Counted from the stretch's first letter, positions 1 through 64,000 are shown. The stretch: DNA of 64,000 nucleotides from an uncultured Acidobacteriota bacterium (GCA_963796275.1 CAWCKY010000006.1:1568001-1632000), one strand, 5' to 3'. The notes: generated by a model not told the origin, from the sequence alone. Numbers and translations are program-made.

Positions 1-151
1 TGTTGAATGAAGTCTGGGGTTACACGCAATGCCCGCCACACGAACGGTCGACGTCCACGTCGCCTGGCTGCGGCAGAAACTGGAGCCGAACCCCCGCCAC
101 CCCCAATACATCCTGACCGTCCATGGCATGGGATATAAATTTATCGGTTAA
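1..151 (+). CDS. 3' end of OmpR/PhoB-family response regulator (winged-helix domain); partial, with apparent 1-nt deletion near 24
   Basis: Manual translation: LNEVWGY (frame from nt 3), then [41 protein letters not shown]-stop (frame from nt 26, TAA 149-151). Typical OmpR C-terminal motif; not in the ORF track. Confidence 0.9.
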
Positions 152-167
152 AGCTCGCCAATTCATT

Positions 168-243
168 GCGGATAAACAGGGATGCGACGGATATTTACGG
201 AATTTTATCCGTCATAACCCGTCGCACCCCAGCAAATCCGCGG
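168..243. repeat. Imperfect intergenic inverted repeat between convergent genes (possible bidirectional terminator)
   Basis: Left arm gcggataaacagggatgcgacggat pairs imperfectly with atccgtcataacccgtcgcacccc...atccgc. Confidence 0.55.
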
Positions 244-262
244 ATGAGCAGAAAACTCCGGC

Positions 263-541
263 TCATGCCGCCACACAAACGTTCTCGTCATTCACCGGCA
301 GATTAAGGAGCTGATCGTTATCGCAATTAGAATTGATGTAACACAGGATGTCATCGTGGGTTTTTATCTTGCCATCCTGGTAGGTTTCTAAGAATTGATT
401 GATAGTTTCCGTCGCGCTCGCTTCATCCTTATGTGTGCCCAGACAGATCGTATTGCTTCTGTCCAGACTCACGCAGGTGCGATATAGACCGGAGGTGTAC
501 TGCCTGACAACGCAGGCTATGAGCTCTTTACGGGGCTCCAT
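263..541 (-). CDS. Small hypothetical protein (92 aa) ending in an ssrA-tag-like peptide
   Basis: ATG at 541 preceded by AGGAAGG SD; [15 protein letters not shown]...[12 protein letters not shown]. The ORF-track start at 604 is probably too far upstream. Confidence 0.6.
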
Positions 542-956
542 AGGATAAACCTTCCTTTCGTTGGCTGATAACTGGTTGAACCAAAAAGACACAGATCCCC
601 GCATCAGCTGTTTACGTGGATCTTGTCAGTGACTCTACTAAAGTTGGATAGTCGCGATATGCATCACGCTCTTCGTACCCAAGAGGTTTCAAAAAATTGT
701 TACGCGTCGGTAGGTTGAGCAAAAGATTACCGGTGGCCCGGCAGGCGATCGTTCCCGTAAGAATCGGATCGGTTAACGTTCCACGAGGCTGTTTAACAGG
801 TAGAGCAGTTACAACGTTTCAATCTTTTCCATTTTGATTTAGCATACCCTTGACGTGTCACTAACATGGCACGCCGGCGTTCCCGGTCACGAACGCTGCC
901 AACCTTAAATTTAAACTCAGAGAATATGAGTCCGTCTCTTGAAAGGAGATATGTCC

Positions 957-3062
<2,106 letters not shown>

Positions 3063-3079
3063 CGAATAACATAGATATT

Positions 3080-3197
3080 TAGACGCAATTCAGGGGATTT
3101 AGATAGGATTGGCAGGGGCTTTCAGGGATTACCTCAATTCCAGTATAACCCTGAAAAATCCTGCCAATCCTGTCTAAATCCCGTGAAATCATGTCTA
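3080..3197. repeat. Long imperfect inverted repeat built of ~9-nt CAGGATT-like units
   Basis: gatttagataggattggcagg...ttcaggg vs ccctgaaaaatcctgccaatcctgtctaaatc. Confidence 0.7.
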
Positions 3198-3240
3198 ATT
3201 CACAGTGCTCCATTCTGAAAATACTATATAATTCGCATGC

Positions 3241-5436
3241 ATGATCCGCTTTGAAGATGTAGAAAGAAAGGTGGAACGGTATCATCCTGACTCCGATTTA
3301 GATCTGCTTCGCCGCGCTTACATATATTCGGCCAAGGAGCACAAAGACCAGGTGCGTGCTTCTGGGGAGCCATATCTGATCCACCCGCTTACTGTTGCAG
3401 AGATCCTCGCTGATCTGAAACTCGACGTGGAAACGGTCAGTACCGGACTCCTGCACGATGTTGTCGAGGACACGCTGGTGACGCTCGACGAGATAAAGGC
3501 GACTTTTGGCGAGAGGGTCGCTCATCTGGTCGATGGTGTGACCAAGATCAGCAACCTCGGCAAGAAGATGTCGCGTGAGGAGGTGGAGGCCGAGAGTCTG
3601 CGAAAAATGGTGCTGGCGATGGTGGACGACATCAGGATCGTCCTCGTCAAACTGGCGGACCGGCTCCACAACATGCGTACCCTGCAATACCTCAGGCCGG
3701 AGAAACGCCGCCGGATTGCGCAGGAAACTCTCGAGGTCTATGCGCCGATCGCTCATCGCCTCGGGATGAGCAAGATCCGCGCCGAACTGGAAGACCTCGC
3801 GTTCCAATATCTGGATCCGGAAAGTTACAACCGGCTGAAAGAGGAAGTCGAGAAACGCCGCGCCGCGACCGAAGCTTTCCTCGAGGAAGTGAGGACACAG
3901 ATCACCGACCGTATGACCGATGAAGGAGTGCCGTTCATGCGGATCGAAGGGCGGATCAAACGCTTATACAGTATTCATCTCAAACTCAAGCGGCAGAAGA
4001 TACCGGTCGATAAGGTATATGACCTGGCTGCGGTGCGGATCATCACGCGGGATTTGCGCGACTGTTATTACGCGCTCGGGGTGATGCACAAATATTGGAG
4101 GCCGTTTCAGGACCGGATCAAAGACTTCATCGCCAACCCGCGGGAGAACGGTTATCAATCGCTGCACACCTCGGTGATCGGCGATGAGGGGCATCACTTC
4201 GAAGTGCAGATCCGCACGGAGGAGATGCATCGCATTGCCGAAGAGGGGATTGCGGCGCACTGGAAGTACAAGGAAGGCGTCGGCGGGGATACGCACGAAG
4301 ATGAGATGATGAAATGGCTGCGCCGCCTGGTCGAAGGGCAACAGGACACGACCGATGCGCGCGATTTCATCGATTCATTCAAACTCGATCTCTACCCGAA
4401 AGAGGTCTATGCGTTCAGCCCCAAGGGCCGGGTGATCCAACTGCAGCGCAATGCGACTCCGGTCGATTTCGCTTACGCTATCCACTCTGAAGTTGGCGAT
4501 CAGTGTACGGGGGCGAAGGTCAACGGCCGCATAGTCCCGCTCAAGTATCAGATTCAGAATGGCGATGTGATCGAAGTCATCACCACTCCCGGTCATAAGC
4601 CCAGCCGCGATTGGCTCAACTTCGCCGTCACATCGCGGGCCCGGACCAAGATCAAGCACTGGATCGCCGAAAAGCAGCGATCTGAATCGATCGAGGTGGG
4701 GCGTAAGATATTCGAGAAAGAAGCCGCGCGTCTGCAGCTCAAGACGAAGCGCGTCCTGGAAGACCCGCAGATCGCACGGTTTCTCAGCGACAACGGCTAC
4801 CCGAAGATAGAAGATATGTTTGCTGCGATCGGGTATGGGAAGCTGACCGCGCGCTCGGTTCTGGTCCGGTTAGTCCCGGAAGATGAATTGGCTCAGATAG
4901 ATCAGGGCGGGACTTCGCGTCTGCAGCAGATGACGAAGGTGGTCAAGCGTGCGCTGCGCCTGGGGGATGACCGGATCGCGATCAAGGGCGTCGATGACGT
5001 CATGGTTTATCGCGCGCCGTGCTGCAATCCGATCCGCGGTGAGGAGATCACCGGATACATCACAAGGGGGAAAGGCGTCGCGGTGCATACCAAACGATGC
5101 AAGAATGTGGCGAATCTGCTCGTCAATCGCGAACGCATCATTGAAGTGACATGGATCGGCGAAAGCGGCAGCGAGCCCTATGCCGTGAAGCTCTCTGTCA
5201 TCACCGAGGATCGGCAGGGACAGCTCGCAGCTCTGACGAACGCCATCGCGAATATCAAAACCAATATCCGCGACGCTCGCACCGATGACAACAGTTACAC
5301 CGATGGCGTGCGAAGAATAGACCTCACCGTCGATATTACGGATTTGAAGCATCTGGAACGCGTGGCGAGCGCAATCAAAGGCGTCGAGGGTGTGATTGAA
5401 GTCGAGCGTCTCATCGCATATCCACAAGGAAATTGA
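3241..5436 (+). CDS. rel: Bifunctional (p)ppGpp synthetase/hydrolase, RelA/SpoT family
   Basis: R.SGEPY..HP, LHDVVEDT (HD), KLADRLHNMRTL, GRIKRLYSI, NGYQSLHT, EVQIRT, GIAAHWKYK, TGS (ATPVDFAY.IHS), ZFD (CCNPI.G) and ACT domains. Confidence 0.97.
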   Translation: MIRFEDVERKVERYHPDSDLDLLRRAYIYSAKEHKDQVRASGEPYLIHPLTVAEILADLKLDVETVSTGLLHDVVEDTLVTLDEIKATFGERVAHLVDGVTKISNLGKKMSREEVEAESLRKMVLAMVDDIRIVLVKLADRLHNMRTLQYLRPEKRRRIAQETLEVYAPIAHRLGMSKIRAELEDLAFQYLDPESYNRLKEEVEKRRAATEAFLEEVRTQITDRMTDEGVPFMRIEGRIKRLYSIHLKLKRQKIPVDKVYDLAAVRIITRDLRDCYYALGVMHKYWRPFQDRIKDFIANPRENGYQSLHTSVIGDEGHHFEVQIRTEEMHRIAEEGIAAHWKYKEGVGGDTHEDEMMKWLRRLVEGQQDTTDARDFIDSFKLDLYPKEVYAFSPKGRVIQLQRNATPVDFAYAIHSEVGDQCTGAKVNGRIVPLKYQIQNGDVIEVITTPGHKPSRDWLNFAVTSRARTKIKHWIAEKQRSESIEVGRKIFEKEAARLQLKTKRVLEDPQIARFLSDNGYPKIEDMFAAIGYGKLTARSVLVRLVPEDELAQIDQGGTSRLQQMTKVVKRALRLGDDRIAIKGVDDVMVYRAPCCNPIRGEEITGYITRGKGVAVHTKRCKNVANLLVNRERIIEVTWIGESGSEPYAVKLSVITEDRQGQLAALTNAIANIKTNIRDARTDDNSYTDGVRRIDLTVDITDLKHLERVASAIKGVEGVIEVERLIAYPQGN

Positions 5437-5452
5437 ACGAGGAAAACCAGAA

Positions 5453-5830
5453 ATGATAGAAAGCATACGGACTGACCGGGCGCCGCAGGCCATCGGTCCC
5501 TATTCACAGGCCGTCAAGGCCAACGGGATGATCTTTGCTTCGGGGCAGATACCGCTCGATCCGGAGACGATGCAGATCATCGATGGGGATATCCGAGCAC
5601 AGACCGAACGGGTGTTGGCCAACATCAGGGCTGTTCTGGAAGCGGCCGGCACCTCGCCCGACCGCGTAGTCAAGACAACGGTCTATCTGCTCGATATGAA
5701 CGATTTCGCTGCCATGAATGACGTTTATTCGGCATTTTTCGCCTCCAATCGTCCGGCTCGCTCGACGGTGCAGGCCGCTCGTCTGCCTCGGGACGCTCGC
5801 GTCGAAATAGATGTCATCGCACTTGCGTGA
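5453..5830 (+). CDS. ridA: RidA/YjgF family enamine/imine deaminase
   Basis: APQAIGPYSQAV, SGQIPLDP, VVKTTVYL, F..MN.VY, RPARSTVQ..LP...VEID; ATG at 5453. Confidence 0.95.
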   Translation: MIESIRTDRAPQAIGPYSQAVKANGMIFASGQIPLDPETMQIIDGDIRAQTERVLANIRAVLEAAGTSPDRVVKTTVYLLDMNDFAAMNDVYSAFFASNRPARSTVQAARLPRDARVEIDVIALA

Positions 5831-5867
5831 GGACGAGGTTTAAAATATTGTGCCTTGGTTTTTACAG

Positions 5868-5958
5868 GATTCACCACAAAATTCACAGAATTTCACCAAA
5901 GGAAAAATGCTCTCTTCTGTGTCGATGGTCGGTTCGTCTGTGAATTTTGTGGTGAATC
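5868..5958. repeat. Perfect 22-bp inverted repeat with 47-nt spacer
   Basis: gattcaccacaaaattcacaga (5868-5889) is the exact reverse complement of tctgtgaattttgtggtgaatc (5937-5958). Confidence 0.85.
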
Positions 5959-5988
5959 TCTCAAATTTCGATAAGGAGCTAATACACA

Positions 5989-7118
5989 GTGGGTAAGATA
6001 CTGATTCCACATTTCTTAGTAGCGTTCGTGCTGGTTGTTTCATCTTGTAGCGGTGGAACGAGCAGCGGCGCGAGCGGCAGCGATGATGTCGCCGCCGTAG
6101 TCAATGGTACGAAAATCCTGGTGAAAGACGTCGACCGCGTGATCGCCCAGCAGTCTCGCGATCAGGAGAACCAGCTCTCACAGCTTCAGAAAGCGGCCTA
6201 TCGCCTGCAGGCACTCGAGACGCTGATCAATCAGGAAGTGCTCTTTCAACGTGCGCAGGAAGATAAGATCGCACCGACCGATGACGAGATCAGACAATAC
6301 ATCCAGAGGTACAAACAGGATAATGGTTTTACCGAGGAGGCGTTCGCAAACGAGCTTAAACGGACCAACCAGACGGAAGATCAGTTCCGGGATTTCGTGA
6401 AGAAACAGCTCGCCATCCAGAAGCTATATGAGAAGTCCGACTCTCAGCTTAAAGTGCAGGACCGCGAGGTCGCTGAAGTTTTCAATACCAATCCGAAACA
6501 ATTCTCGATTCAGCCTGGCGTCGCGGTCTCCGACATCATCATCGATCCGCGAGAGAATGGGATGAAGTTCGACGCACAGGGCGATGCCGCCGCCGAACAG
6601 CGGGTCCGCGAGATCCACACGCGGCTCAAGAACGGGTCTGATTTTGCCACCAACGCGCGACAGTTCTCAGAGCACCAGAGCGCCATGCAGAGCGGCGATC
6701 TGGGATTTCTGCCGCAGAGCGGATTTTCGAAATTGCCGGAGGTCATGGGATTGCCCGCTCAGCTCGGAGATAGATTGATGTCGATGAAAGAGGGTGACAT
6801 AACCGAGCCGATCAGGGATACGCAAAGCCGCTGGCACATCTTCAAACTGACGGCCAAGCAGACCGAGAGCCGCGATCGTACCCTTGATGATCAGAGCGTG
6901 AGGAAGGAATCTCCGACGCCATCCTGGCGCAGCGCAAACAGGTAGTGGCTGCCGCGCTCCAGGCCAAGGCGCGCGACGATGCGGAGATCGAGAACTACCT
7001 GGCGGGAAAGATGCTCGAAAACCCCAACAGCTTTGGCGTCCTGCGCCCGGTACCCGCTGCGACCTCAGGCGAATCGCAACAAGCTTCACCAACGCCGGCG
7101 GCTTCGACAAACCCGTAA
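5989..7118 (+). CDS. SurA/PrsA-like parvulin peptidyl-prolyl isomerase lipoprotein; frameshift near 6910
   Basis: Lipobox VVSSC; SurA N-domain (AAVVNGTKI, LETLINQEVL); rotamase DFAT.ARQFSE...GDLGF, HIFKL. Adding one A at gaa(a)tc continues as ISDAILAQRKQ...AEIENYLA...TNP-stop at 7118. Confidence 0.85.
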
Positions 7119-7230
7119 TATCAGGGACTGAAAGAAGTCATATGAAAATAAGTGAGCCGGTCAATACCCAAGCGTTATTAAACGGGTCGAAGCTGACGCT
7201 CACCACAGTTGTAACGAATGAACCAGTTTA

Positions 7231-7472
7231 AGCTCCCGCAGGGCGGCGATATAACTGGCAGGGGGGTGAACCCCTGGAATGTCCACGAGCAAGCATCAAA
7301 CTCTGAAAGGCGCAATAACCGCACTTTATTGCGGCTATTATCTTGCCAGCTGGCATGCTGATTAATTTGGCCGGGGAAATGACATAGGCAAGGTAGTAAA
7401 AGAGGGGGAAGCGAGTGGCGAATTTTCCAGGGTTTCACCCCTAACCGTTAAAAATGCGGCTTCATAGGAGCT
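7231..7472. repeat. Degenerate REP/REPIN-like palindromic element
   Basis: Ends agctcc...ggagct; inner inverted pair ggggtgaacccctggaa / ttccagggtttcacccc; central gcaataa...ttattgc. Confidence 0.55.
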
Positions 7473-7498
7473 CAAGACCGCATCACTGAATCCGAGCT

Positions 7499-9394
7499 AT
7501 GCTTTTTCGTCTCAACGATGTGACCAAATCCTACGGCGCACAAGAGGTTTTGTGCGGCGTCGGTTTTCAGCTCAATCCCGGCGAGCACGTCGGATTGGTT
7601 GGCCGCAACGGTGCCGGCAAGACGACTATTCTCCGGCTGATCTCCGGATCCGAGACGGCAGATAGCGGTGTGGTCGATCGGCTGCGCGGACTTCGGACCG
7701 GCGTCCTCGCGCAACACGTCGACTTCGCCGGGCAGAAGACCGTAATGGATGCGGCATTGGAAGTCTTTGAAAAATTGCGGGCGCTCGAGGCTAAGATGCG
7801 CGAGCTGGAGCATCGCATGACGGAAAGCGCAGGCGAGGAGCTGGAGCGCGTCATGGATGCCTATAGCGAGGCCCAGCACGCCTACGAACACGACGGCGGT
7901 TTCAGCTATCACGCGCGCGCCGAATCGGTGCTGCTCGGCCTCGGTTTTACGAAAGATGAATTTGAGAAGTCCGCTGAGAGTCTCTCCGGCGGCGAGAAGA
8001 ACCGGCTCGGGTTAGCCCGTCTATTGCTGCTCGAACCCGATATCTTATTACTCGATGAGCCGACCAACCACCTCGATGTCGAGGCGGTCGAGTGGCTCGA
8101 GGAGTTCCTCGCGGAATATCGATCGGCTTATCTGATCATCTCGCACGACCGGTTCTTTCTGGACCACACGGTGAATCGCGTGCTCGATCTGGAAAATGGC
8201 AGAGTCGAAAGTTACCGGGGAAACTACAGCGATTATCTGGTGGAAAAAGAAGAGCGGCGCGAGCAGCAATTGAAGGCCTACGAGCAGCAGCAGGAGCTCA
8301 TCGCGAAGACGGAGGAGTTCATTCGCCGAAACCTGGCGGGCCAGAAGACCAAACAAGCCAAATCGCGGCGGAACATGCTGGAACGGATGGAGCGCGTCGA
8401 TAACGTCAACAGCCTGGATGCCGCGAATTTCAAGCTCAAGCCGGCGGCGCGCACCGGCGATCAGGTGCTGGTCCTCGAAAAGTTAGCGATAGGATTCCCA
8501 TCCCGTACTCTCGCACGGAACCTCTCGTTGATGCTCCGGCGGGGCGAGCGATTGGGCATCATCGGCGGCAATGGTACGGGGAAGACGACACTACTGCGAA
8601 CGGTTCTGGGCGAGCACAGCGCGCTCGATGGCGAAGCGCGTTGGGGCTCCGGCGTCAATATTGGTTATTACGATCAAAGGCTCTTATGCATCGATGAACG
8701 GAACACAGTCATCGATGAGCTGCGCACAGTCGCATCGTCTTCCGTCACCGACGGCGAGCTGCGCGGTTTCCTCGGAAGATTCCTATTTACGGGAGATGAC
8801 GCGTTCAAGCCGGTGTCTGCATTATCGGGAGGGGAGAAAGGGAGGCTCTCGCTCGCGAAGCTCATCTATTCGCATGCCAACGTCCTGGTGCTGGACGAGC
8901 CGACGAACCACCTCGACATCTCATCACGCGAGGCCCTCGAATCCGCGTTGAACGAATATGGCGGCACGATCATCACAGTCTCGCACGATCGCTATTTCCT
9001 CGACCGCGTTGCTACGCAGATTCTTTTCTTCGGGGATAAAGGGGTCGAACACTTCGACGGAAGTTACAGCGAGTTTTATCGGGCTCATCATCAGGTTCTC
9101 GCTGAAAAGCAGGCGAGGGAACTCGAGGCGCAAAAAAACGTGCGCGCCACTCGGAAATCTCAGGCGGTGACGAAGAAAGCCAAACGTAAGGAGCCGGCCG
9201 CAGAGGAGATCGAAGCGGAGATTCAATCTGTGGAAGCGGAACAACAGGAGATCGTCGCGCTGCTCTCTTCAGAAGAAGTTGCTCGCGACAGGGATCGGTT
9301 GTTTGAGTTGAGTGAAAAATATCAAGCTCTTGATGATCGCCTCAAGGAACTCTATGAGAGTTGGGATGCCGCGCTCAAGGCGGATAAGGTTTGA
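7499..9394 (+). CDS. ABC-F family ATPase (YheS/Uup/YdiF-like)
   Basis: Two ABC domains (GRNGAGKTT, LSGGEK, LLDEPTNHLD; GGNGTGKTT, LSGGEKGR, VLDEPTNHLD), inter-domain linker KQAKSR, C-terminal coiled coil, no TM helices. Confidence 0.95.
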   Translation: MLFRLNDVTKSYGAQEVLCGVGFQLNPGEHVGLVGRNGAGKTTILRLISGSETADSGVVDRLRGLRTGVLAQHVDFAGQKTVMDAALEVFEKLRALEAKMRELEHRMTESAGEELERVMDAYSEAQHAYEHDGGFSYHARAESVLLGLGFTKDEFEKSAESLSGGEKNRLGLARLLLLEPDILLLDEPTNHLDVEAVEWLEEFLAEYRSAYLIISHDRFFLDHTVNRVLDLENGRVESYRGNYSDYLVEKEERREQQLKAYEQQQELIAKTEEFIRRNLAGQKTKQAKSRRNMLERMERVDNVNSLDAANFKLKPAARTGDQVLVLEKLAIGFPSRTLARNLSLMLRRGERLGIIGGNGTGKTTLLRTVLGEHSALDGEARWGSGVNIGYYDQRLLCIDERNTVIDELRTVASSSVTDGELRGFLGRFLFTGDDAFKPVSALSGGEKGRLSLAKLIYSHANVLVLDEPTNHLDISSREALESALNEYGGTIITVSHDRYFLDRVATQILFFGDKGVEHFDGSYSEFYRAHHQVLAEKQARELEAQKNVRATRKSQAVTKKAKRKEPAAEEIEAEIQSVEAEQQEIVALLSSEEVARDRDRLFELSEKYQALDDRLKELYESWDAALKADKV

Positions 9395-9485
9395 CGTAAC
9401 CCGGCGACGAAGAAGGGACATCTGACCGATCAGCTCGATGTTCTTCGAGCGATAAATGCATCCCGTTACCTGAAAGTGCATGGCA

Positions 9486-9594
9486 TTGAATTAAGGGTCG
9501 ATTACATCAAGGGCCTAATTAATAATAGCCAGGGGTTACGCGCTGCCGCTCCACCCATGGCTATTTTATTCCGCGCCTTCGTCGCTTAATTCAA
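9486..9594. repeat. REP-like palindromic element between convergent genes
   Basis: Terminal 10-bp IR ttgaattaag/cttaattcaa enclosing the aatagccagggg...cccatggctatt hairpin. Confidence 0.55.
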
Positions 9595-9612
9595 GGGACC
9601 GGATCCGGCGTA

Positions 9613-10989
9613 TTACCTCAGCGAACTGATCTCCTCGAAATACTTGACGAACATCTTGATACCGCCCGATGCCTGCCGCCAGTCATAATTTTCATTCTTC
9701 GCGTGATAACCATGCTCGGGCAGGCTCAGGCCCAGGAAGATGATCGGGGCTTTGATCTGTTTCTGCAGCGTGACGACCGCGCCGATAGACCCGCCCTCTC
9801 GTGTGAATGCTGGCTCTTTTCCGAATGCGAATTTCATCGCCGTGCTCGCGGCATCGGCGAAGGGGCCGGAGAAATCGCCGAGAAACGGTTCGAGCGCCTG
9901 GATCGGTTCAACCTTCACATCCGGATTGATCTTCTTGACGAAATCTTTTACCAGCTTCGCGATCTTGGTCGCTTTCTGGCCGGGCACGAGCCGCGTGCTG
10001 ATCTTCGCTTCGGCATGGTAGGGCACGATGGTTTTGACTCCGGGACCGTTATAACCGCCGGTGATGCCGTGAACTTCGAAGGTCGGCAACGCCATAAACG
10101 CCTTGAGAACTTCGGCCTCCGTCTTCAAATGCGGCCTTATCGATTTGAGTTCGTGCGCTTTCTGATACCCCTTGGTCGTGAAACCGGAATTAACGAAACT
10201 GGCGACCTCCGACTTCGTCGCGGGATTGACGTCATCATAGAAACCCGGGATTTTTACTCTACCCGTCCGGGCGTCATAGCACTGGCTGATGACCTGTGCC
10301 AGTTCGCCGATCGGGTTGCGCGCGACGCCGCCGACCAGCCCCGAATGCACGTCTTTAGCGTGCGTCTCTAGCTTGAAGAGAAACGCTTGCAGACCGCGTA
10401 AGCCGTAAGGTACCGCCGGCTGCTTGCGCGAGATCCAGATCGTGTCCGAAACCAGAAATGAATCGGTCGCCAAACGGCCCTTGTGCTTTTTGACGAAATA
10501 TTCGAAGTTGGGACTGCCGATTTCCTCTTCGAGCTCCCAGATGAATTTGAAGTTGAGCGGCAGATTGTTATCCACCGCGTAGCGAACTGCTAGCATGGCG
10601 GTCAACGCCGGGCCTTTGTCGTCCGTCGTGCCTCGTCCTTCGTAGCGGCCGTTATCCTTGAAGAAGGTGAACGGCGCCTTATTCCATTCGGAAGGGTCGG
10701 CCGGCTGAACGTCGAGGTGGTTGTAAATCGTAACAGTCGGATTTTTAGGATCGGTAATGAGTGATCCGAAGACTACCGGATTGCCGGGAGTCGATACGGC
10801 CTCGGCCTCCGCGCCCATGTCGCGCAGATATTGCATCGCCACCTCGCCGCATCCCGTGATATCGGGTTTATGTGAAGGATCGCTGCTGACGCTGGGAAGT
10901 TCGACGAGCTCCGCCAGCTTGTCTTCGAATTCAACGCGCGCGTTTTTGATATAGGTGTCGATGTTTTTATAAAGTCCGTTGTTTTTCAT
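9613..10989 (-). CDS. M20/M25/M40 family metallo-dipeptidase
   Basis: [46 protein letters not shown] motifs; likely start MKNNG at 10989. Confidence 0.92.
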
Positions 10990-11038
10990 ATTTATTTTCT
11001 CAATTTTATTTCTTGAATTTATTTTGAGCGAGAAGATA

Positions 11039-11120
11039 CACCACAAAAGTCACAAAAATACAAAAAACACAAATTTAGCCTCGATTTTTGTGTCGATCGT
11101 CTCCCGGTATTTCGTGGTGG
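11039..11120. repeat. Imperfect inverted repeat of CACAAAA-type ~9-mers
   Basis: caccacaaaagtcacaaaaatacaaaaaacacaaa ... tttgtgtc...tttcgtggtg. Confidence 0.5.
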
Positions 11121-11132
11121 ATTACTCTGAGG

Positions 11133-13197
11133 TTATTTATAGAACCGAACATTATCCAACTCCAGCCATACAAACGAGCCGGCGGGTCGCGCGACCTCGA
11201 AGCTGAGCATCAGCAGATCATCGCCCGTCCATTTCACCGCCATACTCGACCCTGCTTGCGTGAGCGATGAAAAATCTATGCTCACCGTCTTCCATTGCGA
11301 ATCGGCCTGGAAGGGTGCTTGAAAGTAGCCGGAGTCGCGGACGCCGTATGTCGGCACTATCAATCGATAAGCGCCATCTCCGCGCGCATCGAAACGCAGA
11401 CCGCGGAATTCGCGGGCATCGACCGGCTCGATAGCCCCGCGGCTCAGTGGAACAGTGATGCGGATGAATGGCCTGTCTTTCTCCGACATTTTGCCGGCGA
11501 TCGAGAGTGCGTTTTTCCCAGCTTCTCGAACGATCCTGCCATAGACCATGGACGACGGGTCGACGCCGGCATCGGTCGAGTTGACCCAGAGAGTGTCCAG
11601 ACGGCTGCGATCGGGCGAACCGTTGCCCCCCGGACTCTCGAAATCGTCGATCAGTTCACGCGCTTTGACCGCCGGAATGGCAGTTACCGCCGGCGACGCA
11701 ATCTCACGCGCCAGCTTTTCGCGATCGATCTCCCGCCCGCCGATGAAGACGCGCTGGATTCTCTCGATGTCGCGTATGTTATTGTGGGGCTCACCCTCTA
11801 CGAGTACCAGATCGGCGAGATTTCCCGCGACAATCGAACCGCGCTCGTGGGCGACCTTGATTGCTCGCGCCGCGTTGCCGGTCGCCGCCGTGATCGCTTC
11901 CAGTGGCGTTAACCCGCCGGCGACGAGCAATTGCAGTTCGCGCAGCGTAGCCCAGCCATGACGAGTCCCGGTCACGCCGGCATCGGTCCCCACTCCGAAA
12001 TTTATCCCGCCCTGGCGGAGGGCAGCTGTGTTCTCCTGCAGTATTTGCCAGCGCCGAGCCCGTGCAGATCGATCGGAGATCGCATCGGCGGCCGTTGCAG
12101 ATATAACTTCCGGAATCGGAAGAGGCGTAAGCGGCGGCTGAATCGCTGACAGCACGGAAGGAGCGAGTACCGATTCGAGCAGCGGCGTGAGGATAGCCCT
12201 GCTGCGGGGTTCGTATACGGCGAGCGTAGGCGCGTATGTCGTCCCCTTCTCCTTCATCAGTTTGATTACTTCATCGTCAACCGCTGCATCCCCGATGCCG
12301 TGAGCGATCACATCGACGCCTGAGCGCGCAGCGATCTTCGCTTTGTCCCGCGTAACCGTATGAGTTAAGACCTGGAGACCGTGCTTATGCGCCTCGTCGA
12401 CGAGGGCTCTCAGCGTCTCTTCGTTCATGTCCGTCATATCCGGCGCGGTCCCGTAACGCCAGCCGTCAGTGAATACTTTAATGACATCCGGTTGATAGGG
12501 TAGTACGCGGCGCACGGCCGCTCGCGCTTCGCGAGGCGTCGATACTGCGAGCGAGAAGAAATCGCCGCGGCCTCCCTCCGCGCCGTGGCCGCCCGGCGTC
12601 GTTATGCGAGCTGCCAGACTTATGTGGGGCGACTCTACCACCCCATTCCTGATCAACCGTCGCATCGGCTCGAACGTCTCAGCATAAGTGCCGAAATCGA
12701 CGACAGAAGTTATGCCGCAATACAGGTACGCTTTGAGATTTTTCGGCCAGTCACCGGCTACTCCGCTCGCCGTCGCGTAAGGCAGGTGCGTGTGAAGGTC
12801 GAACAGCCCGGGCAACAGCGTCTGCCCGTCGGCTTTGATTACGCGTGCGCCAGCGGGAATTTCAACTTTTGGTGCGACCGTTTCGATCCGGTCGCCGCGA
12901 ATGACTACCGCGGCGGGCACGGGCTTCGAACCAATGCCGTCGATGACAGTTGCCCCCGTGATGATAGTGACGTTGCGGGCGGGAGATGAGTTTTGTTGGC
13001 GACTATCGGAGGAATATGCGGAATATGCGGAATATAAGGTCGTGCTGAATATGACCCCCGGTAAGAGAAATATGATGTGAAAACAAAAAAGGCAGATAGT
13101 GGCAGAAACGATAAATGAATTTTTGCCAGGTTTACCCCGATTGCCCCGATTTGCCCCGTATACCGGGGTTGACGATTTTCGCCTTTATTAGTTCCAT
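11133..13197 (-). CDS. Secreted amidohydrolase (metal-dependent, imidazolonepropionase-like fold) with C-terminal CIA30/CBM11-like domain; probable frameshift near 13150
   Basis: [35 protein letters not shown]; C-terminal [10 protein letters not shown]...[11 protein letters not shown]...[10 protein letters not shown]. The frame stays open upstream of 12920 through a hydrophobic signal region; ATG at 13197 joins if one A is removed from the cggggcaaat repeat. Confidence 0.85.
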
Positions 13198-13215
13198 TCT
13201 CGTTCGCCTGATAGG

Positions 13216-13932
13216 TTAGGAGCGGGGCAGGAAACTCATGCAGACAAATTTGAGAGTAGCCTCGCCGATCTGAATAAGATCGCCATTAGACAGTAAATAG
13301 GGTTCCTGCGGCGTCAATCGCATGCTGCCGTTGATTAACGTTCCGTTGGCGCTGCCCAGGTCCTCGACGAAGTAGAGGTGGCCGCGCACAGTAATTCGGG
13401 CATGACGACGTGAAACACGCGAAGCCGGGTCGTATTTGGTCAGATCGACCTCTGGCCGTATGCCGCGGTGTGGATCAATGCGACCGATTATCATCTCACC
13501 ATCCGACGCGAGGGGGAAATTTTCCTCGCTTTCGGCGGTAAGGATGAGGAGTTTAGTGGACCCGAACTCGGTGGTCGGCGGGCGATCGCCGAAGTAGATG
13601 CGATAGAGATCGCTTGGAGTCATTTGATGCCCGCAGTGATGGCAGGATGCAATCGAAGGACTCAAGGAATTGCCAACCTGTGTGGCATAGAGTTCGTTCT
13701 CGCGCACCAGGGTATCGAGAAATATCTCGCGCTCCGTTTCGGTCAACGCATCCCAATCCCCTCCTCGATCAGCGCATAAGCGGCGCACTTGCGCCACGGC
13801 GTAATCGAGACGCGCATTGCGTTGCAAGTGATCATCTTCGGTAAGCAACACCAGCAGTAGTTGCTTGTGCTCATCCGAGAGCTGATCGATCCAATCTCTC
13901 AATTTTTGTTCGACAGATGAAGAGTCTGACAT
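13216..13932 (-). CDS. FHA-domain protein with uncharacterised helical N-terminus and CxxC motif
   Basis: IIGR.DP...[31 protein letters not shown] motifs; CHHCG upstream. Confidence 0.88.
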
Positions 13933-14442
13933 TCAGCTTCCTTCACTGTAATGCTCGTTGTGAGAGCAGATACCATGGGAGTGTATAGTTTTTTTTGCCT
14001 TCAGTGACAACCTCAATGATTCACAGGAGAGAATTCTATCTTGTTTTGTAAATATCGACAAAATAATTAGATAAAATTTTGGGAGAGTAGGGATCGGTTG
14101 CCAATTCGGCCATGAGAATCGCCGGGGCTGAAAATGTATGACAGAAATGAGGAAATGGCCAGCGATTGACAGCAGATTAATTTTTTTATCCTTGGTACCA
14201 GGCACAAAATTCCACGTCTTATATGTACGGATGAAATGAGTGAATGCGCGCATTCGATACCGGCAGTCCCGATTCTTTACGTCCGTTTCAAGTCTAACTC
14301 CTCACCAGTCATAGAGTTATCGTGGCTGGTCCGGTTGGCTTTTGGGTTTCCATGGCTGCATCAACTTGTCTTACGAAACCGGCAAGTATTGCTGCAGATT
14401 TCTCTCGTCAATTTCTCATATCGTTGATTAAGGAGGCGCCTC

Positions 14443-14907
14443 TTGGATCGCAGAGTTAATACGGCAATCCAATTTCTGTCCGATGCCATAACTGATGCTG
14501 TTATTGGTAATTTACCAGCCGGATCAGGTCACGATGAATGTGAGATAAAAGATAGATTGTCGCTGGATAAGCTGGCACGATCTGTGAATCTATCCCGGTC
14601 GCGGTTGCGAGCCCTGTTCAAATCTGGAACTGGAATGACTCCGGCGCAATACATAAAGCGCCTCAAAATAGAGAAAGCGAAGGAACTGGCGGAAAAAAGC
14701 AATATGACCATGGGGCAGATTTTAGCGAGTTTAGGAGTCCGTGACGAAAGCCACTTTCGGCGTGACTTCAAGAAAGCCATAGGTATTACTCTCAAAGAGT
14801 GCAGAGACCTCCATTACCAGCAGCCCAAAGAACCGCTTAGTCAAAGATTCCAGTTTTTATCAAGTGTACAGTCAAATCGGCCCGCAAATAGTCAAAACGG
14901 CCAGTGA
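14443..14907 (+). CDS. Short (DNA-binding-domain only) AraC/XylS-family transcriptional regulator
   Basis: LSLDKLARSVNLSRSRLRALFKSGTGMTP.QY...AKEL...G..DESHFRRDFKK..G; TTG start with AAGGAGG SD; no N-terminal sensor domain. Confidence 0.9.
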   Translation: MDRRVNTAIQFLSDAITDAVIGNLPAGSGHDECEIKDRLSLDKLARSVNLSRSRLRALFKSGTGMTPAQYIKRLKIEKAKELAEKSNMTMGQILASLGVRDESHFRRDFKKAIGITLKECRDLHYQQPKEPLSQRFQFLSSVQSNRPANSQNGQ

Positions 14908-14930
14908 ATAGTCATTTAGGCTCTGTTTAT
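14869..14930 (+). promoter_or_regulatory. Three direct repeats at exact 20-bp period; putative AraC-type operator, cassette 1
   Basis: AGTCAAATCGGCCCGCAAAT / AGTCAAAACGGCCAGTGAAT / AGTCATTTAGGCTCTGTTTA at 14870, 14890, 14910; near-identical copy at 25521. Confidence 0.6.
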
Positions 14931-15036
14931 TACTATGAGATATCGATAACTTAAGCTGACTAATCCGAGTGGTTGATATTTAGTCGTTGGCCGGATTTGT
15001 TGTATCCATCTGTCTTCCAAAGGGAGGGTTCATATA

Positions 15037-17553
15037 GTGAAAAGAAATCTTCTGTTTTTATGCATGTTTGCCATGTGGTGTTTCGCCGTCTTGGGTTCGG
15101 GGAAAATTTTCACTAACAGCAGCGCGCAACAAGCCGACATTGAACTTTCGCTGGCTCCTTTGTCGATTCCCGACAATACGATCGGAATCCGTGTGCGAGG
15201 GGCGAGTAAGAACGGCAAGCGTCTGGTCTTCGAATCGGAGAACAATTTTAACGGCGGCAATCCCGATCGAAACCCCGAGATTTTTGTTTTTGATGTCGAT
15301 TCACAAAGTATAATTCAGATAACCAACTCCCAGAATGGGACAACCCCAATAGTTTTTGTCAAAAACCTTACGCCATCGATCAGCGGTGATGGAACCAAGA
15401 TCGTCTTCTCTTCCAATGCGCCTTTGGGCGATATGCTTGACACTGATCACAATTATGAAATGTATTTGGCCAATCTGCCGCCCGGCGCGACGACGGCGAC
15501 GATTAGTCGCCTGACCAAGACCGATCCGGACTTTTTTTGTGGCAACGTGGGTCCAAGCGTCAATGATGACGGCAGTATGATCGTTTTCGTATCGAGATGT
15601 AAGTCCTTCAATGAGACCAATGTTGCAGGGTCATTCACTCCCGATAATCCTGAGGGTAACCCTGAGATTATGGCGCTTCGGCTGGATCCTGGGCAAACGC
15701 GATATCGATATATTCAGGTGACGGGTACGCAAAATTATAATCAGTGCGGGGCTACGTGTTCCAGCCATACTCCGAGAGTCAGCGGCAATGGGATGGTGGT
15801 GGCGTTTCTCTCTTACGGGGATTTTGAGGGCAGAAACGGCGATGCGAACGGGGATTTTGAAAATGAAGAGATTTTCCTGAGCAGGTATGATCTTGGGAGT
15901 AGTAGATTCGCTAACATCATACAGGTCACCGATACCATTGAAAACAACGGTGTGGGGGGAATCGTTCCGATCTTCGATGTAATGACGGGAAAATTCCGAG
16001 TAGATAATAATAGGGCGAGGGGAAACCTGTTTCAGTGGATTATGAATCCGCTGAGCAATGATGGGAGGTGGCTCGTGATGGAGTCGGCGGGAAACTATGA
16101 TGGGATCAATCACAACAAGGCGCGGAACGTCTGGCTTTTCGATACAGTCAACCGCTCTTTTATTAGGCTTACCAATCAGATGGCCTCTCCTGTGCCGACC
16201 CAGGATGAACTGCGGCAACTCGACTATTTCTTCTTTCCCAGCATCAATGCGGCGGGAACATTCATCACTTTCAGCTCGTCGCTCAATCTCACATCGCAGA
16301 ACCCCGATGGCAGCAAAGAGGTTTTCAGGTACGAGATTAACCATGGGAGTCTCCGGCAGCTTACGTTCACCCAGCCTTCGTCCTTCTACGACGATGAGCG
16401 TGACAACTACACATCATCATTTCTCTCTGCCAATGGCGATATCGTGTCATTCAATTATCTGACGCAATCGCTGCAGCCCAACGCAGAGAACGTGATTGGC
16501 CTTTTCCAGATGATCATCCGCCCGGTCACGAGGAGCTCTCCGGGGGCCCGTATCGTTAATGGCGCGAGCTTCGATCCGGCACAGGTCGCGCGGGGCTCGC
16601 TGAGCACAGTCCAGGGCAATGAGCTGGCCAATTCGACTCCATCGGTCCCTGCCAGTCCGCCGTTTATCGTGGATGGCGTATCGGTCTCAGTGGGAGGGAT
16701 CGCGGCGCGGATTACCTATGTCTCGCCGGGACGTGTCAATTTCGTCGTCCCGAATGAAATTGCGACTGGTGATGCGGTTGCTTTCTCAGTCAACAACAAC
16801 GGAGTGCAGTCGGCCGGGACGATCAAGATCGTCGATGCCGCGCCTGGCATCTATAGCGTCGACGGGAGCGGGACAGGAATGCCGACTGCCACCTGTTTAA
16901 GCAAATTCCAGGGCTTTCATGACATTTATTACGACCCTCCGTGCGTAGCGAGTGGGGCCAATCTGGACAGTATTCTATTCTTCTTTGGGACAGGGTGGCG
17001 CAATGCGCTGGGAACCCAGGTCAAGCTCAACGGTATGACACTGACGCCGGTCTACAGCGGGGCTGCAGGCGGGGGAGATCGGAGAGATCAGATCAACCTG
17101 GTAGTGCCTTCCAACCTTGCCGGGTTGACCGATGCCGATATCTCGGTGGTGGCATCAGGGATCAATCTTGAGAGTAATAAATTGAAGGTCTCATTCCAGG
17201 AAATCTCGACGGCCCTTCTCCTCTTGGATAGCAGCAGATGTTTAACTAAGAGGCCCGGGATGCCTGATGAGTACTCATATCCACCGTGTACGGTGAGCAG
17301 CGACACAACAACCGGGATTCTGGTCCTTTATGGCACCGTGTTTAGCAATGCGCCAAGTCTGCAGGTCAAGTTTGAAGAAGTGACATTGAGTCCGGTATAC
17401 AGCGGACCGTCGGGGAATAATCCAGCGATAGATCAGATGAACATCCCGCTGCCACCGAGTCTTGCCGGCAGGACGGGCCATATCTCAGTGATAATTCCCG
17501 GCACCGGCGTCGAGAGCAATAAGGTGAGCATCTCATTCCAGCCGCTTCCGTGA
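15037..17553 (+). CDS. Secreted TolB/PD40-like beta-propeller protein with TIGR03437 (Solibacter C-terminal)-like domain, copy 1
   Basis: Signal peptide; repeated PSISGDG.KIVFSS / PSVNDDG / PRVSGNG / PLSNDG blades with N.D.N.EIF; C-terminal NGASF...ARGSL...GVSVSVGG..A.I.YVSP..VNF.VP...APGIY...DQIN, plus a second copy of the last Ig-like subdomain. Confidence 0.8.
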   Translation: MKRNLLFLCMFAMWCFAVLGSGKIFTNSSAQQADIELSLAPLSIPDNTIGIRVRGASKNGKRLVFESENNFNGGNPDRNPEIFVFDVDSQSIIQITNSQNGTTPIVFVKNLTPSISGDGTKIVFSSNAPLGDMLDTDHNYEMYLANLPPGATTATISRLTKTDPDFFCGNVGPSVNDDGSMIVFVSRCKSFNETNVAGSFTPDNPEGNPEIMALRLDPGQTRYRYIQVTGTQNYNQCGATCSSHTPRVSGNGMVVAFLSYGDFEGRNGDANGDFENEEIFLSRYDLGSSRFANIIQVTDTIENNGVGGIVPIFDVMTGKFRVDNNRARGNLFQWIMNPLSNDGRWLVMESAGNYDGINHNKARNVWLFDTVNRSFIRLTNQMASPVPTQDELRQLDYFFFPSINAAGTFITFSSSLNLTSQNPDGSKEVFRYEINHGSLRQLTFTQPSSFYDDERDNYTSSFLSANGDIVSFNYLTQSLQPNAENVIGLFQMIIRPVTRSSPGARIVNGASFDPAQVARGSLSTVQGNELANSTPSVPASPPFIVDGVSVSVGGIAARITYVSPGRVNFVVPNEIATGDAVAFSVNNNGVQSAGTIKIVDAAPGIYSVDGSGTGMPTATCLSKFQGFHDIYYDPPCVASGANLDSILFFFGTGWRNALGTQVKLNGMTLTPVYSGAAGGGDRRDQINLVVPSNLAGLTDADISVVASGINLESNKLKVSFQEISTALLLLDSSRCLTKRPGMPDEYSYPPCTVSSDTTTGILVLYGTVFSNAPSLQVKFEEVTLSPVYSGPSGNNPAIDQMNIPLPPSLAGRTGHISVIIPGTGVESNKVSISFQPLP

Positions 17554-17562
17554 GATGGCCAT

Positions 17563-17626
17563 CTGAGATTTGAGATTTAATATTCGTCCTTAATACAAAT
17601 TTCAAATTTCAAAATTTCAAAATCTC
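17563..17626. repeat. Heptamer-repeat hairpin (TTTGAGA/TTTCAAA) between propeller gene and rhs gene
   Basis: ctgagatttgagattt ... aaatttcaaatttcaaaatttcaaaatctc; shorter version at ~28223-28270. Confidence 0.55.
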
Positions 17627-17745
17627 TGTGGCCGAGCCTGATTACTGATCACAGCAATATCGTGGTTGGGATTGTTAATAGTCGATTTCGATTATAGATG
17701 ACCGTCCCAGTTTTGTCTCCAGTCGGTCATCAGGAGGTTGAATCT

Positions 17746-20700
17746 ATGTCTCGCCTGCTTGCGAAGTCCTCTCTCTTCTTGGCTCATTCCATTCACTCAG
17801 CTCTTTCCGCGTGTGGAACTCTGCGTGCCGCATTCCGGCAGACAGGAGGCTGTCTGTCGTCACTCTTGCGCGCGCTCATGTTACGACGCGAGCCCGAGAG
17901 ACGGCGATTCGCCCCTTCCGCCATCCATCGTTTCGTCTGCGCCGCGATGGTGATAGTGATGCCTGCCCAGATGGTACTAGCTTCGCCTCAGATTACTCAC
18001 GCCCTGGCGGAGGGCGTCCGGGTGAGATCGATCAATTCGTGGCAGAGGGCGGAGCACTGGTGGGGCGCGAGCGGGTGGGGGGCGAGCTCGGCGCTCTTCG
18101 TGCGAGAGAACCTTCCCTTCCTGGGCTCCGCCAAGCCGCAGAGGAAGGGAGGGGATGGGAGAGGGGCGCCGGCGGGAGAGCGGATGCCGCAGCCGAGACC
18201 GCAGGAGACGCAGGCAGAGCGCCAAGCGCGTGTGGCGCGTGTGGAGGTGATACCTGCAGAGGCCGCCGTCAGACCCGATCAGGAGGTGGAGTTCATCGTC
18301 ATCGGATATGATAGCGATGGTGCGCCGGTCAGCAGCTTGCCGTTTGAGCTGAGCGGAGAGGATGAGAAGACCGGCGAGAGTGTGGCGGTGGGGGGGAAGG
18401 GGAAGTTTGCCGCCTCCCGAGAGGGAGATTACCGGGTGAAGGTCAATGCGTTGGGCCATCGGGCCGAAGCCAGGGTGAAGGTGAATACTGCCCCGGGGGC
18501 GCTGAGTGACAGACCGGTGGTTCCCTATACCTTTTCATCGCGCGACCTGCCACAGGCACCGCGATCCAGTTCGTCGGTTACGCCCGGGAACCGGCGCCCC
18601 GGCAAGCAGAAGGGAAATATCGTAGGAGGATTGGCTTCGAGGTACGCGGCGAGCGGGACGAAGCTGATGGCGGCGATCGCGCAGAGCCAGGGAGACCTCT
18701 ATGGGTGGAACGACGGCAACGCGACGACGGCGGATGATCCCGGATCGGGGCGAGGCATGCCGACCGGAGAGCCGCCCGATGGTGGAGCGGGCAGCGCCAA
18801 TTTCCAGTTCACCGCGCCGGTGCTGGCAGTGGAGGGGCGAGGTCTTGACCTGGATCTGGGGATGTACTACAACGCGCGCGTCTGGCATAAGGCGGGCCCC
18901 GTGATCACCTACAACATCGATAACGAACAAGTGCCCGGCTGGCGGTTCGGCTTGAGTAAGATAGTGGGAATGGGCGAGCAGAGCGGATTTATGATCATGG
19001 AAGCCAACGGGACGCGGCGGTCATACACGTGTACGATCACGCCGCAGCAGCCGATCGGATTCGCAGACTGCAAGACCACCGACGGTTCATTCATCGACTA
19101 CCACGTGGAGGCGTCTTACCCTGGAGGAAAGCCGATCTCGGCGCGGATGGCGCTGTCCAACGGGACGGTGATCACGATGGACACGGCCAACCCATATGGG
19201 TCTGGTCCGAATGCGGTCTACCCGCAGAATATTCAGGATAGTCACGGGAATCGGATAAATATCGCGTATGCGCCCCACTCATTCCCCTATGGAGGGGAGC
19301 CGAAGATTCGCTACATCATCGACACGATGGGGAAGGTGATCGAGTTCTATTATAACGCCGATCACCTGCCGGTAGCGGTGACGGCGCCCGGGTTGGACGG
19401 GACGAGGCGGACGATGGTGCGGATCACCTACGATTGGATAAATAAAAGCAGCCTGGGAACATTCACAAACATGGTTCCGCTGATCCGTAATACTTCATAT
19501 CCACGTGTGAAGGCGATCTATTATCCGGAAAGCAAGACGGGGTGGTGGTTCGGGGATTCCTATTCGGTCTATGGGATGCTGGCGAAGGTAGTCAATCAGC
19601 GGGGAATGAGCTTTAGTGGGGCGTCGCTGCCGGCCGATTCGTTACAACCGGCAGATATGGGAACGATCACGCCTGGAGTGATGACGCACCAGTTGGTCTA
19701 TGACTATCCGATGGTATCGAGCGGATTGAGGGATGAGCCGAGATATCAGACAATGACCGAGACGTGGGCGTATATGGATGAGGCGCCGGCGGTGACGCGA
19801 TATCTGGTGCAGGAGGATGCGACGCCGCGGCGAACGGAGATGACGCGGCCTGACGGGGTGAAGATGGTGATGCTGTCGCATAACGCGCCGGGAGATTTCA
19901 AGGATGGTCGTGTATATCAGAACGAGACCTTCAGCCCGCAGGGAGCGCTGCTGAGCCGGTCATACATCGAATGGGAGGAGGGGAACTGTCCGCAGCCGGG
20001 GCAGGCGCCTGGACCATACGAGTATTGTGCGCCGCGAGTGAGCCGGATAGAGACGACTGATGAACTGGGCCAGACGACGGGCAAAGAATACAGCTATGGG
20101 TCGCACTTCAACCAGGTGGGGGAGACGCGCCTCTATGGGTATGGGTATAAATTTGATGGGACGAAGACGTTGCTGCGGAAGACGAAGACTGAGTATATGA
20201 ATGATGGGAAGTATATCGATTATCGGCAACGAGCGTATGGGAGCCACATCTACAATCTGGTGAAGGCGAGCGAGGTATATGGGGCAGATGGGACGACGCG
20301 GTTGGCGCGCACTGAGTATTCCTATGATGAAAACACAGGGACAGGGGGATTGAAAGATGCGCCTGAGATAACGACAGATGGGTATAACAGTTACTTCAAC
20401 CCGCATAGTACCCCGGGAAACATCGATACGTGGAATCGGGGAGATGTCACGAGTGTCAAACGATACGCGAAGGCGGCGACGCTGGAGGGTGCGATCACCG
20501 GGACGATGGATTACGACACCACGGGGAACGTGGTGAAGGTGGTGCCGCAATGCTGCGGTCAGACGATGATCGAATACACGTTAAACACGCAATACTCGTG
20601 GCCGGAATCGGTGACCAGCGGATCGGTGACTGAGACGACGAAACAGAATAAGACATTCGCGACCTATGATTTCGGCACTGGGCTGTTGAAGAATGAGACC

Positions 20701-23700
20701 GATGCGAATGGACGGATATCGCAATATGAATACATCCCCGGAACGACACGCCCATTAAAAGAGATAGGGCCGACCGGGGCCTACACCTATCACGAGTACG
20801 ATGATGCGGGGCTGAAGGTGATGGACTTCGTCTACAGGGCTGGGGAGAGCGAGGGGGATTTCTCTTCGCGCAGCGATAAATACCTGAATGGGCAGGGCCA
20901 GGTGCGCTTGGCGATCGGGTATGGGAAGGATGACGTGCAGGATCAGGTGGCGAGCCGATATGACCAGATGGGAAGAATGAAGCAGCAGAGCCGGCCGTAC
21001 CGCGATGGGGAGACGCCGCAATGGAGCACGGTGACCTATGATGACCTGGATCGGCCGATGAAGACGACCTCGCCTGACTTGAGCGAAATGACGAGAGCGT
21101 ACAACGAGGAGGTGGAGCCTGAAGGGGCATTGGGGCAGGCGGGGCAGACGGTGCGAGTGAGGGACGCGTGGGGGCGAGAGCACTGGGCGCGCAGAGACGC
21201 GCTGAGGAGGCTGGTGGAGGTCATCGAACCGAATCCGGATGGGGACGGAAGTGTGGGGACAGGCGGGCTGATCACGACCTACAGTTACGATGAGCTGGAT
21301 CGGTTGATTGAGGTGAGGCAGGGAAACCAGAGGCGGAGATTCAGGTATAACTCGTTTGGACAGGTAACGCATCAGAAATTGGCGGAACAGGCTGGGACGC
21401 TCAATGACCAGGGGGAGTATGTTGAGATGGGGGGGCAGTGGAGCAGTGTCTTCAAATACGACCCACGGACGACCCTGATGACAGAGAGCGTGGATGCGCG
21501 TGGGGTGAAGACGGTCTTTGAATACAACGACGATCCGCTCTACCGGGTGCAGACGCTGAGATATGACAAGAGCGGAGTGCCTGCGAGTCTGGCGGGGACG
21601 ATACTGGATGCGGCGAGTGTGGATTACTTCTATATGACGACAGGAGACGTGACGCGGCTGCGGAGTATGGAAGTGGCTTCAGGGATGGGCAACGAGACGA
21701 TGAGCTACGACAGCGAGGGAAGGCCGAGCGAGGTGGTGCGGACCTTTGCGGGACGTGGGGACTATCCGCTGGTGATGAACTATGAGTGGGATGAGCTGGG
21801 TCGGCTGAAAGCGATGACCTATCCGAATCAGTACGGAGCTGGAGATATCCGCAAGAAGGTGGAATACACCTATGACAGCGCGAGCCGGGTCGAGAGTATG
21901 AAGTTCGGGGGAGTGTCCTTCGCCGCCAACCCGGTCTACAACGCAGCGGACCAGACGACGTCGTTGAAGGTTGGTAGCCAGACCGTCGAGAACTATGGCT
22001 ATGACCTGCAGACGGGACTTCTGACGACACAGCAAGTCGTGCGCGGCGGGACGGATAAATTGGTAGATCTGAAGTACAACTACACGCTGACCAATGATGC
22101 GAACAACAGCGGAGCGAAGACGGGGCAACTGACGGGGATCACGGATCTGAAGAACCCGGCGCGCAACCGGATACATAAATACGACAATCTAGGAAGATTG
22201 AAGATGGTCCAGGGAGGAGCCAATGCGTTCACGAGCCCGGACTGGAGTCAGAGCTACAGATATGATCGGTTTGGGAACAAGTTGGGAGTGACGAAGAATG
22301 GTAACTCGCCGCAGATACCGCTGGATGGGATGGGGAGTGTGAGCGTCAACCCACTAAACAACCGGATCACGAGCGCGGGGTTTGCGTATAACGATACGGG
22401 AGATCAGACGAGTGCGGTGATCGACGAAAGCGGGACGCAGCAGCAGAGTCAGTATGATGCGGCAGGGAGGCTGGTGAAGGTGCTGGACGGGAGCGGGACG
22501 ACGGTGCTGGCGAGCTATAGCTACGGAGCGGGCAACCAGCGGCTGATGAGCGTCGAGGGCGGAGTGACGAGGTATTTCGCGTGGGGAGGAGAAGGGATAT
22601 TGAGCGAGTACGAGGCAGTGGGAGCGAGCGGGTTGAAGTGGAAGACGAGTTACGTCTATCTGAGCGGGCAGCTCATGGCGACGACGAGTGGGAGCGATGG
22701 GAGTGAGACGCGATTCCATCACCCGAATCGATTGGGTGGCACGAGGCTGGTGACCGATGCGGCGAATGGGGAGATAGTGGCGGAGCAGTTGAGCTTGCCA
22801 TACGGGACGATGCAGCCGTATGGGGCGTATGGCGGAGACAACTCGTATCAGCACCCGACCAAGAGCAATCCGTCGAGGAAGCGGTTCACGAGCTATGATC
22901 TGGACGATGCGACTGGAATGCATTATGCGGTGAATCGGTATTACAGCAGCCGGCAGGGGCGATTCACGCAGGTCGATCCGATAGTGATGGGATCGGTGGA
23001 GTTGGCGAATCCGCAGAGTTTGAACCTGTATGCGTATGTGGAGGGCGATCCGGTAAACAGTAGAGATCCGTTGGGGCTTGATGGTCTGTCCTTTTCTTTC
23101 GGAGGACCCTATCCGACAGGTGGAGGAGGTGGTGGCTGGTGGAATAGCTTGTTATCGTTTGGGCCGTTTACCTTCAGTTTCGGGTTTGGCAGTGGATTTG
23201 GGGGCCCATTCATTCCATGGTTCCCACTTCCCATGAACAGGATGCTGTTGCTGCAGCAACAACTCGGGATACAGCCAACATACGTGGCGAAGCCACAGGA
23301 GCCCAAACCACTACTGCCGCTGCTACAGGAGCCACCTACGGCTCAACCTTTTGTGAGCAAGAGCCCCTCGATCTCTGAAAGCGATTTCTATTACAACGAG
23401 GAGTATGGTGCGACTTTAAGAATTGGACAAGCATCAGAATCCAAAGCAAGCGCTGATGGTTTTTTTGCCAATGTTAGGAAGTGGCTTCCTGGAAGTTTTG
23501 GCTTGAGTATTGATGCCGCAGCTAATGCTGGTATGGGCATGGGATATAATGCTGTTGGTTCGGCAGGGATTGGCACATTTTCTGGGCGCCCATTTTTCGG
23601 ATTGCCAAATGGAGCATTTGCTAGCGGTGGCGTTTCTGGATATGGAACTAATCACCCATTCAGTTATCCACAGGAAGTGCCGGACAAGATTGGGGGACTT

Positions 23701-23976
23701 CAAGTTCCCAATATATCGGTTTTTGGTTATGCTGGGGTCGGTATTGGTGGGTGGCTCAGCAATGCTCGAACCCCATATGACCTGACAAAAACAGTTAACA
23801 CAATCTCTATAAATTTCGGAATACCATGGGTCGCAGACTTGCAGGGCGGATTTTCGCTGTCTTATGGTAATGGAATATATCAACTTACTATTGACCCTCC
23901 AACCGGTATTCCTTTCACGGGGATCGGAGGTGGTATGGGCATTATCAAGCAAACGACTGCCACTAAGGGATGGTGA
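17746..23976 (+). CDS. rhs: RHS/YD-repeat polymorphic toxin, copy 1 (Gly-rich C-terminal tip)
   Basis: YD repeats; RHS core ...YAVNRYYSSRQGRFTQVDP...NPQSLNLYAYVEGDPVNSRDPLGL; N-terminal extended hydrophobic signal and Ig-like domain; CAGGAGG SD before ATG 17746. Confidence 0.93.
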   Translation: MSRLLAKSSLFLAHSIHSALSACGTLRAAFRQTGGCLSSLLRALMLRREPERRRFAPSAIHRFVCAAMVIVMPAQMVLASPQITHALAEGVRVRSINSWQRAEHWWGASGWGASSALFVRENLPFLGSAKPQRKGGDGRGAPAGERMPQPRPQETQAERQARVARVEVIPAEAAVRPDQEVEFIVIGYDSDGAPVSSLPFELSGEDEKTGESVAVGGKGKFAASREGDYRVKVNALGHRAEARVKVNTAPGALSDRPVVPYTFSSRDLPQAPRSSSSVTPGNRRPGKQKGNIVGGLASRYAASGTKLMAAIAQSQGDLYGWNDGNATTADDPGSGRGMPTGEPPDGGAGSANFQFTAPVLAVEGRGLDLDLGMYYNARVWHKAGPVITYNIDNEQVPGWRFGLSKIVGMGEQSGFMIMEANGTRRSYTCTITPQQPIGFADCKTTDGSFIDYHVEASYPGGKPISARMALSNGTVITMDTANPYGSGPNAVYPQNIQDSHGNRINIAYAPHSFPYGGEPKIRYIIDTMGKVIEFYYNADHLPVAVTAPGLDGTRRTMVRITYDWINKSSLGTFTNMVPLIRNTSYPRVKAIYYPESKTGWWFGDSYSVYGMLAKVVNQRGMSFSGASLPADSLQPADMGTITPGVMTHQLVYDYPMVSSGLRDEPRYQTMTETWAYMDEAPAVTRYLVQEDATPRRTEMTRPDGVKMVMLSHNAPGDFKDGRVYQNETFSPQGALLSRSYIEWEEGNCPQPGQAPGPYEYCAPRVSRIETTDELGQTTGKEYSYGSHFNQVGETRLYGYGYKFDGTKTLLRKTKTEYMNDGKYIDYRQRAYGSHIYNLVKASEVYGADGTTRLARTEYSYDENTGTGGLKDAPEITTDGYNSYFNPHSTPGNIDTWNRGDVTSVKRYAKAATLEGAITGTMDYDTTGNVVKVVPQCCGQTMIEYTLNTQYSWPESVTSGSVTETTKQNKTFATYDFGTGLLKNETDANGRISQYEYIPGTTRPLKEIGPTGAYTYHEYDDAGLKVMDFVYRAGESEGDFSSRSDKYLNGQGQVRLAIGYGKDDVQDQVASRYDQMGRMKQQSRPYRDGETPQWSTVTYDDLDRPMKTTSPDLSEMTRAYNEEVEPEGALGQAGQTVRVRDAWGREHWARRDALRRLVEVIEPNPDGDGSVGTGGLITTYSYDELDRLIEVRQGNQRRRFRYNSFGQVTHQKLAEQAGTLNDQGEYVEMGGQWSSVFKYDPRTTLMTESVDARGVKTVFEYNDDPLYRVQTLRYDKSGVPASLAGTILDAASVDYFYMTTGDVTRLRSMEVASGMGNETMSYDSEGRPSEVVRTFAGRGDYPLVMNYEWDELGRLKAMTYPNQYGAGDIRKKVEYTYDSASRVESMKFGGVSFAANPVYNAADQTTSLKVGSQTVENYGYDLQTGLLTTQQVVRGGTDKLVDLKYNYTLTNDANNSGAKTGQLTGITDLKNPARNRIHKYDNLGRLKMVQGGANAFTSPDWSQSYRYDRFGNKLGVTKNGNSPQIPLDGMGSVSVNPLNNRITSAGFAYNDTGDQTSAVIDESGTQQQSQYDAAGRLVKVLDGSGTTVLASYSYGAGNQRLMSVEGGVTRYFAWGGEGILSEYEAVGASGLKWKTSYVYLSGQLMATTSGSDGSETRFHHPNRLGGTRLVTDAANGEIVAEQLSLPYGTMQPYGAYGGDNSYQHPTKSNPSRKRFTSYDLDDATGMHYAVNRYYSSRQGRFTQVDPIVMGSVELANPQSLNLYAYVEGDPVNSRDPLGLDGLSFSFGGPYPTGGGGGGWWNSLLSFGPFTFSFGFGSGFGGPFIPWFPLPMNRMLLLQQQLGIQPTYVAKPQEPKPLLPLLQEPPTAQPFVSKSPSISESDFYYNEEYGATLRIGQASESKASADGFFANVRKWLPGSFGLSIDAAANAGMGMGYNAVGSAGIGTFSGRPFFGLPNGAFASGGVSGYGTNHPFSYPQEVPDKIGGLQVPNISVFGYAGVGIGGWLSNARTPYDLTKTVNTISINFGIPWVADLQGGFSLSYGNGIYQLTIDPPTGIPFTGIGGGMGIIKQTTATKGW

Positions 23977-24279
23977 TTTGTAATGTTGTCGGATGAGATG
24001 TTGATATGAATATCTGGCAATTCCCTGATTAATTTCGCATAGATTTCAGGGCCTCAATCTGAGTTGCTCTATCATTCAAGGTCGTTAGCAGGCTGGTGCA
24101 GAAGATGAGATAATCGAGTAGAACGCACTATAGATGATATGAAAACATGGTGCTGGCGCCCAGTTCGGCTAGTAACACTGATTTGAACGTTTCCTTGATA
24201 GACTAGAGACTATCTGGCCCTTCAAGGAAGCGTCTTGACCTTCATATATCTTCTTCGTTATTTTAAGATTGCAGAGTAA

Positions 24280-24672
24280 ATGGATTGTATATTTCAAATT
24301 GTTACTTTTGTCATTCAGCTTATGGGCTTTGCCCTATTCATTTTCGTATTTATTTGGCTCTTTGCTCGCCCACTTCTCTATAGTTATCAAATATCCCACA
24401 GTGGTATAGACATTATGTTTATGTACGTATATAAAATGTATTATATTAATTTCGATGACATCGTAAATATCCGAGTTGAGAACTATCTATCCGCATTAAG
24501 GAATTTCAATAGCATTAGCAATATCCGCAAAACGAAAAACCTGTTAGATACATTTTACCCGAAGCGAGTGATGGTAATCACCACAAGCGGAAAGATACAG
24601 AATTGGATATTATCCACGACTCCTCTTGAGTACATTAGCAATAATGTAAAGATAAGTATTGAGTACAAATGA
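24280..24672 (+). CDS. AT-rich membrane protein, candidate immunity protein for RHS1
   Basis: N-terminal TM helix followed by small PH-like beta domain (I.FDDIVNIR); low GC; first ORF downstream of the toxin tip. Confidence 0.6.
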   Translation: MDCIFQIVTFVIQLMGFALFIFVFIWLFARPLLYSYQISHSGIDIMFMYVYKMYYINFDDIVNIRVENYLSALRNFNSISNIRKTKNLLDTFYPKRVMVITTSGKIQNWILSTTPLEYISNNVKISIEYK

Positions 24673-25133
24673 TCATCAGAGTTGAGGCTAAAATCAATAA
24701 GTTAATACATAGACATAAAAACCGAGTCAATATTTCACCTATAATGTTGCTCGTTTTAGCGGTTGTATCCTGCTCTTCTTTGCAAAGCCCTGAGTTAGCC
24801 AACATTGCGATTCAGGATTTCCATAAAAAATATAATAACGAACAGTACAAAGAAATTTACAATCAATCGGATGAAAGCTTCAAACAAACTGTGCCAGAGG
24901 GAGAAGCCATAGTATTTTTTACCAAGCTTGGTGAAAAGCTGGGAAAAGTTGGAAACACCAAGCCGATTAAGCAGGGTATAAGCGTAACATCAATGGGAAC
25001 TATGGTAACCATAAGTAATGATACGGAGTTCTCAAGAGGAAAGGCGCAAGAAAGATTTGTATTTATCATTAAAGATAGTGTTATTAAGCTGATGGATTAT
25101 AAAGTAGATTCGCCCTTATTGCTCTCGCGATAA
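24669..25133 (+). CDS. Lipoprotein, NTF2-like/DUF4019-like; candidate second or orphan immunity protein
   Basis: Overlaps previous stop (ATGA); lipobox LAVVSC; FHKKYNNEQYKEIY..SD..FK...KLG...TEF..GKAQE.F pattern; low GC. Confidence 0.65.
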   Translation: MIIRVEAKINKLIHRHKNRVNISPIMLLVLAVVSCSSLQSPELANIAIQDFHKKYNNEQYKEIYNQSDESFKQTVPEGEAIVFFTKLGEKLGKVGNTKPIKQGISVTSMGTMVTISNDTEFSRGKAQERFVFIIKDSVIKLMDYKVDSPLLLSR

Positions 25134-25277
25134 TGCGGAACCAATCGATTCCAAATCCCATTCTCACCGCCAATTCGTTCGGAGATCCGCGACAAGCCAT
25201 GTTCCCAATACATATTTTCAGCTCATGCGCTTAACCTGACGGTAAGGTCTTCGTTTTTTCTTCAGCCACCAGACCAC

Positions 25278-25471
25278 AATTTGAAGAGATGATGCTGAAT
25301 CCGAGGCTACAGCGGGGCGTTTGGGAACCACCCTATGATAGATCAGATGAACATCCCCCTGCCTGGGATATTTGCCGGTAGGACGTGTCAGGCCTCAGTG
25401 AGAATTCCCGGCACCAGTGTTCGAGAGCGACAGGATGCCGATCTCATTGCTGCCGCTTCCGTGAGACAGCC
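25278..25471 (+). pseudogene. Decayed 3' end of a third propeller/TIGR03437-like gene
   Basis: Aligns by eye with 17367-17561 (tttgaaga...tacagcgg...gatagatcagatgaacatccc...attcccggcacc...atctcatt...gccgcttccgtgaga), with indels. Confidence 0.8.
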
Positions 25472-25520
25472 ACAGAGGCGCATCCGAAAATCTTAAATTT
25501 CCGGATTTTATCAAAGCGGG

Positions 25521-25582
25521 CAGTCAAATCGGCCCGCGAATAGTCAAAACGGCCAGTGAATAGTCATTTAGGCTCTGTTTAT
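25521..25582 (+). promoter_or_regulatory. Second copy of the 20-bp-period operator, cassette 2
   Basis: cagtcaaatcggcccgcgaatagtcaaaacggccagtgaatagtcatttaggctctgtttat; one mismatch to the copy at 14869. Confidence 0.6.
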
Positions 25583-25690
25583 CATTTTGAGATATCAATA
25601 CCCTGAAGCTGTCTGATCAGATCGATTGAAATCTGGTTGTTGGCCGGGTTTATTGGATTCATCTTTCTTCCAAAAGGAGGGTTTCATAAC

Positions 25691-28213
25691 GTGAAAAGTT
25701 ATATTCTGTTTTTATGCGGGTTTGTCATGTGCTGTTTCACCGTCTTGGGTTCGGAAAATATTCTCACTACCACCAGCGCGCAACAAGCCGACATTGAACT
25801 TTCGCTGGCTCTGTTGCCGATTCCCGGCAATACGGTCGGAATTCGTGTGCGCGGGGCGAGTAGGAACGGCAAGCGTCTGGTCTTCGAATCGGAGAACAAT
25901 TTTAACGGCGGCAATCCCGACCGAAACCCCGAGATTTTTGTCTTTGATATCGATTCCCAAAGTATCATTCAGATAACTAACTCCCAGAATAGGGCGCACC
26001 CCTTCGTCTATGTCAAAAACCTTACGCCATCGATCAGCGGTGATGGATCCAAGATCGTCTTCTCTTCCAATGCGCCTTTGGGCGATATGCCGAACACTAA
26101 TTACAATAGTGAAATCTACCTGGCCAATCTGCCGCCCGGCGCGACGACGGCGACGATCCGTCGCCTGACCAAGACCACCGAACCGAACTGTAGCATCGGG
26201 AATCCAAGCGTCAATGATGACGGCAGTATGATCGTTTTCGGATCGGGTTGTAAGGTCTTCAATGAGACCAATGTTGCAGGGTCATTTACTGCCGATATTC
26301 CTGCGTATAGTGCCGAAATTATGGCGCTTCGGCTGGATCCTGGGCAAACGCGATATCGATACATTCAGGTGACGGGTTCGCAAAATTATAACGACTGCGA
26401 GGGTACCTGTTCCAGCCATACTCCGAGAGTCAGTGGCAATGGGATGGTGGTGGCGTTTCTCTCTTACGGGAATTTTGAGGGCAGAAACGTCGATGCGAAC
26501 GGGGATTTTCAGAGTGGTAATGAAGAGATTTTCCTAAGCAGGTATGATCTTGGGAGTAGTAGATTCACCAACATCATACAGGTCACCGATACCCTTGAAA
26601 ACAACGGTGTGGGGGGAATCGTTCCGATCTTCGATGTAATGACGGGAAAATTCCGAGTAGATAATAATAGGGCGAGGGCAAACCTGTTTCCGCCGTATAT
26701 AAATCCGCTGAGCAATGATGGGAGGTGGCTCGTGATGGAGTCGGCGGGAAACTATGATGGGATCAATCACAACAAGGCGCGGAACGTCTGGCTTTTCGAT
26801 ACAGTCAACCGCTCTTTTATTAGGCTTACCAATCAGATGGCCTCTCCTATGCCGACCCAGGATGAGCTGGGGCGGCTGGACCATACTTTCACACCCAGCA
26901 TCGATGCGGCGGGAACATTCATAACTTTCTGCTCGTCGCTCAATCTCACATCGCAGAACCCCGATGGCAGCAAAGAGGTTTTCAGGTACGAGATTAACAA
27001 CGGGACTCTCCGGCAGCTCACTTTCACCCAGCCTTCGTCTTTCTTCGACGATCAGCGTTACAACTTCACATCATCGTTTCTAACTGAAAATGGCGATATG
27101 GTGTCATTCAATTATCTCACGCAATCGCTGCAGCCCAACGCCCAGAACGTTATGGGCCTTTTCCAGATGATTATCCGCCCGATAACCAGCCCCAACAATG
27201 TGGGGACGGCTATCGGCAATGCGGCAAGCTTCAACACGAACCAGATCGCGCGCGGGTCACTCGCTATCTCCCTTGGCACTCAGATCGCGGGGGCCGTGTC
27301 CCCGGCCTCGCTGCCATTCGTGCTCAATGGGGTATCAGTCAGGGTAGGCCAGGTGGCGGCGCGGATCGCCTCGATAGTAGATGGAAGAGTCACATTCTTG
27401 ATGCCAAATGAAATTGCGACTGGAGTGATCGATTACTCGATCAACGATAACGGAGTGCAACATACGGGTAATGTAGTAATCGTGGATGCAGCGCCTGGAA
27501 TCTATACCATCGACGGGGGCGGGACAGGAGATTCGACCGCCTATTGTTACAGCATATACCGGAACGGGACAGATGGTTACTCGGATCTTCCGTGCGCGGC
27601 GAGTAACAACGACGCGACCAATTTTCTGGTCATCGTGGGGACGGGCTGGCGTAATTCTCCTGGGGGTACCCAGGTCAAGATCAACGGGACAACATTGAAT
27701 TCGAGCTATAGCGGCGCGACCGGGCTTCTCACTCAGGATCAGATCAACGTCATTCTCCCGTCGTATCTCGCCGGATTGCAGAATGCCGAACTCTCGGTGG
27801 TGATTCCCGGCAGCGGGCTTGAGAGCAACAGGGTGCCGATCTCATTCCAGGGTACGCCGACATCCCCAACCATTTTGGAGGGCAATGATGGTGTCGATTG
27901 TGTGAGCTCAAGGCTTGGGCAGCCCGACACCTACTCGGAGCCGCCGTGTGTGGTGAGCAATGGCTCAACAATGAGGCTCCTGGTCCTCTATGGATTTGGG
28001 TGGCGCAATGCGCCGAATCTGCAGGTCAAGTTTGAGGAATTGATACTGAATCCGAGCTACAGCGGCCCGTTGGGGAATAATCCAGCGATAGATCAGATGA
28101 ACATCATACTACCATCGAGTCTTGCCGGCAGGACGGGCCATATCTCAGTGATAATTCCCGGCACCGGCGTCGAGAGCAATAAGGTGAGCATCTCATTCCA
28201 GCCGCTTCCGTGA
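25691..28213 (+). CDS. Secreted beta-propeller/TIGR03437-like protein, copy 2
   Basis: Paralog of 15037-17553; GTG 25691 after AAGGAGG matches the copy 1 start; identical C-terminal SLAGRTGHISVIIPGTGVESNKVSISFQPLP. Confidence 0.8.
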   Translation: MKSYILFLCGFVMCCFTVLGSENILTTTSAQQADIELSLALLPIPGNTVGIRVRGASRNGKRLVFESENNFNGGNPDRNPEIFVFDIDSQSIIQITNSQNRAHPFVYVKNLTPSISGDGSKIVFSSNAPLGDMPNTNYNSEIYLANLPPGATTATIRRLTKTTEPNCSIGNPSVNDDGSMIVFGSGCKVFNETNVAGSFTADIPAYSAEIMALRLDPGQTRYRYIQVTGSQNYNDCEGTCSSHTPRVSGNGMVVAFLSYGNFEGRNVDANGDFQSGNEEIFLSRYDLGSSRFTNIIQVTDTLENNGVGGIVPIFDVMTGKFRVDNNRARANLFPPYINPLSNDGRWLVMESAGNYDGINHNKARNVWLFDTVNRSFIRLTNQMASPMPTQDELGRLDHTFTPSIDAAGTFITFCSSLNLTSQNPDGSKEVFRYEINNGTLRQLTFTQPSSFFDDQRYNFTSSFLTENGDMVSFNYLTQSLQPNAQNVMGLFQMIIRPITSPNNVGTAIGNAASFNTNQIARGSLAISLGTQIAGAVSPASLPFVLNGVSVRVGQVAARIASIVDGRVTFLMPNEIATGVIDYSINDNGVQHTGNVVIVDAAPGIYTIDGGGTGDSTAYCYSIYRNGTDGYSDLPCAASNNDATNFLVIVGTGWRNSPGGTQVKINGTTLNSSYSGATGLLTQDQINVILPSYLAGLQNAELSVVIPGSGLESNRVPISFQGTPTSPTILEGNDGVDCVSSRLGQPDTYSEPPCVVSNGSTMRLLVLYGFGWRNAPNLQVKFEELILNPSYSGPLGNNPAIDQMNIILPSSLAGRTGHISVIIPGTGVESNKVSISFQPLP

Positions 28214-28389
28214 GACGGCCATCTGAGATTTGAGATTTAATATTCGTCCTTAATTCAAATTTCAAATCTCTGTGGCCGAGCCTGATTACTGATCACAGCA
28301 ATATCGTGGTTGGGATTGTTAATAGTCGATTTCGATTATAGATGACCGTCCCAGTTTTGTCTCCAGTCGGTCATCAGGAGGTTGAACCT

Positions 28390-31300
28390 ATGTCTCGCCT
28401 GCTCGAGAAATCCTCTCTCTTCTTGGCCCATTTCATTCACAGAGCTCTTTCCGCGTGTGGAACTCTGCGCGCCGCATTCCGGCAGACACGATGCTGCCTG
28501 TCGTCACTTTTGCGAGCGCTCCTGTTTCGCCGCGAGGCCGAGAGAGGGCGTTTCGCCGTGTCGACCATCCATCGGTTCGTCTGTGCGGTGATGGTGATGG
28601 TGATGCCTGCCCAGATGGTCGTAGCTTCACCTCAGATTTCCCACTCCGTGGCGGAGACGGTCTCGCTAAGAACGATCAATGGGTGGCAGCAGGTGGATCA
28701 CTGGTGGGCCTCGAGCGGATGGGAGGAGAGGACAGAGCGCTTCGTGCGTGAGAACCTTCCCTTCCTGCGCACCGCCACGCCGCAAAGGAAGGGCTGGGAT
28801 GGGAGAGGGGCGCCGGCGGGAGAGCGGATGCCGGAGCCGAGACCGCAGGAGAGTCAGGCAGAGCGCCATGCGCGAGTGGTGCGTGTGGAGGTGATCCCGG
28901 ATGAAGTCACGGTCAGACCCGATCAGCCGGTAGAGTTCATCGTCATCGGATATGACAGCAATAATGCGCCGGTCAGCAGCCTGTCGTTTGAGCTGAGCGG
29001 GGAAGATGAGAAGACCGGGGAGCAGGTGAATGTAGCAGGGAAAGGGAAGTTTGCAGCCTCAAGAGAGGGAGAATACCGGGTGAAGGTCAATGCGTTGGGT
29101 CATCAGGCCGAAGCCCGGGTGAGTGTGAAGGCCGCCCCCCAAGCGCTGAGTGACAGACCGGTGGTTCCCTATACCTACTCATCGCGCGAGGTGGCGCCGG
29201 CGCCGCGATCGACTTCGTCTGTACAGCCGAAGAGCGGGCGCACCGGCAGGCAGAGAGGAAAGATCGCCGGTGGGTGGGCTAGCAGGTACGCGGCGAGCGG
29301 GACGAAGCTGATGGCAGCGATCGCGCAGAGCGGAGATCAGTATGGCTGGAACGACGGCAACGCGGGGACGGCGGACAATCCCGGGTCTCGGCGTGGGACG
29401 CCGGCCGGAGAGCCGCCCGATGGGGGAGCGGGCAACTCCAATTACCAATTCACGGCGCCGGTTCTGGCGGTGGAGGGGCGAGGTCTGGATCTGGATCTGG
29501 GGATGTACTACAACTCGCGGGTATGGCATAAGGCGGGCTTCGTCGTCACCCACGACATCGATCGCGATTGGCCGGCGCCCGGCTGGGAATTCGGGTTCAG
29601 CAAGATCGTGGGGATGGGAGAGCAGAGCGGCTATATGATCATGGAAGCCAACGGGACGAGGCGGCCATACACCTGCACGATCACGCCGCAGCAGCCGATC
29701 GGGTTCGCCGACTGCAAGACGACGGACGGATCATTCATCGATTACCACGTGGAGGCGAATTTTCCGGGAGGAAAACCGATCTCGGCGCGGATGGTGCTTT
29801 CCAACGGGACGGTGATCACGATGGACTCGGCCAATCCATATGGGTCTGGTCCCAATGCGGTCTACCCGCAGAATATTCAGGATAGTCACGGGAATCGGAT
29901 AAATATCGCGTATGTGCCGCACTCATTCCCATATGGCGGGGAGCCGAAGCTACGCTACGTCATCGACACGATGGGGAAGGTGATCCAGTTCTATTACGAT
30001 GCCAATAACCTGCCGGTGGCGGTGACAGCGCCGGGATTGGACGGGACGAGGAGAACGGTGGTGCGGATCACCTACGAATGGAAGAACAAAAGCAGCCTGG
30101 GAAGTTTCGCCAACCTGGTACCGCTGGTCCGAGGTAATACATTTCCGGTGGTGAAGGGGATCTATTATCCGGAGAGCCAGACGGGGTGGTGGTTCGGCGA
30201 CACGGATTCATATTCAGCGTATGGGATGATCGCGAAGGTAGTCAATCAGCGAGGGATGGGCTTCAGCGGGGCGGCGCTGCCGGCCGATTCGTTACAACCG
30301 GCAGATATGGGAACGATCACGCCTGGAGTGATGACGCACCAGTTGGTCTATGACTATCCGATGGTATCGAGCGGATTGAGGGATGAGCCGAGATACCAGA
30401 CGATGACCGAGACGTGGGCGCATATGGATGAGGCGCCGGCGGTGACGCGATATCTGGTGCAGGAGGATGCGACGCCGCGGCGAACGGAGATGACGCGGCC
30501 TGACGGGGTGAAGATGGTGATGCTGTCGCATAACGCGCCGGGAGATTTCAAGGATGGTCGTGTATATCAGAACGAGACGTACAGCCCGCAGGGAGCGCTG
30601 CTGAGCCGATCATACATCGAATGGGAGGAGGGGAACTGTTCGCAGCCGGGGCAGGCGCCGGGGCAATACGAGTACTGTGCGCCGCGCGTGAGCCGGATAG
30701 AGACGACTGATGAACTGGGCCGGAAGACGGGCAAAGAGTTCAGCTACGGGTCGCTCTTCAATCAGGTGGAGGAGGCGCGTCTATATGGCTACGGGTATAA
30801 ATTTGATGGGGCGAAGACGTTGCTGCGGAAGACGAAGACTGAGTATATGAATGATGGGAAGTATATCGATTATCAGCAGCGAGCGTATGGGAGCCATATC
30901 TACAATCTGGTGGCGGCGAGCGAGGTATATGCGGGGGACGGCACGACGCGGCTGTCGCGCGTCGAGTATTCCTATGATGAAAACACCGGGACAGAGGGAT
31001 TGAAAAACGCGCCCGGGATAACGACAGACGGATATAACGATTTCTTCAATCCGCATACTAACCCGACGAGCGAGAGTACGTGGAGTCGAGGAGACGTGAC
31101 GGCAGTCAAGCGATACGCAAAGGCGGCGACGCTGGAAGCCGGGAGCGCGATCAGCGAGACGATGAATTACGACGTGACGGGGAATGTGGTGAAGGTGGTG
31201 CCGCAATGCTGCGGGCAGACGACGATCAATTACACGGCGAACACGCAATACGCGTGGCCGGAATCGGTGACCAGCGGATCGGCGAGTGAGGAGACGAAAC

Positions 31301-34300
31301 AGAATACGAGTTCATCGACCTACGATTTCAACACGGGACTGGTGAAGACGGTGACCGACGCGAATGGGCGAACATCGCAGTACCAATACATTCCCGGAAC
31401 GACGCGGCCATTAAAGGAGATTGGGCCGACGGGGGCCTACACCTATCACGAGTACGATGATGCGGGGCTGAAGGTGATGGACTTCGCCTACAGGGCTGGG
31501 GAGAGCGAGGGGGATTTCTCTTCGCGCAGTGATAAATACCTGAATGGGCAGGGCGGAGTGCGGCTGGCGATCGCGTATGGGAAGGATGACGTGCAGGATC
31601 AGGTGGCGATCAAATATGACCAGATGAGGAGAGTGAAGCAGCAGAGCCGGCCGTACCGCAGTGGGGAGACGCCGCAATGGAGCACTGTAACCTATGATTA
31701 TCTGGATCGGCCGATGAAGACGACCTCGCCTGACTTGAGCGAAATGACGAGAGCGTACAACCAGGGGGAGGAGCCTGAGGGAGCATCAGGGGAAGCCGGG
31801 CAGACGGTGCGAGTGACGGATGCATGGGGGAGGGAGCGATGGGCGCTGAGTGATGCGCTGGGGAGGCTGGTGAAGGTGATCGAGCCGAAAGCGGATGGGG
31901 ACGGAAAGGTAAACACGGATGGGATGGTGACGACCTACAAGTACGATGACCTGGATCGCTTGATAGAGGTGAGGCAGGGAGAGCAGATACGGAGATTCAG
32001 GCACAACTCGTTTGGACAGATAACGCACCAGAAATTGGCGGAACAGGCTGGGACGCTCAATGACGCGGGTGAGTATGTCGAGACGGGCCAGTGGAGCAGT
32101 GTCTTCAAATACGACCCGCGCACGAGCCTGATGATTGAGAGCGTGGATGCGCGGGGGGTGAAGACCAAATTCGACTACGACGACGATGTGTTCGACCGGC
32201 TGCAGAAGATGAGCTATGACAAGAGCGGAGTGCTGGGGAGTCTGGTGGGGACGATACCGGATGCGGCGAGCGTGGAATATTTTTATATGACGACGGGAGA
32301 CGTGACGCGAGTGCGGAGTATGGTCGTAGGATCAGGGATGGGGAACGAGACGATGAGCTACGACAGCGAGGGAAGGTTGAGCGAGGTGAGGCGGACCTTC
32401 GCCGGGCGAGGAAGCTATCCGCTGGTGATGAACTATGAGTGGAACACGCTGGGACAGCTGACGGCGATGACCTATCCGGCGCAGTACGGAGCGGGAGATA
32501 TGCGCAAGAAGGTGGAATACACCTATGACAAGGCGAGCCGGATGGAGAGTCTGAAGTTCGGAGGAGTGACCTTCGCCTCCGAGCCCGTCTACAACGCAGC
32601 GGACCAGATGGCGTCGTTGAAGATGGGGAGCCAGATCGTGGAGAACTATGGCTATGACGTGAAGACGGGACTGCTGACGACGCAGGATGTGGTGCGCGGC
32701 GGGACGGATAAATTGGTGGATTTGAAGTACAACTACACGCTGACCAATGCTGCTAATAACAACGGGGCGAAGACGGGGCAGCTGACTGGGATCGAGGATC
32801 TGAAGAACCCGGCGCGCAACCGGATACATGTATATGACAACCTGGGAAGATTGAAGAGTGTCAGTGGAGGAACAAATGCGTTCACGAGCCCGGACTGGAG
32901 TCAGAGTTACGCTTATGACCGGTTTGGGAACAAATTGGGAGTGACGAAGAGTGGGAATGCGCCGCAGATACCGCTGGACGGAATGGGGAGTGTGAGCGTC
33001 AACCCGGAGACCAACCGGATCACGAGCGCTGGTTTCGCGTATGACGATGGGGGAAATCAGACGAAGGTAGTGATCGATGGGAGCGGGACGCAGCAGCAGA
33101 GTCAGTATGATGCGGCGGGGAGACTGGTGAAGGTGCTGGACGGGAGCGGGACGACGGTGGTGGCGAGCTACAGCTACGGAGCGGGGAACCAGCGGCTGAT
33201 GAGCGTCGAGGGAGGAGTGACGAGATATTACGGATGGGGAGAAGGGGGAATAATCTGTGAGTACGAGGCTGCAGGTGCGAGCGGGTTGCAGTGGAAGACG
33301 AGCTACGTCTATCTGGGCGGGCAACTGATGGCGACGACGAGCGGGAGCGACGGGAGTGAGACGCGATTTCATCACCCTGATCGATTGAGCGGGACGAGGC
33401 TGGTGACCGATGCGGCGAATGGAGAGGTGGTGGCGGAGCAGTTGAGCTTGCCATACGGGACGATGCAACCGTACGGGGCGTATGGGGGAGACAACTCGTA
33501 TCGGCACGCAACCAAGAGCAATCCGTCGAGGAAGCGGTTCACGAGCTATGATCTGGACGATGCGACTGGAATGCATTATGCGGTGAATCGGTATTACAGC
33601 AGCCGGCAGGGGCGATTCACGCAGGTCGATCCGATAGGGATGGGATCGGTGGAGTTGGCGAATCCGCAGAGTTTGAATCTGTATGCGTATGTGGAGGGCG
33701 ATCCGGTAAACAGTCGAGATCCGTTGGGGCTTGATGGTCTGTCCTTTTCTTTCGGAGGACCCTATCCGACAGGTGGAGGAGGTGGTGGCTGGTGGAACAG
33801 CTTGTTATCATTTGGGCCGTTTACCTTCAGTTTCGGGTTTGGCAGTGGATTTGGGGGTCCATTCATTCCATGGTTCCCGCTTCCCATGAACAGGATGCTG
33901 TTGCTGCAGCAACAACTCGGGATACAGCCAACATACATGGCGAAGCCACAGGAGCCAAAACCACTACTGCCGCTGCTACAGGAGCCACCTACGGCTCAAT
34001 CCATAGTAACGAAGTCTGGGTCTGGTGGTCAGGAAGGTACAAGTAATGGTCGTAGACGTCCAAGCTGGGAAGAGCTAGATAGACTATTAAATCCTACTGA
34101 TGAGGATTACAAGAGAATTTGGCTTGAAAGGTTTCCTAGCCATGATGGAATGGTGCCTGACCCGACCCAGCCACCGATAAGCCAATGGATTTATGGGCGT
34201 AGGATGGTGCACTATTCTCAAATAGCCACTGAAGATTACAAATACGGATTTATCCGTTTTGAGCCAAGTGTACCAGGTGGTGGCGTCGGTATAGGAATGG

Positions 34301-34464
34301 CTAAAAAGGCAGATATCAAATGGATAAAATGGGTTGTCAAGAAGATCGGGTTAAGCAAAGATCAAAAGCGGATTCTTCACGATACAATCACAGGTGAAAA
34401 TCTCACGAAGGAAGAGATTAAACAGATTGCTGAAGAAATTAAAAAGAATTTTCCCAACAAGTGA
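28390..34464 (+). CDS. rhs: RHS/YD-repeat polymorphic toxin, copy 2 (basic helical C-terminal tip)
   Basis: Paralog of RHS1 up to nt 33999; same DPVNSRDPLGL core end; unrelated AT-rich tip ending KKIGLSKDQKRILHDTITGENLTKEEIKQIAEEIKKNFPNK. Confidence 0.93.
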   Translation: MSRLLEKSSLFLAHFIHRALSACGTLRAAFRQTRCCLSSLLRALLFRREAERGRFAVSTIHRFVCAVMVMVMPAQMVVASPQISHSVAETVSLRTINGWQQVDHWWASSGWEERTERFVRENLPFLRTATPQRKGWDGRGAPAGERMPEPRPQESQAERHARVVRVEVIPDEVTVRPDQPVEFIVIGYDSNNAPVSSLSFELSGEDEKTGEQVNVAGKGKFAASREGEYRVKVNALGHQAEARVSVKAAPQALSDRPVVPYTYSSREVAPAPRSTSSVQPKSGRTGRQRGKIAGGWASRYAASGTKLMAAIAQSGDQYGWNDGNAGTADNPGSRRGTPAGEPPDGGAGNSNYQFTAPVLAVEGRGLDLDLGMYYNSRVWHKAGFVVTHDIDRDWPAPGWEFGFSKIVGMGEQSGYMIMEANGTRRPYTCTITPQQPIGFADCKTTDGSFIDYHVEANFPGGKPISARMVLSNGTVITMDSANPYGSGPNAVYPQNIQDSHGNRINIAYVPHSFPYGGEPKLRYVIDTMGKVIQFYYDANNLPVAVTAPGLDGTRRTVVRITYEWKNKSSLGSFANLVPLVRGNTFPVVKGIYYPESQTGWWFGDTDSYSAYGMIAKVVNQRGMGFSGAALPADSLQPADMGTITPGVMTHQLVYDYPMVSSGLRDEPRYQTMTETWAHMDEAPAVTRYLVQEDATPRRTEMTRPDGVKMVMLSHNAPGDFKDGRVYQNETYSPQGALLSRSYIEWEEGNCSQPGQAPGQYEYCAPRVSRIETTDELGRKTGKEFSYGSLFNQVEEARLYGYGYKFDGAKTLLRKTKTEYMNDGKYIDYQQRAYGSHIYNLVAASEVYAGDGTTRLSRVEYSYDENTGTEGLKNAPGITTDGYNDFFNPHTNPTSESTWSRGDVTAVKRYAKAATLEAGSAISETMNYDVTGNVVKVVPQCCGQTTINYTANTQYAWPESVTSGSASEETKQNTSSSTYDFNTGLVKTVTDANGRTSQYQYIPGTTRPLKEIGPTGAYTYHEYDDAGLKVMDFAYRAGESEGDFSSRSDKYLNGQGGVRLAIAYGKDDVQDQVAIKYDQMRRVKQQSRPYRSGETPQWSTVTYDYLDRPMKTTSPDLSEMTRAYNQGEEPEGASGEAGQTVRVTDAWGRERWALSDALGRLVKVIEPKADGDGKVNTDGMVTTYKYDDLDRLIEVRQGEQIRRFRHNSFGQITHQKLAEQAGTLNDAGEYVETGQWSSVFKYDPRTSLMIESVDARGVKTKFDYDDDVFDRLQKMSYDKSGVLGSLVGTIPDAASVEYFYMTTGDVTRVRSMVVGSGMGNETMSYDSEGRLSEVRRTFAGRGSYPLVMNYEWNTLGQLTAMTYPAQYGAGDMRKKVEYTYDKASRMESLKFGGVTFASEPVYNAADQMASLKMGSQIVENYGYDVKTGLLTTQDVVRGGTDKLVDLKYNYTLTNAANNNGAKTGQLTGIEDLKNPARNRIHVYDNLGRLKSVSGGTNAFTSPDWSQSYAYDRFGNKLGVTKSGNAPQIPLDGMGSVSVNPETNRITSAGFAYDDGGNQTKVVIDGSGTQQQSQYDAAGRLVKVLDGSGTTVVASYSYGAGNQRLMSVEGGVTRYYGWGEGGIICEYEAAGASGLQWKTSYVYLGGQLMATTSGSDGSETRFHHPDRLSGTRLVTDAANGEVVAEQLSLPYGTMQPYGAYGGDNSYRHATKSNPSRKRFTSYDLDDATGMHYAVNRYYSSRQGRFTQVDPIGMGSVELANPQSLNLYAYVEGDPVNSRDPLGLDGLSFSFGGPYPTGGGGGGWWNSLLSFGPFTFSFGFGSGFGGPFIPWFPLPMNRMLLLQQQLGIQPTYMAKPQEPKPLLPLLQEPPTAQSIVTKSGSGGQEGTSNGRRRPSWEELDRLLNPTDEDYKRIWLERFPSHDGMVPDPTQPPISQWIYGRRMVHYSQIATEDYKYGFIRFEPSVPGGGVGIGMAKKADIKWIKWVVKKIGLSKDQKRILHDTITGENLTKEEIKQIAEEIKKNFPNK

Positions 34465-34474
34465 TAGAGGAGAT

Positions 34475-34987
34475 ATGAAGATTCAAGTTGAGGATGCATT
34501 GAAAGTGATCATTGGCAAAATATTTTGGGGAGCAGGCCGTGCTGGTGAAATACAATGGTTCCAGTTTGGAAACAAACAAGTAATAGTAACAGAACGTGAA
34601 ACCATTAAAGAAGTGGGTGAGTATGCATTACACGTGCAATGTGCTTGGCGAATCACCTCTCCAAAGGGGATTTTCGTTGGATCCCAAGATAAATATCTTC
34701 CAGCGAATGACTCCAATGAGCAAGCTGATGATTTTGATTGGGATCAACCAGGCGTCAATCGTTGTGATGATAGAATATCCATGCTTTTCAATGGACGGGA
34801 ATCCCATACCCTGTTAGTTAAGAATGTATCGGCTGATTCTTATGGTGGATTCTGCCTAAACTTGAGTGACAATTTTTCTATTGAGGTTTTCCCGGACCTC
34901 TCTCTTGACGATGAGTGCTGGAGGCTGTTCCAACCTTACAAAAATGGCCCGCATTTTATTGTCACCGGGGAAGGAATTGAAATGTAG
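34475..34987 (+). CDS. Soluble acidic protein, candidate immunity protein for RHS2
   Basis: Starts 10 nt after the toxin stop with GAGGAG SD; low GC; GEYALHVQCAWRI...E.WRLF motif; no signal peptide. Confidence 0.7.
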   Translation: MKIQVEDALKVIIGKIFWGAGRAGEIQWFQFGNKQVIVTERETIKEVGEYALHVQCAWRITSPKGIFVGSQDKYLPANDSNEQADDFDWDQPGVNRCDDRISMLFNGRESHTLLVKNVSADSYGGFCLNLSDNFSIEVFPDLSLDDECWRLFQPYKNGPHFIVTGEGIEM

Positions 34988-35130
34988 CGAAGTTACTAGT
35001 TGTAACTGGAGCGAGTCAATGAGTTTGAATTATGCAGTAAACCGGTACTCACAACAAGAGAGGGCAGGTTCAAGCAGATCGATCCGAGTGAGATGGGATC
35101 TGGCGAACCTGCAGAGTTCGAATCTATACT
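34988..35130 (+). pseudogene. Decayed RHS core fragment (orphan-module relic)
   Basis: Reads LNYAVNRYS.., GRFKQIDP, LANLQSSNLY across frames; compare MHYAVNRYYSSRQGRFTQVDP...LANPQSLNLY in both rhs genes. Confidence 0.75.
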
Positions 35131-35158
35131 TCTTAGCAGTCAGGCAAAATTTGAGGTA

Positions 35159-35222
35159 TTTTCATTTTGCATTTGTCATTGACTTGTGCAGCGGGCAACT
35201 CAATGACAAATGTAAAATGAAA
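35159..35222. terminator. 22-bp inverted repeat between convergent rhs locus and lactate permease; probable terminator
   Basis: ttcattttgcatttgtcattga / tcaatgacaaatgtaaaatgaa, 21 of 22 complementary. Confidence 0.6.
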
Positions 35223-35319
35223 GATAATTACGCCATGAAACATCTCTGTCGGAGCCTAAATGGAGAACAATTCAGCAAACAGTGCTGAGCGGATTATTTG
35301 TCGTCTTTAGGTCAATTTA

Positions 35320-36984
35320 TCAAGGCACCATCCACGGAAAAACATAAGCCTGCGAAAGCACCAGCAATCCCACCAGAACGGCTAACGCCAGGCTGTGAAA
35401 GAAGACGTACCTGAGAATAGTCCCTTCGCTTCCATGCTGGTTGGTCGCCACGCTCGCCACGACGATCGACTGCGCGTCGATCATTTTTCCCATAACTCCG
35501 CCCGAGCTATTTGACGCCGCAGCGAGCACCGGCGAAATGCCGAGCTGCTCCGCCGTGATCTGCTGAAGATTGCCGAACAACACGTTCGATGACGTGTCGC
35601 TCCCCGTCAGCGCGACTCCGAGCCAGCCCAGTAGCGGAGAGAAGAAGGGAAAGAGTACTCCCGTGCTCGCGAACGCCAGACCCATCGTTGCGTCCAGCCC
35701 GCCGTATCGCGTGGTAAATCCTAACGCCAGCATTGCTGCAATTGTTATCAGGGAAATGCTCACCCGGCTGAGCGTTCGCATAAATATCTGTATCAATCTC
35801 ACCGGCGAAAGACGCAGTAATAATCCAGACACGATCCCGGTTAGAAGTAATGCAGTTCCTGTTGCTGAGAGCCAGTTGAAGACGAAGACCGCATCTTCCG
35901 CCTTCGGCTGCGCGACGACCGGCGGCGCACGGAATACCAACTTATGGAGATACGGCACCTGAAGCTCGATCAGAGAAATGCCGTTGAGCAGTGTTTTGAT
36001 CTGCGGCAATCCCCAGAGAAAAACGAGGATCGAGAGCACTATCCACGGCATCCATGCAGTGAATGCCTCTCGGCCGGGCACTTTGATCGGCGCTTCCTGC
36101 GCGTGGGAAGCGACTCCCGCGGCGCTGGCGGCTTTCTCGTATTGGTCATCATTAGCGAAGCGCCATATGTTACGCGGCTGCCAGAATCTGAGCAGGACTA
36201 TCAGCGATAGGATTGAGACGAAAGCGCCGGCGATGTCGACGACCCACGGACCGTGATAATTGCTGACGAGATACTGCACTATCCCGAAGCTCAGGCCCGA
36301 GGCCAGACAGGCGGGCCACACCTCGCGCATCCCTTTGAAGCCGGCCATCGCCCAAACCAACCAGAATGGGACGATGACCGAGAAGATGGGAAGCTGCCGC
36401 CCGACCATCGCGCTCAGTTGTTCGATCGGTAGATTGGTGACCCGGGCGAGCGCGATGATGGGCGTCCCGAGCGCGCCGAACGCCACTGGCGCGGTGTTAC
36501 CGATCAGGGCCAGCCCCGCGGCTTGCAGCGGTTTGAATCCCAGGCCGATCAGCATAGCCGCGGAGATCGCCACAGGTGTGCCGAAGCCCGCCGCTCCCTC
36601 GATAAACGCGCCGAAGCTGAAGGCGATCAACAATGCTTGTATACGGCGGTCGCTCGCCAAACCGGCTATCGTATGTTTGACGGTCTCGAATTTTCCGGTC
36701 TCGACCGTGATGTCATAGACGAAGATCGCAGCGAGAACTATCCAGCCGATGGGAAAGAGCCCGTAGGCTGCGCCGTTCGCCGCGGCCGCAAAGGCCAGCG
36801 ATGCCGGCATCCCATAGACGGTCATCGCAACAAGGAGCGAGATGCCCAGTCCGGCGATCGCCGCTAGGTGAGCCCTGACGTGAAAGAATGCGAGCAAACC
36901 TAGCAGGATAACAACGGGTAAGGAAGCGACCAGGGCAGATACAAGCAGGTTTCCGAGTGGGTTATATATTTGGGTCCAATTCAT
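35320..36984 (-). CDS. lctP: L-lactate permease (LctP/LldP family)
   Basis: [70 protein letters not shown]. Confidence 0.95.
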
Positions 36985-37017
36985 ATTTTGGGTGCCTCAG
37001 TTTAATGTTGTCAGTTC

Positions 37018-37098
37018 ACCACGGATTGACGCAGAGATGCGGCCGATTATCTCAGATTCGATCAACGATAATCCGCCGCACCCGCGTAAATCTGCGGT
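37018..37098. repeat. Imperfect intergenic inverted repeat
   Basis: accacggattgacgcag ... ccgcgtaaatctgcggt with inner gcggccgattatc/gataatccgccgc. Confidence 0.5.
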
Positions 37099-37172
37099 AC
37101 ATCGACAATCTAGTTATCAATGGCTGCAGGGTTACTACTTCCTTCTTATTTCGTTTTTCGTTTTTTTATTTA

Positions 37173-38708
37173 TTATTCTTCGATTTTCCACCACTCCCGT
37201 CCGTCGCGTTCCAGCAACTCATCCGCTTCTTTCGGTCCCCATGTGCCCGAAATATAGTTGGGAAATGCCCGTGGTGGGAGGGCCTTCCATACATCGATGA
37301 TCGGTTCAATCGCTCTCCATCCGGCTTCCACCATATCGGCGCGCTGGAAGAGTGTTGCGTCGCCAGTCATACAGTCGTAGAGCAATCGTTCGTACCCGGT
37401 GCTCGGCATACTGCCGAAATAGTCGACGTAGTCGAAGTCCATCTCGACCGCTCCGACGCGCATGATCGGTCCCGGAATTTTGGCGCCGAAGCGTAGCGAT
37501 ATCCCTTCATCGGGGTGTATGCGAATCACCAGCCGGTTCGTCCTCAGTCTTTCGACCGGCGTGTCACGGAAGAGCAGTAATGGAGCCTGTTTGAACTGAA
37601 TTGAAACCTCGGACACGCGCTTTCCCATCCTTTTACCGGTCCTCAGGTAGAAAGGCACGTCGGCCCATCGCCAATTGTCTACCATAACCTTGAGCGCGAC
37701 GAAAGTCTCGGTCGTTGAATTCGGCGCGACCTGCAATTCCGTACGGTAGGCCGGAACGCGTTCTTCTTTCATCATCCCTTCGCCATACTGCCCGCGCACC
37801 GAGCGCGATAGGACATCTTCCGGAGGGATGGGAGAGATCGCGTGCAGAACTTTCGCTTGTTCATCCCGGACTGCGTTGGCGTCGAAAGATATGGGCGGCT
37901 CCATCGCGGTAAGCGAAAGCAGTTGAAAGAGATGATTCGGAACCATATCGCGCAGGGCGCCCGATGATTCGTAATAGTTGCCACGTTTTTCAACCCCGAC
38001 GGTCTCGGACGCCGTGATCTGGATGTGATCGATATAGCGGCGGTTCCAGATCGGTTCGAAGATGGCATTGCCGAAGCGGAAGACCAAAATGTTCTGTACC
38101 GTCTCCTTGCCCAGATAATGATCGATGCGGTAAATCTGGCTTTCGCTGAGCACCTGGCTGATCTCGGAGTTGAGCGTGCGGGCGGATTCGAGGTCGTGCC
38201 CGAAAGGTTTTTCGAAGATCACGCGCCGCCAATTTCCATCTTCCTCGCGCGCCAGTCCCGCGGCGCCCAACTGTTTCACGATATTACCGAACAGGTCGGG
38301 CGCAGTAGCCAGATAGAAGAAGTAGTTCCCGTTCGTCCCATGCGTTTGATCGATCTGTACCAGATAATCCTTTAGTTTCTGGTAGCATTCGGGGTTTTTG
38401 ACGTCGCCTGATTTGTAATAAATGCGCTGTAAAAACCAATCCCACAGGCTCGGGTCGATATCGCTGGTGGCAAAGTTCTTCATTCCCTGAGTGATCTGCT
38501 CGCGGAATGTTTCATTCGACATTTCTGTACGGGAGATGCATACGACTGCAAAACCCTGGGAGAGCAGGTTGCCCTTCGCCAGGTTGTATAGGGCAGGGAA
38601 GAGCTTCCTCTTGGTGAGGTCTCCCGTCGCTCCGTATATAACCATCACGCATGGAGCGGTAGCCTTGCCTGTTTGTTGATTTTGTCCGTTAAATTCGTTC
38701 ATTCTCAC
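37173..38708 (-). CDS. zwf: Glucose-6-phosphate 1-dehydrogenase
   Basis: [54 protein letters not shown]...GDATLF. Confidence 0.97.
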
Positions 38709-38817
38709 TCTACAACCTTCTCCTTTGAAAAACGGTCGGCAGTTAGCAGTAGGAAGTAGGCGGTTCGAGAATAGTCGTCAGAGATTAAACGAACCGCCAA
38801 TGCCAAAGATTCTTCCG

Positions 38818-39308
38818 TTACTTCTGCCTTTTGACATTCGCCTTTTGTTTTTTGCCTTCCCAATCGATGCGTCTTTCGAGATTATTTATTTTCTCGAGCC
38901 TCCTTTGATGTCGCTCCTCTCCCGTGAATTCGGCCGACAGGAAAGTCCTGACGAGTTCGCGCGCCATCTCCGAGCCGATGACCCGCGCACCCAGGACGAG
39001 GATATTCATATCATCGTGTTCGACCCCCTGATGCGCCGAGTAGGTATCGTGCGTCAGGCCGGCGCGGATGCCGGGATCTTGTTGGCCGCGACCGATGCGC
39101 CAACCCCGCTGCCGCAGATTAACACGCCGCGCCGCGCTCGCCCATCGCGGACCGCCAACCCAACTGCCTCTGCGAAATCCGGATAGTCCACCGGCGCAAG
39201 ACTGTCGGTCCCCACGTCGACCACATCATGGCCGAGTTCCGCGAGATAACGCGCCAACGCCTGCTTCAATTCAAAGCCCGCATGATCGGAACCGATTGCT
39301 ATTTGCAT
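38818..39308 (-). CDS. rpiB: Ribose-5-phosphate isomerase B; split by apparent 1-nt deletion near 39074
   Basis: [29 protein letters not shown]; adding one C gives [34 protein letters not shown]...F...ERHQRR. Confidence 0.9.
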
Positions 39309-39320
39309 GACTTGACCCCG

Positions 39321-39824
39321 TTAGAAAGATTCTTCATCAGCCGATGGGCCGTAGATCGACGGCACCGGCACATCGTTGAGCCTCAAATATATCCCGAGCT
39401 GGGCGCGGTGGTGGATGATGTGATTCATGATGAAGCCGCGTAAGACGGCGATTCGAGCCATCGTGAAGATTGTTTGCCCGCCCGATAGAAGCGTCCAGGG
39501 CTTGAGTAGCAGCTCATCGCTCGCGCCGGCAATCGCCGCTCGCGCCGCCATCACGTTCTTATCGAACGTCTCCAGCGCCTCTTGCCGCGACCTGACCGGG
39601 ACGGCGCGAAAAGGCGGAGCGCCGGGCGGAGACAGGTCGAGGGCATCCTGTTCGATGGTGGGTTGAGCCCAGCTCGGTATAGTCGCAAGATGGGTTGCCA
39701 ATTCCCTCAATGCATAGGATTTCTCATGAGGTTTCCAATCGAGCCGATCATCCGGCACTCGCTCCAGCGTCTTCCTCGTATTCGCCATCTCATGGTCGAA
39801 TTCCGGTAATAGCGATTCGCTCAT
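39321..39824 (-). CDS. DinB/YfiT-like family protein
   Basis: E...TRK.LERVP...WKPHEKS..L.ELA.H...NH.IHHRAQLGIYLRL.DVPVPSIYGPSADE. Confidence 0.9.
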   Translation of the reverse strand: MSESLLPEFDHEMANTRKTLERVPDDRLDWKPHEKSYALRELATHLATIPSWAQPTIEQDALDLSPPGAPPFRAVPVRSRQEALETFDKNVMAARAAIAGASDELLLKPWTLLSGGQTIFTMARIAVLRGFIMNHIIHHRAQLGIYLRLNDVPVPSIYGPSADEESF

Positions 39825-39916
39825 CGACATACACTCCCTCCATTCTTTATCCGAGCAGCAGAAAGAATCACCATATCATTGAATGTCTTGTTTTTGATTC
39901 TGGGGAATCATCTCCA

Positions 39917-40984
39917 TCAGATAATTTTACCTTTGGTCGTTAGCCTGACCCGGAGCACCGCGTCATCGGCCGTGATGTAAAGGGTCGAGCCGTCATCGCC
40001 CCACGCGCAGTTGGAGGTATTCACTCCGGTGTCAAATGTTCCGAGATGTGTGCCATCCGGCGCGAAGACGAGAACTCCACCCGGACCGGTCGCAAAGAGA
40101 TTCCCCTCCATATCCACCTTCATCCCGTCGGGCAGACCCTTCTTCCCCTCTTTCACCCAATTGGTTGCATCGAAAAATATTTTGCCGTTTGCGATGTTCC
40201 CCTTTTGATCAATGTCATAGACCATCCAGATGGCCTTATCCGGGTCAGAGGATGCCACGTAGAGTTTCTTTTCATCGGGTGAGAATGCGATGCCGTTCGG
40301 CCGCTTGATCTCTTTGGTCAGAAGGGTCAGCTTGTTATTCTTTGTCAGACGGTAGACGCCGCAGTAATCGAGCTCGCACTGGGGATCATCCATTGACTGT
40401 TTCGGAAGACCGTACGGCGGGTCAGTGAAATAAAGGTCGCCGTTCGACCTGAAGACCAGATCGTTCGGGCTGTTCAGACGCTTACCCTCGAATTTGTCGG
40501 CCAGCGTCTCTTTAGTCTTGCCATCCGCCGCGAGCCGTGAAACGCGCCGGTCGCCGTGCTCGCAGGCGACGAGGTGACCCGCGGAGTCAAACGTCAATCC
40601 GTTGGTGCCGGGTTCCGGTCCATTAAACGGCTCTTTTCCCGTATAACCGCTCGGATTCATAAATTTCGTCGCGCCTTCGCCTTCCTTCCATTTGTAGATC
40701 GTATTGCTCGGAATCTCGGAGAATAGCAGGTAATTCTCTTTACTATTCCAGACCGGGCCTTCGACCCATTCGTAGCCGTCAGCCAGTCTCTCAAATTTCG
40801 GCTCCTGCGGCACCAGCTTGTCGAACCGCGGGTCCAGCTTCACAACCTTCACTTTGGGACTTGATTCTGGTTTCATATTTGTTGAACTCGTGTTGTTCTC
40901 CGTTCCATTCGACGAACATGATGCGATGACAACCGTTAGGGCAATCATCATTAAATATTGAGACAAATGTCTTTTATGGGTCAT
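39917..40984 (-). CDS. SMP-30/gluconolactonase family lipoprotein
   Basis: Lipobox IASC; EGPVW, G.NGLTFD, LNSPNDL, YFTDPPYG, RPNGIAFSPD, PDGMKVD..GN; AGGAG SD before ATG 40984. Confidence 0.92.
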   Translation of the reverse strand: MTHKRHLSQYLMMIALTVVIASCSSNGTENNTSSTNMKPESSPKVKVVKLDPRFDKLVPQEPKFERLADGYEWVEGPVWNSKENYLLFSEIPSNTIYKWKEGEGATKFMNPSGYTGKEPFNGPEPGTNGLTFDSAGHLVACEHGDRRVSRLAADGKTKETLADKFEGKRLNSPNDLVFRSNGDLYFTDPPYGLPKQSMDDPQCELDYCGVYRLTKNNKLTLLTKEIKRPNGIAFSPDEKKLYVASSDPDKAIWMVYDIDQKGNIANGKIFFDATNWVKEGKKGLPDGMKVDMEGNLFATGPGGVLVFAPDGTHLGTFDTGVNTSNCAWGDDGSTLYITADDAVLRVRLTTKGKII

Positions 40985-41206
40985 ATGTTCTCCTGTGAGT
41001 GTGATTTGTCGCAGTCTAGCGCAAGATGGGAACGGATGGAACAGAGATCGGAAGGCAGGAGGCCACCTCAAAATACATGAGACATTGAAAGGAAGGCAGT
41101 AGCGGAAAAAAATCTCGCAAGAGTTTCTTCTGCCGCCTTAATCCCTATGTTTTTTATCTCTTTTGTACTTTGTGTGAAATGTCTCTTTCTATGTGAATGT
41201 CTCTCT

Positions 41207-42610
41207 CTATTGGAGAGACTCTCGGACGACCGCCGGAAGATTGCAGACCACGGGGCGAACCTTGCCCGAGTTGCTTCGCGCGATAGAGTGGACGACCTCA
41301 ACGTATGTTTGGACATCGCCTACGTGCGATCGCATATTGCGTTTGATCTTTTCGATATCCTGATCGTTAAAGCCGATGCCGGGAACCACAAAGACGGTGA
41401 ATACTTTAAATCGCTCCTGTGCTATTTGAGCTTCCCTGATGTTGTCTACATCGTTGAATACGGTATCGAATCTGGTTACTCGACGGCCATCAGCCGTATA
41501 ACAAACATCGTCAAGGCGGTTTTCTATCGATTCCAGAATAGGCATATTTCGGTCGCAGGGACAATTTTGATCCACCGCCCACGACGCGACGTCACCGACC
41601 CGGTAGCGGATCAATGGCTGAAGTCGGTTGTTAAGACCAGTGCAAACCACATCACCTATCTCACCGGGGGGACATGGATTACCATTCGCATCGATGATTT
41701 CGATGATCCCGACGTCAGGGCTGACGTGGTACCGGCCGTATTGGCATTCTGAAGCGAAGAACGCATTTTCGATACAGTAGTAGCGGTCAAATACGCGGCA
41801 CTGCCACGCCGCCTCAATTGTCTCCCTGATCTGATCGGTTACCGTTTCGGATGTCGTCAGCACAGCGTTCGCCGGCGCAGGCATATCATTATTTTCCAGC
41901 GCGTAACGAGCCACGATATTGAGAGCGCCCGGATACCCCATGATCACCGGAGGCCTGTATTTTCTGAGAAATGCCAGGTAATGCGGCAGGTACTTCGGTG
42001 AAAGATGATAGATCGAGGCATACGCCATATCTCCGGCCGGGCTGAAGCGCCAGAAAGGCGGATGATCTTGATCGTAGCGGCAGACTTTGCGCACACCGAA
42101 TATGACGCGTCGGTTGCGGTAGTTGACCCCGGCCCAACTGAGATTACGCGCTTCCGGGACCGCCATTTCCGCCGCATAGGATTCGCGCGTGAAATAGATT
42201 TCAGTCGGTGAACAGTTGGCCGCCATCGATTTCCGCACAATCGCGCGGACCGGCAAGGGATTGGCAGTCAGCAGATCCTTCGATCTCGTACGCAGCATTT
42301 CTCTTGTAAGTAGAGGCATGCGGCCCAATGCTTCCATCGGCGGCATCTTGGGGGTAATACCGGCTTCGAGAAAAACCTGATGATAATATGGCGATCCCCA
42401 GGCGGCCTGGAAGATTTTCTGTAACAACATTAACTGGTAGTTATGGAACTGCTCTTTCGTCCAACTATCCCGCGCCTTGTATTCATCGACTAACTGGATG
42501 AAATTTTTGCTGAAACGGCGCCTGTACCACCACCAGCCATAAGTCGATACCATTACCTGCTGCGCCCAGATAGGGCTGTTGGAATATAGATATTCAATCA
42601 GATTTAACAT
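41207..42610 (-). CDS. CapK/phenylacetate-CoA ligase-like adenylate-forming protein with degenerate P-loop
   Basis: YY...F..AGI, MPLL, IMGYP, TSE, GIIEI, VCTGL.N..QPLIRYRVGD, CPC.R; expected (S/T)SGTTG loop reads KSMAANCSP. Confidence 0.85.
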   Translation of the reverse strand: MLNLIEYLYSNSPIWAQQVMVSTYGWWWYRRRFSKNFIQLVDEYKARDSWTKEQFHNYQLMLLQKIFQAAWGSPYYHQVFLEAGITPKMPPMEALGRMPLLTREMLRTRSKDLLTANPLPVRAIVRKSMAANCSPTEIYFTRESYAAEMAVPEARNLSWAGVNYRNRRVIFGVRKVCRYDQDHPPFWRFSPAGDMAYASIYHLSPKYLPHYLAFLRKYRPPVIMGYPGALNIVARYALENNDMPAPANAVLTTSETVTDQIRETIEAAWQCRVFDRYYCIENAFFASECQYGRYHVSPDVGIIEIIDANGNPCPPGEIGDVVCTGLNNRLQPLIRYRVGDVASWAVDQNCPCDRNMPILESIENRLDDVCYTADGRRVTRFDTVFNDVDNIREAQIAQERFKVFTVFVVPGIGFNDQDIEKIKRNMRSHVGDVQTYVEVVHSIARSNSGKVRPVVCNLPAVVRESLQ

Positions 42611-42641
42611 ATCAGTATTTAGCTAAGAGGTTGTATAAACC

Positions 42642-42759
42642 GGTGATAGAACTTCTTCACAACACAAATGAAGGAGACCGGAAAACCGCGATATCCGGCA
42701 ACTCGACTCATTCATGTTGTCGATTTCATTTGTGAAATTTTGTGATGAATCTTATCACC
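42642..42759. repeat. Imperfect intergenic inverted repeat
   Basis: ggtgatagaacttcttcacaacacaaatgaa ... ttcatttgtgaaattttgtgatgaatcttatcacc. Confidence 0.55.
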
Positions 42760-42768
42760 CTCAATTAA

Positions 42769-44607
42769 TCAAGCTTGATCCCATACCGCGAGCATAACCA
42801 ACTGCCTGATGAGAGGTTCATTGGTATCGTCGCCGTTTTCATATTTGCTGACCATTTTTTTGACTTTGGAGAGATTAAACGGACCGTCTTTAATGATGTC
42901 GATATTGGGCAATTCGCCGACCACTTCTCTGAACTCTTTGTTCTGTCGGAGGTAATACCTCCAGGGTACGCCGAATCCCCATTTGCGGTGGTGCAGCACG
43001 ACCTGCGGTAACCGCGAGCCGATTGCACGGCGCATTATTGATCTGCTTTTCCTTCTTGAATTAAGCGTGGAGGAGGGTATGGCTGCCAGTATCTCAACCA
43101 GCCTATGGTCGAGGAATGGTACGCGGCACTCGATCGATGCGCCCATCATCATTCGGTCGTTTCGTTCCAGTGCCGAACAAAGTAATGTATGTTGATCGCA
43201 ATACATCGCCTGTCGCATCGGTTCATTGGGATAGAGAGCTTTGGCCTCGGCGAGCACGGCATTCCGATAAGGGAAATCTAGCGATAGCTTCATTCCCAGC
43301 TTTTCCAGGTCTTCCGGAAAGGTTTCACATGCATTGAAAAGGATGATGCGGTCGATTGAGCTCAGTTTGAGGTACCTGCTCAATTTCCGAAGGCGTCCCG
43401 GGAGCTTAACGATTGCGATGAATCGCGGTAAGAATGGCCGTACAGCCTTTAATAATTTGGGGTTGCGCAGCGGTATATACCGCGCATGTCCACCCAGCAT
43501 TTCATCGCCGCCCTCGCCGGAAAGCAGGATCGTCACACGCGACCTGGCGTATTTTGCTGCCGCCAGCAGATGAATATCATTCGCATGCGCGAGCGGTTGG
43601 TCGTTGAGCCAGGAAGCCTTGCGCAAGAGCGGAAGCAGCTCATAGGGTTCAACTTCCAGCTCATGGAAATTCAATTGCCAGCGATCGGCAACCTGCTTCG
43701 CGATCGGCCCTTCGTCATAACCGGGTTTGGCGAAGCGTACCGTGAAGCTGGCCATCCCGGAACCTGCCTGTGTCGCCAGCGATGCCGCTAAGCTGCTTGA
43801 ATCCATACCACCGCTCAAGAGCACGCCTAGCGGAACATCGCCGGCACGTTCGATGTTCACCGCGCTATCGAATGTCTTGCGGAACCAGTCTGCTGCATCT
43901 TTCGGCAGGTTCTCGCGATGCGCGAGAGCCTGGTCCGCCAGGTTCCACCATCGCCTGATTTGACTGACGCCGTTCTTCCAGATGATGTAATGTCCCGGAA
44001 GCAGCCGCCTTACTCCGGTGAAGACAGTTCGCTCGCCGCTGACGAAGCGAAAGCATAATAGCTCTTCCCAGACGTTGCGATCGAACTGCCTGGGGACCCC
44101 CATGGTGAACAATGCCTTCTGTTCTGACGCGAAGTAGAGCCCATCGTCGTGAAACGCATAATAGACCGGCTTGATTCCCAGGCGGTCACGCGCCAAAAAC
44201 AAAACACGCTCATTCTCATCCCAGATGGCGAAGGCGAACGTTCCGTTAAGCCGTTCCAGCATCCTCGGTCCCTGATTTACGAATAAGTTCAATACCACCT
44301 CGGTATCTGTATTCGAGCGGAAGCTGAAACCGCGATCTTTCAGTACAGAACGAATCTCCTTATAGTTATAGACCCCGCCGTCAAAAATGATCTTATAACG
44401 TCCGGCCCCGGAGCTCATCGGCATACGGCCGTGTTCCGAAAGGTCTAGTACCGCCAGACGGCGGGATCCGAAGGCGATCCCGGGGGCTATGTAGTATCCC
44501 GAGTCGTCGGGCCCACGATGAGTCAGGGAATCTCGCATTTCGATGAATTTATCTGTCCTGACGATTCGCCGGCGATCGTTATACACAACACCACAGATAC
44601 CGCTCAT
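42769..44607 (-). CDS. asnB: Asparagine synthase-like (AsnB) amidotransferase with inactive-looking glutaminase domain
   Basis: HRGPD, TDTEV, ARDRLGIKP, LSGGMDSS, GEGGDE, RVPFLDH, KWGF; starts MSGIC (no Cys2) and has FDGGVYN for FNGEIYN. Confidence 0.88.
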   Translation of the reverse strand: MSGICGVVYNDRRRIVRTDKFIEMRDSLTHRGPDDSGYYIAPGIAFGSRRLAVLDLSEHGRMPMSSGAGRYKIIFDGGVYNYKEIRSVLKDRGFSFRSNTDTEVVLNLFVNQGPRMLERLNGTFAFAIWDENERVLFLARDRLGIKPVYYAFHDDGLYFASEQKALFTMGVPRQFDRNVWEELLCFRFVSGERTVFTGVRRLLPGHYIIWKNGVSQIRRWWNLADQALAHRENLPKDAADWFRKTFDSAVNIERAGDVPLGVLLSGGMDSSSLAASLATQAGSGMASFTVRFAKPGYDEGPIAKQVADRWQLNFHELEVEPYELLPLLRKASWLNDQPLAHANDIHLLAAAKYARSRVTILLSGEGGDEMLGGHARYIPLRNPKLLKAVRPFLPRFIAIVKLPGRLRKLSRYLKLSSIDRIILFNACETFPEDLEKLGMKLSLDFPYRNAVLAEAKALYPNEPMRQAMYCDQHTLLCSALERNDRMMMGASIECRVPFLDHRLVEILAAIPSSTLNSRRKSRSIMRRAIGSRLPQVVLHHRKWGFGVPWRYYLRQNKEFREVVGELPNIDIIKDGPFNLSKVKKMVSKYENGDDTNEPLIRQLVMLAVWDQA

Positions 44608-44648
44608 CAGATGTTCTCCAGAATTACTTGAAGATTGTGCGAATTAAA

Positions 44649-44891
44649 CAGATGCGTGCAAATAAAAAGGTCATTGAACTCAATGTTATCGGTCCTGAGC
44701 GCAAGAGGCGCGGGATGTTTTGAACTCGTCTCCCACATCTCGCAACCTCCGGAGGAGCGACATATGAAATGCCTATATGCTGCAAATCCGGAGCTTGTTA
44801 GACTTGGGTGATCGAGTGCTATATACATCAGACTCCTCAGGGGCCAATCAGAAACTTTCGACAATGACCAAGTTTAATTTGCACAGTCCTC
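44649..44891. mobile_element. MITE/REPIN-like element, family A, copy 1
   Basis: 243 bp; ends cagatgcgtgcaaat / atttgcacagtcctc; flanked by direct repeat AATTAAA; homologous to 52302-52543 and, inverted, 57185-57424. Confidence 0.75.
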
Positions 44892-44899
44892 AATTAAAT

Positions 44900-45117
44900 T
44901 CCAACGTAATCAGAAGTTAGGCAGCTCAGTACTGAAAGGCGCGAAATGTTTAAGGCCATTCGATTGCCCACATTTCATCAGCTCAGAGGAGCGACATCTC
45001 CGCTTTCAGATGCCGCTCCTTCAGGGGGGAGATTTAACTCATCAACAGCGCTATAAAATATCGGAGACCACCGGACCTACCAGAAACTGGTAACAACCGG
45101 CTTTAATTGGTACAGGC
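44900..45117. repeat. Additional REP-like palindromic module related to the family A core
   Basis: ggcgcgaaatgttt...agctcagaggagcgacatct...agatgccgctcct...gctataaaatatcgg. Confidence 0.5.
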
Positions 45118-45350
45118 ATCAATTACCTCGGCAATTCATCTTACGCTCGTATAAACGCAATTGAGCCTTCCCCTTTTTCAAAGCCGGTACGCGCTATCGG
45201 GAGTATCCAGTCGCGTAATCGGCGGCTGAGCTGTTCTTATTATTCGCGGCGCGGTTGCTGCGCTCCGCACCCCTATCGAAAATATGCGTTTATATGACCT
45301 CCGGCGTTGAAAGGCTGACCGCTTACGCGGCTGTTATCTGAAATTGTCGA

Positions 45351-46736
45351 TTACTCGGACATCAATGCTACCCATCTATGATCGCCGAGCTGAATCTGGG
45401 CTCCACGCGGTTCAAGCCTGGCTTCTGGTAACAGATCGTTTAGGTACTTGCGTAGCTCCCGTTCCTGTCCAGCCTGCGCCATTTCGGTAAGTCGCTGCAG
45501 CGAGTGGTGCATTTTTTCCGGGGAGTATGCGGCCATTTTTCCCAGGCGGATCATCGGGTGATTTGTATTCGTTCCCGCATCTTCGCTCTCACAGGGTTCA
45601 TCAACCTCACCCAGACCGAGTATGAATATCTCGCCTCCATCTCCCATGGCGCCGGCCTGCAGCGCTAATTGCGCCGCCTCTGGTATCGACGAGCCGACAA
45701 CATTGCCGAAGCGCACTGAAACATAACGGCTGTAAGATCGCTGGTTCAGACCTTGGATTGCCAGCTCGGCTATGCGCTTAGACGCGCCCATGACTGATTT
45801 GGGACGGGAAGCTTTATTGGTTGATATCAGGACGAATGTTTCCACGCCGCAAGTGCCTGCCAATTCCCCGAGATTGAATGCGGCGATCGCGTTATTCTTG
45901 ACCGCCTCGATCATATTAAATTCCATCATCGCGATGTGCTTGTGTGCTGCCGCATGAAGTACAACTTGAGGATTGAATAGATTGAAGATCGTCCACATTC
46001 TTCTGATGTCGCAAACGTCAGCGAGCAGAGGGACAAGTGATATCTCAAGCCGGCGATCGCGTAGCTCTCGATCGATGCTCAGTAACGAACATTCAGCCCG
46101 CTCTACTAACAAAAGCGATGCCGGTCGAAAGCGCGCCACCTGTCGCGCGAGCTCTGCCCCAATCGATCCGCCGGCCCCCGTCACCATTACCGTTTTTCCG
46201 GTCAGGAACTGCCCCATCTCATCTTCAGCGAGTTGATACGGCTCTCGGCCGGGAAAAATTTCTACCGTCCTGCCACGATCGCAGTCGATCGGAACCTCCT
46301 GCTGCGCCGCTTCCGACTTCACCTTCGTATGCGTCTCATCCAGAGCGCGGCAGATCACTCGGACTCCGAGTATTCCGCAATAACCGATAATCATGTTTAT
46401 AACAATTACGGAGAGGGGGATCCTGAACTCTCCCATAGAATTGGGAAGTACCAGCCGGAGTAACGCTATGGGCATCGCGGCGCTGACTGCAGCCATGAAA
46501 AATGTCTGCACATCTGCGAGTTTGACGAAGCGCCAGTTGAATTTTTGGCACCCGAAGAAATGAAGCGCAGCGAGCTCGATAGCTACTACATAGGGTAACT
46601 GTAACGATAAGTTATGGAACTGATTTTGAGGTATGTTGAAATCGAATCGTAAAAGATAAGCCGTTACGAAAGATACTATCAAAATTAATAGGTCAAATGA
46701 GCGTTGTAGCAATTTTATAAGTTGAAGATGGTACAT
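45351..46736 (-). CDS. CapD/WbpM/PglF-like membrane NDP-sugar 4,6-dehydratase, internally deleted and degenerate
   Basis: 4 N-terminal TM helices (AYLLRFDF), VTGAGGSIGAEL.RQ, HAAAHKH, MGASKR.AE, VRFGNV; STNKA instead of STDKA; segments missing in frame. Confidence 0.85.
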   Translation of the reverse strand: MYHLQLIKLLQRSFDLLILIVSFVTAYLLRFDFNIPQNQFHNLSLQLPYVVAIELAALHFFGCQKFNWRFVKLADVQTFFMAAVSAAMPIALLRLVLPNSMGEFRIPLSVIVINMIIGYCGILGVRVICRALDETHTKVKSEAAQQEVPIDCDRGRTVEIFPGREPYQLAEDEMGQFLTGKTVMVTGAGGSIGAELARQVARFRPASLLLVERAECSLLSIDRELRDRRLEISLVPLLADVCDIRRMWTIFNLFNPQVVLHAAAHKHIAMMEFNMIEAVKNNAIAAFNLGELAGTCGVETFVLISTNKASRPKSVMGASKRIAELAIQGLNQRSYSRYVSVRFGNVVGSSIPEAAQLALQAGAMGDGGEIFILGLGEVDEPCESEDAGTNTNHPMIRLGKMAAYSPEKMHHSLQRLTEMAQAGQERELRKYLNDLLPEARLEPRGAQIQLGDHRWVALMSE

Positions 46737-47009
46737 AGGTCGGCGTGGATAAAGCTACAAAAATACACACCTCGGCTAAGCGTACAGGACCGTAAAAGGA
46801 AAGACACCCTGTCGAAGCGGAAATTTATGAAGCTATAGTTGCTAACTGGGCGACAAGGAAGAGAGGTTTTATTGACCGTCGCCGGATTAGTGTGATGAAT
46901 AGAGCCGAGAGTCACAGGCTGGGGTAAACAATCGATAACTAAATGTGGTTTATAAATTCCACATTCATAATCGCTGTTTCTGTAGACTCGAGTTTATGTC
47001 AAATATTCA

Positions 47010-47195
47010 GCTTTTATACTCATCTTTTATTTCAAACTTACTCTATCTTTTCAAATATTTTCAAACTTACTCTATCTTTTCAAACTTATCTATCTTTTCA
47101 ATCTTCTTTCAAACTTTGCTATCTACATCTATCTTTGCTATCTAAATCTTTGCTATCTACAGCTATCTTATCTATATTCAACCTTATCTATTAGA
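47010..47195. repeat. AT-rich degenerate tandem repeats
   Basis: Units TTTCAAACTTACTCTATC and CTTTGCTATCTA recur several times; almost no G on the + strand. Confidence 0.7.
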
Positions 47196-47469
47196 TTGGG
47201 ATGAATAGAATATTATTTCCTATAGAAACACATCAGAAATTACTCTCGTATAGTTCACATTTTGCATTAACTCAGCATTGCTGTCAATAATTTTTTCTGC
47301 TTGTTATCAATGATATCTGTTATTTCAAGAATGTGATTGCACAAGACGGACGCACAAGGTGCGGGTAATGGCCAGAAAGCGCAGTGGATAAACCATATCT
47401 CAGTCACTTTCTGCGTTTCCTTCCCGCTCTTTGCCTCTTTTGGGCGAACCGGCTTCACTCATGGACCAT

Positions 47470-50400
47470 CTATGGCGACGTCGTGGTATTCCCTGTATTC
47501 GAGTAAGACGAATTGCCCGCCGAATTCTGCGCCCGCACTCGATAGTAGTACGTAATATTGCCTGTCAATCCGGAGTCCGAAAAGCCAGTTACACCGGCGC
47601 CGGCCGACGCGATTTGCACGAAAGTCGTACCGTTGGTCGAGCGCTCTATCCTGAATAAATTTTCGTTCGTTGAATTATCTGTCCAGCTCAGGTCGATCCG
47701 ATTGCTCGAGATCGCCGTTGCTGTGAGGTTGCCCGGCGCATTCGGCAGGACATCACTGACCGTCATGGTAACCGATCCTGAATAGGCATATGCCCCGTTG
47801 TCGGATGTAGCTTTCGCCCTGAGCGAGTAGTTGCCTGTATCGACATCGCCCCACGTGAACTCATAAGGCGCAGCCTCGTCTGTGCCGATCAGAGTCGAGC
47901 CGCGATAAAAATCGACCCTGGTAATCGCGCCATCGGCGTCTGCGGCATTCGCCGTAATATTGATGGTCGACGGGGCTATGAACGTCGCGCCGCTCGCCGG
48001 GTTTGTGATGCTCACCGTTGGCGGCTGGTTCGGATTGACCGTGATGCCTATAACGCTCGATGTTGTCGTCCCTCCTCTGTTGTCGATCGCTTTGGCCGTC
48101 AGCGAGTAGCTGCCTGGAGAAACATTGCTCCAAGTGAAATCGAAAGGCGCCGTAGTGTCAGAGCCGAGGGACGATGTGCCGCGATAGAAGTCGACCCTCG
48201 CGATTGTGCCGTCAACGTCAGCTACATCGGCGATGATCGTGATCGTCGCCGGAGCGGCGAAAGTCGCGCCGCCCGACGGGCTTAAAATACTCACAGTCGG
48301 CAGCACGTTCGGATTATCTGTGATCGTAATGTTGACCGCGCTCGAAATCGTGGCCCCTCCGCTATTGTCCGTCGCCCTGGCTGTCAGCGTGTGGCTGCCC
48401 GGCACCGCATTGCTCCATGCGAATTCATACGGCGCAACATTGTCTGTGCCGAGTAGAATTGTGCCGCGATAAAAATCTACTCTCGTAATCGTCCCGTCAG
48501 CATCAGCCGCGCCCGCGGTAATCGTGATAGTCGAAGCCGCGCTGAAGGTCAAACCACTCGATGGACTCGTGATGCTCACTGTCGGTGGCGCGCTCGGTGT
48601 GAGACTGACGCCTATCGCGCTCGAAGTCGCGACGCCTCCGCTGTTGTCCGTCGCCCTGGCTGTCAAGGAATAACTGCCGGCCAGGACATTGCTCCACGTG
48701 AATTCATAAGGCGCAGTCAGATCCGTCCCCAGGAGATTCGCATCCTGATAAAAATCGACTTTCTCCACCGTGCCATCGTTGTCGGAAGCGGCGGCTGTGA
48801 TCGTGAATGTGGCCGGCGCTCCGAAGCTCGAGCCGCTTGCCGGGCCCGTGATACTCACAGTGGGCCGCACATTCGACGAAGTTATCCCTTTGACGATCGT
48901 GAAGCTGTCGTCAATCGCGCCGGTATCGCGGATGTATTTGGCGTCGAGCCTGTTTGAGTCGATGTCGAGCACCAGCGTGCCTCTATTGTTCATCGAGATG
49001 AACATACCCGGATGATTGAGCGCGCCGCCGCTCAACTGTCCCGCATTTCCTGCGACGACGTAAACGGTGCCCCCATGCGGAGCAGGACCCAATGTAGGTT
49101 TAGTATATTCTCCTGCGCCTGCCGGCCGGCCATCTCCATCGTTCTTTTTCATCGCACTGTTGAATGTGCTTGACGCGCCGTAATGTCCATCGAGCAGATA
49201 TGAACGCTCATAGCCGTGGCTGTGCCCGCAGAGCACCAGGTCTACCCCGTGGTTCTCCAGGATCGGCAGGATATATTGGCGCATCTCGACGAGCTCGTCC
49301 TCAGTATCCGAATTATGTGACCCTTTGCTGTATGGCGGGTGATGCCAGTATGCGATCACCCAGTCTTTGGTGTTGTTGGCCAGGTCGTTCTGCAACCAGG
49401 ATAACATCGGGCTGCCCGGCGCGCGCGCGGAAGTGAACGAATCAAGGCAGACAAAATGGATATTCCCGTAATTGAACGAATAGTAGTCTTCGGTTCCCGA
49501 CGCGATGCCCCCCACCTCGCCATTCTGTGGAAGGACAAAGATGTTGTGAAAGGGCAATGGTTTTACCGGATTGGGCAAACCTGCAGAATCATGATTACCG
49601 AGCGTCGGCCACAGGACCGACTGCCTCAATGTCATCGGGTAGACATTGAAGAGACCTCTCTGGTAATCGGCATCGCTGCCGAAATCGTATGCGTTGTCGC
49701 CTAGCATCAGCCACAGGTCGGTGAAACGTGAGCCGGTGAAATTGTAGTAGGCGTCCCGCGTCAATCTTTGACCTTCTCCGGCGGTCCCCGCATCGCCCAG
49801 CACCCAGATGCGTGTCGGTTTGGCAGCCGCAGGTGCAGTGACGAAGAAATGTGTTGGGTCGCCGCCCCCCAAAGTCAACGATGATGTGCCGAATGAATAA
49901 TAGTACTTGGTGTTCGGCGACATGCCCGTAAGAGTTACTCGATGTTCGTTAGTCGCTGCCGTATCGACCGCAATCAGGTTCAAATTCGATTGGTTTGTGC
50001 CGAAGCGCACGCGGCTGTCGCCTGGGGTAGCGGTGCGCCAGCAGATCACCATGCTCGTCGTTGTGCCCATCTGCAGATATGGCCCACGCGTGACGTTTGT
50101 CGCCAGCTGCTCGCTCGACCCTGTCAATTCAAGGTCGAAGCTGATGTCGGGATCGGATGGGCTGACCTGATGGATTTCGACAGCCAAGACATTTGTCCCG
50201 GTCACGAGCGACGACGGGCTGACATTCGTTTGAATGACGGTGTTGCCGTCATTCGCCGCTGAGGTCGATGCCGGGGTGGAGTAGGAAACGGCTCCCGCAG
50301 GCATATTGTTCCGATAGACCTCGCTGCCGTTCAGATAAACGATGATTCCGTCATCGCGTTTCACGCTCAGGCTTAGTGAGCTGAACGACGGCGGATATAC

Positions 50401-51258
50401 GACCGTGAACGCTTTACGAAAATAGGTTGTGAGGTGTTTATTGCCGGAGCTCGGGCCATAACTGACGACTGTCGCCTCGTCCCCATTGCCATAACCGAGT
50501 TCTGCGGGCCCCGATGCCCAGGAGAAGTCATCGAATGACGGGGCAACCCACTCTGTCCCCTGGTTCGAGCCGTCATCGAGATATTTCCAGGCCGAACCTA
50601 GCGCGACGAATGTATTCAATGCGGGCGAGAGCGCCCCTTGCAATTCAAGATCGAAACTTATATCGGAGCTGGAACGGTCGGATTGGTGGATTTCGACCGC
50701 CAGCACATTGATTCCGCTGGTCAGCAGACTGGCGCTGACGGATGATTGAAGGAAAGTTGCGCCGTCATCAGCGGCGGCAAGGGCCGGCGTGGTATAGCTC
50801 ACCGTCCCCGCCGGTATATTGTCCCGATAGACTTCGTTGCCGTTCAGATAGACCACAACCCCATCGTCGCGCTTGACGCGCAACGTCAAACCCTGAAGGT
50901 CACCCGCATTGGCGACTGAGAACGCTAGCCGGAAATAGGTCGTGATAAATTTGCTGCCGGGGCTGGGACCGTAGCTGACAACCGTGGCTTCACCGCCATC
51001 GCCATAACCGAGTTCTGCTGGGCCCGAAGCCCAGGAAGAATCATCGAAGTTCGGAGATCGCCATGCCGTGCCCAGGTCTGTGCCGTTATCCAGAAATTTC
51101 CAGGTGGCGCCCGCTGGCACGAGCATTGCCGATGATTGCGCCCTGGCAGTCATCGGTAGGTAATGATAAAAGATGAATGCTAGGAAGAATGCGGCGAGGA
51201 GTAATTTGGCGAACGCCTGGCCGTGTGAAATTGCATGGGATCGTTTGTTTGTTGACAT
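47470..51258 (-). CDS. Large secreted purple-acid-phosphatase-like metallophosphoesterase with two N-terminal carbohydrate-binding-like repeats, four Ig-like (Big_7-type) domains and FN3
   Basis: Signal peptide; 2x W.YLD.G...F.D.SW.SG.AELGYG...DDG..VYLNG.E...N.LAVEIHQ; GD, GDNAY, GNHD, HHPPY, GHSH.YER; 4x PTVSIT.P...DG.I..VDFY...APY.F.W; terminal FN3. Confidence 0.9.
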   Translation of the reverse strand: MSTNKRSHAISHGQAFAKLLLAAFFLAFIFYHYLPMTARAQSSAMLVPAGATWKFLDNGTDLGTAWRSPNFDDSSWASGPAELGYGDGGEATVVSYGPSPGSKFITTYFRLAFSVANAGDLQGLTLRVKRDDGVVVYLNGNEVYRDNIPAGTVSYTTPALAAADDGATFLQSSVSASLLTSGINVLAVEIHQSDRSSSDISFDLELQGALSPALNTFVALGSAWKYLDDGSNQGTEWVAPSFDDFSWASGPAELGYGNGDEATVVSYGPSSGNKHLTTYFRKAFTVVYPPSFSSLSLSVKRDDGIIVYLNGSEVYRNNMPAGAVSYSTPASTSAANDGNTVIQTNVSPSSLVTGTNVLAVEIHQVSPSDPDISFDLELTGSSEQLATNVTRGPYLQMGTTTSMVICWRTATPGDSRVRFGTNQSNLNLIAVDTAATNEHRVTLTGMSPNTKYYYSFGTSSLTLGGGDPTHFFVTAPAAAKPTRIWVLGDAGTAGEGQRLTRDAYYNFTGSRFTDLWLMLGDNAYDFGSDADYQRGLFNVYPMTLRQSVLWPTLGNHDSAGLPNPVKPLPFHNIFVLPQNGEVGGIASGTEDYYSFNYGNIHFVCLDSFTSARAPGSPMLSWLQNDLANNTKDWVIAYWHHPPYSKGSHNSDTEDELVEMRQYILPILENHGVDLVLCGHSHGYERSYLLDGHYGASSTFNSAMKKNDGDGRPAGAGEYTKPTLGPAPHGGTVYVVAGNAGQLSGGALNHPGMFISMNNRGTLVLDIDSNRLDAKYIRDTGAIDDSFTIVKGITSSNVRPTVSITGPASGSSFGAPATFTITAAASDNDGTVEKVDFYQDANLLGTDLTAPYEFTWSNVLAGSYSLTARATDNSGGVATSSAIGVSLTPSAPPTVSITSPSSGLTFSAASTITITAGAADADGTITRVDFYRGTILLGTDNVAPYEFAWSNAVPGSHTLTARATDNSGGATISSAVNITITDNPNVLPTVSILSPSGGATFAAPATITIIADVADVDGTIARVDFYRGTSSLGSDTTAPFDFTWSNVSPGSYSLTAKAIDNRGGTTTSSVIGITVNPNQPPTVSITNPASGATFIAPSTINITANAADADGAITRVDFYRGSTLIGTDEAAPYEFTWGDVDTGNYSLRAKATSDNGAYAYSGSVTMTVSDVLPNAPGNLTATAISSNRIDLSWTDNSTNENLFRIERSTNGTTFVQIASAGAGVTGFSDSGLTGNITYYYRVRAQNSAGNSSYSNTGNTTTSP

Positions 51259-51311
51259 TGCTTCAGGCTCATTAAGGAGTTGGGGGTGATAGCGGGGAAC
51301 CGGCCCAGATT

Positions 51312-51557
51312 ATTGACATTCAGATTGGTCGTTTAATGCCCATGCCGAATTGCCGCGTGGCGGCAGGGATGAGTCTCATCCGGCGTTTCAACGCCGGCAC
51401 CGGCATCCATCGTCGCTACGCGACGAAGAAGGTGTACATTTCGTGCGAAAGTTTGGGCAATGACAAGGCGTTGAAACGCCGGGCTATATCCATAGCGTCG
51501 CGACGCGGCGGAAGCGAAGCAGGCAAACTTTGTAAAACCGATTGTCTGAAGCTCGAT
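51312..51557. mobile_element. MITE/REPIN-like element, family B, copy 1
   Basis: Homologous over its length to 61596-61828; imperfect TIR attgacattcag / ctgaagctcgat; internal palindromes ggcgtttcaacgcc, cgtcgctacgcgacg, ggcgttgaaacgcc. Confidence 0.72.
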
Positions 51558-51587
51558 ACTTCGGGAATCGAGCCTTCATCGGTAGAA

Positions 51588-52265
51588 TTACGAAAAGGGG
51601 GGATGATCATCACTCAGAGTCCCGATCTCATCCATCGAAGGCTGATCAGTCATGGTGGGAAGAGCAACAGCTACAACCGTTTGCCATAAGACTTTCAGAT
51701 CGCTCATCCAGCTTCTACTCTCGAGATAGTTGATGTAACCTCTAAGTTTGAAAGGTTGAAGCATCTCCAGGTAAAATCTCTCACGATCCCCTTTGACTTG
51801 AGCGAGCAGCTCCTCTTCATTTCGCAGTCGCAGAGTCATAGGGTCAGTCAATCCAGGCCTCGCCTGAAGTACCATGAGCCATTCCGGATTTCCAAGATCG
51901 ACATAGCGCGGCACTTCAGGGCGTGGGCCGATCAGCGACATATCGCCTTTGAGAATATTCCAAAGTTCCGGAAGCTCATCGAGCTTGGTTTTACGTAGTA
52001 GCTTCCCCACTTTTGTGACGCGTGAATCGTCGCCGGCTGTTACCTGCGGCCCGCCGGACGCTACCCGCATCGTACGGATTTTGAATAACACGAAGTGCCG
52101 TCCCTTGAGCCCTACTCGTTTCTGACGGAAGATCACGGGTCCGGGCGAGGTGAGCGCCACTGCTGTCGCTGCCAGTGCGATAATGGGGCCGGAAACGATC
52201 AGGCCTACTATCGCTATCGCCGCTTCAATCGGGCGAGGTATTCCGCGTTTGATTTTGTTGGTCAT
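51588..52265 (-). CDS. Bacterial sugar transferase (PglC/WbaP-type initiating phosphoglycosyl transferase)
   Basis: SPGPVIFRQKRVG, KIRTM, D.RVT.VG.LLRKTKLDELP.L.NILKGDMSLIGPRPE. Confidence 0.93.
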   Translation of the reverse strand: MTNKIKRGIPRPIEAAIAIVGLIVSGPIIALAATAVALTSPGPVIFRQKRVGLKGRHFVLFKIRTMRVASGGPQVTAGDDSRVTKVGKLLRKTKLDELPELWNILKGDMSLIGPRPEVPRYVDLGNPEWLMVLQARPGLTDPMTLRLRNEEELLAQVKGDRERFYLEMLQPFKLRGYINYLESRSWMSDLKVLWQTVVAVALPTMTDQPSMDEIGTLSDDHPPFS

Positions 52266-52301
52266 CTTTTTGGTTTTTTCGTGAACCTTTCAGTTTAGAT
52301 A

Positions 52302-52543
52302 GAAGAGTGTGCAAATAAAGGTTCAATGAATCAACGATATCAATCCTGAGCGCCAGAGGCGCGGGATGTTTATAGAACTCGTTCTCCTACATCTAACAAG
52401 CTCCGGAGGAGCGACATATGAATCCTATATTTTGCTCCTCCGGAGCTTGTTAGACCTGGGTAATCGAATGCTAGATACATCGGGCTCCTCCGGAGACAAT
52501 CAGATACTATTGATAATAACCAACTTTAATTTGCACTGTCCTC
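52302..52543. mobile_element. MITE/REPIN-like element, family A, copy 2
   Basis: 242 bp; gaagagtgtgcaaat ... atttgcactgtcctc; central ctaacaagctccggaggagc / gctcctccggagcttgttag hairpin. Confidence 0.78.
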
Positions 52544-52545
52544 AG

Positions 52546-53664
52546 CTATATCAGTGCCGACATACCATCGCTGTGACCACGGGTCAGATGAATCTCGTGT
52601 AGCGGGCATGACTCTTCGAGCAGAGGATGTCCGCCCGCGGTAACGAAGGTTTGATAATTACTCGGACCACTAAGCATACCAGCGCGGCGGCACGCCCCTA
52701 TCCAGACAGCATGTGAAAAGTTCGCCACGATGAGATCGGCCCCAATCTCTGCCAGGTAACTGATGCCGGCTGCGACCAGCGCTGGCACATCTGCGAAATG
52801 CCCGAAACCGTCGGCCAAAGTTCCGACGGTCAAGTCGCCGAAATAAGGGTTATCACGCATCCGCTTTAGCGCCACCACTATCCACCCGGCATCCTTCATT
52901 GTCCTTTTTTGCAGTACTCTCAGCCGGATGAAGCGACGATCGAAAGGGGGATAAACGATATTGAGAGATGTCGAATCAGACCGGATTGCGGCCCCATAGG
53001 CCGGGAGTGATGAGGTGAAGATTCGATCGGCCCATTCATCAAATGCATCGACTACCGACCATTGGTAGGACGAGTAACTCGCGTTTAGCTTGCGCCGCAA
53101 GGTTAAGAGCCCGCCTATTCCTGCCCCCACGCCGGAACAAATACTCAGGAGACCTCCATATTGGAACATGGGGTGACCCTTGAAGTATGTCATCCCGCGT
53201 AACACCTTACTTACTCTGACAGGGTAGAAAAAGAAGGGTATGGACTTATACCTCCAACCGAGCTTGGTCAAAAAGCGAAATATCTCCAAATCGGCTGATC
53301 CAACTCCAAGCCCTATCAAGAAAGGTTGATAAGACAATGCGTTCCTCATGAGTTGGACAACTGCCAGCGAGTAGATAGGATTTATTATCCCTTCGGAGAG
53401 TGGCCCGTTGATAAAACAAAAGTCACGTTTCTCGCCATGGACAAATATGTTGTGATGGTAAAGCAATACTGCCGCATGAGCTTCGCTTCCATTTTCGGCG
53501 ATCATCATCCTGCGATATACCGGAAACCCTTCCGGTCTGTACAACGCCTCGCCCCGCAGTCTGGGACTAAGGCTTATTTGTTCTTTGCTTCCACCAGCTT
53601 TAATGCGCCGGTTGAGTCGATCGACAGCAGCGAGGTCATCATCCTTGATGAAGCGGATATTCAT
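52546..53664 (-). CDS. GNAT-like (FemAB/acyltransferase-type) hypothetical protein of EPS cluster
   Basis: Starts IRFIKDDDL.AV..L (GNAT beta1-alpha1-like); two-domain size, ...RS...LN..Y...F.RL, TLAD; cluster context. Family call tentative. Confidence 0.5.
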   Translation of the reverse strand: MNIRFIKDDDLAAVDRLNRRIKAGGSKEQISLSPRLRGEALYRPEGFPVYRRMMIAENGSEAHAAVLLYHHNIFVHGEKRDFCFINGPLSEGIINPIYSLAVVQLMRNALSYQPFLIGLGVGSADLEIFRFLTKLGWRYKSIPFFFYPVRVSKVLRGMTYFKGHPMFQYGGLLSICSGVGAGIGGLLTLRRKLNASYSSYQWSVVDAFDEWADRIFTSSLPAYGAAIRSDSTSLNIVYPPFDRRFIRLRVLQKRTMKDAGWIVVALKRMRDNPYFGDLTVGTLADGFGHFADVPALVAAGISYLAEIGADLIVANFSHAVWIGACRRAGMLSGPSNYQTFVTAGGHPLLEESCPLHEIHLTRGHSDGMSALI

Positions 53665-54602
53665 AACTCCCCTGATTCTCCTTGCGCCAGCGGCGAATTC
53701 TTACGATACCTCCTTCCCGTACCATCCGGGTTCTCCAGCAAGCGGCCGGTTGCTGCGATCGCCATTTTCAACTCGATCCTGGCGCGACTATCCCCGCCAA
53801 AGAATTGCACGCGCGGCAATCGCCAGGTGGGGAAGCTGCTATCGGCCCACATCGGTTCTGTGGTCATCGCTGTCTCTACCCCGCACCCAAGCACATAGCG
53901 CGCCAGATGCTCCGTATAGTTTCCGTTCGGGAAAGCGAAAGTGCGGCACTCTCCGATCTCCTGCCTGACTTCTTCAATGCTCTGCTTGATCTCGAAGTAG
54001 GCGTCAATCTCGGTCTCGCGTGTCAGGATGGTATGTCGCAGACCATGCGCTCCCAGCGTAAAACCGCGGCGCCCCAGCCCACGCGCTTCATCCCAGGTCA
54101 TCGGACGGATGTCGTCACACTCCATATCGGGAGTCACTTTGTAACTGGGGCATAGGCAGTTCAACCGATCGTTCAGCGATTTAAAAGGAAGCTGTTTCAA
54201 TCTCTTATCCTCGAGCTCAGGAGGTGTATAACCGAGCGACCGCCTGATAGCGTCTCTACGATCGAACCAGAGCGGGAACCCGTCAGTCAGAAAACGCGTC
54301 GTGACGTAGAAGACCGCAGGCACGCCCATCTGCTCCAATACGGGGGCGGTTTCCGTAAAGTTGCTGCGTTTACCGTCGTCGAAGGTGAGCAGGCAGAAGG
54401 GACGAGCTCTCGGTCGCGATAACCGGTCGAGTAACTCATCATGATGAATAAAGTCAAACCACCGGCCGAAGGCCTCTATGTGGAGGCGCGTCTGTGGGGC
54501 CGTCAGCGTGTGTTCGTTGACGATTATTCCAGCTTGTCCGGTATGGCGAGTCATTGTTGCTATAGCCATAGAACACCATCCAACCAGGCTTGGTAATTTC
54601 AT
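53661..54602 (-). CDS. Polysaccharide deacetylase (CE4/NodB-like, IcaB/PgaB type)
   Basis: LTFDDG, PAVFYV, MTW.E...L...G..LGAH...H..L, FAFPNG, LPR. Confidence 0.88.
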   Translation of the reverse strand: MKLPSLVGWCSMAIATMTRHTGQAGIIVNEHTLTAPQTRLHIEAFGRWFDFIHHDELLDRLSRPRARPFCLLTFDDGKRSNFTETAPVLEQMGVPAVFYVTTRFLTDGFPLWFDRRDAIRRSLGYTPPELEDKRLKQLPFKSLNDRLNCLCPSYKVTPDMECDDIRPMTWDEARGLGRRGFTLGAHGLRHTILTRETEIDAYFEIKQSIEEVRQEIGECRTFAFPNGNYTEHLARYVLGCGVETAMTTEPMWADSSFPTWRLPRVQFFGGDSRARIELKMAIAATGRLLENPDGTGRRYRKNSPLAQGESGEL

Positions 54603-54611
54603 GACGTATTT

Positions 54612-55898
54612 TTATTGGTGATTCAGGTAAGTGTCCGTATCTCCCAACGGCAGTTGAGAGGATTGAGCGGTGTATGGTCGAGCATGTCGCGCACACGCTG
54701 ATCTGACCGAACCTGTCACGTACTCCAACTCTTCGTCTTTCATCCCGGGAAAGATCGGCAGGCTGATCGACCGCTCCCATATATCCGTAGCGGTTGGGAA
54801 GTCTTCGGGTCGCCAGCCGAAATTCTCCTGATAGTATGGATGCAGGTGCAACGGTCGCCAGTGGACCGAGCAGCCGACTCCATCCTCTTTCAGCTCCTCC
54901 ATGAACTCGTTGCGTGTAATCGAGAGTCGTTCGAGGCATAATTTGATGGGGAAGAGGTGCCACGATTGGATCCGGTTCGAATCCTCACCCGGCAGATCGA
55001 TCTCCGCAATATCAGCCAATGCTTCACGATAGTAGCGGGCCACCTCCTGGCGCATCCGGCGCATCTCCTCCGCCTTGGCCAATTGGTGGATACCTATGGC
55101 CGCGGCGATGTCCGTCAGGTTGTACTTGTAACCTGGCGCGATAATCTTGTAGTCCCAGGTTCCGCTGTTCGAGTATCTGCCCCACGCATTCTGCGAAAGC
55201 CCATGAAGCGACATTGATCGCATTCGATCAGCGATCGCGATATCTTCTGTTACTGCCATCCCTCCTTCACCAGTGGTGATTGTCTTATTGGCATAGAATG
55301 AGAAGCAGGTTACCCGCGCGGTCCTCTCGCCACACCGCTGCCAGGCTTGATCCGGCCCAGGTCTCCAGGCCGATGGGAAGGCGTGAGCGGCGTCCTCGAT
55401 CACCCACAACCCATTCTCGGAAGCGAAATTGCGGATTGCCTCTATATCCATCATCACTCCCCCCACGTGGACAGGTATCATCCCCACCACGCGCGTGTCC
55501 GCTGCCAGTCCTTGCCATAGTTTTCCCGCCCTGAGCTGAGCCAGCCTCCACACGGCGTCGAACAAATCCATGTTCTTCGTCATTGGATCGCAATCCACCA
55601 GAATAGGGATCGCATTCATGTAACGAACGACTGCTGCGGTGGCAGCGAACGTCATGGTCGGGACCAGGACCGCTTGGCCTGCTTCCACTCCAGATGCCTC
55701 AAGCGCGAGGTGAAGAGCTGCTGTGCAGGAATTTACCGCCACAGCATGGCTGGCGCCTACCGCAGCGGCGAACTCCTGTTCGAATCGTTTGACCTTTGTA
55801 CCGCTCGTCAGCCAGCCCGAGCGTATGGTGTCCATTACCTCGTCCAGCTCACGCTCGCCGAGGTATGGACGGAAGAACGGTATCCGATTTCCCTTCAT
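54612..55898 (-). CDS. DegT/DnrJ/EryC1/StrS PLP-dependent sugar aminotransferase
   Basis: SGWLT.G, NSCTAALHLAL, TF.AT, IEDAAHA, FSFYANKTITTGEGGM, GYKYN.TDI.AA.G. Confidence 0.95.
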   Translation of the reverse strand: MKGNRIPFFRPYLGERELDEVMDTIRSGWLTSGTKVKRFEQEFAAAVGASHAVAVNSCTAALHLALEASGVEAGQAVLVPTMTFAATAAVVRYMNAIPILVDCDPMTKNMDLFDAVWRLAQLRAGKLWQGLAADTRVVGMIPVHVGGVMMDIEAIRNFASENGLWVIEDAAHAFPSAWRPGPDQAWQRCGERTARVTCFSFYANKTITTGEGGMAVTEDIAIADRMRSMSLHGLSQNAWGRYSNSGTWDYKIIAPGYKYNLTDIAAAIGIHQLAKAEEMRRMRQEVARYYREALADIAEIDLPGEDSNRIQSWHLFPIKLCLERLSITRNEFMEELKEDGVGCSVHWRPLHLHPYYQENFGWRPEDFPTATDIWERSISLPIFPGMKDEELEYVTGSVRSACARHARPYTAQSSQLPLGDTDTYLNHQ

Positions 55899-55915
55899 AA
55901 TGGTCCCCCTATGTG

Positions 55916-56803
55916 TTACAACCCCAAAACTACAATCTCAGAATAAAGATTATCGATTTGCTCGCCGGTCAACACTTCTGACTTATACATTTTGGGAATC
56001 TTCAGCTTGTATATTTTGCTGTAAGGTAGATGTATTTTTCCTATCAGTCTCTCATCGACAGCCAGGAATAAATACCCCTTGCTCGTGAGAAAATGAATCC
56101 TGATCCTGCTGAGGTGCTTTAAAAAGATATTACGGTCGCTGATGTATTGTATGTGACCATAAGGTATCTTGCAGTTGTATTTTTTATAGCTCTTGCTAGT
56201 GTACAGAAGATAACAGTAGCTGTCCTTCTCTTGTATCACAAGATGGCCGCAGTCGTATTGCGAATGATCATTGAATATTCGTAAGTGCGCCGGGTTCAGC
56301 ATCTCCGCGATCCTGGTCCGATCGGGGACTATAGCCGTCGGAGTCTCACCAGCCTCACTGGATAACTGCGGTATCGGGAAGAGAAGTCTGACGTGTGTAT
56401 CGAGAGTCTTAAAACCCAATCGCTTCGCGATAGCCCAGGCCCTCTCGTTCATCGTTAGATTGGTGAGCGTATAACCCTTCAGATTTAGCAGCGGAAAGAC
56501 CAGGCGCAAGCTTTCAGATCGATATTTTTCCTTAACTATCCAGCTCGTGAGGTTGCAAAATCTGGCCTCCATGCCGCCTATGGTCCTGCGACTGAATAAC
56601 GTGCCGTTAAAACCGACGACTTGTCGATAATCGGTAAGAGCATATCCGACGTAACCCTCATCAAATTCCCACTGGTAATCGAAGATCAGTTTCCACTTCT
56701 CACCGGTCAACTGTGAGTCATCGAGTTCTAAAAGGAGAGGATATATATCATCGAACATTGCTGGTGTAACTTTTTCCACTTTCGCCATTTCCGTAGCCTT
56801 CAA
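55916..56803 (-). CDS. GNAT-family acyltransferase-like protein
   Basis: W..IFDY.W, GY.L....VVGF.G..FS.R, CNLTSWIVKEKYR..SL.L, LGFK; directly follows the ACP gene. Confidence 0.65.
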   Translation of the reverse strand: MKATEMAKVEKVTPAMFDDIYPLLLELDDSQLTGEKWKLIFDYQWEFDEGYVGYALTDYRQVVGFNGTLFSRRTIGGMEARFCNLTSWIVKEKYRSESLRLVFPLLNLKGYTLTNLTMNERAWAIAKRLGFKTLDTHVRLLFPIPQLSSEAGETPTAIVPDRTRIAEMLNPAHLRIFNDHSQYDCGHLVIQEKDSYCYLLYTSKSYKKYNCKIPYGHIQYISDRNIFLKHLSRIRIHFLTSKGYLFLAVDERLIGKIHLPYSKIYKLKIPKMYKSEVLTGEQIDNLYSEIVVLGL

Positions 56804-56821
56804 CGCATCAACACTTCTTCC

Positions 56822-57082
56822 TTAAGCAATCTTTTGTAATTGATCTATACACGAAATGAACTCGGCGATCTTCGCTATCGTCTTGAAGTTGTCAATTTCG
56901 ATCGCATCTACAGGGATAGCCGTTCCAAATTCCTGCTCGAGGCAGACCAGCAGTTCGACGAATGTCAGCGAGTCTAAAAGCCCTTCTTCGACGAGGTCTG
57001 TAACAACAGAACTGACCTCCAGATTGAGTTTATCGGAGAAAAGCTTGGTGATCTTTGGGTATAATGCTTTTGCATCTAACAT
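56822..57082 (-). CDS. Acyl/aminoacyl carrier protein (DltC-like)
   Basis: DLVEEGLLDSLTFVELL..LEQEFG..I......DNF.T...IA; acidic 86 aa with the phosphopantetheine Ser in DSL. Confidence 0.88.
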   Translation of the reverse strand: MLDAKALYPKITKLFSDKLNLEVSSVVTDLVEEGLLDSLTFVELLVCLEQEFGTAIPVDAIEIDNFKTIAKIAEFISCIDQLQKIA

Positions 57083-57184
57083 TTTGATTCCCTGCTTCGG
57101 ATTCAGATGAGTATTCAGGTTTGAGGATTGCGGAATTTTGGTTGTGTCAAGTCTGTATGATTGCGACCGCTTTGGTAGTTAATT

Positions 57185-57424
57185 GAGGACTGGGCAAATT
57201 AAAGTTGATTGTTATCAGTAGTATCTGTTTGGCTCCGTATGAGCCCGATGTTTATAGCTTAGATGATAATGTTCATCGCAAGCTCCGGAGGAGCGACATC
57301 TGAACGCCTATATGCCGTTCCTTCGGAGCTTACGAGGTTTGGATGATCGAGTGCTAAAAATATTTCGCGCCGCTGGCGCTCGGGACCAACAACATTACAA
57401 TGATCTTTTATTTGCACAGTCCTC
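57185..57424. mobile_element. MITE/REPIN-like element, family A, copy 3 (inverted)
   Basis: 240 bp; TIR gaggactgggcaaat / atttgcacagtcctc (14 of 15 complementary); same aagctccggaggagcgacat core. Confidence 0.8.
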
Positions 57425-57519
57425 AGTCACTTCGTTTATCCTGATAACGGTGACAACGGCTGAATGGTCGAGGCGATAGCCTCCCGGATTGTCAAACCAG
57501 CCATTATCTTTTCTATATC

Positions 57520-58362
57520 TTAAGGTTTGAATAACTCATTGTTCATATTTTGTCGTTCGCCTAGTATCCACCTGCGAAGTAGAGTATACCGCCTCATACC
57601 GAGCGCAGCGCGAGGTATATGAAGAAGTGACCAACGTAGTACCTCTCTCTGGACATTATAGTTGCAATACCTTCGGATATCTGCAGTAGAGGTATTCTCA
57701 CGGATTGCAATTCTTCTCAAATTGAATAAAGACATATTCGGGTTGTTTATGCCGGGTTTGGAGGTACAGAGCATTTTGAGGCCCACCTCTTTCGCAGAGG
57801 AAGCTATTATCTCATTCCAATCACCGCCTGGCATTGAAGCGGATTCAATTGGTTGTTGCAAAAGAGATTCTAGATATTGTTTGCATGCTGATAATTCCAG
57901 CTTTATTTCTGCGCGAGAACAGCTTGATAGCATGCGATGAGTTTTCCCATGAACTCCGACTTCCATACCAGCCCTTGCGGCATTCAATATCAAGCCTTGA
58001 TCGCAAAATCCTTTTCGCCCTACAAAATCTTGCGTAATGAAGAAGGTAGCCTTAAACCCGAATTCAATCAGCAAAGGAACAGCTGTTTCAAAAGCACCCC
58101 GCCATCCATCATCGAAGGTCAGAATTACCGTTTCGCCGTCGCTGCTGCTGATAGATTCTGAGGCGGTTATGACCCGATGCCCTGAAGCCTTGATGGCAAT
58201 CAGATGTTGAGTGAAGACATCTTTGGGAACGTGATACATTGCAGCGGAACGGGGAATGCCGGATACCGGATCTTTCTGGTAAATGTCATGATACATAAGC
58301 CAGATTGACTCTGTTTCCTGTACCGAAACCGATTTCGCTGCATGTTTATTGGCTTGATTCAC
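57520..58362 (-). CDS. Polysaccharide deacetylase (CE4)
   Basis: LMYHDI, LTFDDG, KATFFI, GMEVG.H..TH..L, S.PGG, L.R. Confidence 0.9.
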   Translation of the reverse strand: MNQANKHAAKSVSVQETESIWLMYHDIYQKDPVSGIPRSAAMYHVPKDVFTQHLIAIKASGHRVITASESISSSDGETVILTFDDGWRGAFETAVPLLIEFGFKATFFITQDFVGRKGFCDQGLILNAARAGMEVGVHGKTHRMLSSCSRAEIKLELSACKQYLESLLQQPIESASMPGGDWNEIIASSAKEVGLKMLCTSKPGINNPNMSLFNLRRIAIRENTSTADIRRYCNYNVQREVLRWSLLHIPRAALGMRRYTLLRRWILGERQNMNNELFKP

Positions 58363-58365
58363 AGC

Positions 58366-59415
58366 TTATCTTGGCTCCCTGGTCTCACGGTCTCCCCAGC
58401 GTTTTCGGAAACCGGCCAGCCCGGCGAGAAATCCGAGCCCGAAGGCGAAGTGGATCGTTGCGAAGCAGAGGGGTAGCGCCAGCCGCAGCCGCCATCCCTG
58501 CTTTCGAACCGTAATTAGAGAAGCACATATGTTGGCGAGCGCGTAGATACCCAGGGTCAACGCGAATACCAATCCGGCTGCCGTTGAGAGCGGAGTCATT
58601 AACATTGATAGCATCAAGCAGGAGATGAACAGTAGGGGGACGAACTGACGCATGCGCATCTGCCGCGGCGTCTTCTGCATTATGCGTACTTTCCAGTATC
58701 CGTATTGGAAATATTGACGCCAAAGAGAGCTGATCGAGCTTCGGCTGTAATATCGGGAACGTATGTCGGCGGCCAGCAGTATCTTTCCCCCGATCCTGCG
58801 CAAGCGGTAGTTATAATCGTCATCCTGATTGCGGACCAACTCTTCATCGAAGTATCCCACACGCTGCATAATGGAGCGTGTGTAAGCAGGGAACGCAATA
58901 GTATCCGCTGCCATGGTTCTATCTTTCACGATGCGGAAAGCGGAATTGCCAACTCCAAAAGGCGAGCTCATAGCTAAAGCTATCGTCCGGGCAAGAGGTG
59001 TCTCTCCCACTGTCTCTATCGGGCCGCCCACGCCATCGACGCCATCATTCTGGAGGTGCTCAACGCAGCGACGAACGTAATCCCTTTCGATTACACAATG
59101 ACCATCAACGCGAATAAATACCTCTCCGTTCGCGCGGAAAATGGCGGCGTTCAGGCCCGTAGGCGCGATCTTACCCGTATTATCGATCATCAGAATATTT
59201 GGGTGCCGGTCTTGAAACGTGCGGATGATCGCTCGTGTGCCATCGGTTGACATACCGTCAGATACGACTACCTCCATAAGGTTTACCGGGTAGTCCTGCG
59301 CCATCACTGCATTCAGACTGCGGGCGATGTAACGAGCCTCGTTGCGTACGGGGAGGACGACAGTTACGAGCGGCAGGCTGATAGCATTGGGTGATTCGGA
59401 ATCGGTACAATACAT
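58366..59415 (-). CDS. GT2 glycosyltransferase, ExoA-like
   Basis: PVRNE, QDYP, DGMSTDGT, RVDGH, SSPFGVG, FDEELVRNQDD..NYR, QYFQYG.W, C-terminal TM helices; start uncertain (59415 or 59442). Confidence 0.92.
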   Translation of the reverse strand: MYCTDSESPNAISLPLVTVVLPVRNEARYIARSLNAVMAQDYPVNLMEVVVSDGMSTDGTRAIIRTFQDRHPNILMIDNTGKIAPTGLNAAIFRANGEVFIRVDGHCVIERDYVRRCVEHLQNDGVDGVGGPIETVGETPLARTIALAMSSPFGVGNSAFRIVKDRTMAADTIAFPAYTRSIMQRVGYFDEELVRNQDDDYNYRLRRIGGKILLAADIRSRYYSRSSISSLWRQYFQYGYWKVRIMQKTPRQMRMRQFVPLLFISCLMLSMLMTPLSTAAGLVFALTLGIYALANICASLITVRKQGWRLRLALPLCFATIHFAFGLGFLAGLAGFRKRWGDRETREPR

Positions 59416-59527
59416 CGGGATATATCCAACTACCGGGAGCACGAGGAAAAACGGAATTTGTCGAATTCCATGTGCTCTCCGTGCTTCCCATGTTAGGTTT
59501 TTGTGTGTGTTAATCTTGGGTGTTCGG

Positions 59528-61513
59528 TTAGGGGATGTTAAAAACGCGCATCCACATCTCCAACGACAATATCCTGAAGAGGCCCAGATAGGACTCGGTG
59601 TTCGCTGAGTCTGCCTTTGCAGAACTATACCATCGGCGCAGAGCCGCGGCGTCTATATACTTTTGGCAGCGGAGATCGTCGCCGATCATCTCGGTCGTAA
59701 ATTTGCGCAGGTCTTGCGATAGCCAGATACGATCCGGGGCTGCGAAACCTAGCTTGCTTTTACGGAGCCTGACAGACTCGGGCATCATATTTTTCATCGC
59801 CTGCCTGATCGCGAATTTGCTCCAGCCGTTCCGCACCTTGAGGTTATCCGGTAAGGAGATGCCATACTCGACGAGCTTGTGATCCAGGAGCGGCACGCGA
59901 GCCTCGATTGAAAACGCCATAGAGGAGCGATCTTCCAGGCGCAGGAGCTGTGGAAGCGTATCGATCTGAATGTCGTCGATCTGTATCCGCTGCATGGCCG
60001 TCCACGGCCCATCACCGTTCCGTTTACCGGAAGCATTGCGCCACCATCGGGTTGCCGGTGTGCTGCCGTCTGAAATGACTTGACTGAGATCGGCTCTCAA
60101 AACCTCTTGTAATACCGAATCCACTTTCATAAACCGGCGAATGTTATGAGGAAGGTAACGAAAGCCATTCCGCAGGTTCAGCACATAACGGTCACCCTGA
60201 CTTACGGTAGCTCCCAGCTCGCGTAACATTCGAAGTACGCGGCCATCCTTCAGCAATGAGGCAAAATATGCATAACGGAACTTCGCGTAGCCTCCGAATA
60301 CTTCGTCGCCCCCCTGGCCATCGAGCAATACTTTGACCCCGGCTTCCATTGCCGCACGCATGACTCGCCACTGAGCGTAGAAGCTGAACCCCCCAAATGG
60401 CATGTCCTGGTGCCAGGCCATTCGCTGGAAGTCTTCCCGGAAGTCCTCGGCTGTCGGGAAGACGAGCTCTGGAGTTGCGTCTACTGATCGCGCAACGGTC
60501 AAGGCATATTCACGTTCATCGATTTCTCTATATTTATAGCAGGATGTGAATGTACGTAGACTGTCTCCGATCGCGGTAGCCGCCTCAGGGTGTTCACCGG
60601 ATATTTTCCCTATCAGAGAGACCACTGTCGATGAGTCGAGGCCACCGCTCAGGCAGCTACCCACTCGCACATCGCTTATCAGGTGTTTGCGCATAGTCTC
60701 CAACAACAACTCCCTCAACTGCTCTATATGTTCATCGTCTCCTGCGCCATTCGCCGGTTGCGGTACTAGATGCCAGTACCTGTTAACCATGATTTGTCGG
60801 GTCCTGCTGTCAAGCCGCAGCGAGTGAGCCGCAGGCAGCGCTCTCAGGTTCCGGACAACCGTACGCTCCCCATAATCGCAATTACCATGCGCCAGAAAGC
60901 CGAGTATCGCCTCGTCATCTGCTACCGCTTCTATTCCGGGAAATGACAGGAGAGCCTTGATCTCGGATGCACAGATAAAATAACCGGCGGCGACGGCATA
61001 ATAGAATGGTTTTATTCCAAACCTGTCGCGAGCGCAGAATAGTTGCCTCCGTCGGCTATCCCAAATTGCGAAGGCATACATTCCCTCGAGCTGATCCAGG
61101 CAATCCTCGCCCCAATGGAGGTATGCTTGCAGGAGCACCTCGGTGTCCGTCCGGGTTCTGAAGATGTATCCCTTAGACTTGAGCTCGGACCTGAGTTCCA
61201 AATGGTTATAGATTTCGCCGTTAAAGACGATCCATATGCTGCCATCACCCACTGACATTGGCTGTAGCCCGCGATCAGTCAGGTCTATGATCGCGAGGCG
61301 GCGGTGCCCCAATGCAACCTGAGCCGCGGTTTTCGCCTCCCATCGGTCCGTGTTCTGTAGAAAAGTATGATGATACCTCCCATTTTGAAGCGAGCCTATA
61401 ACGAACCCCTCTCCATCCGGTCCACGGTGCGCTTGCCGATCGTTCATTCGTTGCAATGCTGCTAGGTCTACCGGCCTTCCATCGAGACTAACTATTCCTA
61501 CTATCCCGCACAT
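59528..61513 (-). CDS. asnB: Asparagine synthase (glutamine-hydrolysing)-like amidotransferase, intact
   Basis: MCGIVG, HRGPDGEG, LGHRRLAIIDL, FNGEIYN, LSGGLDSS, DGQGGDE.FGGY, EDR.SMA.SIEARVP.LD, KLGF. Confidence 0.95.
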   Translation of the reverse strand: MCGIVGIVSLDGRPVDLAALQRMNDRQAHRGPDGEGFVIGSLQNGRYHHTFLQNTDRWEAKTAAQVALGHRRLAIIDLTDRGLQPMSVGDGSIWIVFNGEIYNHLELRSELKSKGYIFRTRTDTEVLLQAYLHWGEDCLDQLEGMYAFAIWDSRRRQLFCARDRFGIKPFYYAVAAGYFICASEIKALLSFPGIEAVADDEAILGFLAHGNCDYGERTVVRNLRALPAAHSLRLDSRTRQIMVNRYWHLVPQPANGAGDDEHIEQLRELLLETMRKHLISDVRVGSCLSGGLDSSTVVSLIGKISGEHPEAATAIGDSLRTFTSCYKYREIDEREYALTVARSVDATPELVFPTAEDFREDFQRMAWHQDMPFGGFSFYAQWRVMRAAMEAGVKVLLDGQGGDEVFGGYAKFRYAYFASLLKDGRVLRMLRELGATVSQGDRYVLNLRNGFRYLPHNIRRFMKVDSVLQEVLRADLSQVISDGSTPATRWWRNASGKRNGDGPWTAMQRIQIDDIQIDTLPQLLRLEDRSSMAFSIEARVPLLDHKLVEYGISLPDNLKVRNGWSKFAIRQAMKNMMPESVRLRKSKLGFAAPDRIWLSQDLRKFTTEMIGDDLRCQKYIDAAALRRWYSSAKADSANTESYLGLFRILSLEMWMRVFNIP

Positions 61514-61515
61514 AA

Positions 61516-61909
61516 TAATTGATAATTGATAATTGATAATTGATAATTGATAATTGAAAGTTGATAGTGTTAGTTAATAGTTGATAGTGTTAGTTATTGA
61601 CATTCAGTTGGTCGTTTAACGCCCATGCCGAATTGCCGGGTAGCGGCAGGGATGAGTCTAATCTGGAGTTTCAACGCCTGCACTGGCATCCATCGTCGCT
61701 AGAAGGTGTACATTTCGTGCGAAAGTTTGAGGATAAAGCGTTGAAAACGCCGGGTTACATCCATAGCGTCGCGATGTGGCGGAATCGAAGCAAACAATCT
61801 TTGTTAAACCGATTGCCTGAAGCTCAATGATAGTTGATAGTTCGTATAAACTGTGGCCACGATCTATACAAATTATCAATTATCAACTATCAATTATCCA
61901 TTATTAACT
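61516..61909. repeat. Inverted heptamer tandem-repeat arms enclosing a family B element
   Basis: Six perfect TAATTGA units (61516-61557) plus degenerate units; complementary TCAATTA/TCAACTA units at 61871-61909. Confidence 0.8.
61596..61828. mobile_element. MITE/REPIN-like element, family B, copy 2
   Basis: Homologous to 51312-51557; attgacattcag ... ctgaagctcaat. Confidence 0.72.
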
Positions 61910-61911
61910 GC

Positions 61912-62895
61912 CTACTTTTTCATGACAGACCTGTAGATACCGATCAGTCTGTCCGCAAGTACCTTCTCATCCAGCTCTTCGACCGCCTCACGGCCGTTTA
62001 TCCTCTCTCCCCTTCGCAGAACGCGTTCGAGTGAGACTGCAATAGTCTCGGGCGAATCATCCGAACATATCTCGCATCCTTGAACGCCATGCAGGCGCAT
62101 AACCACATCACCGACGATCACTGATACGACCGGCAGATTGCATGCGAGAGCCTCTTTCACTACGGTTGGCGAGCCCTCCTGAAAAGAGGTCATGACAAAT
62201 ACATCACACGCATGCATCAGGACGAGGATGTCTCTGTGCACCATCTTCCATCCAGTGATCAACCGGGCAGGTAACCTCTTATTGAGCTGATCGACGGCTC
62301 GTTTGGCGAGTCCGTATCGTTTATATGGATCATCGGGGTTCCCGACGAACAGGACCAATCGTTCATCGAGCGGGAGCCCCAACTGGCGACGCGCCTCTCC
62401 CTGCGGCATGTTCGGCAACGCATCCATATCCACGCCGGTTGGGAGCAGGTGCAGCGGGACAGATGCCGGGATGTGGGCCCGCATCTGGTCGGAGACTATG
62501 ATCACCGCATCGGCTCTTATTGAGATCAGTCGCGACAGCCACTGCAGAAGCCTGCCTCTCAGCGTCGGGCGGCCATCGTCGCCCTTGATGCCCAGAATGT
62601 CGTCTCCATGAAAAGTCACGACGAGCGGCATTTGCCTGGGCCAGGGAAGCAGGGCGCTTTGGCCGAATTGAGCATGAACCAGATCGTACCGGCTCGGGTC
62701 GATCTGCTTCCGCAGCCGGCTCCATGCCCTCACGTAGTTCATCGGATTCTGCGCACCGCGGTATGAGAAGATATCCACCTCGACGCCCGCCCGTCGCAGG
62801 AAGTTCACTTGCTGCACGAGGAAGGGAACGGCGTGTGGATATTCGGTAGTTGGCCAAGCGTTTGAAAGCATCAAAACGCGTATTTTATCATTCAT
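61912..62895 (-). CDS. GT4 glycosyltransferase
   Basis: DLVHA, VTFHG.D, GVD, VLFVG, K...L, DVFV.TS..EGSP.VVKEALAC.LPVVS..VGD. Confidence 0.93.
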   Translation of the reverse strand: MNDKIRVLMLSNAWPTTEYPHAVPFLVQQVNFLRRAGVEVDIFSYRGAQNPMNYVRAWSRLRKQIDPSRYDLVHAQFGQSALLPWPRQMPLVVTFHGDDILGIKGDDGRPTLRGRLLQWLSRLISIRADAVIIVSDQMRAHIPASVPLHLLPTGVDMDALPNMPQGEARRQLGLPLDERLVLFVGNPDDPYKRYGLAKRAVDQLNKRLPARLITGWKMVHRDILVLMHACDVFVMTSFQEGSPTVVKEALACNLPVVSVIVGDVVMRLHGVQGCEICSDDSPETIAVSLERVLRRGERINGREAVEELDEKVLADRLIGIYRSVMKK

Positions 62896-62929
62896 ATGGA
62901 CTGCTCAGTCATACCCGCCGTTAGTCCCT

Positions 62930-64000
62930 TTAAGCGTTGCCATTTTTGATTACAAACCCTCGTTGGCTAGACCTGACCCAATTACTACGTATTGAGTAAC
63001 AGCCGGCGACCAGTGCATACGCGAAGATAAGCCAGGTTTGCTTGGCTGCCTGCAGAGGTACGGTCATGTTGACCGTCAGGACGGATAAGGTAAGTGCAAA
63101 AGGTAGAATCCCATATATACCAGCGCGCGCCTTCCACCCTCCCCAAACACAGAGTCCTATACAAATGAAGAGCGGAATGCCTCCCGCTACTCCGGTTGAT
63201 GTTAGTACCTCTAGCACCAGGTTATGGCTGTGCTTGGTGTTACGTTTCTTACTTTTGCTGCCGAATTCGAAATGTTTTGTCCGATTATACAGTTCGTATT
63301 GTTGATTGCTCGGTCCCCAGCCGAGGATCGGTTTTTCATTGATCATTGCGGTCGCCGCGGGGAAGATATATTGACGGCCTGCCATATCTCCCCGCTTGAC
63401 CGATTTATTGTACCGGCTCTTCATCGGCTCGGTATTTATAACTATCCAGCCGGCAATACCTATCGCCGAGAGGACGATTATGAAGTTCCTGAGCATTTTT
63501 CCGATATTCCCACGCTTCAGAGTGAACGCGAGGATGCCAATGCCTAAGCCGAGCATCCCACCGCGTGAGCCGGTCATCACCAGGCAAACAGCGATGAGCG
63601 CCATCATTGGCCAGAAGATCAAGCGGTATCTCGGCTTATTGGTTTGCAGGCCGTAAGAAAGACCGATAAGCGTGATCAATCCCAATGCCATGTTGGCAGC
63701 GACAGTATTCGGATCTTGACCGAGAACCGTCACTCGGTCGCCTTCGGTCTCAGAATGATAGACGGTAGTTCCAATTCCCATTATCAGCAGGGAGGCCAGT
63801 ACTGTGGTGGAGATGGCGAAACTGAGAAAAGTAGTTTTGACTATCGTATCGAATCGTAACAGATTATAGCTGGCCCAGAAGAGGAATGCAGCTTGGAGCA
63901 TATTGAAAAAGAATATCGTTGCATTGGGAATATCCGTTGAGTAGAGCGCCATCAAAGCCAAATAGACGAATAGATAGATGGCGAGCCACCAAAAAGCCTT
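62930..64000 (-). CDS. O-antigen ligase/Wzy polymerase family membrane protein (5' end outside window)
   Basis: Multiple TM helices; R......DPN, TGSRGG, GR..I..., PILGWG, HSHN..LEVL...G..G. Confidence 0.88.
   Translation of the reverse strand, partial: KAFWWLAIYLFVYLALMALYSTDIPNATIFFFNMLQAAFLFWASYNLLRFDTIVKTTFLSFAISTTVLASLLIMGIGTTVYHSETEGDRVTVLGQDPNTVAANMALGLITLIGLSYGLQTNKPRYRLIFWPMMALIAVCLVMTGSRGGMLGLGIGILAFTLKRGNIGKMLRNFIIVLSAIGIAGWIVINTEPMKSRYNKSVKRGDMAGRQYIFPAATAMINEKPILGWGPSNQQYELYNRTKHFEFGSKSKKRNTKHSHNLVLEVLTSTGVAGGIPLFICIGLCVWGGWKARAGIYGILPFALTLSVLTVNMTVPLQAAKQTWLIFAYALVAGCYSIRSNWVRSSQRGFVIKNGNA

Follow-up and report, generated by a model that had tools for sequence, protein, structure and literature searches.

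An island of tandemly duplicated, putative Sec-type RHS toxin cassettes with a propeller paralogue in a Blastocatellia genome

The window, by which we mean the whole 64,000-nucleotide stretch of DNA that was analyzed, contains a ~21 kb island from a Blastocatellia genome (a soil Acidobacterium), flanked by an FHA-domain gene and a lactate permease gene. Gene content was determined from Pfam and NCBIfam profile searches (Table 1). In each of the island's two units, a triple direct repeat is followed by a gene for a propeller protein (signal peptide, PD40 repeats, TIGR03437 domains), by an intergenic leader that is near-identical in both, and by an RHS gene of ~2000 aa with an AT-rich tip and downstream genes of its own. 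When the two halves of the window were compared by blastn, 14848-23346 aligned co-linearly with 25499-33999 at 85.5% identity over 8551 columns, ranges which enclose the two units delimited by the initial annotation (14869-23346 and 25521-33999); an assembly duplicate was ruled out because the identity is only 85%. Homology between the units stops at 23343 and 33996, where GC drops to 0.37-0.47, and beyond these points each RHS gene has, as had been noted, a different AT-rich tip and its own small genes.

Table 1. Features of the island, with positions counted from the first letter of the window.
Feature	Position	Strand	Description
AraC-type HTH-only regulator	14443..14907	+	154 aa; HTH_18 1.2e-19, HTH_AraC 3.2e-17 (Pfam)
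Triple direct repeat, unit 1	14870..14921	+	starts 14870/14890/14910; matches AGTCAWWWMGGC, exact 20-bp spacing; overlaps araC end, upstream of prop1
prop1	15037..17553	+	838 aa; signal peptide and PD40 beta-propeller, then TIGR03437 beta-sandwich domains; PD40 3.2e-11, TIGR03437 2.1e-33
Intergenic leader	17554..17745	+	near-identical in both units save a 16-bp indel; AGGAGG at 17732-17737
rhs1	17746..23976	+	2076 aa from likely start ATG 17746 (ORF open from 17698); leader, Ig-like domain, RHS shell, TIGR03696 core, DPLGL
Gly/Phe-rich segment after DPLGL	23080..23343	+	88 residues, common to rhs1 and rhs2; 98.9% identical, dN/dS 0.06
Tip 1	23344..23973	+	210 aa; glycine-rich with hydrophobic stretches; inter-unit homology stops at 23343
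130-aa protein	24280..24672	+	N-terminal transmembrane stretch; AT-rich; candidate immunity for tip 1
154-aa ORF	24669..25133	+	lipoprotein-like signal (VVSC); second candidate immunity/accessory gene of tip 1
Propeller 3'-end remnant	25308..25433	+	degraded; 62% identical to prop1 residues 788-829 (tblastn 3.9e-12)
araC remnant	25506..25556	+	last 17 codons; contains repeats 1 and 2 of unit 2, repeat 3 lying beyond it
Triple direct repeat, unit 2	25522-25573	+	starts 25522/25542/25562; matches AGTCAWWWMGGC; identical to that of unit 1
prop2	25694..28213	+	839 aa from likely start GTG 25694 (ORF open from 25637); PD40 and TIGR03437; 72% identical to prop1
rhs2	28390..34464	+	2024 aa from likely start ATG 28390 (ORF open from 28342); 84% identical to rhs1 as far as the tip
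Tip 2	33997..34461	+	155 aa; last 55 residues (34297-34461) a three-helix module with invariant His
170-aa protein	34475..34987	+	cytoplasmic-looking, signal peptide not seen by eye; candidate immunity for tip 2
RHS core remnant	34995..35134	+	residues ~1731-1778; degraded, frameshifted; tblastn 7e-4 to 1e-3, two frames

TIGR03437 scored 115.9 bits in prop1 (NCBIfam; residues 506-716) and 87.6 bits in prop2 against a cut-off of 29.05. A partial extra copy lies behind the main match in both proteins and the domain is therefore near the C-terminus but not strictly terminal; the earlier description of a signal-peptide propeller ending in a TIGR03437-like domain holds for its PD40 and TIGR03437 components and needs correcting for the domain's position. 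The AlphaFold2 model of prop1 (pLDDT 71.4) consists of a helix at residues 2-24 and an all-beta remainder, with Foldseek matches to the propellers of S9 peptidases, oligogalacturonate lyase and TolB (E 5e-12 to 1e-10). The window proteins share with TolB and other PD40 propellers the PD40 repeats and, over their first ~500 residues, the fold (Foldseek ~1e-10 to TolB entries), but they carry TIGR03437 domains and stand outside a tol-pal context; identity as TolB was rejected, the equivalog model giving 25.7 and 26.9 bits against a cut-off of 343.15, with the propeller fold alone in common. Genome-wide there are 15 TIGR03437 matches, and an RHS gene adjoins only the two in the window.

AGGAGG lies 8 nt upstream of each likely RHS start, and start and AGGAGG are arranged in the same way in the RHS paralogue at locus L001. 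Matches to RHS repeats (PF05593, 1.1e-17 and 2.3e-25) place both proteins in the RHS/YD-repeat family, and the TIGR03696 core scored 58 and 62.5 bits against a cut-off of 32.5 in rhs1 and rhs2. DPLGL, the predicted aspartyl autoproteolysis motif of both proteins, occupies ORF residues 1790-1794 in rhs1 and 1793-1797 in rhs2, and homology between the paralogues stops 88 residues on; a comparable Gly/Phe-rich stretch follows DPLGL at L126. These matches agree with the initial annotation of RHS cage toxins with a DPxGL motif, for which cleavage is predicted. The rhs1 leader, ~80 residues counted from its ATG, has a hydrophobic core and a VLA/SPQ site. A basic stretch, hydrophobic core and LA-x site are kept in 13 aligned homologues, some of which begin just ahead of the leader, and the window proteins have ~60 additional residues in front of the leader region aligned in homologues. 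The leader looks like a Sec signal peptide but is far longer than a classical one, and its putative cleavage and Sec use were judged by eye. Of the Sec-exported RHS toxin proposed at the outset, the conserved leader resembling a Sec signal peptide is supported, and the proteins may be exported by Sec.

Tip 1 had no Pfam match and no homologue among 2123 candidates of 369-2000 aa (best Atlas score 0.89). The 130-aa protein encoded behind it matched no family in Pfam or NCBIfam, and the 154-aa ORF gave a weak match to DUF3887 (6.3e-06), under the cut-off. Tip 2 likewise falls in no Pfam family; its terminal module, with a predicted structure at pLDDT 84-97, had 80 matches at E<=0.001; among the 10 matches scanned it forms the end of five RHS-repeat proteins and one PT-HINT protein, and it also exists as free-standing ORFs of ~55 aa. 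For the 170-aa protein, 176 homologues at E<=0.001 were found among 191 candidates, all without Pfam domains. The tips are putative toxins, for which the downstream genes would encode cognate immunity.

The regulator at the head of the island has the double HTH of the AraC/XylS type (HTH_18 70.8 bits against a cut-off of 33.6) and no ligand-binding domain in the Pfam scan of its 154 aa. Relatives with 40-46% identity head RHS cassettes at L037/L047, L080 (twice) and L123. The same operator had been claimed for each unit, and identical, operator-like triple repeats at 20-bp spacing do lie upstream of both propeller genes, not of the RHS genes. Six matches to AGTCAWWWMGGC were found in the window against 0.14 expected, a statistic that is circular, since the sites counted had themselves served to define the pattern; the paired form of the repeat occurs in only 2 places across the 9.46 Mb genome, both in the window. 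The near-identical intergenic leader was also confirmed, apart from its 16-bp indel, and no terminator-like site was found on the + strand between propeller and RHS genes. The regulator probably acts on the three phased repeats and, as these are kept upstream of both propeller genes, the propeller, RHS and immunity genes probably form one transcript.

Divergence between the units is mosaic. Across the propeller part and the propeller 3' end dS is 0.13-0.21, against ~1.0 in the TIGR03437 part, where DNA identity is 56-64%; the RHS body has values of 0.24-0.45 and the linker one of 0.08. The dN/dS is below 1 everywhere but at two places: in propeller codons 1-30, a signal peptide with few sites, it is 3.8, and in RHS codons 1-16 synonymous change is absent. 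With a dN/dS of 0.39-0.44 and dS ~1, the TIGR03437 part is thus an older or foreign segment and not a case of positive selection. Between units, identity reaches 91-100% over a stretch that takes in the final ~200 bp of the propeller gene, the intergenic leader and the 5' end of the RHS gene. Around the propeller 3'-end remnant, 25280-25472 aligns with 17371-17561 at 75.6% identity (blastn), and the RHS core remnant resembles the leftovers of displaced rhs ends. These remnants, together with that of araC, indicate that recombination happened repeatedly at the island.

The initial annotation had regarded the propeller protein as a dedicated partner of the RHS toxin on the grounds that the pair was duplicated as a unit, and had named absence of the pairing from other genomes as what would speak against it. 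In our neighborhood survey the pairing was essentially missing. None of 31 loci with homologues of this RHS subfamily, 25 of them with at least 3 kb of upstream sequence, has a propeller upstream, and the upstream neighbors are unrelated (SASA esterase/SelB, integrases, DUF3108, PG-binding, biotin carboxylase). A third RHS paralogue in the same genome (2042 aa, 58% identity) is intact behind a dienelactone hydrolase gene and has no propeller, and at L123, the closest outside homologue (48% identity), araC stands immediately before the RHS gene and an accessory gene is absent. From the propeller side, 47 loci extend at least 5 kb downstream, and an RHS gene lies there in 2 of them; it is never adjacent and is of a different RHS subfamily, and the two loci, L047 and L080, belong to different clades of the propeller tree. 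At both, the RHS gene follows an AraC-type gene and a small signal-peptide protein (249-308 aa) encoded between the two. One further contig ends after an araC gene next to a propeller orthologue; AraC-headed RHS cassettes in this position recur in two or three other lineages. The propeller gene is conserved in Blastocatellia, its family having matches in 24 of 24 genomes of the same family, and has fixed upstream synteny and a variable downstream flank. The syntenic copy of this genome, on contig C3, is split into two frames, and the window propellers are extra paralogues that cluster with it in a FastTree tree.

A single segmental duplication accounts for the co-duplication of propeller and RHS gene. 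The central inference of a dedicated partner is not supported, and a dedicated accessory-plus-toxin pair such as CdiB/CdiA or mafA/mafB was rejected because adjacency is not conserved across genomes. We consider it unlikely that a paralogue of a housekeeping propeller was co-opted in this lineage as a dedicated accessory, be it a surface anchor, adhesin, outer-membrane export helper or chaperone. Such an accessory would suit the co-duplication with an operator-like repeat before each propeller gene, the uninterrupted junction and its high identity relative to ~85% elsewhere, the extra paralogues beside a split C3 orthologue, the other signal-peptide protein in the araC-RHS slot of L047/L080, and the TIGR03437 part as the most divergent between units. 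It is opposed by the 0/31 count, the bare araC-RHS order at L123, the intact third paralogue and the age or foreign origin of the TIGR03437 segment.

Equally doubtful is an insertion hot spot without function, in which the propeller 3' flank would be favored by AraC-headed RHS islands and the window site would have been copied elsewhere with part of the propeller. The L047/L080 island does lie exactly between the propeller orthologue and otherwise conserved downstream genes, on the variable side of a syntenic locus; sister loci, for example L107 (propeller 87% identical), are without an island; and in the window the propeller 3' remnant is followed directly by the araC 3' remnant, the order seen in L047/L080. 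However, clear cases number two only, and the RHS subfamilies of the window and L047/L080 differ (26% identity), so that common descent of the islands is not supported. Since 2 of 47 exceeds a chance level of 1%, a rough estimate of our own, some link, either hot spot or function, is likely.

Profile scans also bear on the route of delivery. PAAR, VgrG, SpvB/TcB and DUF1795 gave no Pfam match in either RHS protein, PAAR being absent from the first 420 residues even at E<=1, and no T6SS family was found in the larger ORFs of the window scanned; these empty scans uphold the earlier observation that T6SS, Tc and WXG signatures are lacking and that the window has no T6SS genes. With neither a PAAR/prePAAR domain nor a neighboring vgrG, eag or T6SS gene in the window ORFs scanned, the proteins do not belong to the T6SS PAAR-Rhs effector class, and a Tc toxin BC component was rejected as SpvB/TcdB N-terminal and mid domains had no Pfam match in the RHS proteins or their neighbors. 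The RHS gene of this genome that does encode PAAR is another one, on contig C7, and therefore two RHS delivery classes coexist in the genome. T6SS cargo loaded in trans is highly improbable for proteins with a conserved signal-peptide-like leader and neither PAAR, VgrG nor adaptor families in them or the window, even though TssC (C3:1496478) and three PAAR matches occur in the genome, the PAAR-bearing RHS being separate.

Taken together, we favor, with a probability of about 0.65 for the reading as a whole, Sec-type RHS polymorphic toxin/immunity cassettes, probably AraC-controlled, that were tandemly duplicated along with a neighboring propeller paralogue in one segmental duplication followed by patchy gene conversion, the propeller-RHS adjacency being a lineage-specific juxtaposition and not a conserved two-gene delivery system. 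We observed directly the gene content, the duplication, the mosaic divergence, the lack of such a pairing at the other loci surveyed and the occurrence of the tip 2 module on other proteins. Against this reading stand the 2/47 adjacency in different clades, above the chance estimate, and the placement of the repeat upstream of the propeller gene with the junction as the best-conserved part of the units, which a functional operon fits too. As the genes are not regular partners in related genomes, we regard the locus as an ordinary one for bacterial warfare, some of whose parts are new.

In the scheme that follows, export by Sec, control by AraC, co-transcription, toxicity, immunity and the sites of action are inferred. 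An AraC-type HTH regulator at the island head would act on the phased repeats. Each copy would encode a paralogue of the conserved Blastocatellia secreted PD40/TIGR03437 protein, then an RHS protein with a long leader containing a signal-peptide-like core, an Ig-like domain, the RHS cage, DPLGL, the Gly/Phe-rich linker and a unit-specific tip, and then one or more cognate immunity genes. The RHS protein would pass the inner membrane via Sec with its cleaved tip enclosed, and would then reach neighboring cells by some outer-membrane route, which is unknown across this whole class. Tip 1 probably targets the envelope or membrane, given the membrane protein and lipoprotein-like protein encoded beside this glycine-rich tip, and tip 2, with its cytoplasmic-looking 170-aa partner, probably acts in the cytoplasm.

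The initial annotation had put forward a candidate undescribed delivery system; a Sec/T2SS signal peptide with RHS repeats is, however, already a listed trafficking class of polymorphic toxins in the available part of Zhang et al. (2012, PMC3482391). As far as that source and the available text on WapA of Bacillus subtilis (PMC4436062) describe them, such toxins start with a signal peptide and not with PAAR, LXG or TPS domains, and the signal-peptide-like leader of the window proteins would correspond to it. The RHS repeats and core are shared, as are a variable C-terminal toxin (putative in the window), a gene for immunity (a candidate in the window) immediately 3' of it, and displaced remnants further on. 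The window proteins differ from those described there in the ~80-residue leader, the Ig-like N-terminal domain, the 88-residue Gly/Phe-rich segment past the predicted cleavage site and tips outside Pfam families. Furthermore, the host is a diderm Acidobacterium, so that an outer-membrane step is required which WapA does not face. T6SS PAAR-Rhs effectors, with their VgrG and Eag chaperones, share the RHS cage, TIGR03696 core, DPxGL and polymorphic tips with immunity genes, and differ in the PAAR/prePAAR domain and vgrG/eag or other T6SS genes that the window lacks and in the signal-peptide-like leader that it has.

For the propeller as a partner, the mafA-mafB-mafI islands of Neisseria are the closest precedent. 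In the available text of PMC4287609, the gene directly before that of a polymorphic toxin with a signal peptide encodes a secreted or surface protein, the two forming a putative operon, with immunity genes and spare ends behind, several copies per genome and an unknown outer-membrane route, an arrangement that resembles our locus. By the same text, MafB is without RHS repeats, and MafA is no propeller but a lipoprotein; a mafA gene often precedes two of the three MafB classes, unlike the propeller-RHS pairing, which is confined to this genome among the loci surveyed, and deletion of mafA did not stop MafB secretion.

Tentatively, and with low confidence, Blastocatellia RHS islands could share a modular plan in which an AraC-type regulator is followed by a secreted accessory, a Sec-exported RHS toxin and immunity, with a variable accessory slot that is filled here by a co-opted PD40/TIGR03437 propeller paralogue and in L047/L080 by a protein of 249-308 aa without a known family. 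If this were true, the accessory would help the periplasmic RHS cage get to the cell surface or the target cell, and the plan would begin to explain how Sec-type RHS toxins exit diderm bacteria.

The source genome comprises 9.46 Mb in seven contigs, and within the window the island is flanked by housekeeping genes and a polysaccharide cluster. Alignment of units 1 and 2, the tandem copies that each consist of a propeller gene and an RHS gene, gave 85.5% identity over 8551 columns (blastn), confirming the duplicated pair with different tips (the unit-specific C-terminal ends of rhs1 and rhs2) proposed in the initial annotation; its observation that the window contains no T6SS genes was likewise borne out, with no T6SS family found there. 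An assembly artefact as the source of the two units was ruled out, because the units are merely 85% identical and their divergence is mosaic. Three remnants, derived from a propeller gene, an araC gene and an RHS core, show past recombination at the locus.

Adjoining the polysaccharide cluster, which includes asparagine synthases, glycosyltransferases, deacetylases and a Wzy-like gene, is a gene for a secreted-looking protein of 1262 aa that combines four Big_7 domains with one metallophosphatase and one fn3 domain. Approximately 5 kb upstream of the island lies a RelA/SpoT, SurA-like and ABC-F block, the proteins of which are 59-75% identical to those of the same block in locus L031 from another genus, where it stands beside a broken homologue of the window RHS subfamily. 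The neighbourhood of this block may be a repeated landing place of RHS genes.

Coordinates of features in the window and in fetched loci (L-numbers) holding RHS or propeller homologues
Feature	Sequence	Coordinates	Strand	Details
RelA/SpoT, SurA-like, ABC-F block	window	3241-9394		
AraC-type HTH-only regulator	window	14443-14907		Pfam, NCBIfam
Unit 1	window	14848-23346		
prop1	window	15037-17553		PD40 repeats; TIGR03437 at residues 506-716 and a partial further copy (Pfam, NCBIfam)
TIGR03437 part	window	16580-17357		
rhs1 (ORF)	window	17698-23976		RHS repeats, TIGR03696 core (Pfam, NCBIfam)
Linker, unit 1	window	23080-23343		
Two small AT-rich genes	window	24280-24672 and 24669-25133		
Remnant, propeller 3' end	window	25308-25433		
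Unit 2	window	25499-33999		
Remnant, last 17 araC codons	window	25506-25556		directly after propeller 3' remnant
prop2 (ORF)	window	25637-28213		Pfam, NCBIfam
rhs2 (ORF)	window	28342-34464		RHS repeats, TIGR03696 core (Pfam, NCBIfam)
Linker, unit 2	window	33733-33996		
55-residue module	window	34297-34461		
170-aa gene	window	34475-34987		
Remnant, RHS core piece	window	34995-35134		frameshifted
Polysaccharide cluster	window	42769-63961		
1262-aa Big_7 protein	window	47470-51258	-	
Syntenic propeller copy (contig C3)	L002	8201-11192		
RHS homologue with RelA/SpoT block	L031	1-11931		
AraC-type HTH-only, heading RHS cassette	L037	12145-12546	-	
AraC-type HTH-only, heading RHS cassettes	L080	13408-13881 and 20976-21365		
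AraC-type HTH-only, heading RHS cassette	L123	1560-1856	-	
Signal-peptide protein, 249-308 aa	L037	11136-12062	-	
Signal-peptide protein, 249-308 aa	L080	14099-14848		

DNA identity between the units was 85-96% over the propeller part, 56-64% over the TIGR03437 part, 91-100% from the final 200 bp of the propeller gene through the intergenic leader to the RHS 5' end, 78-98% in the RHS body and 95-98% in the stretch just before the homology break. In the TIGR03437 part dS was ~1.0, compared to 0.13-0.21 elsewhere in the propeller gene, and positive selection on this part was rejected at a dN/dS of 0.39-0.44; these values together therefore mark it as an older or imported segment. Within the RHS gene the highest dN/dS (0.79) was found at residues 101-190.

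Translation probably starts at ATG 17746 for rhs1 and ATG 28390 for rhs2, with AGGAGG 8 nt upstream in both; the same AGGAGG/ATG arrangement is present at the locus of the third RHS paralogue (L001), with stops further upstream. The start of prop2 is probably GTG 25694. Counted from its ATG, the RHS leader spans ~80 residues, the last part of which consists of a basic stretch, a hydrophobic core and a VLA/SPQ site, and, as read by eye only, it would be an extended Sec signal peptide. Its core is common to RHS homologues of other genomes, some ORFs of which start just before the core. The extended leader (window 17746-17990) is also shared by the homologues in L127, L137, L140 and L141, where, as in the window, a basic Phe-Arg-Ser-like stretch is conserved 25-30 residues before the hydrophobic core. 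Extended signal peptides of this sort bring autotransporters to mind. Downstream follow two conserved Trp-rich motifs, an Ig-like domain (weak CarboxypepD_reg match) and then the shell.

What was described as the same operator in both units consists, in each, of three direct repeats with an exact 20-bp spacing. The paired form of this operator-like repeat occurs at a single locus pair in the genome, i.e., the two window units, and was not found in 140 other loci examined. A spacing of two helical turns between direct repeats would fit an AraC-type protein, and we infer a candidate operator. A search upstream of the propeller genes gave no inverted repeats, and no terminator-like site was found between the propeller and RHS genes.

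The propeller had been proposed to be a dedicated partner (surface anchor, adhesin or export chaperone) of a Sec-exported RHS toxin, an idea that most resembles mafA-mafB-mafI of Neisseria, where the gene before the toxin gene often encodes a surface lipoprotein and where, in the experiments described, deletion of this lipoprotein gene did not stop secretion (PMC4287609). The source genome contains 11 TIGR03696 matches, and the third paralogue of the window RHS subfamily (contig C4, 2042 aa, 58% identity) is preceded by neither a propeller nor an araC gene; the closest upstream gene on its strand encodes a dienelactone hydrolase. Of 41 relatives, 17 had homologues of the RHS N-terminal part, as did, at E<=1e-25, 26 of the 87 genomes examined in the family. 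Thirty-one RHS-subfamily loci were fetched (10 + 20 + 1 same-genus locus), 25 of them with at least 3 kb of upstream sequence; none of the 31 had a propeller homologue upstream of the RHS gene, the upstream neighbours being unrelated genes, and like the C4 paralogue these loci speak against the proposed partnership. The closest outside homologue (L123, 48% identity) has an AraC-like gene directly upstream. In L140, a TIGR03437 protein is encoded two genes upstream of the RHS homologue, with an opposite-strand gene in between; it was rejected as an upstream propeller, being metalloprotease-like (M10/M43 matches below Pfam cut-offs).

The propeller family was matched in 24 of 24 same-family genomes and hardly outside that family, and a metagenome scan with prop1 found no relative; genome G004 counts as one row only in this tally and in those of 17/41 and 26/87. 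Scanning one genome per species gave 77 propeller loci, with gene families recurring upstream in 25-42 of them; to the eye, the first residues of the upstream ORFs in L080 appear to resemble GlmS and GlmU. The source-genome copy that shares this family synteny lies on contig C3 in two overlapping frames and is presumably the ancestral gene, its split resulting from either a frameshift or a (long-read) assembly error. In a FastTree tree of 74 rows, restricted to ORFs of at least 650 aa and the two C3 pieces, prop1, prop2 and the C3 C-terminal piece grouped together on a long branch, which is only suggestive because the tool warns on long branches. On this evidence, prop1 and prop2 are extra paralogues. 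Several contigs with the Blastocatellia-specific propeller and its synteny (e.g., L048, L052, L055, L061) have record titles naming Heliomicrobium or Heliobacteriaceae, which looks like a taxonomic mislabel of those assemblies.

At least 5 kb of downstream sequence was available for 47 of the 77 propeller loci (L047 and L037 are the same sequence and were counted once), and an RHS gene was found downstream in two, L047 and L080. Both have the order propeller, AraC-like gene, signal-peptide protein of 249-308 aa, RHS, small gene and further araC or RHS pieces, and in neither does the RHS gene adjoin the propeller; the RHS genes belong to another subfamily, 26% identical to rhs1. The two loci fall in different clades of the propeller tree, other members of both clades having no island. 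In L050, a titled public record left out of the counts because it may be part of the G004 assembly, which is flagged as unpublished, an AraC-like gene follows the propeller gene and then the contig ends. By our own rough estimate, a random gene has a chance of ~1% of lying just upstream of an RHS island (5-10 RHS genes per 6-9 Mb genome), and two or three propeller-RHS cases are therefore a mild excess, for which an insertion hot spot or a weak functional connection could account. The predicted propeller structure (pLDDT 71.4) comprises a signal helix, a beta-propeller and beta-sandwich domains, with generic PD40 propellers (S9 peptidases, oligogalacturonate lyase, TolB) as best fold matches, and the protein scores below the TolB equivalog cut-off. 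Complex prediction of RHS residues 97-285 with propeller residues 31-838, both with alignments, gave a score of 0.00 (mark 0.32) and speaks neither for nor against an interaction. We consider it unlikely that the propeller is a dedicated partner of the RHS toxin.

The recurrent companion of RHS cassettes is an AraC-like gene, not the propeller. The HTH-only AraC-type genes of L037, L080 and L123 are 40-46% identical to that of the window; across several Blastocatellia genomes, such genes stand at the head of RHS cassettes that represent two different subfamilies. The best NCBIfam match of these genes, far below cut-off, is a regulator next to YSIRK-signal surface proteins. The 249-308 aa signal-peptide proteins, 23% identical between L080 and L037 (E 9e-18), had no Pfam or NCBIfam match; their position between araC and RHS is the slot of the propeller gene in the window.

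The core of both RHS proteins ends in DPLGL, followed by a linker of 88 Gly/Phe-rich residues common to both and then by complete divergence at 23343/33996, where GC falls to 0.37-0.47. The linker is under the strongest constraint of the whole RHS gene (dN/dS 0.06), and a Gly/Phe-rich segment after DPLGL was seen in L126 as well; the linker could be a membrane-translocation module travelling with the toxin. Tips, linker and immunity candidates did not recur elsewhere in the source genome or in loci L001-L141.

Tip 1 (210 aa) is rich in glycine and contains hydrophobic stretches. It matched no family of Pfam or NCBIfam, its PDB sequence matches were no better than E 0.019, a search of 2123 candidates (369-2000 aa) gave no homologue, and the best Atlas score was 0.89. 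Its neighbour genes encode a membrane protein and a lipoprotein-like protein, and these features make tip 1 a putative envelope- or membrane-directed toxin. Glycine-zipper pore formers such as Tse4 offer an analogy. Tip 2 (155 aa) had 80 matches at E<=0.001, one spanning residues 31-155 at 63% identity and the rest covering the last 55 residues only. It had no Pfam family, no PDB sequence or profile match and no Foldseek match at E<=0.001; the best Atlas score was 0.87, and VIA at best matched generic three-helix bundles with a Z of 6.9, short of an informative level for helical folds. The 55-residue module, found in neither Pfam nor PDB by sequence, forms the very end of RHS-repeat proteins in five of ten matches scanned and of a PT-HINT protein in one; ORFs of ~55 aa that consist of the module alone were found as well. 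The module contains a single invariant His and is confidently predicted to be a three-helix bundle. Carriers include P0003, P0008, P0004, P0019 and P0063 and come from many metagenomes, and Met is kept at the first position even in the fused form. The 170-aa neighbour of tip 2 has 176 homologues, all unannotated.

Outside the window, the source genome encodes a T6SS sheath protein (tssC, C3:1496478) and a single secretin (C6:1121413) and gave three PAAR matches; one PAAR match lies inside a 1504-aa RHS frame on contig C7, and therefore PAAR-type and signal-peptide-type RHS proteins coexist in this genome. Genome catalogues contain many Sec-type RHS toxins from diderm bacteria, and we know of no route by which they cross the outer membrane and enter the target. 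Our literature search found no paper on these steps in Acidobacteriota and none containing the term TIGR03437. Among the trafficking classes listed for polymorphic toxins is the combination of signal peptide and RHS repeats (PMC3482391), with WapA as the studied Gram-positive example (PMC4436062). The locus is of a known kind with new parts, namely both tips, the 55-residue module, the post-cleavage linker and the AraC-headed cassettes. The 55-residue module or the 170-aa family might already be named in the supplementary toxin/immunity lists of PMC3482391.

The main value of the result is negative: the first reading was misled by relying on gene-pair duplication alone, and the propeller family proves to be conserved and to have a syntenic home of its own. 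The locus provides two paralogous cassettes that differ in their tips as a tractable natural pair, and it supplies a candidate AraC operator, a shared post-cleavage Gly/Phe-rich segment with a possible role as translocation module, and a terminal module of 55 residues that is widespread and covered by no family library.
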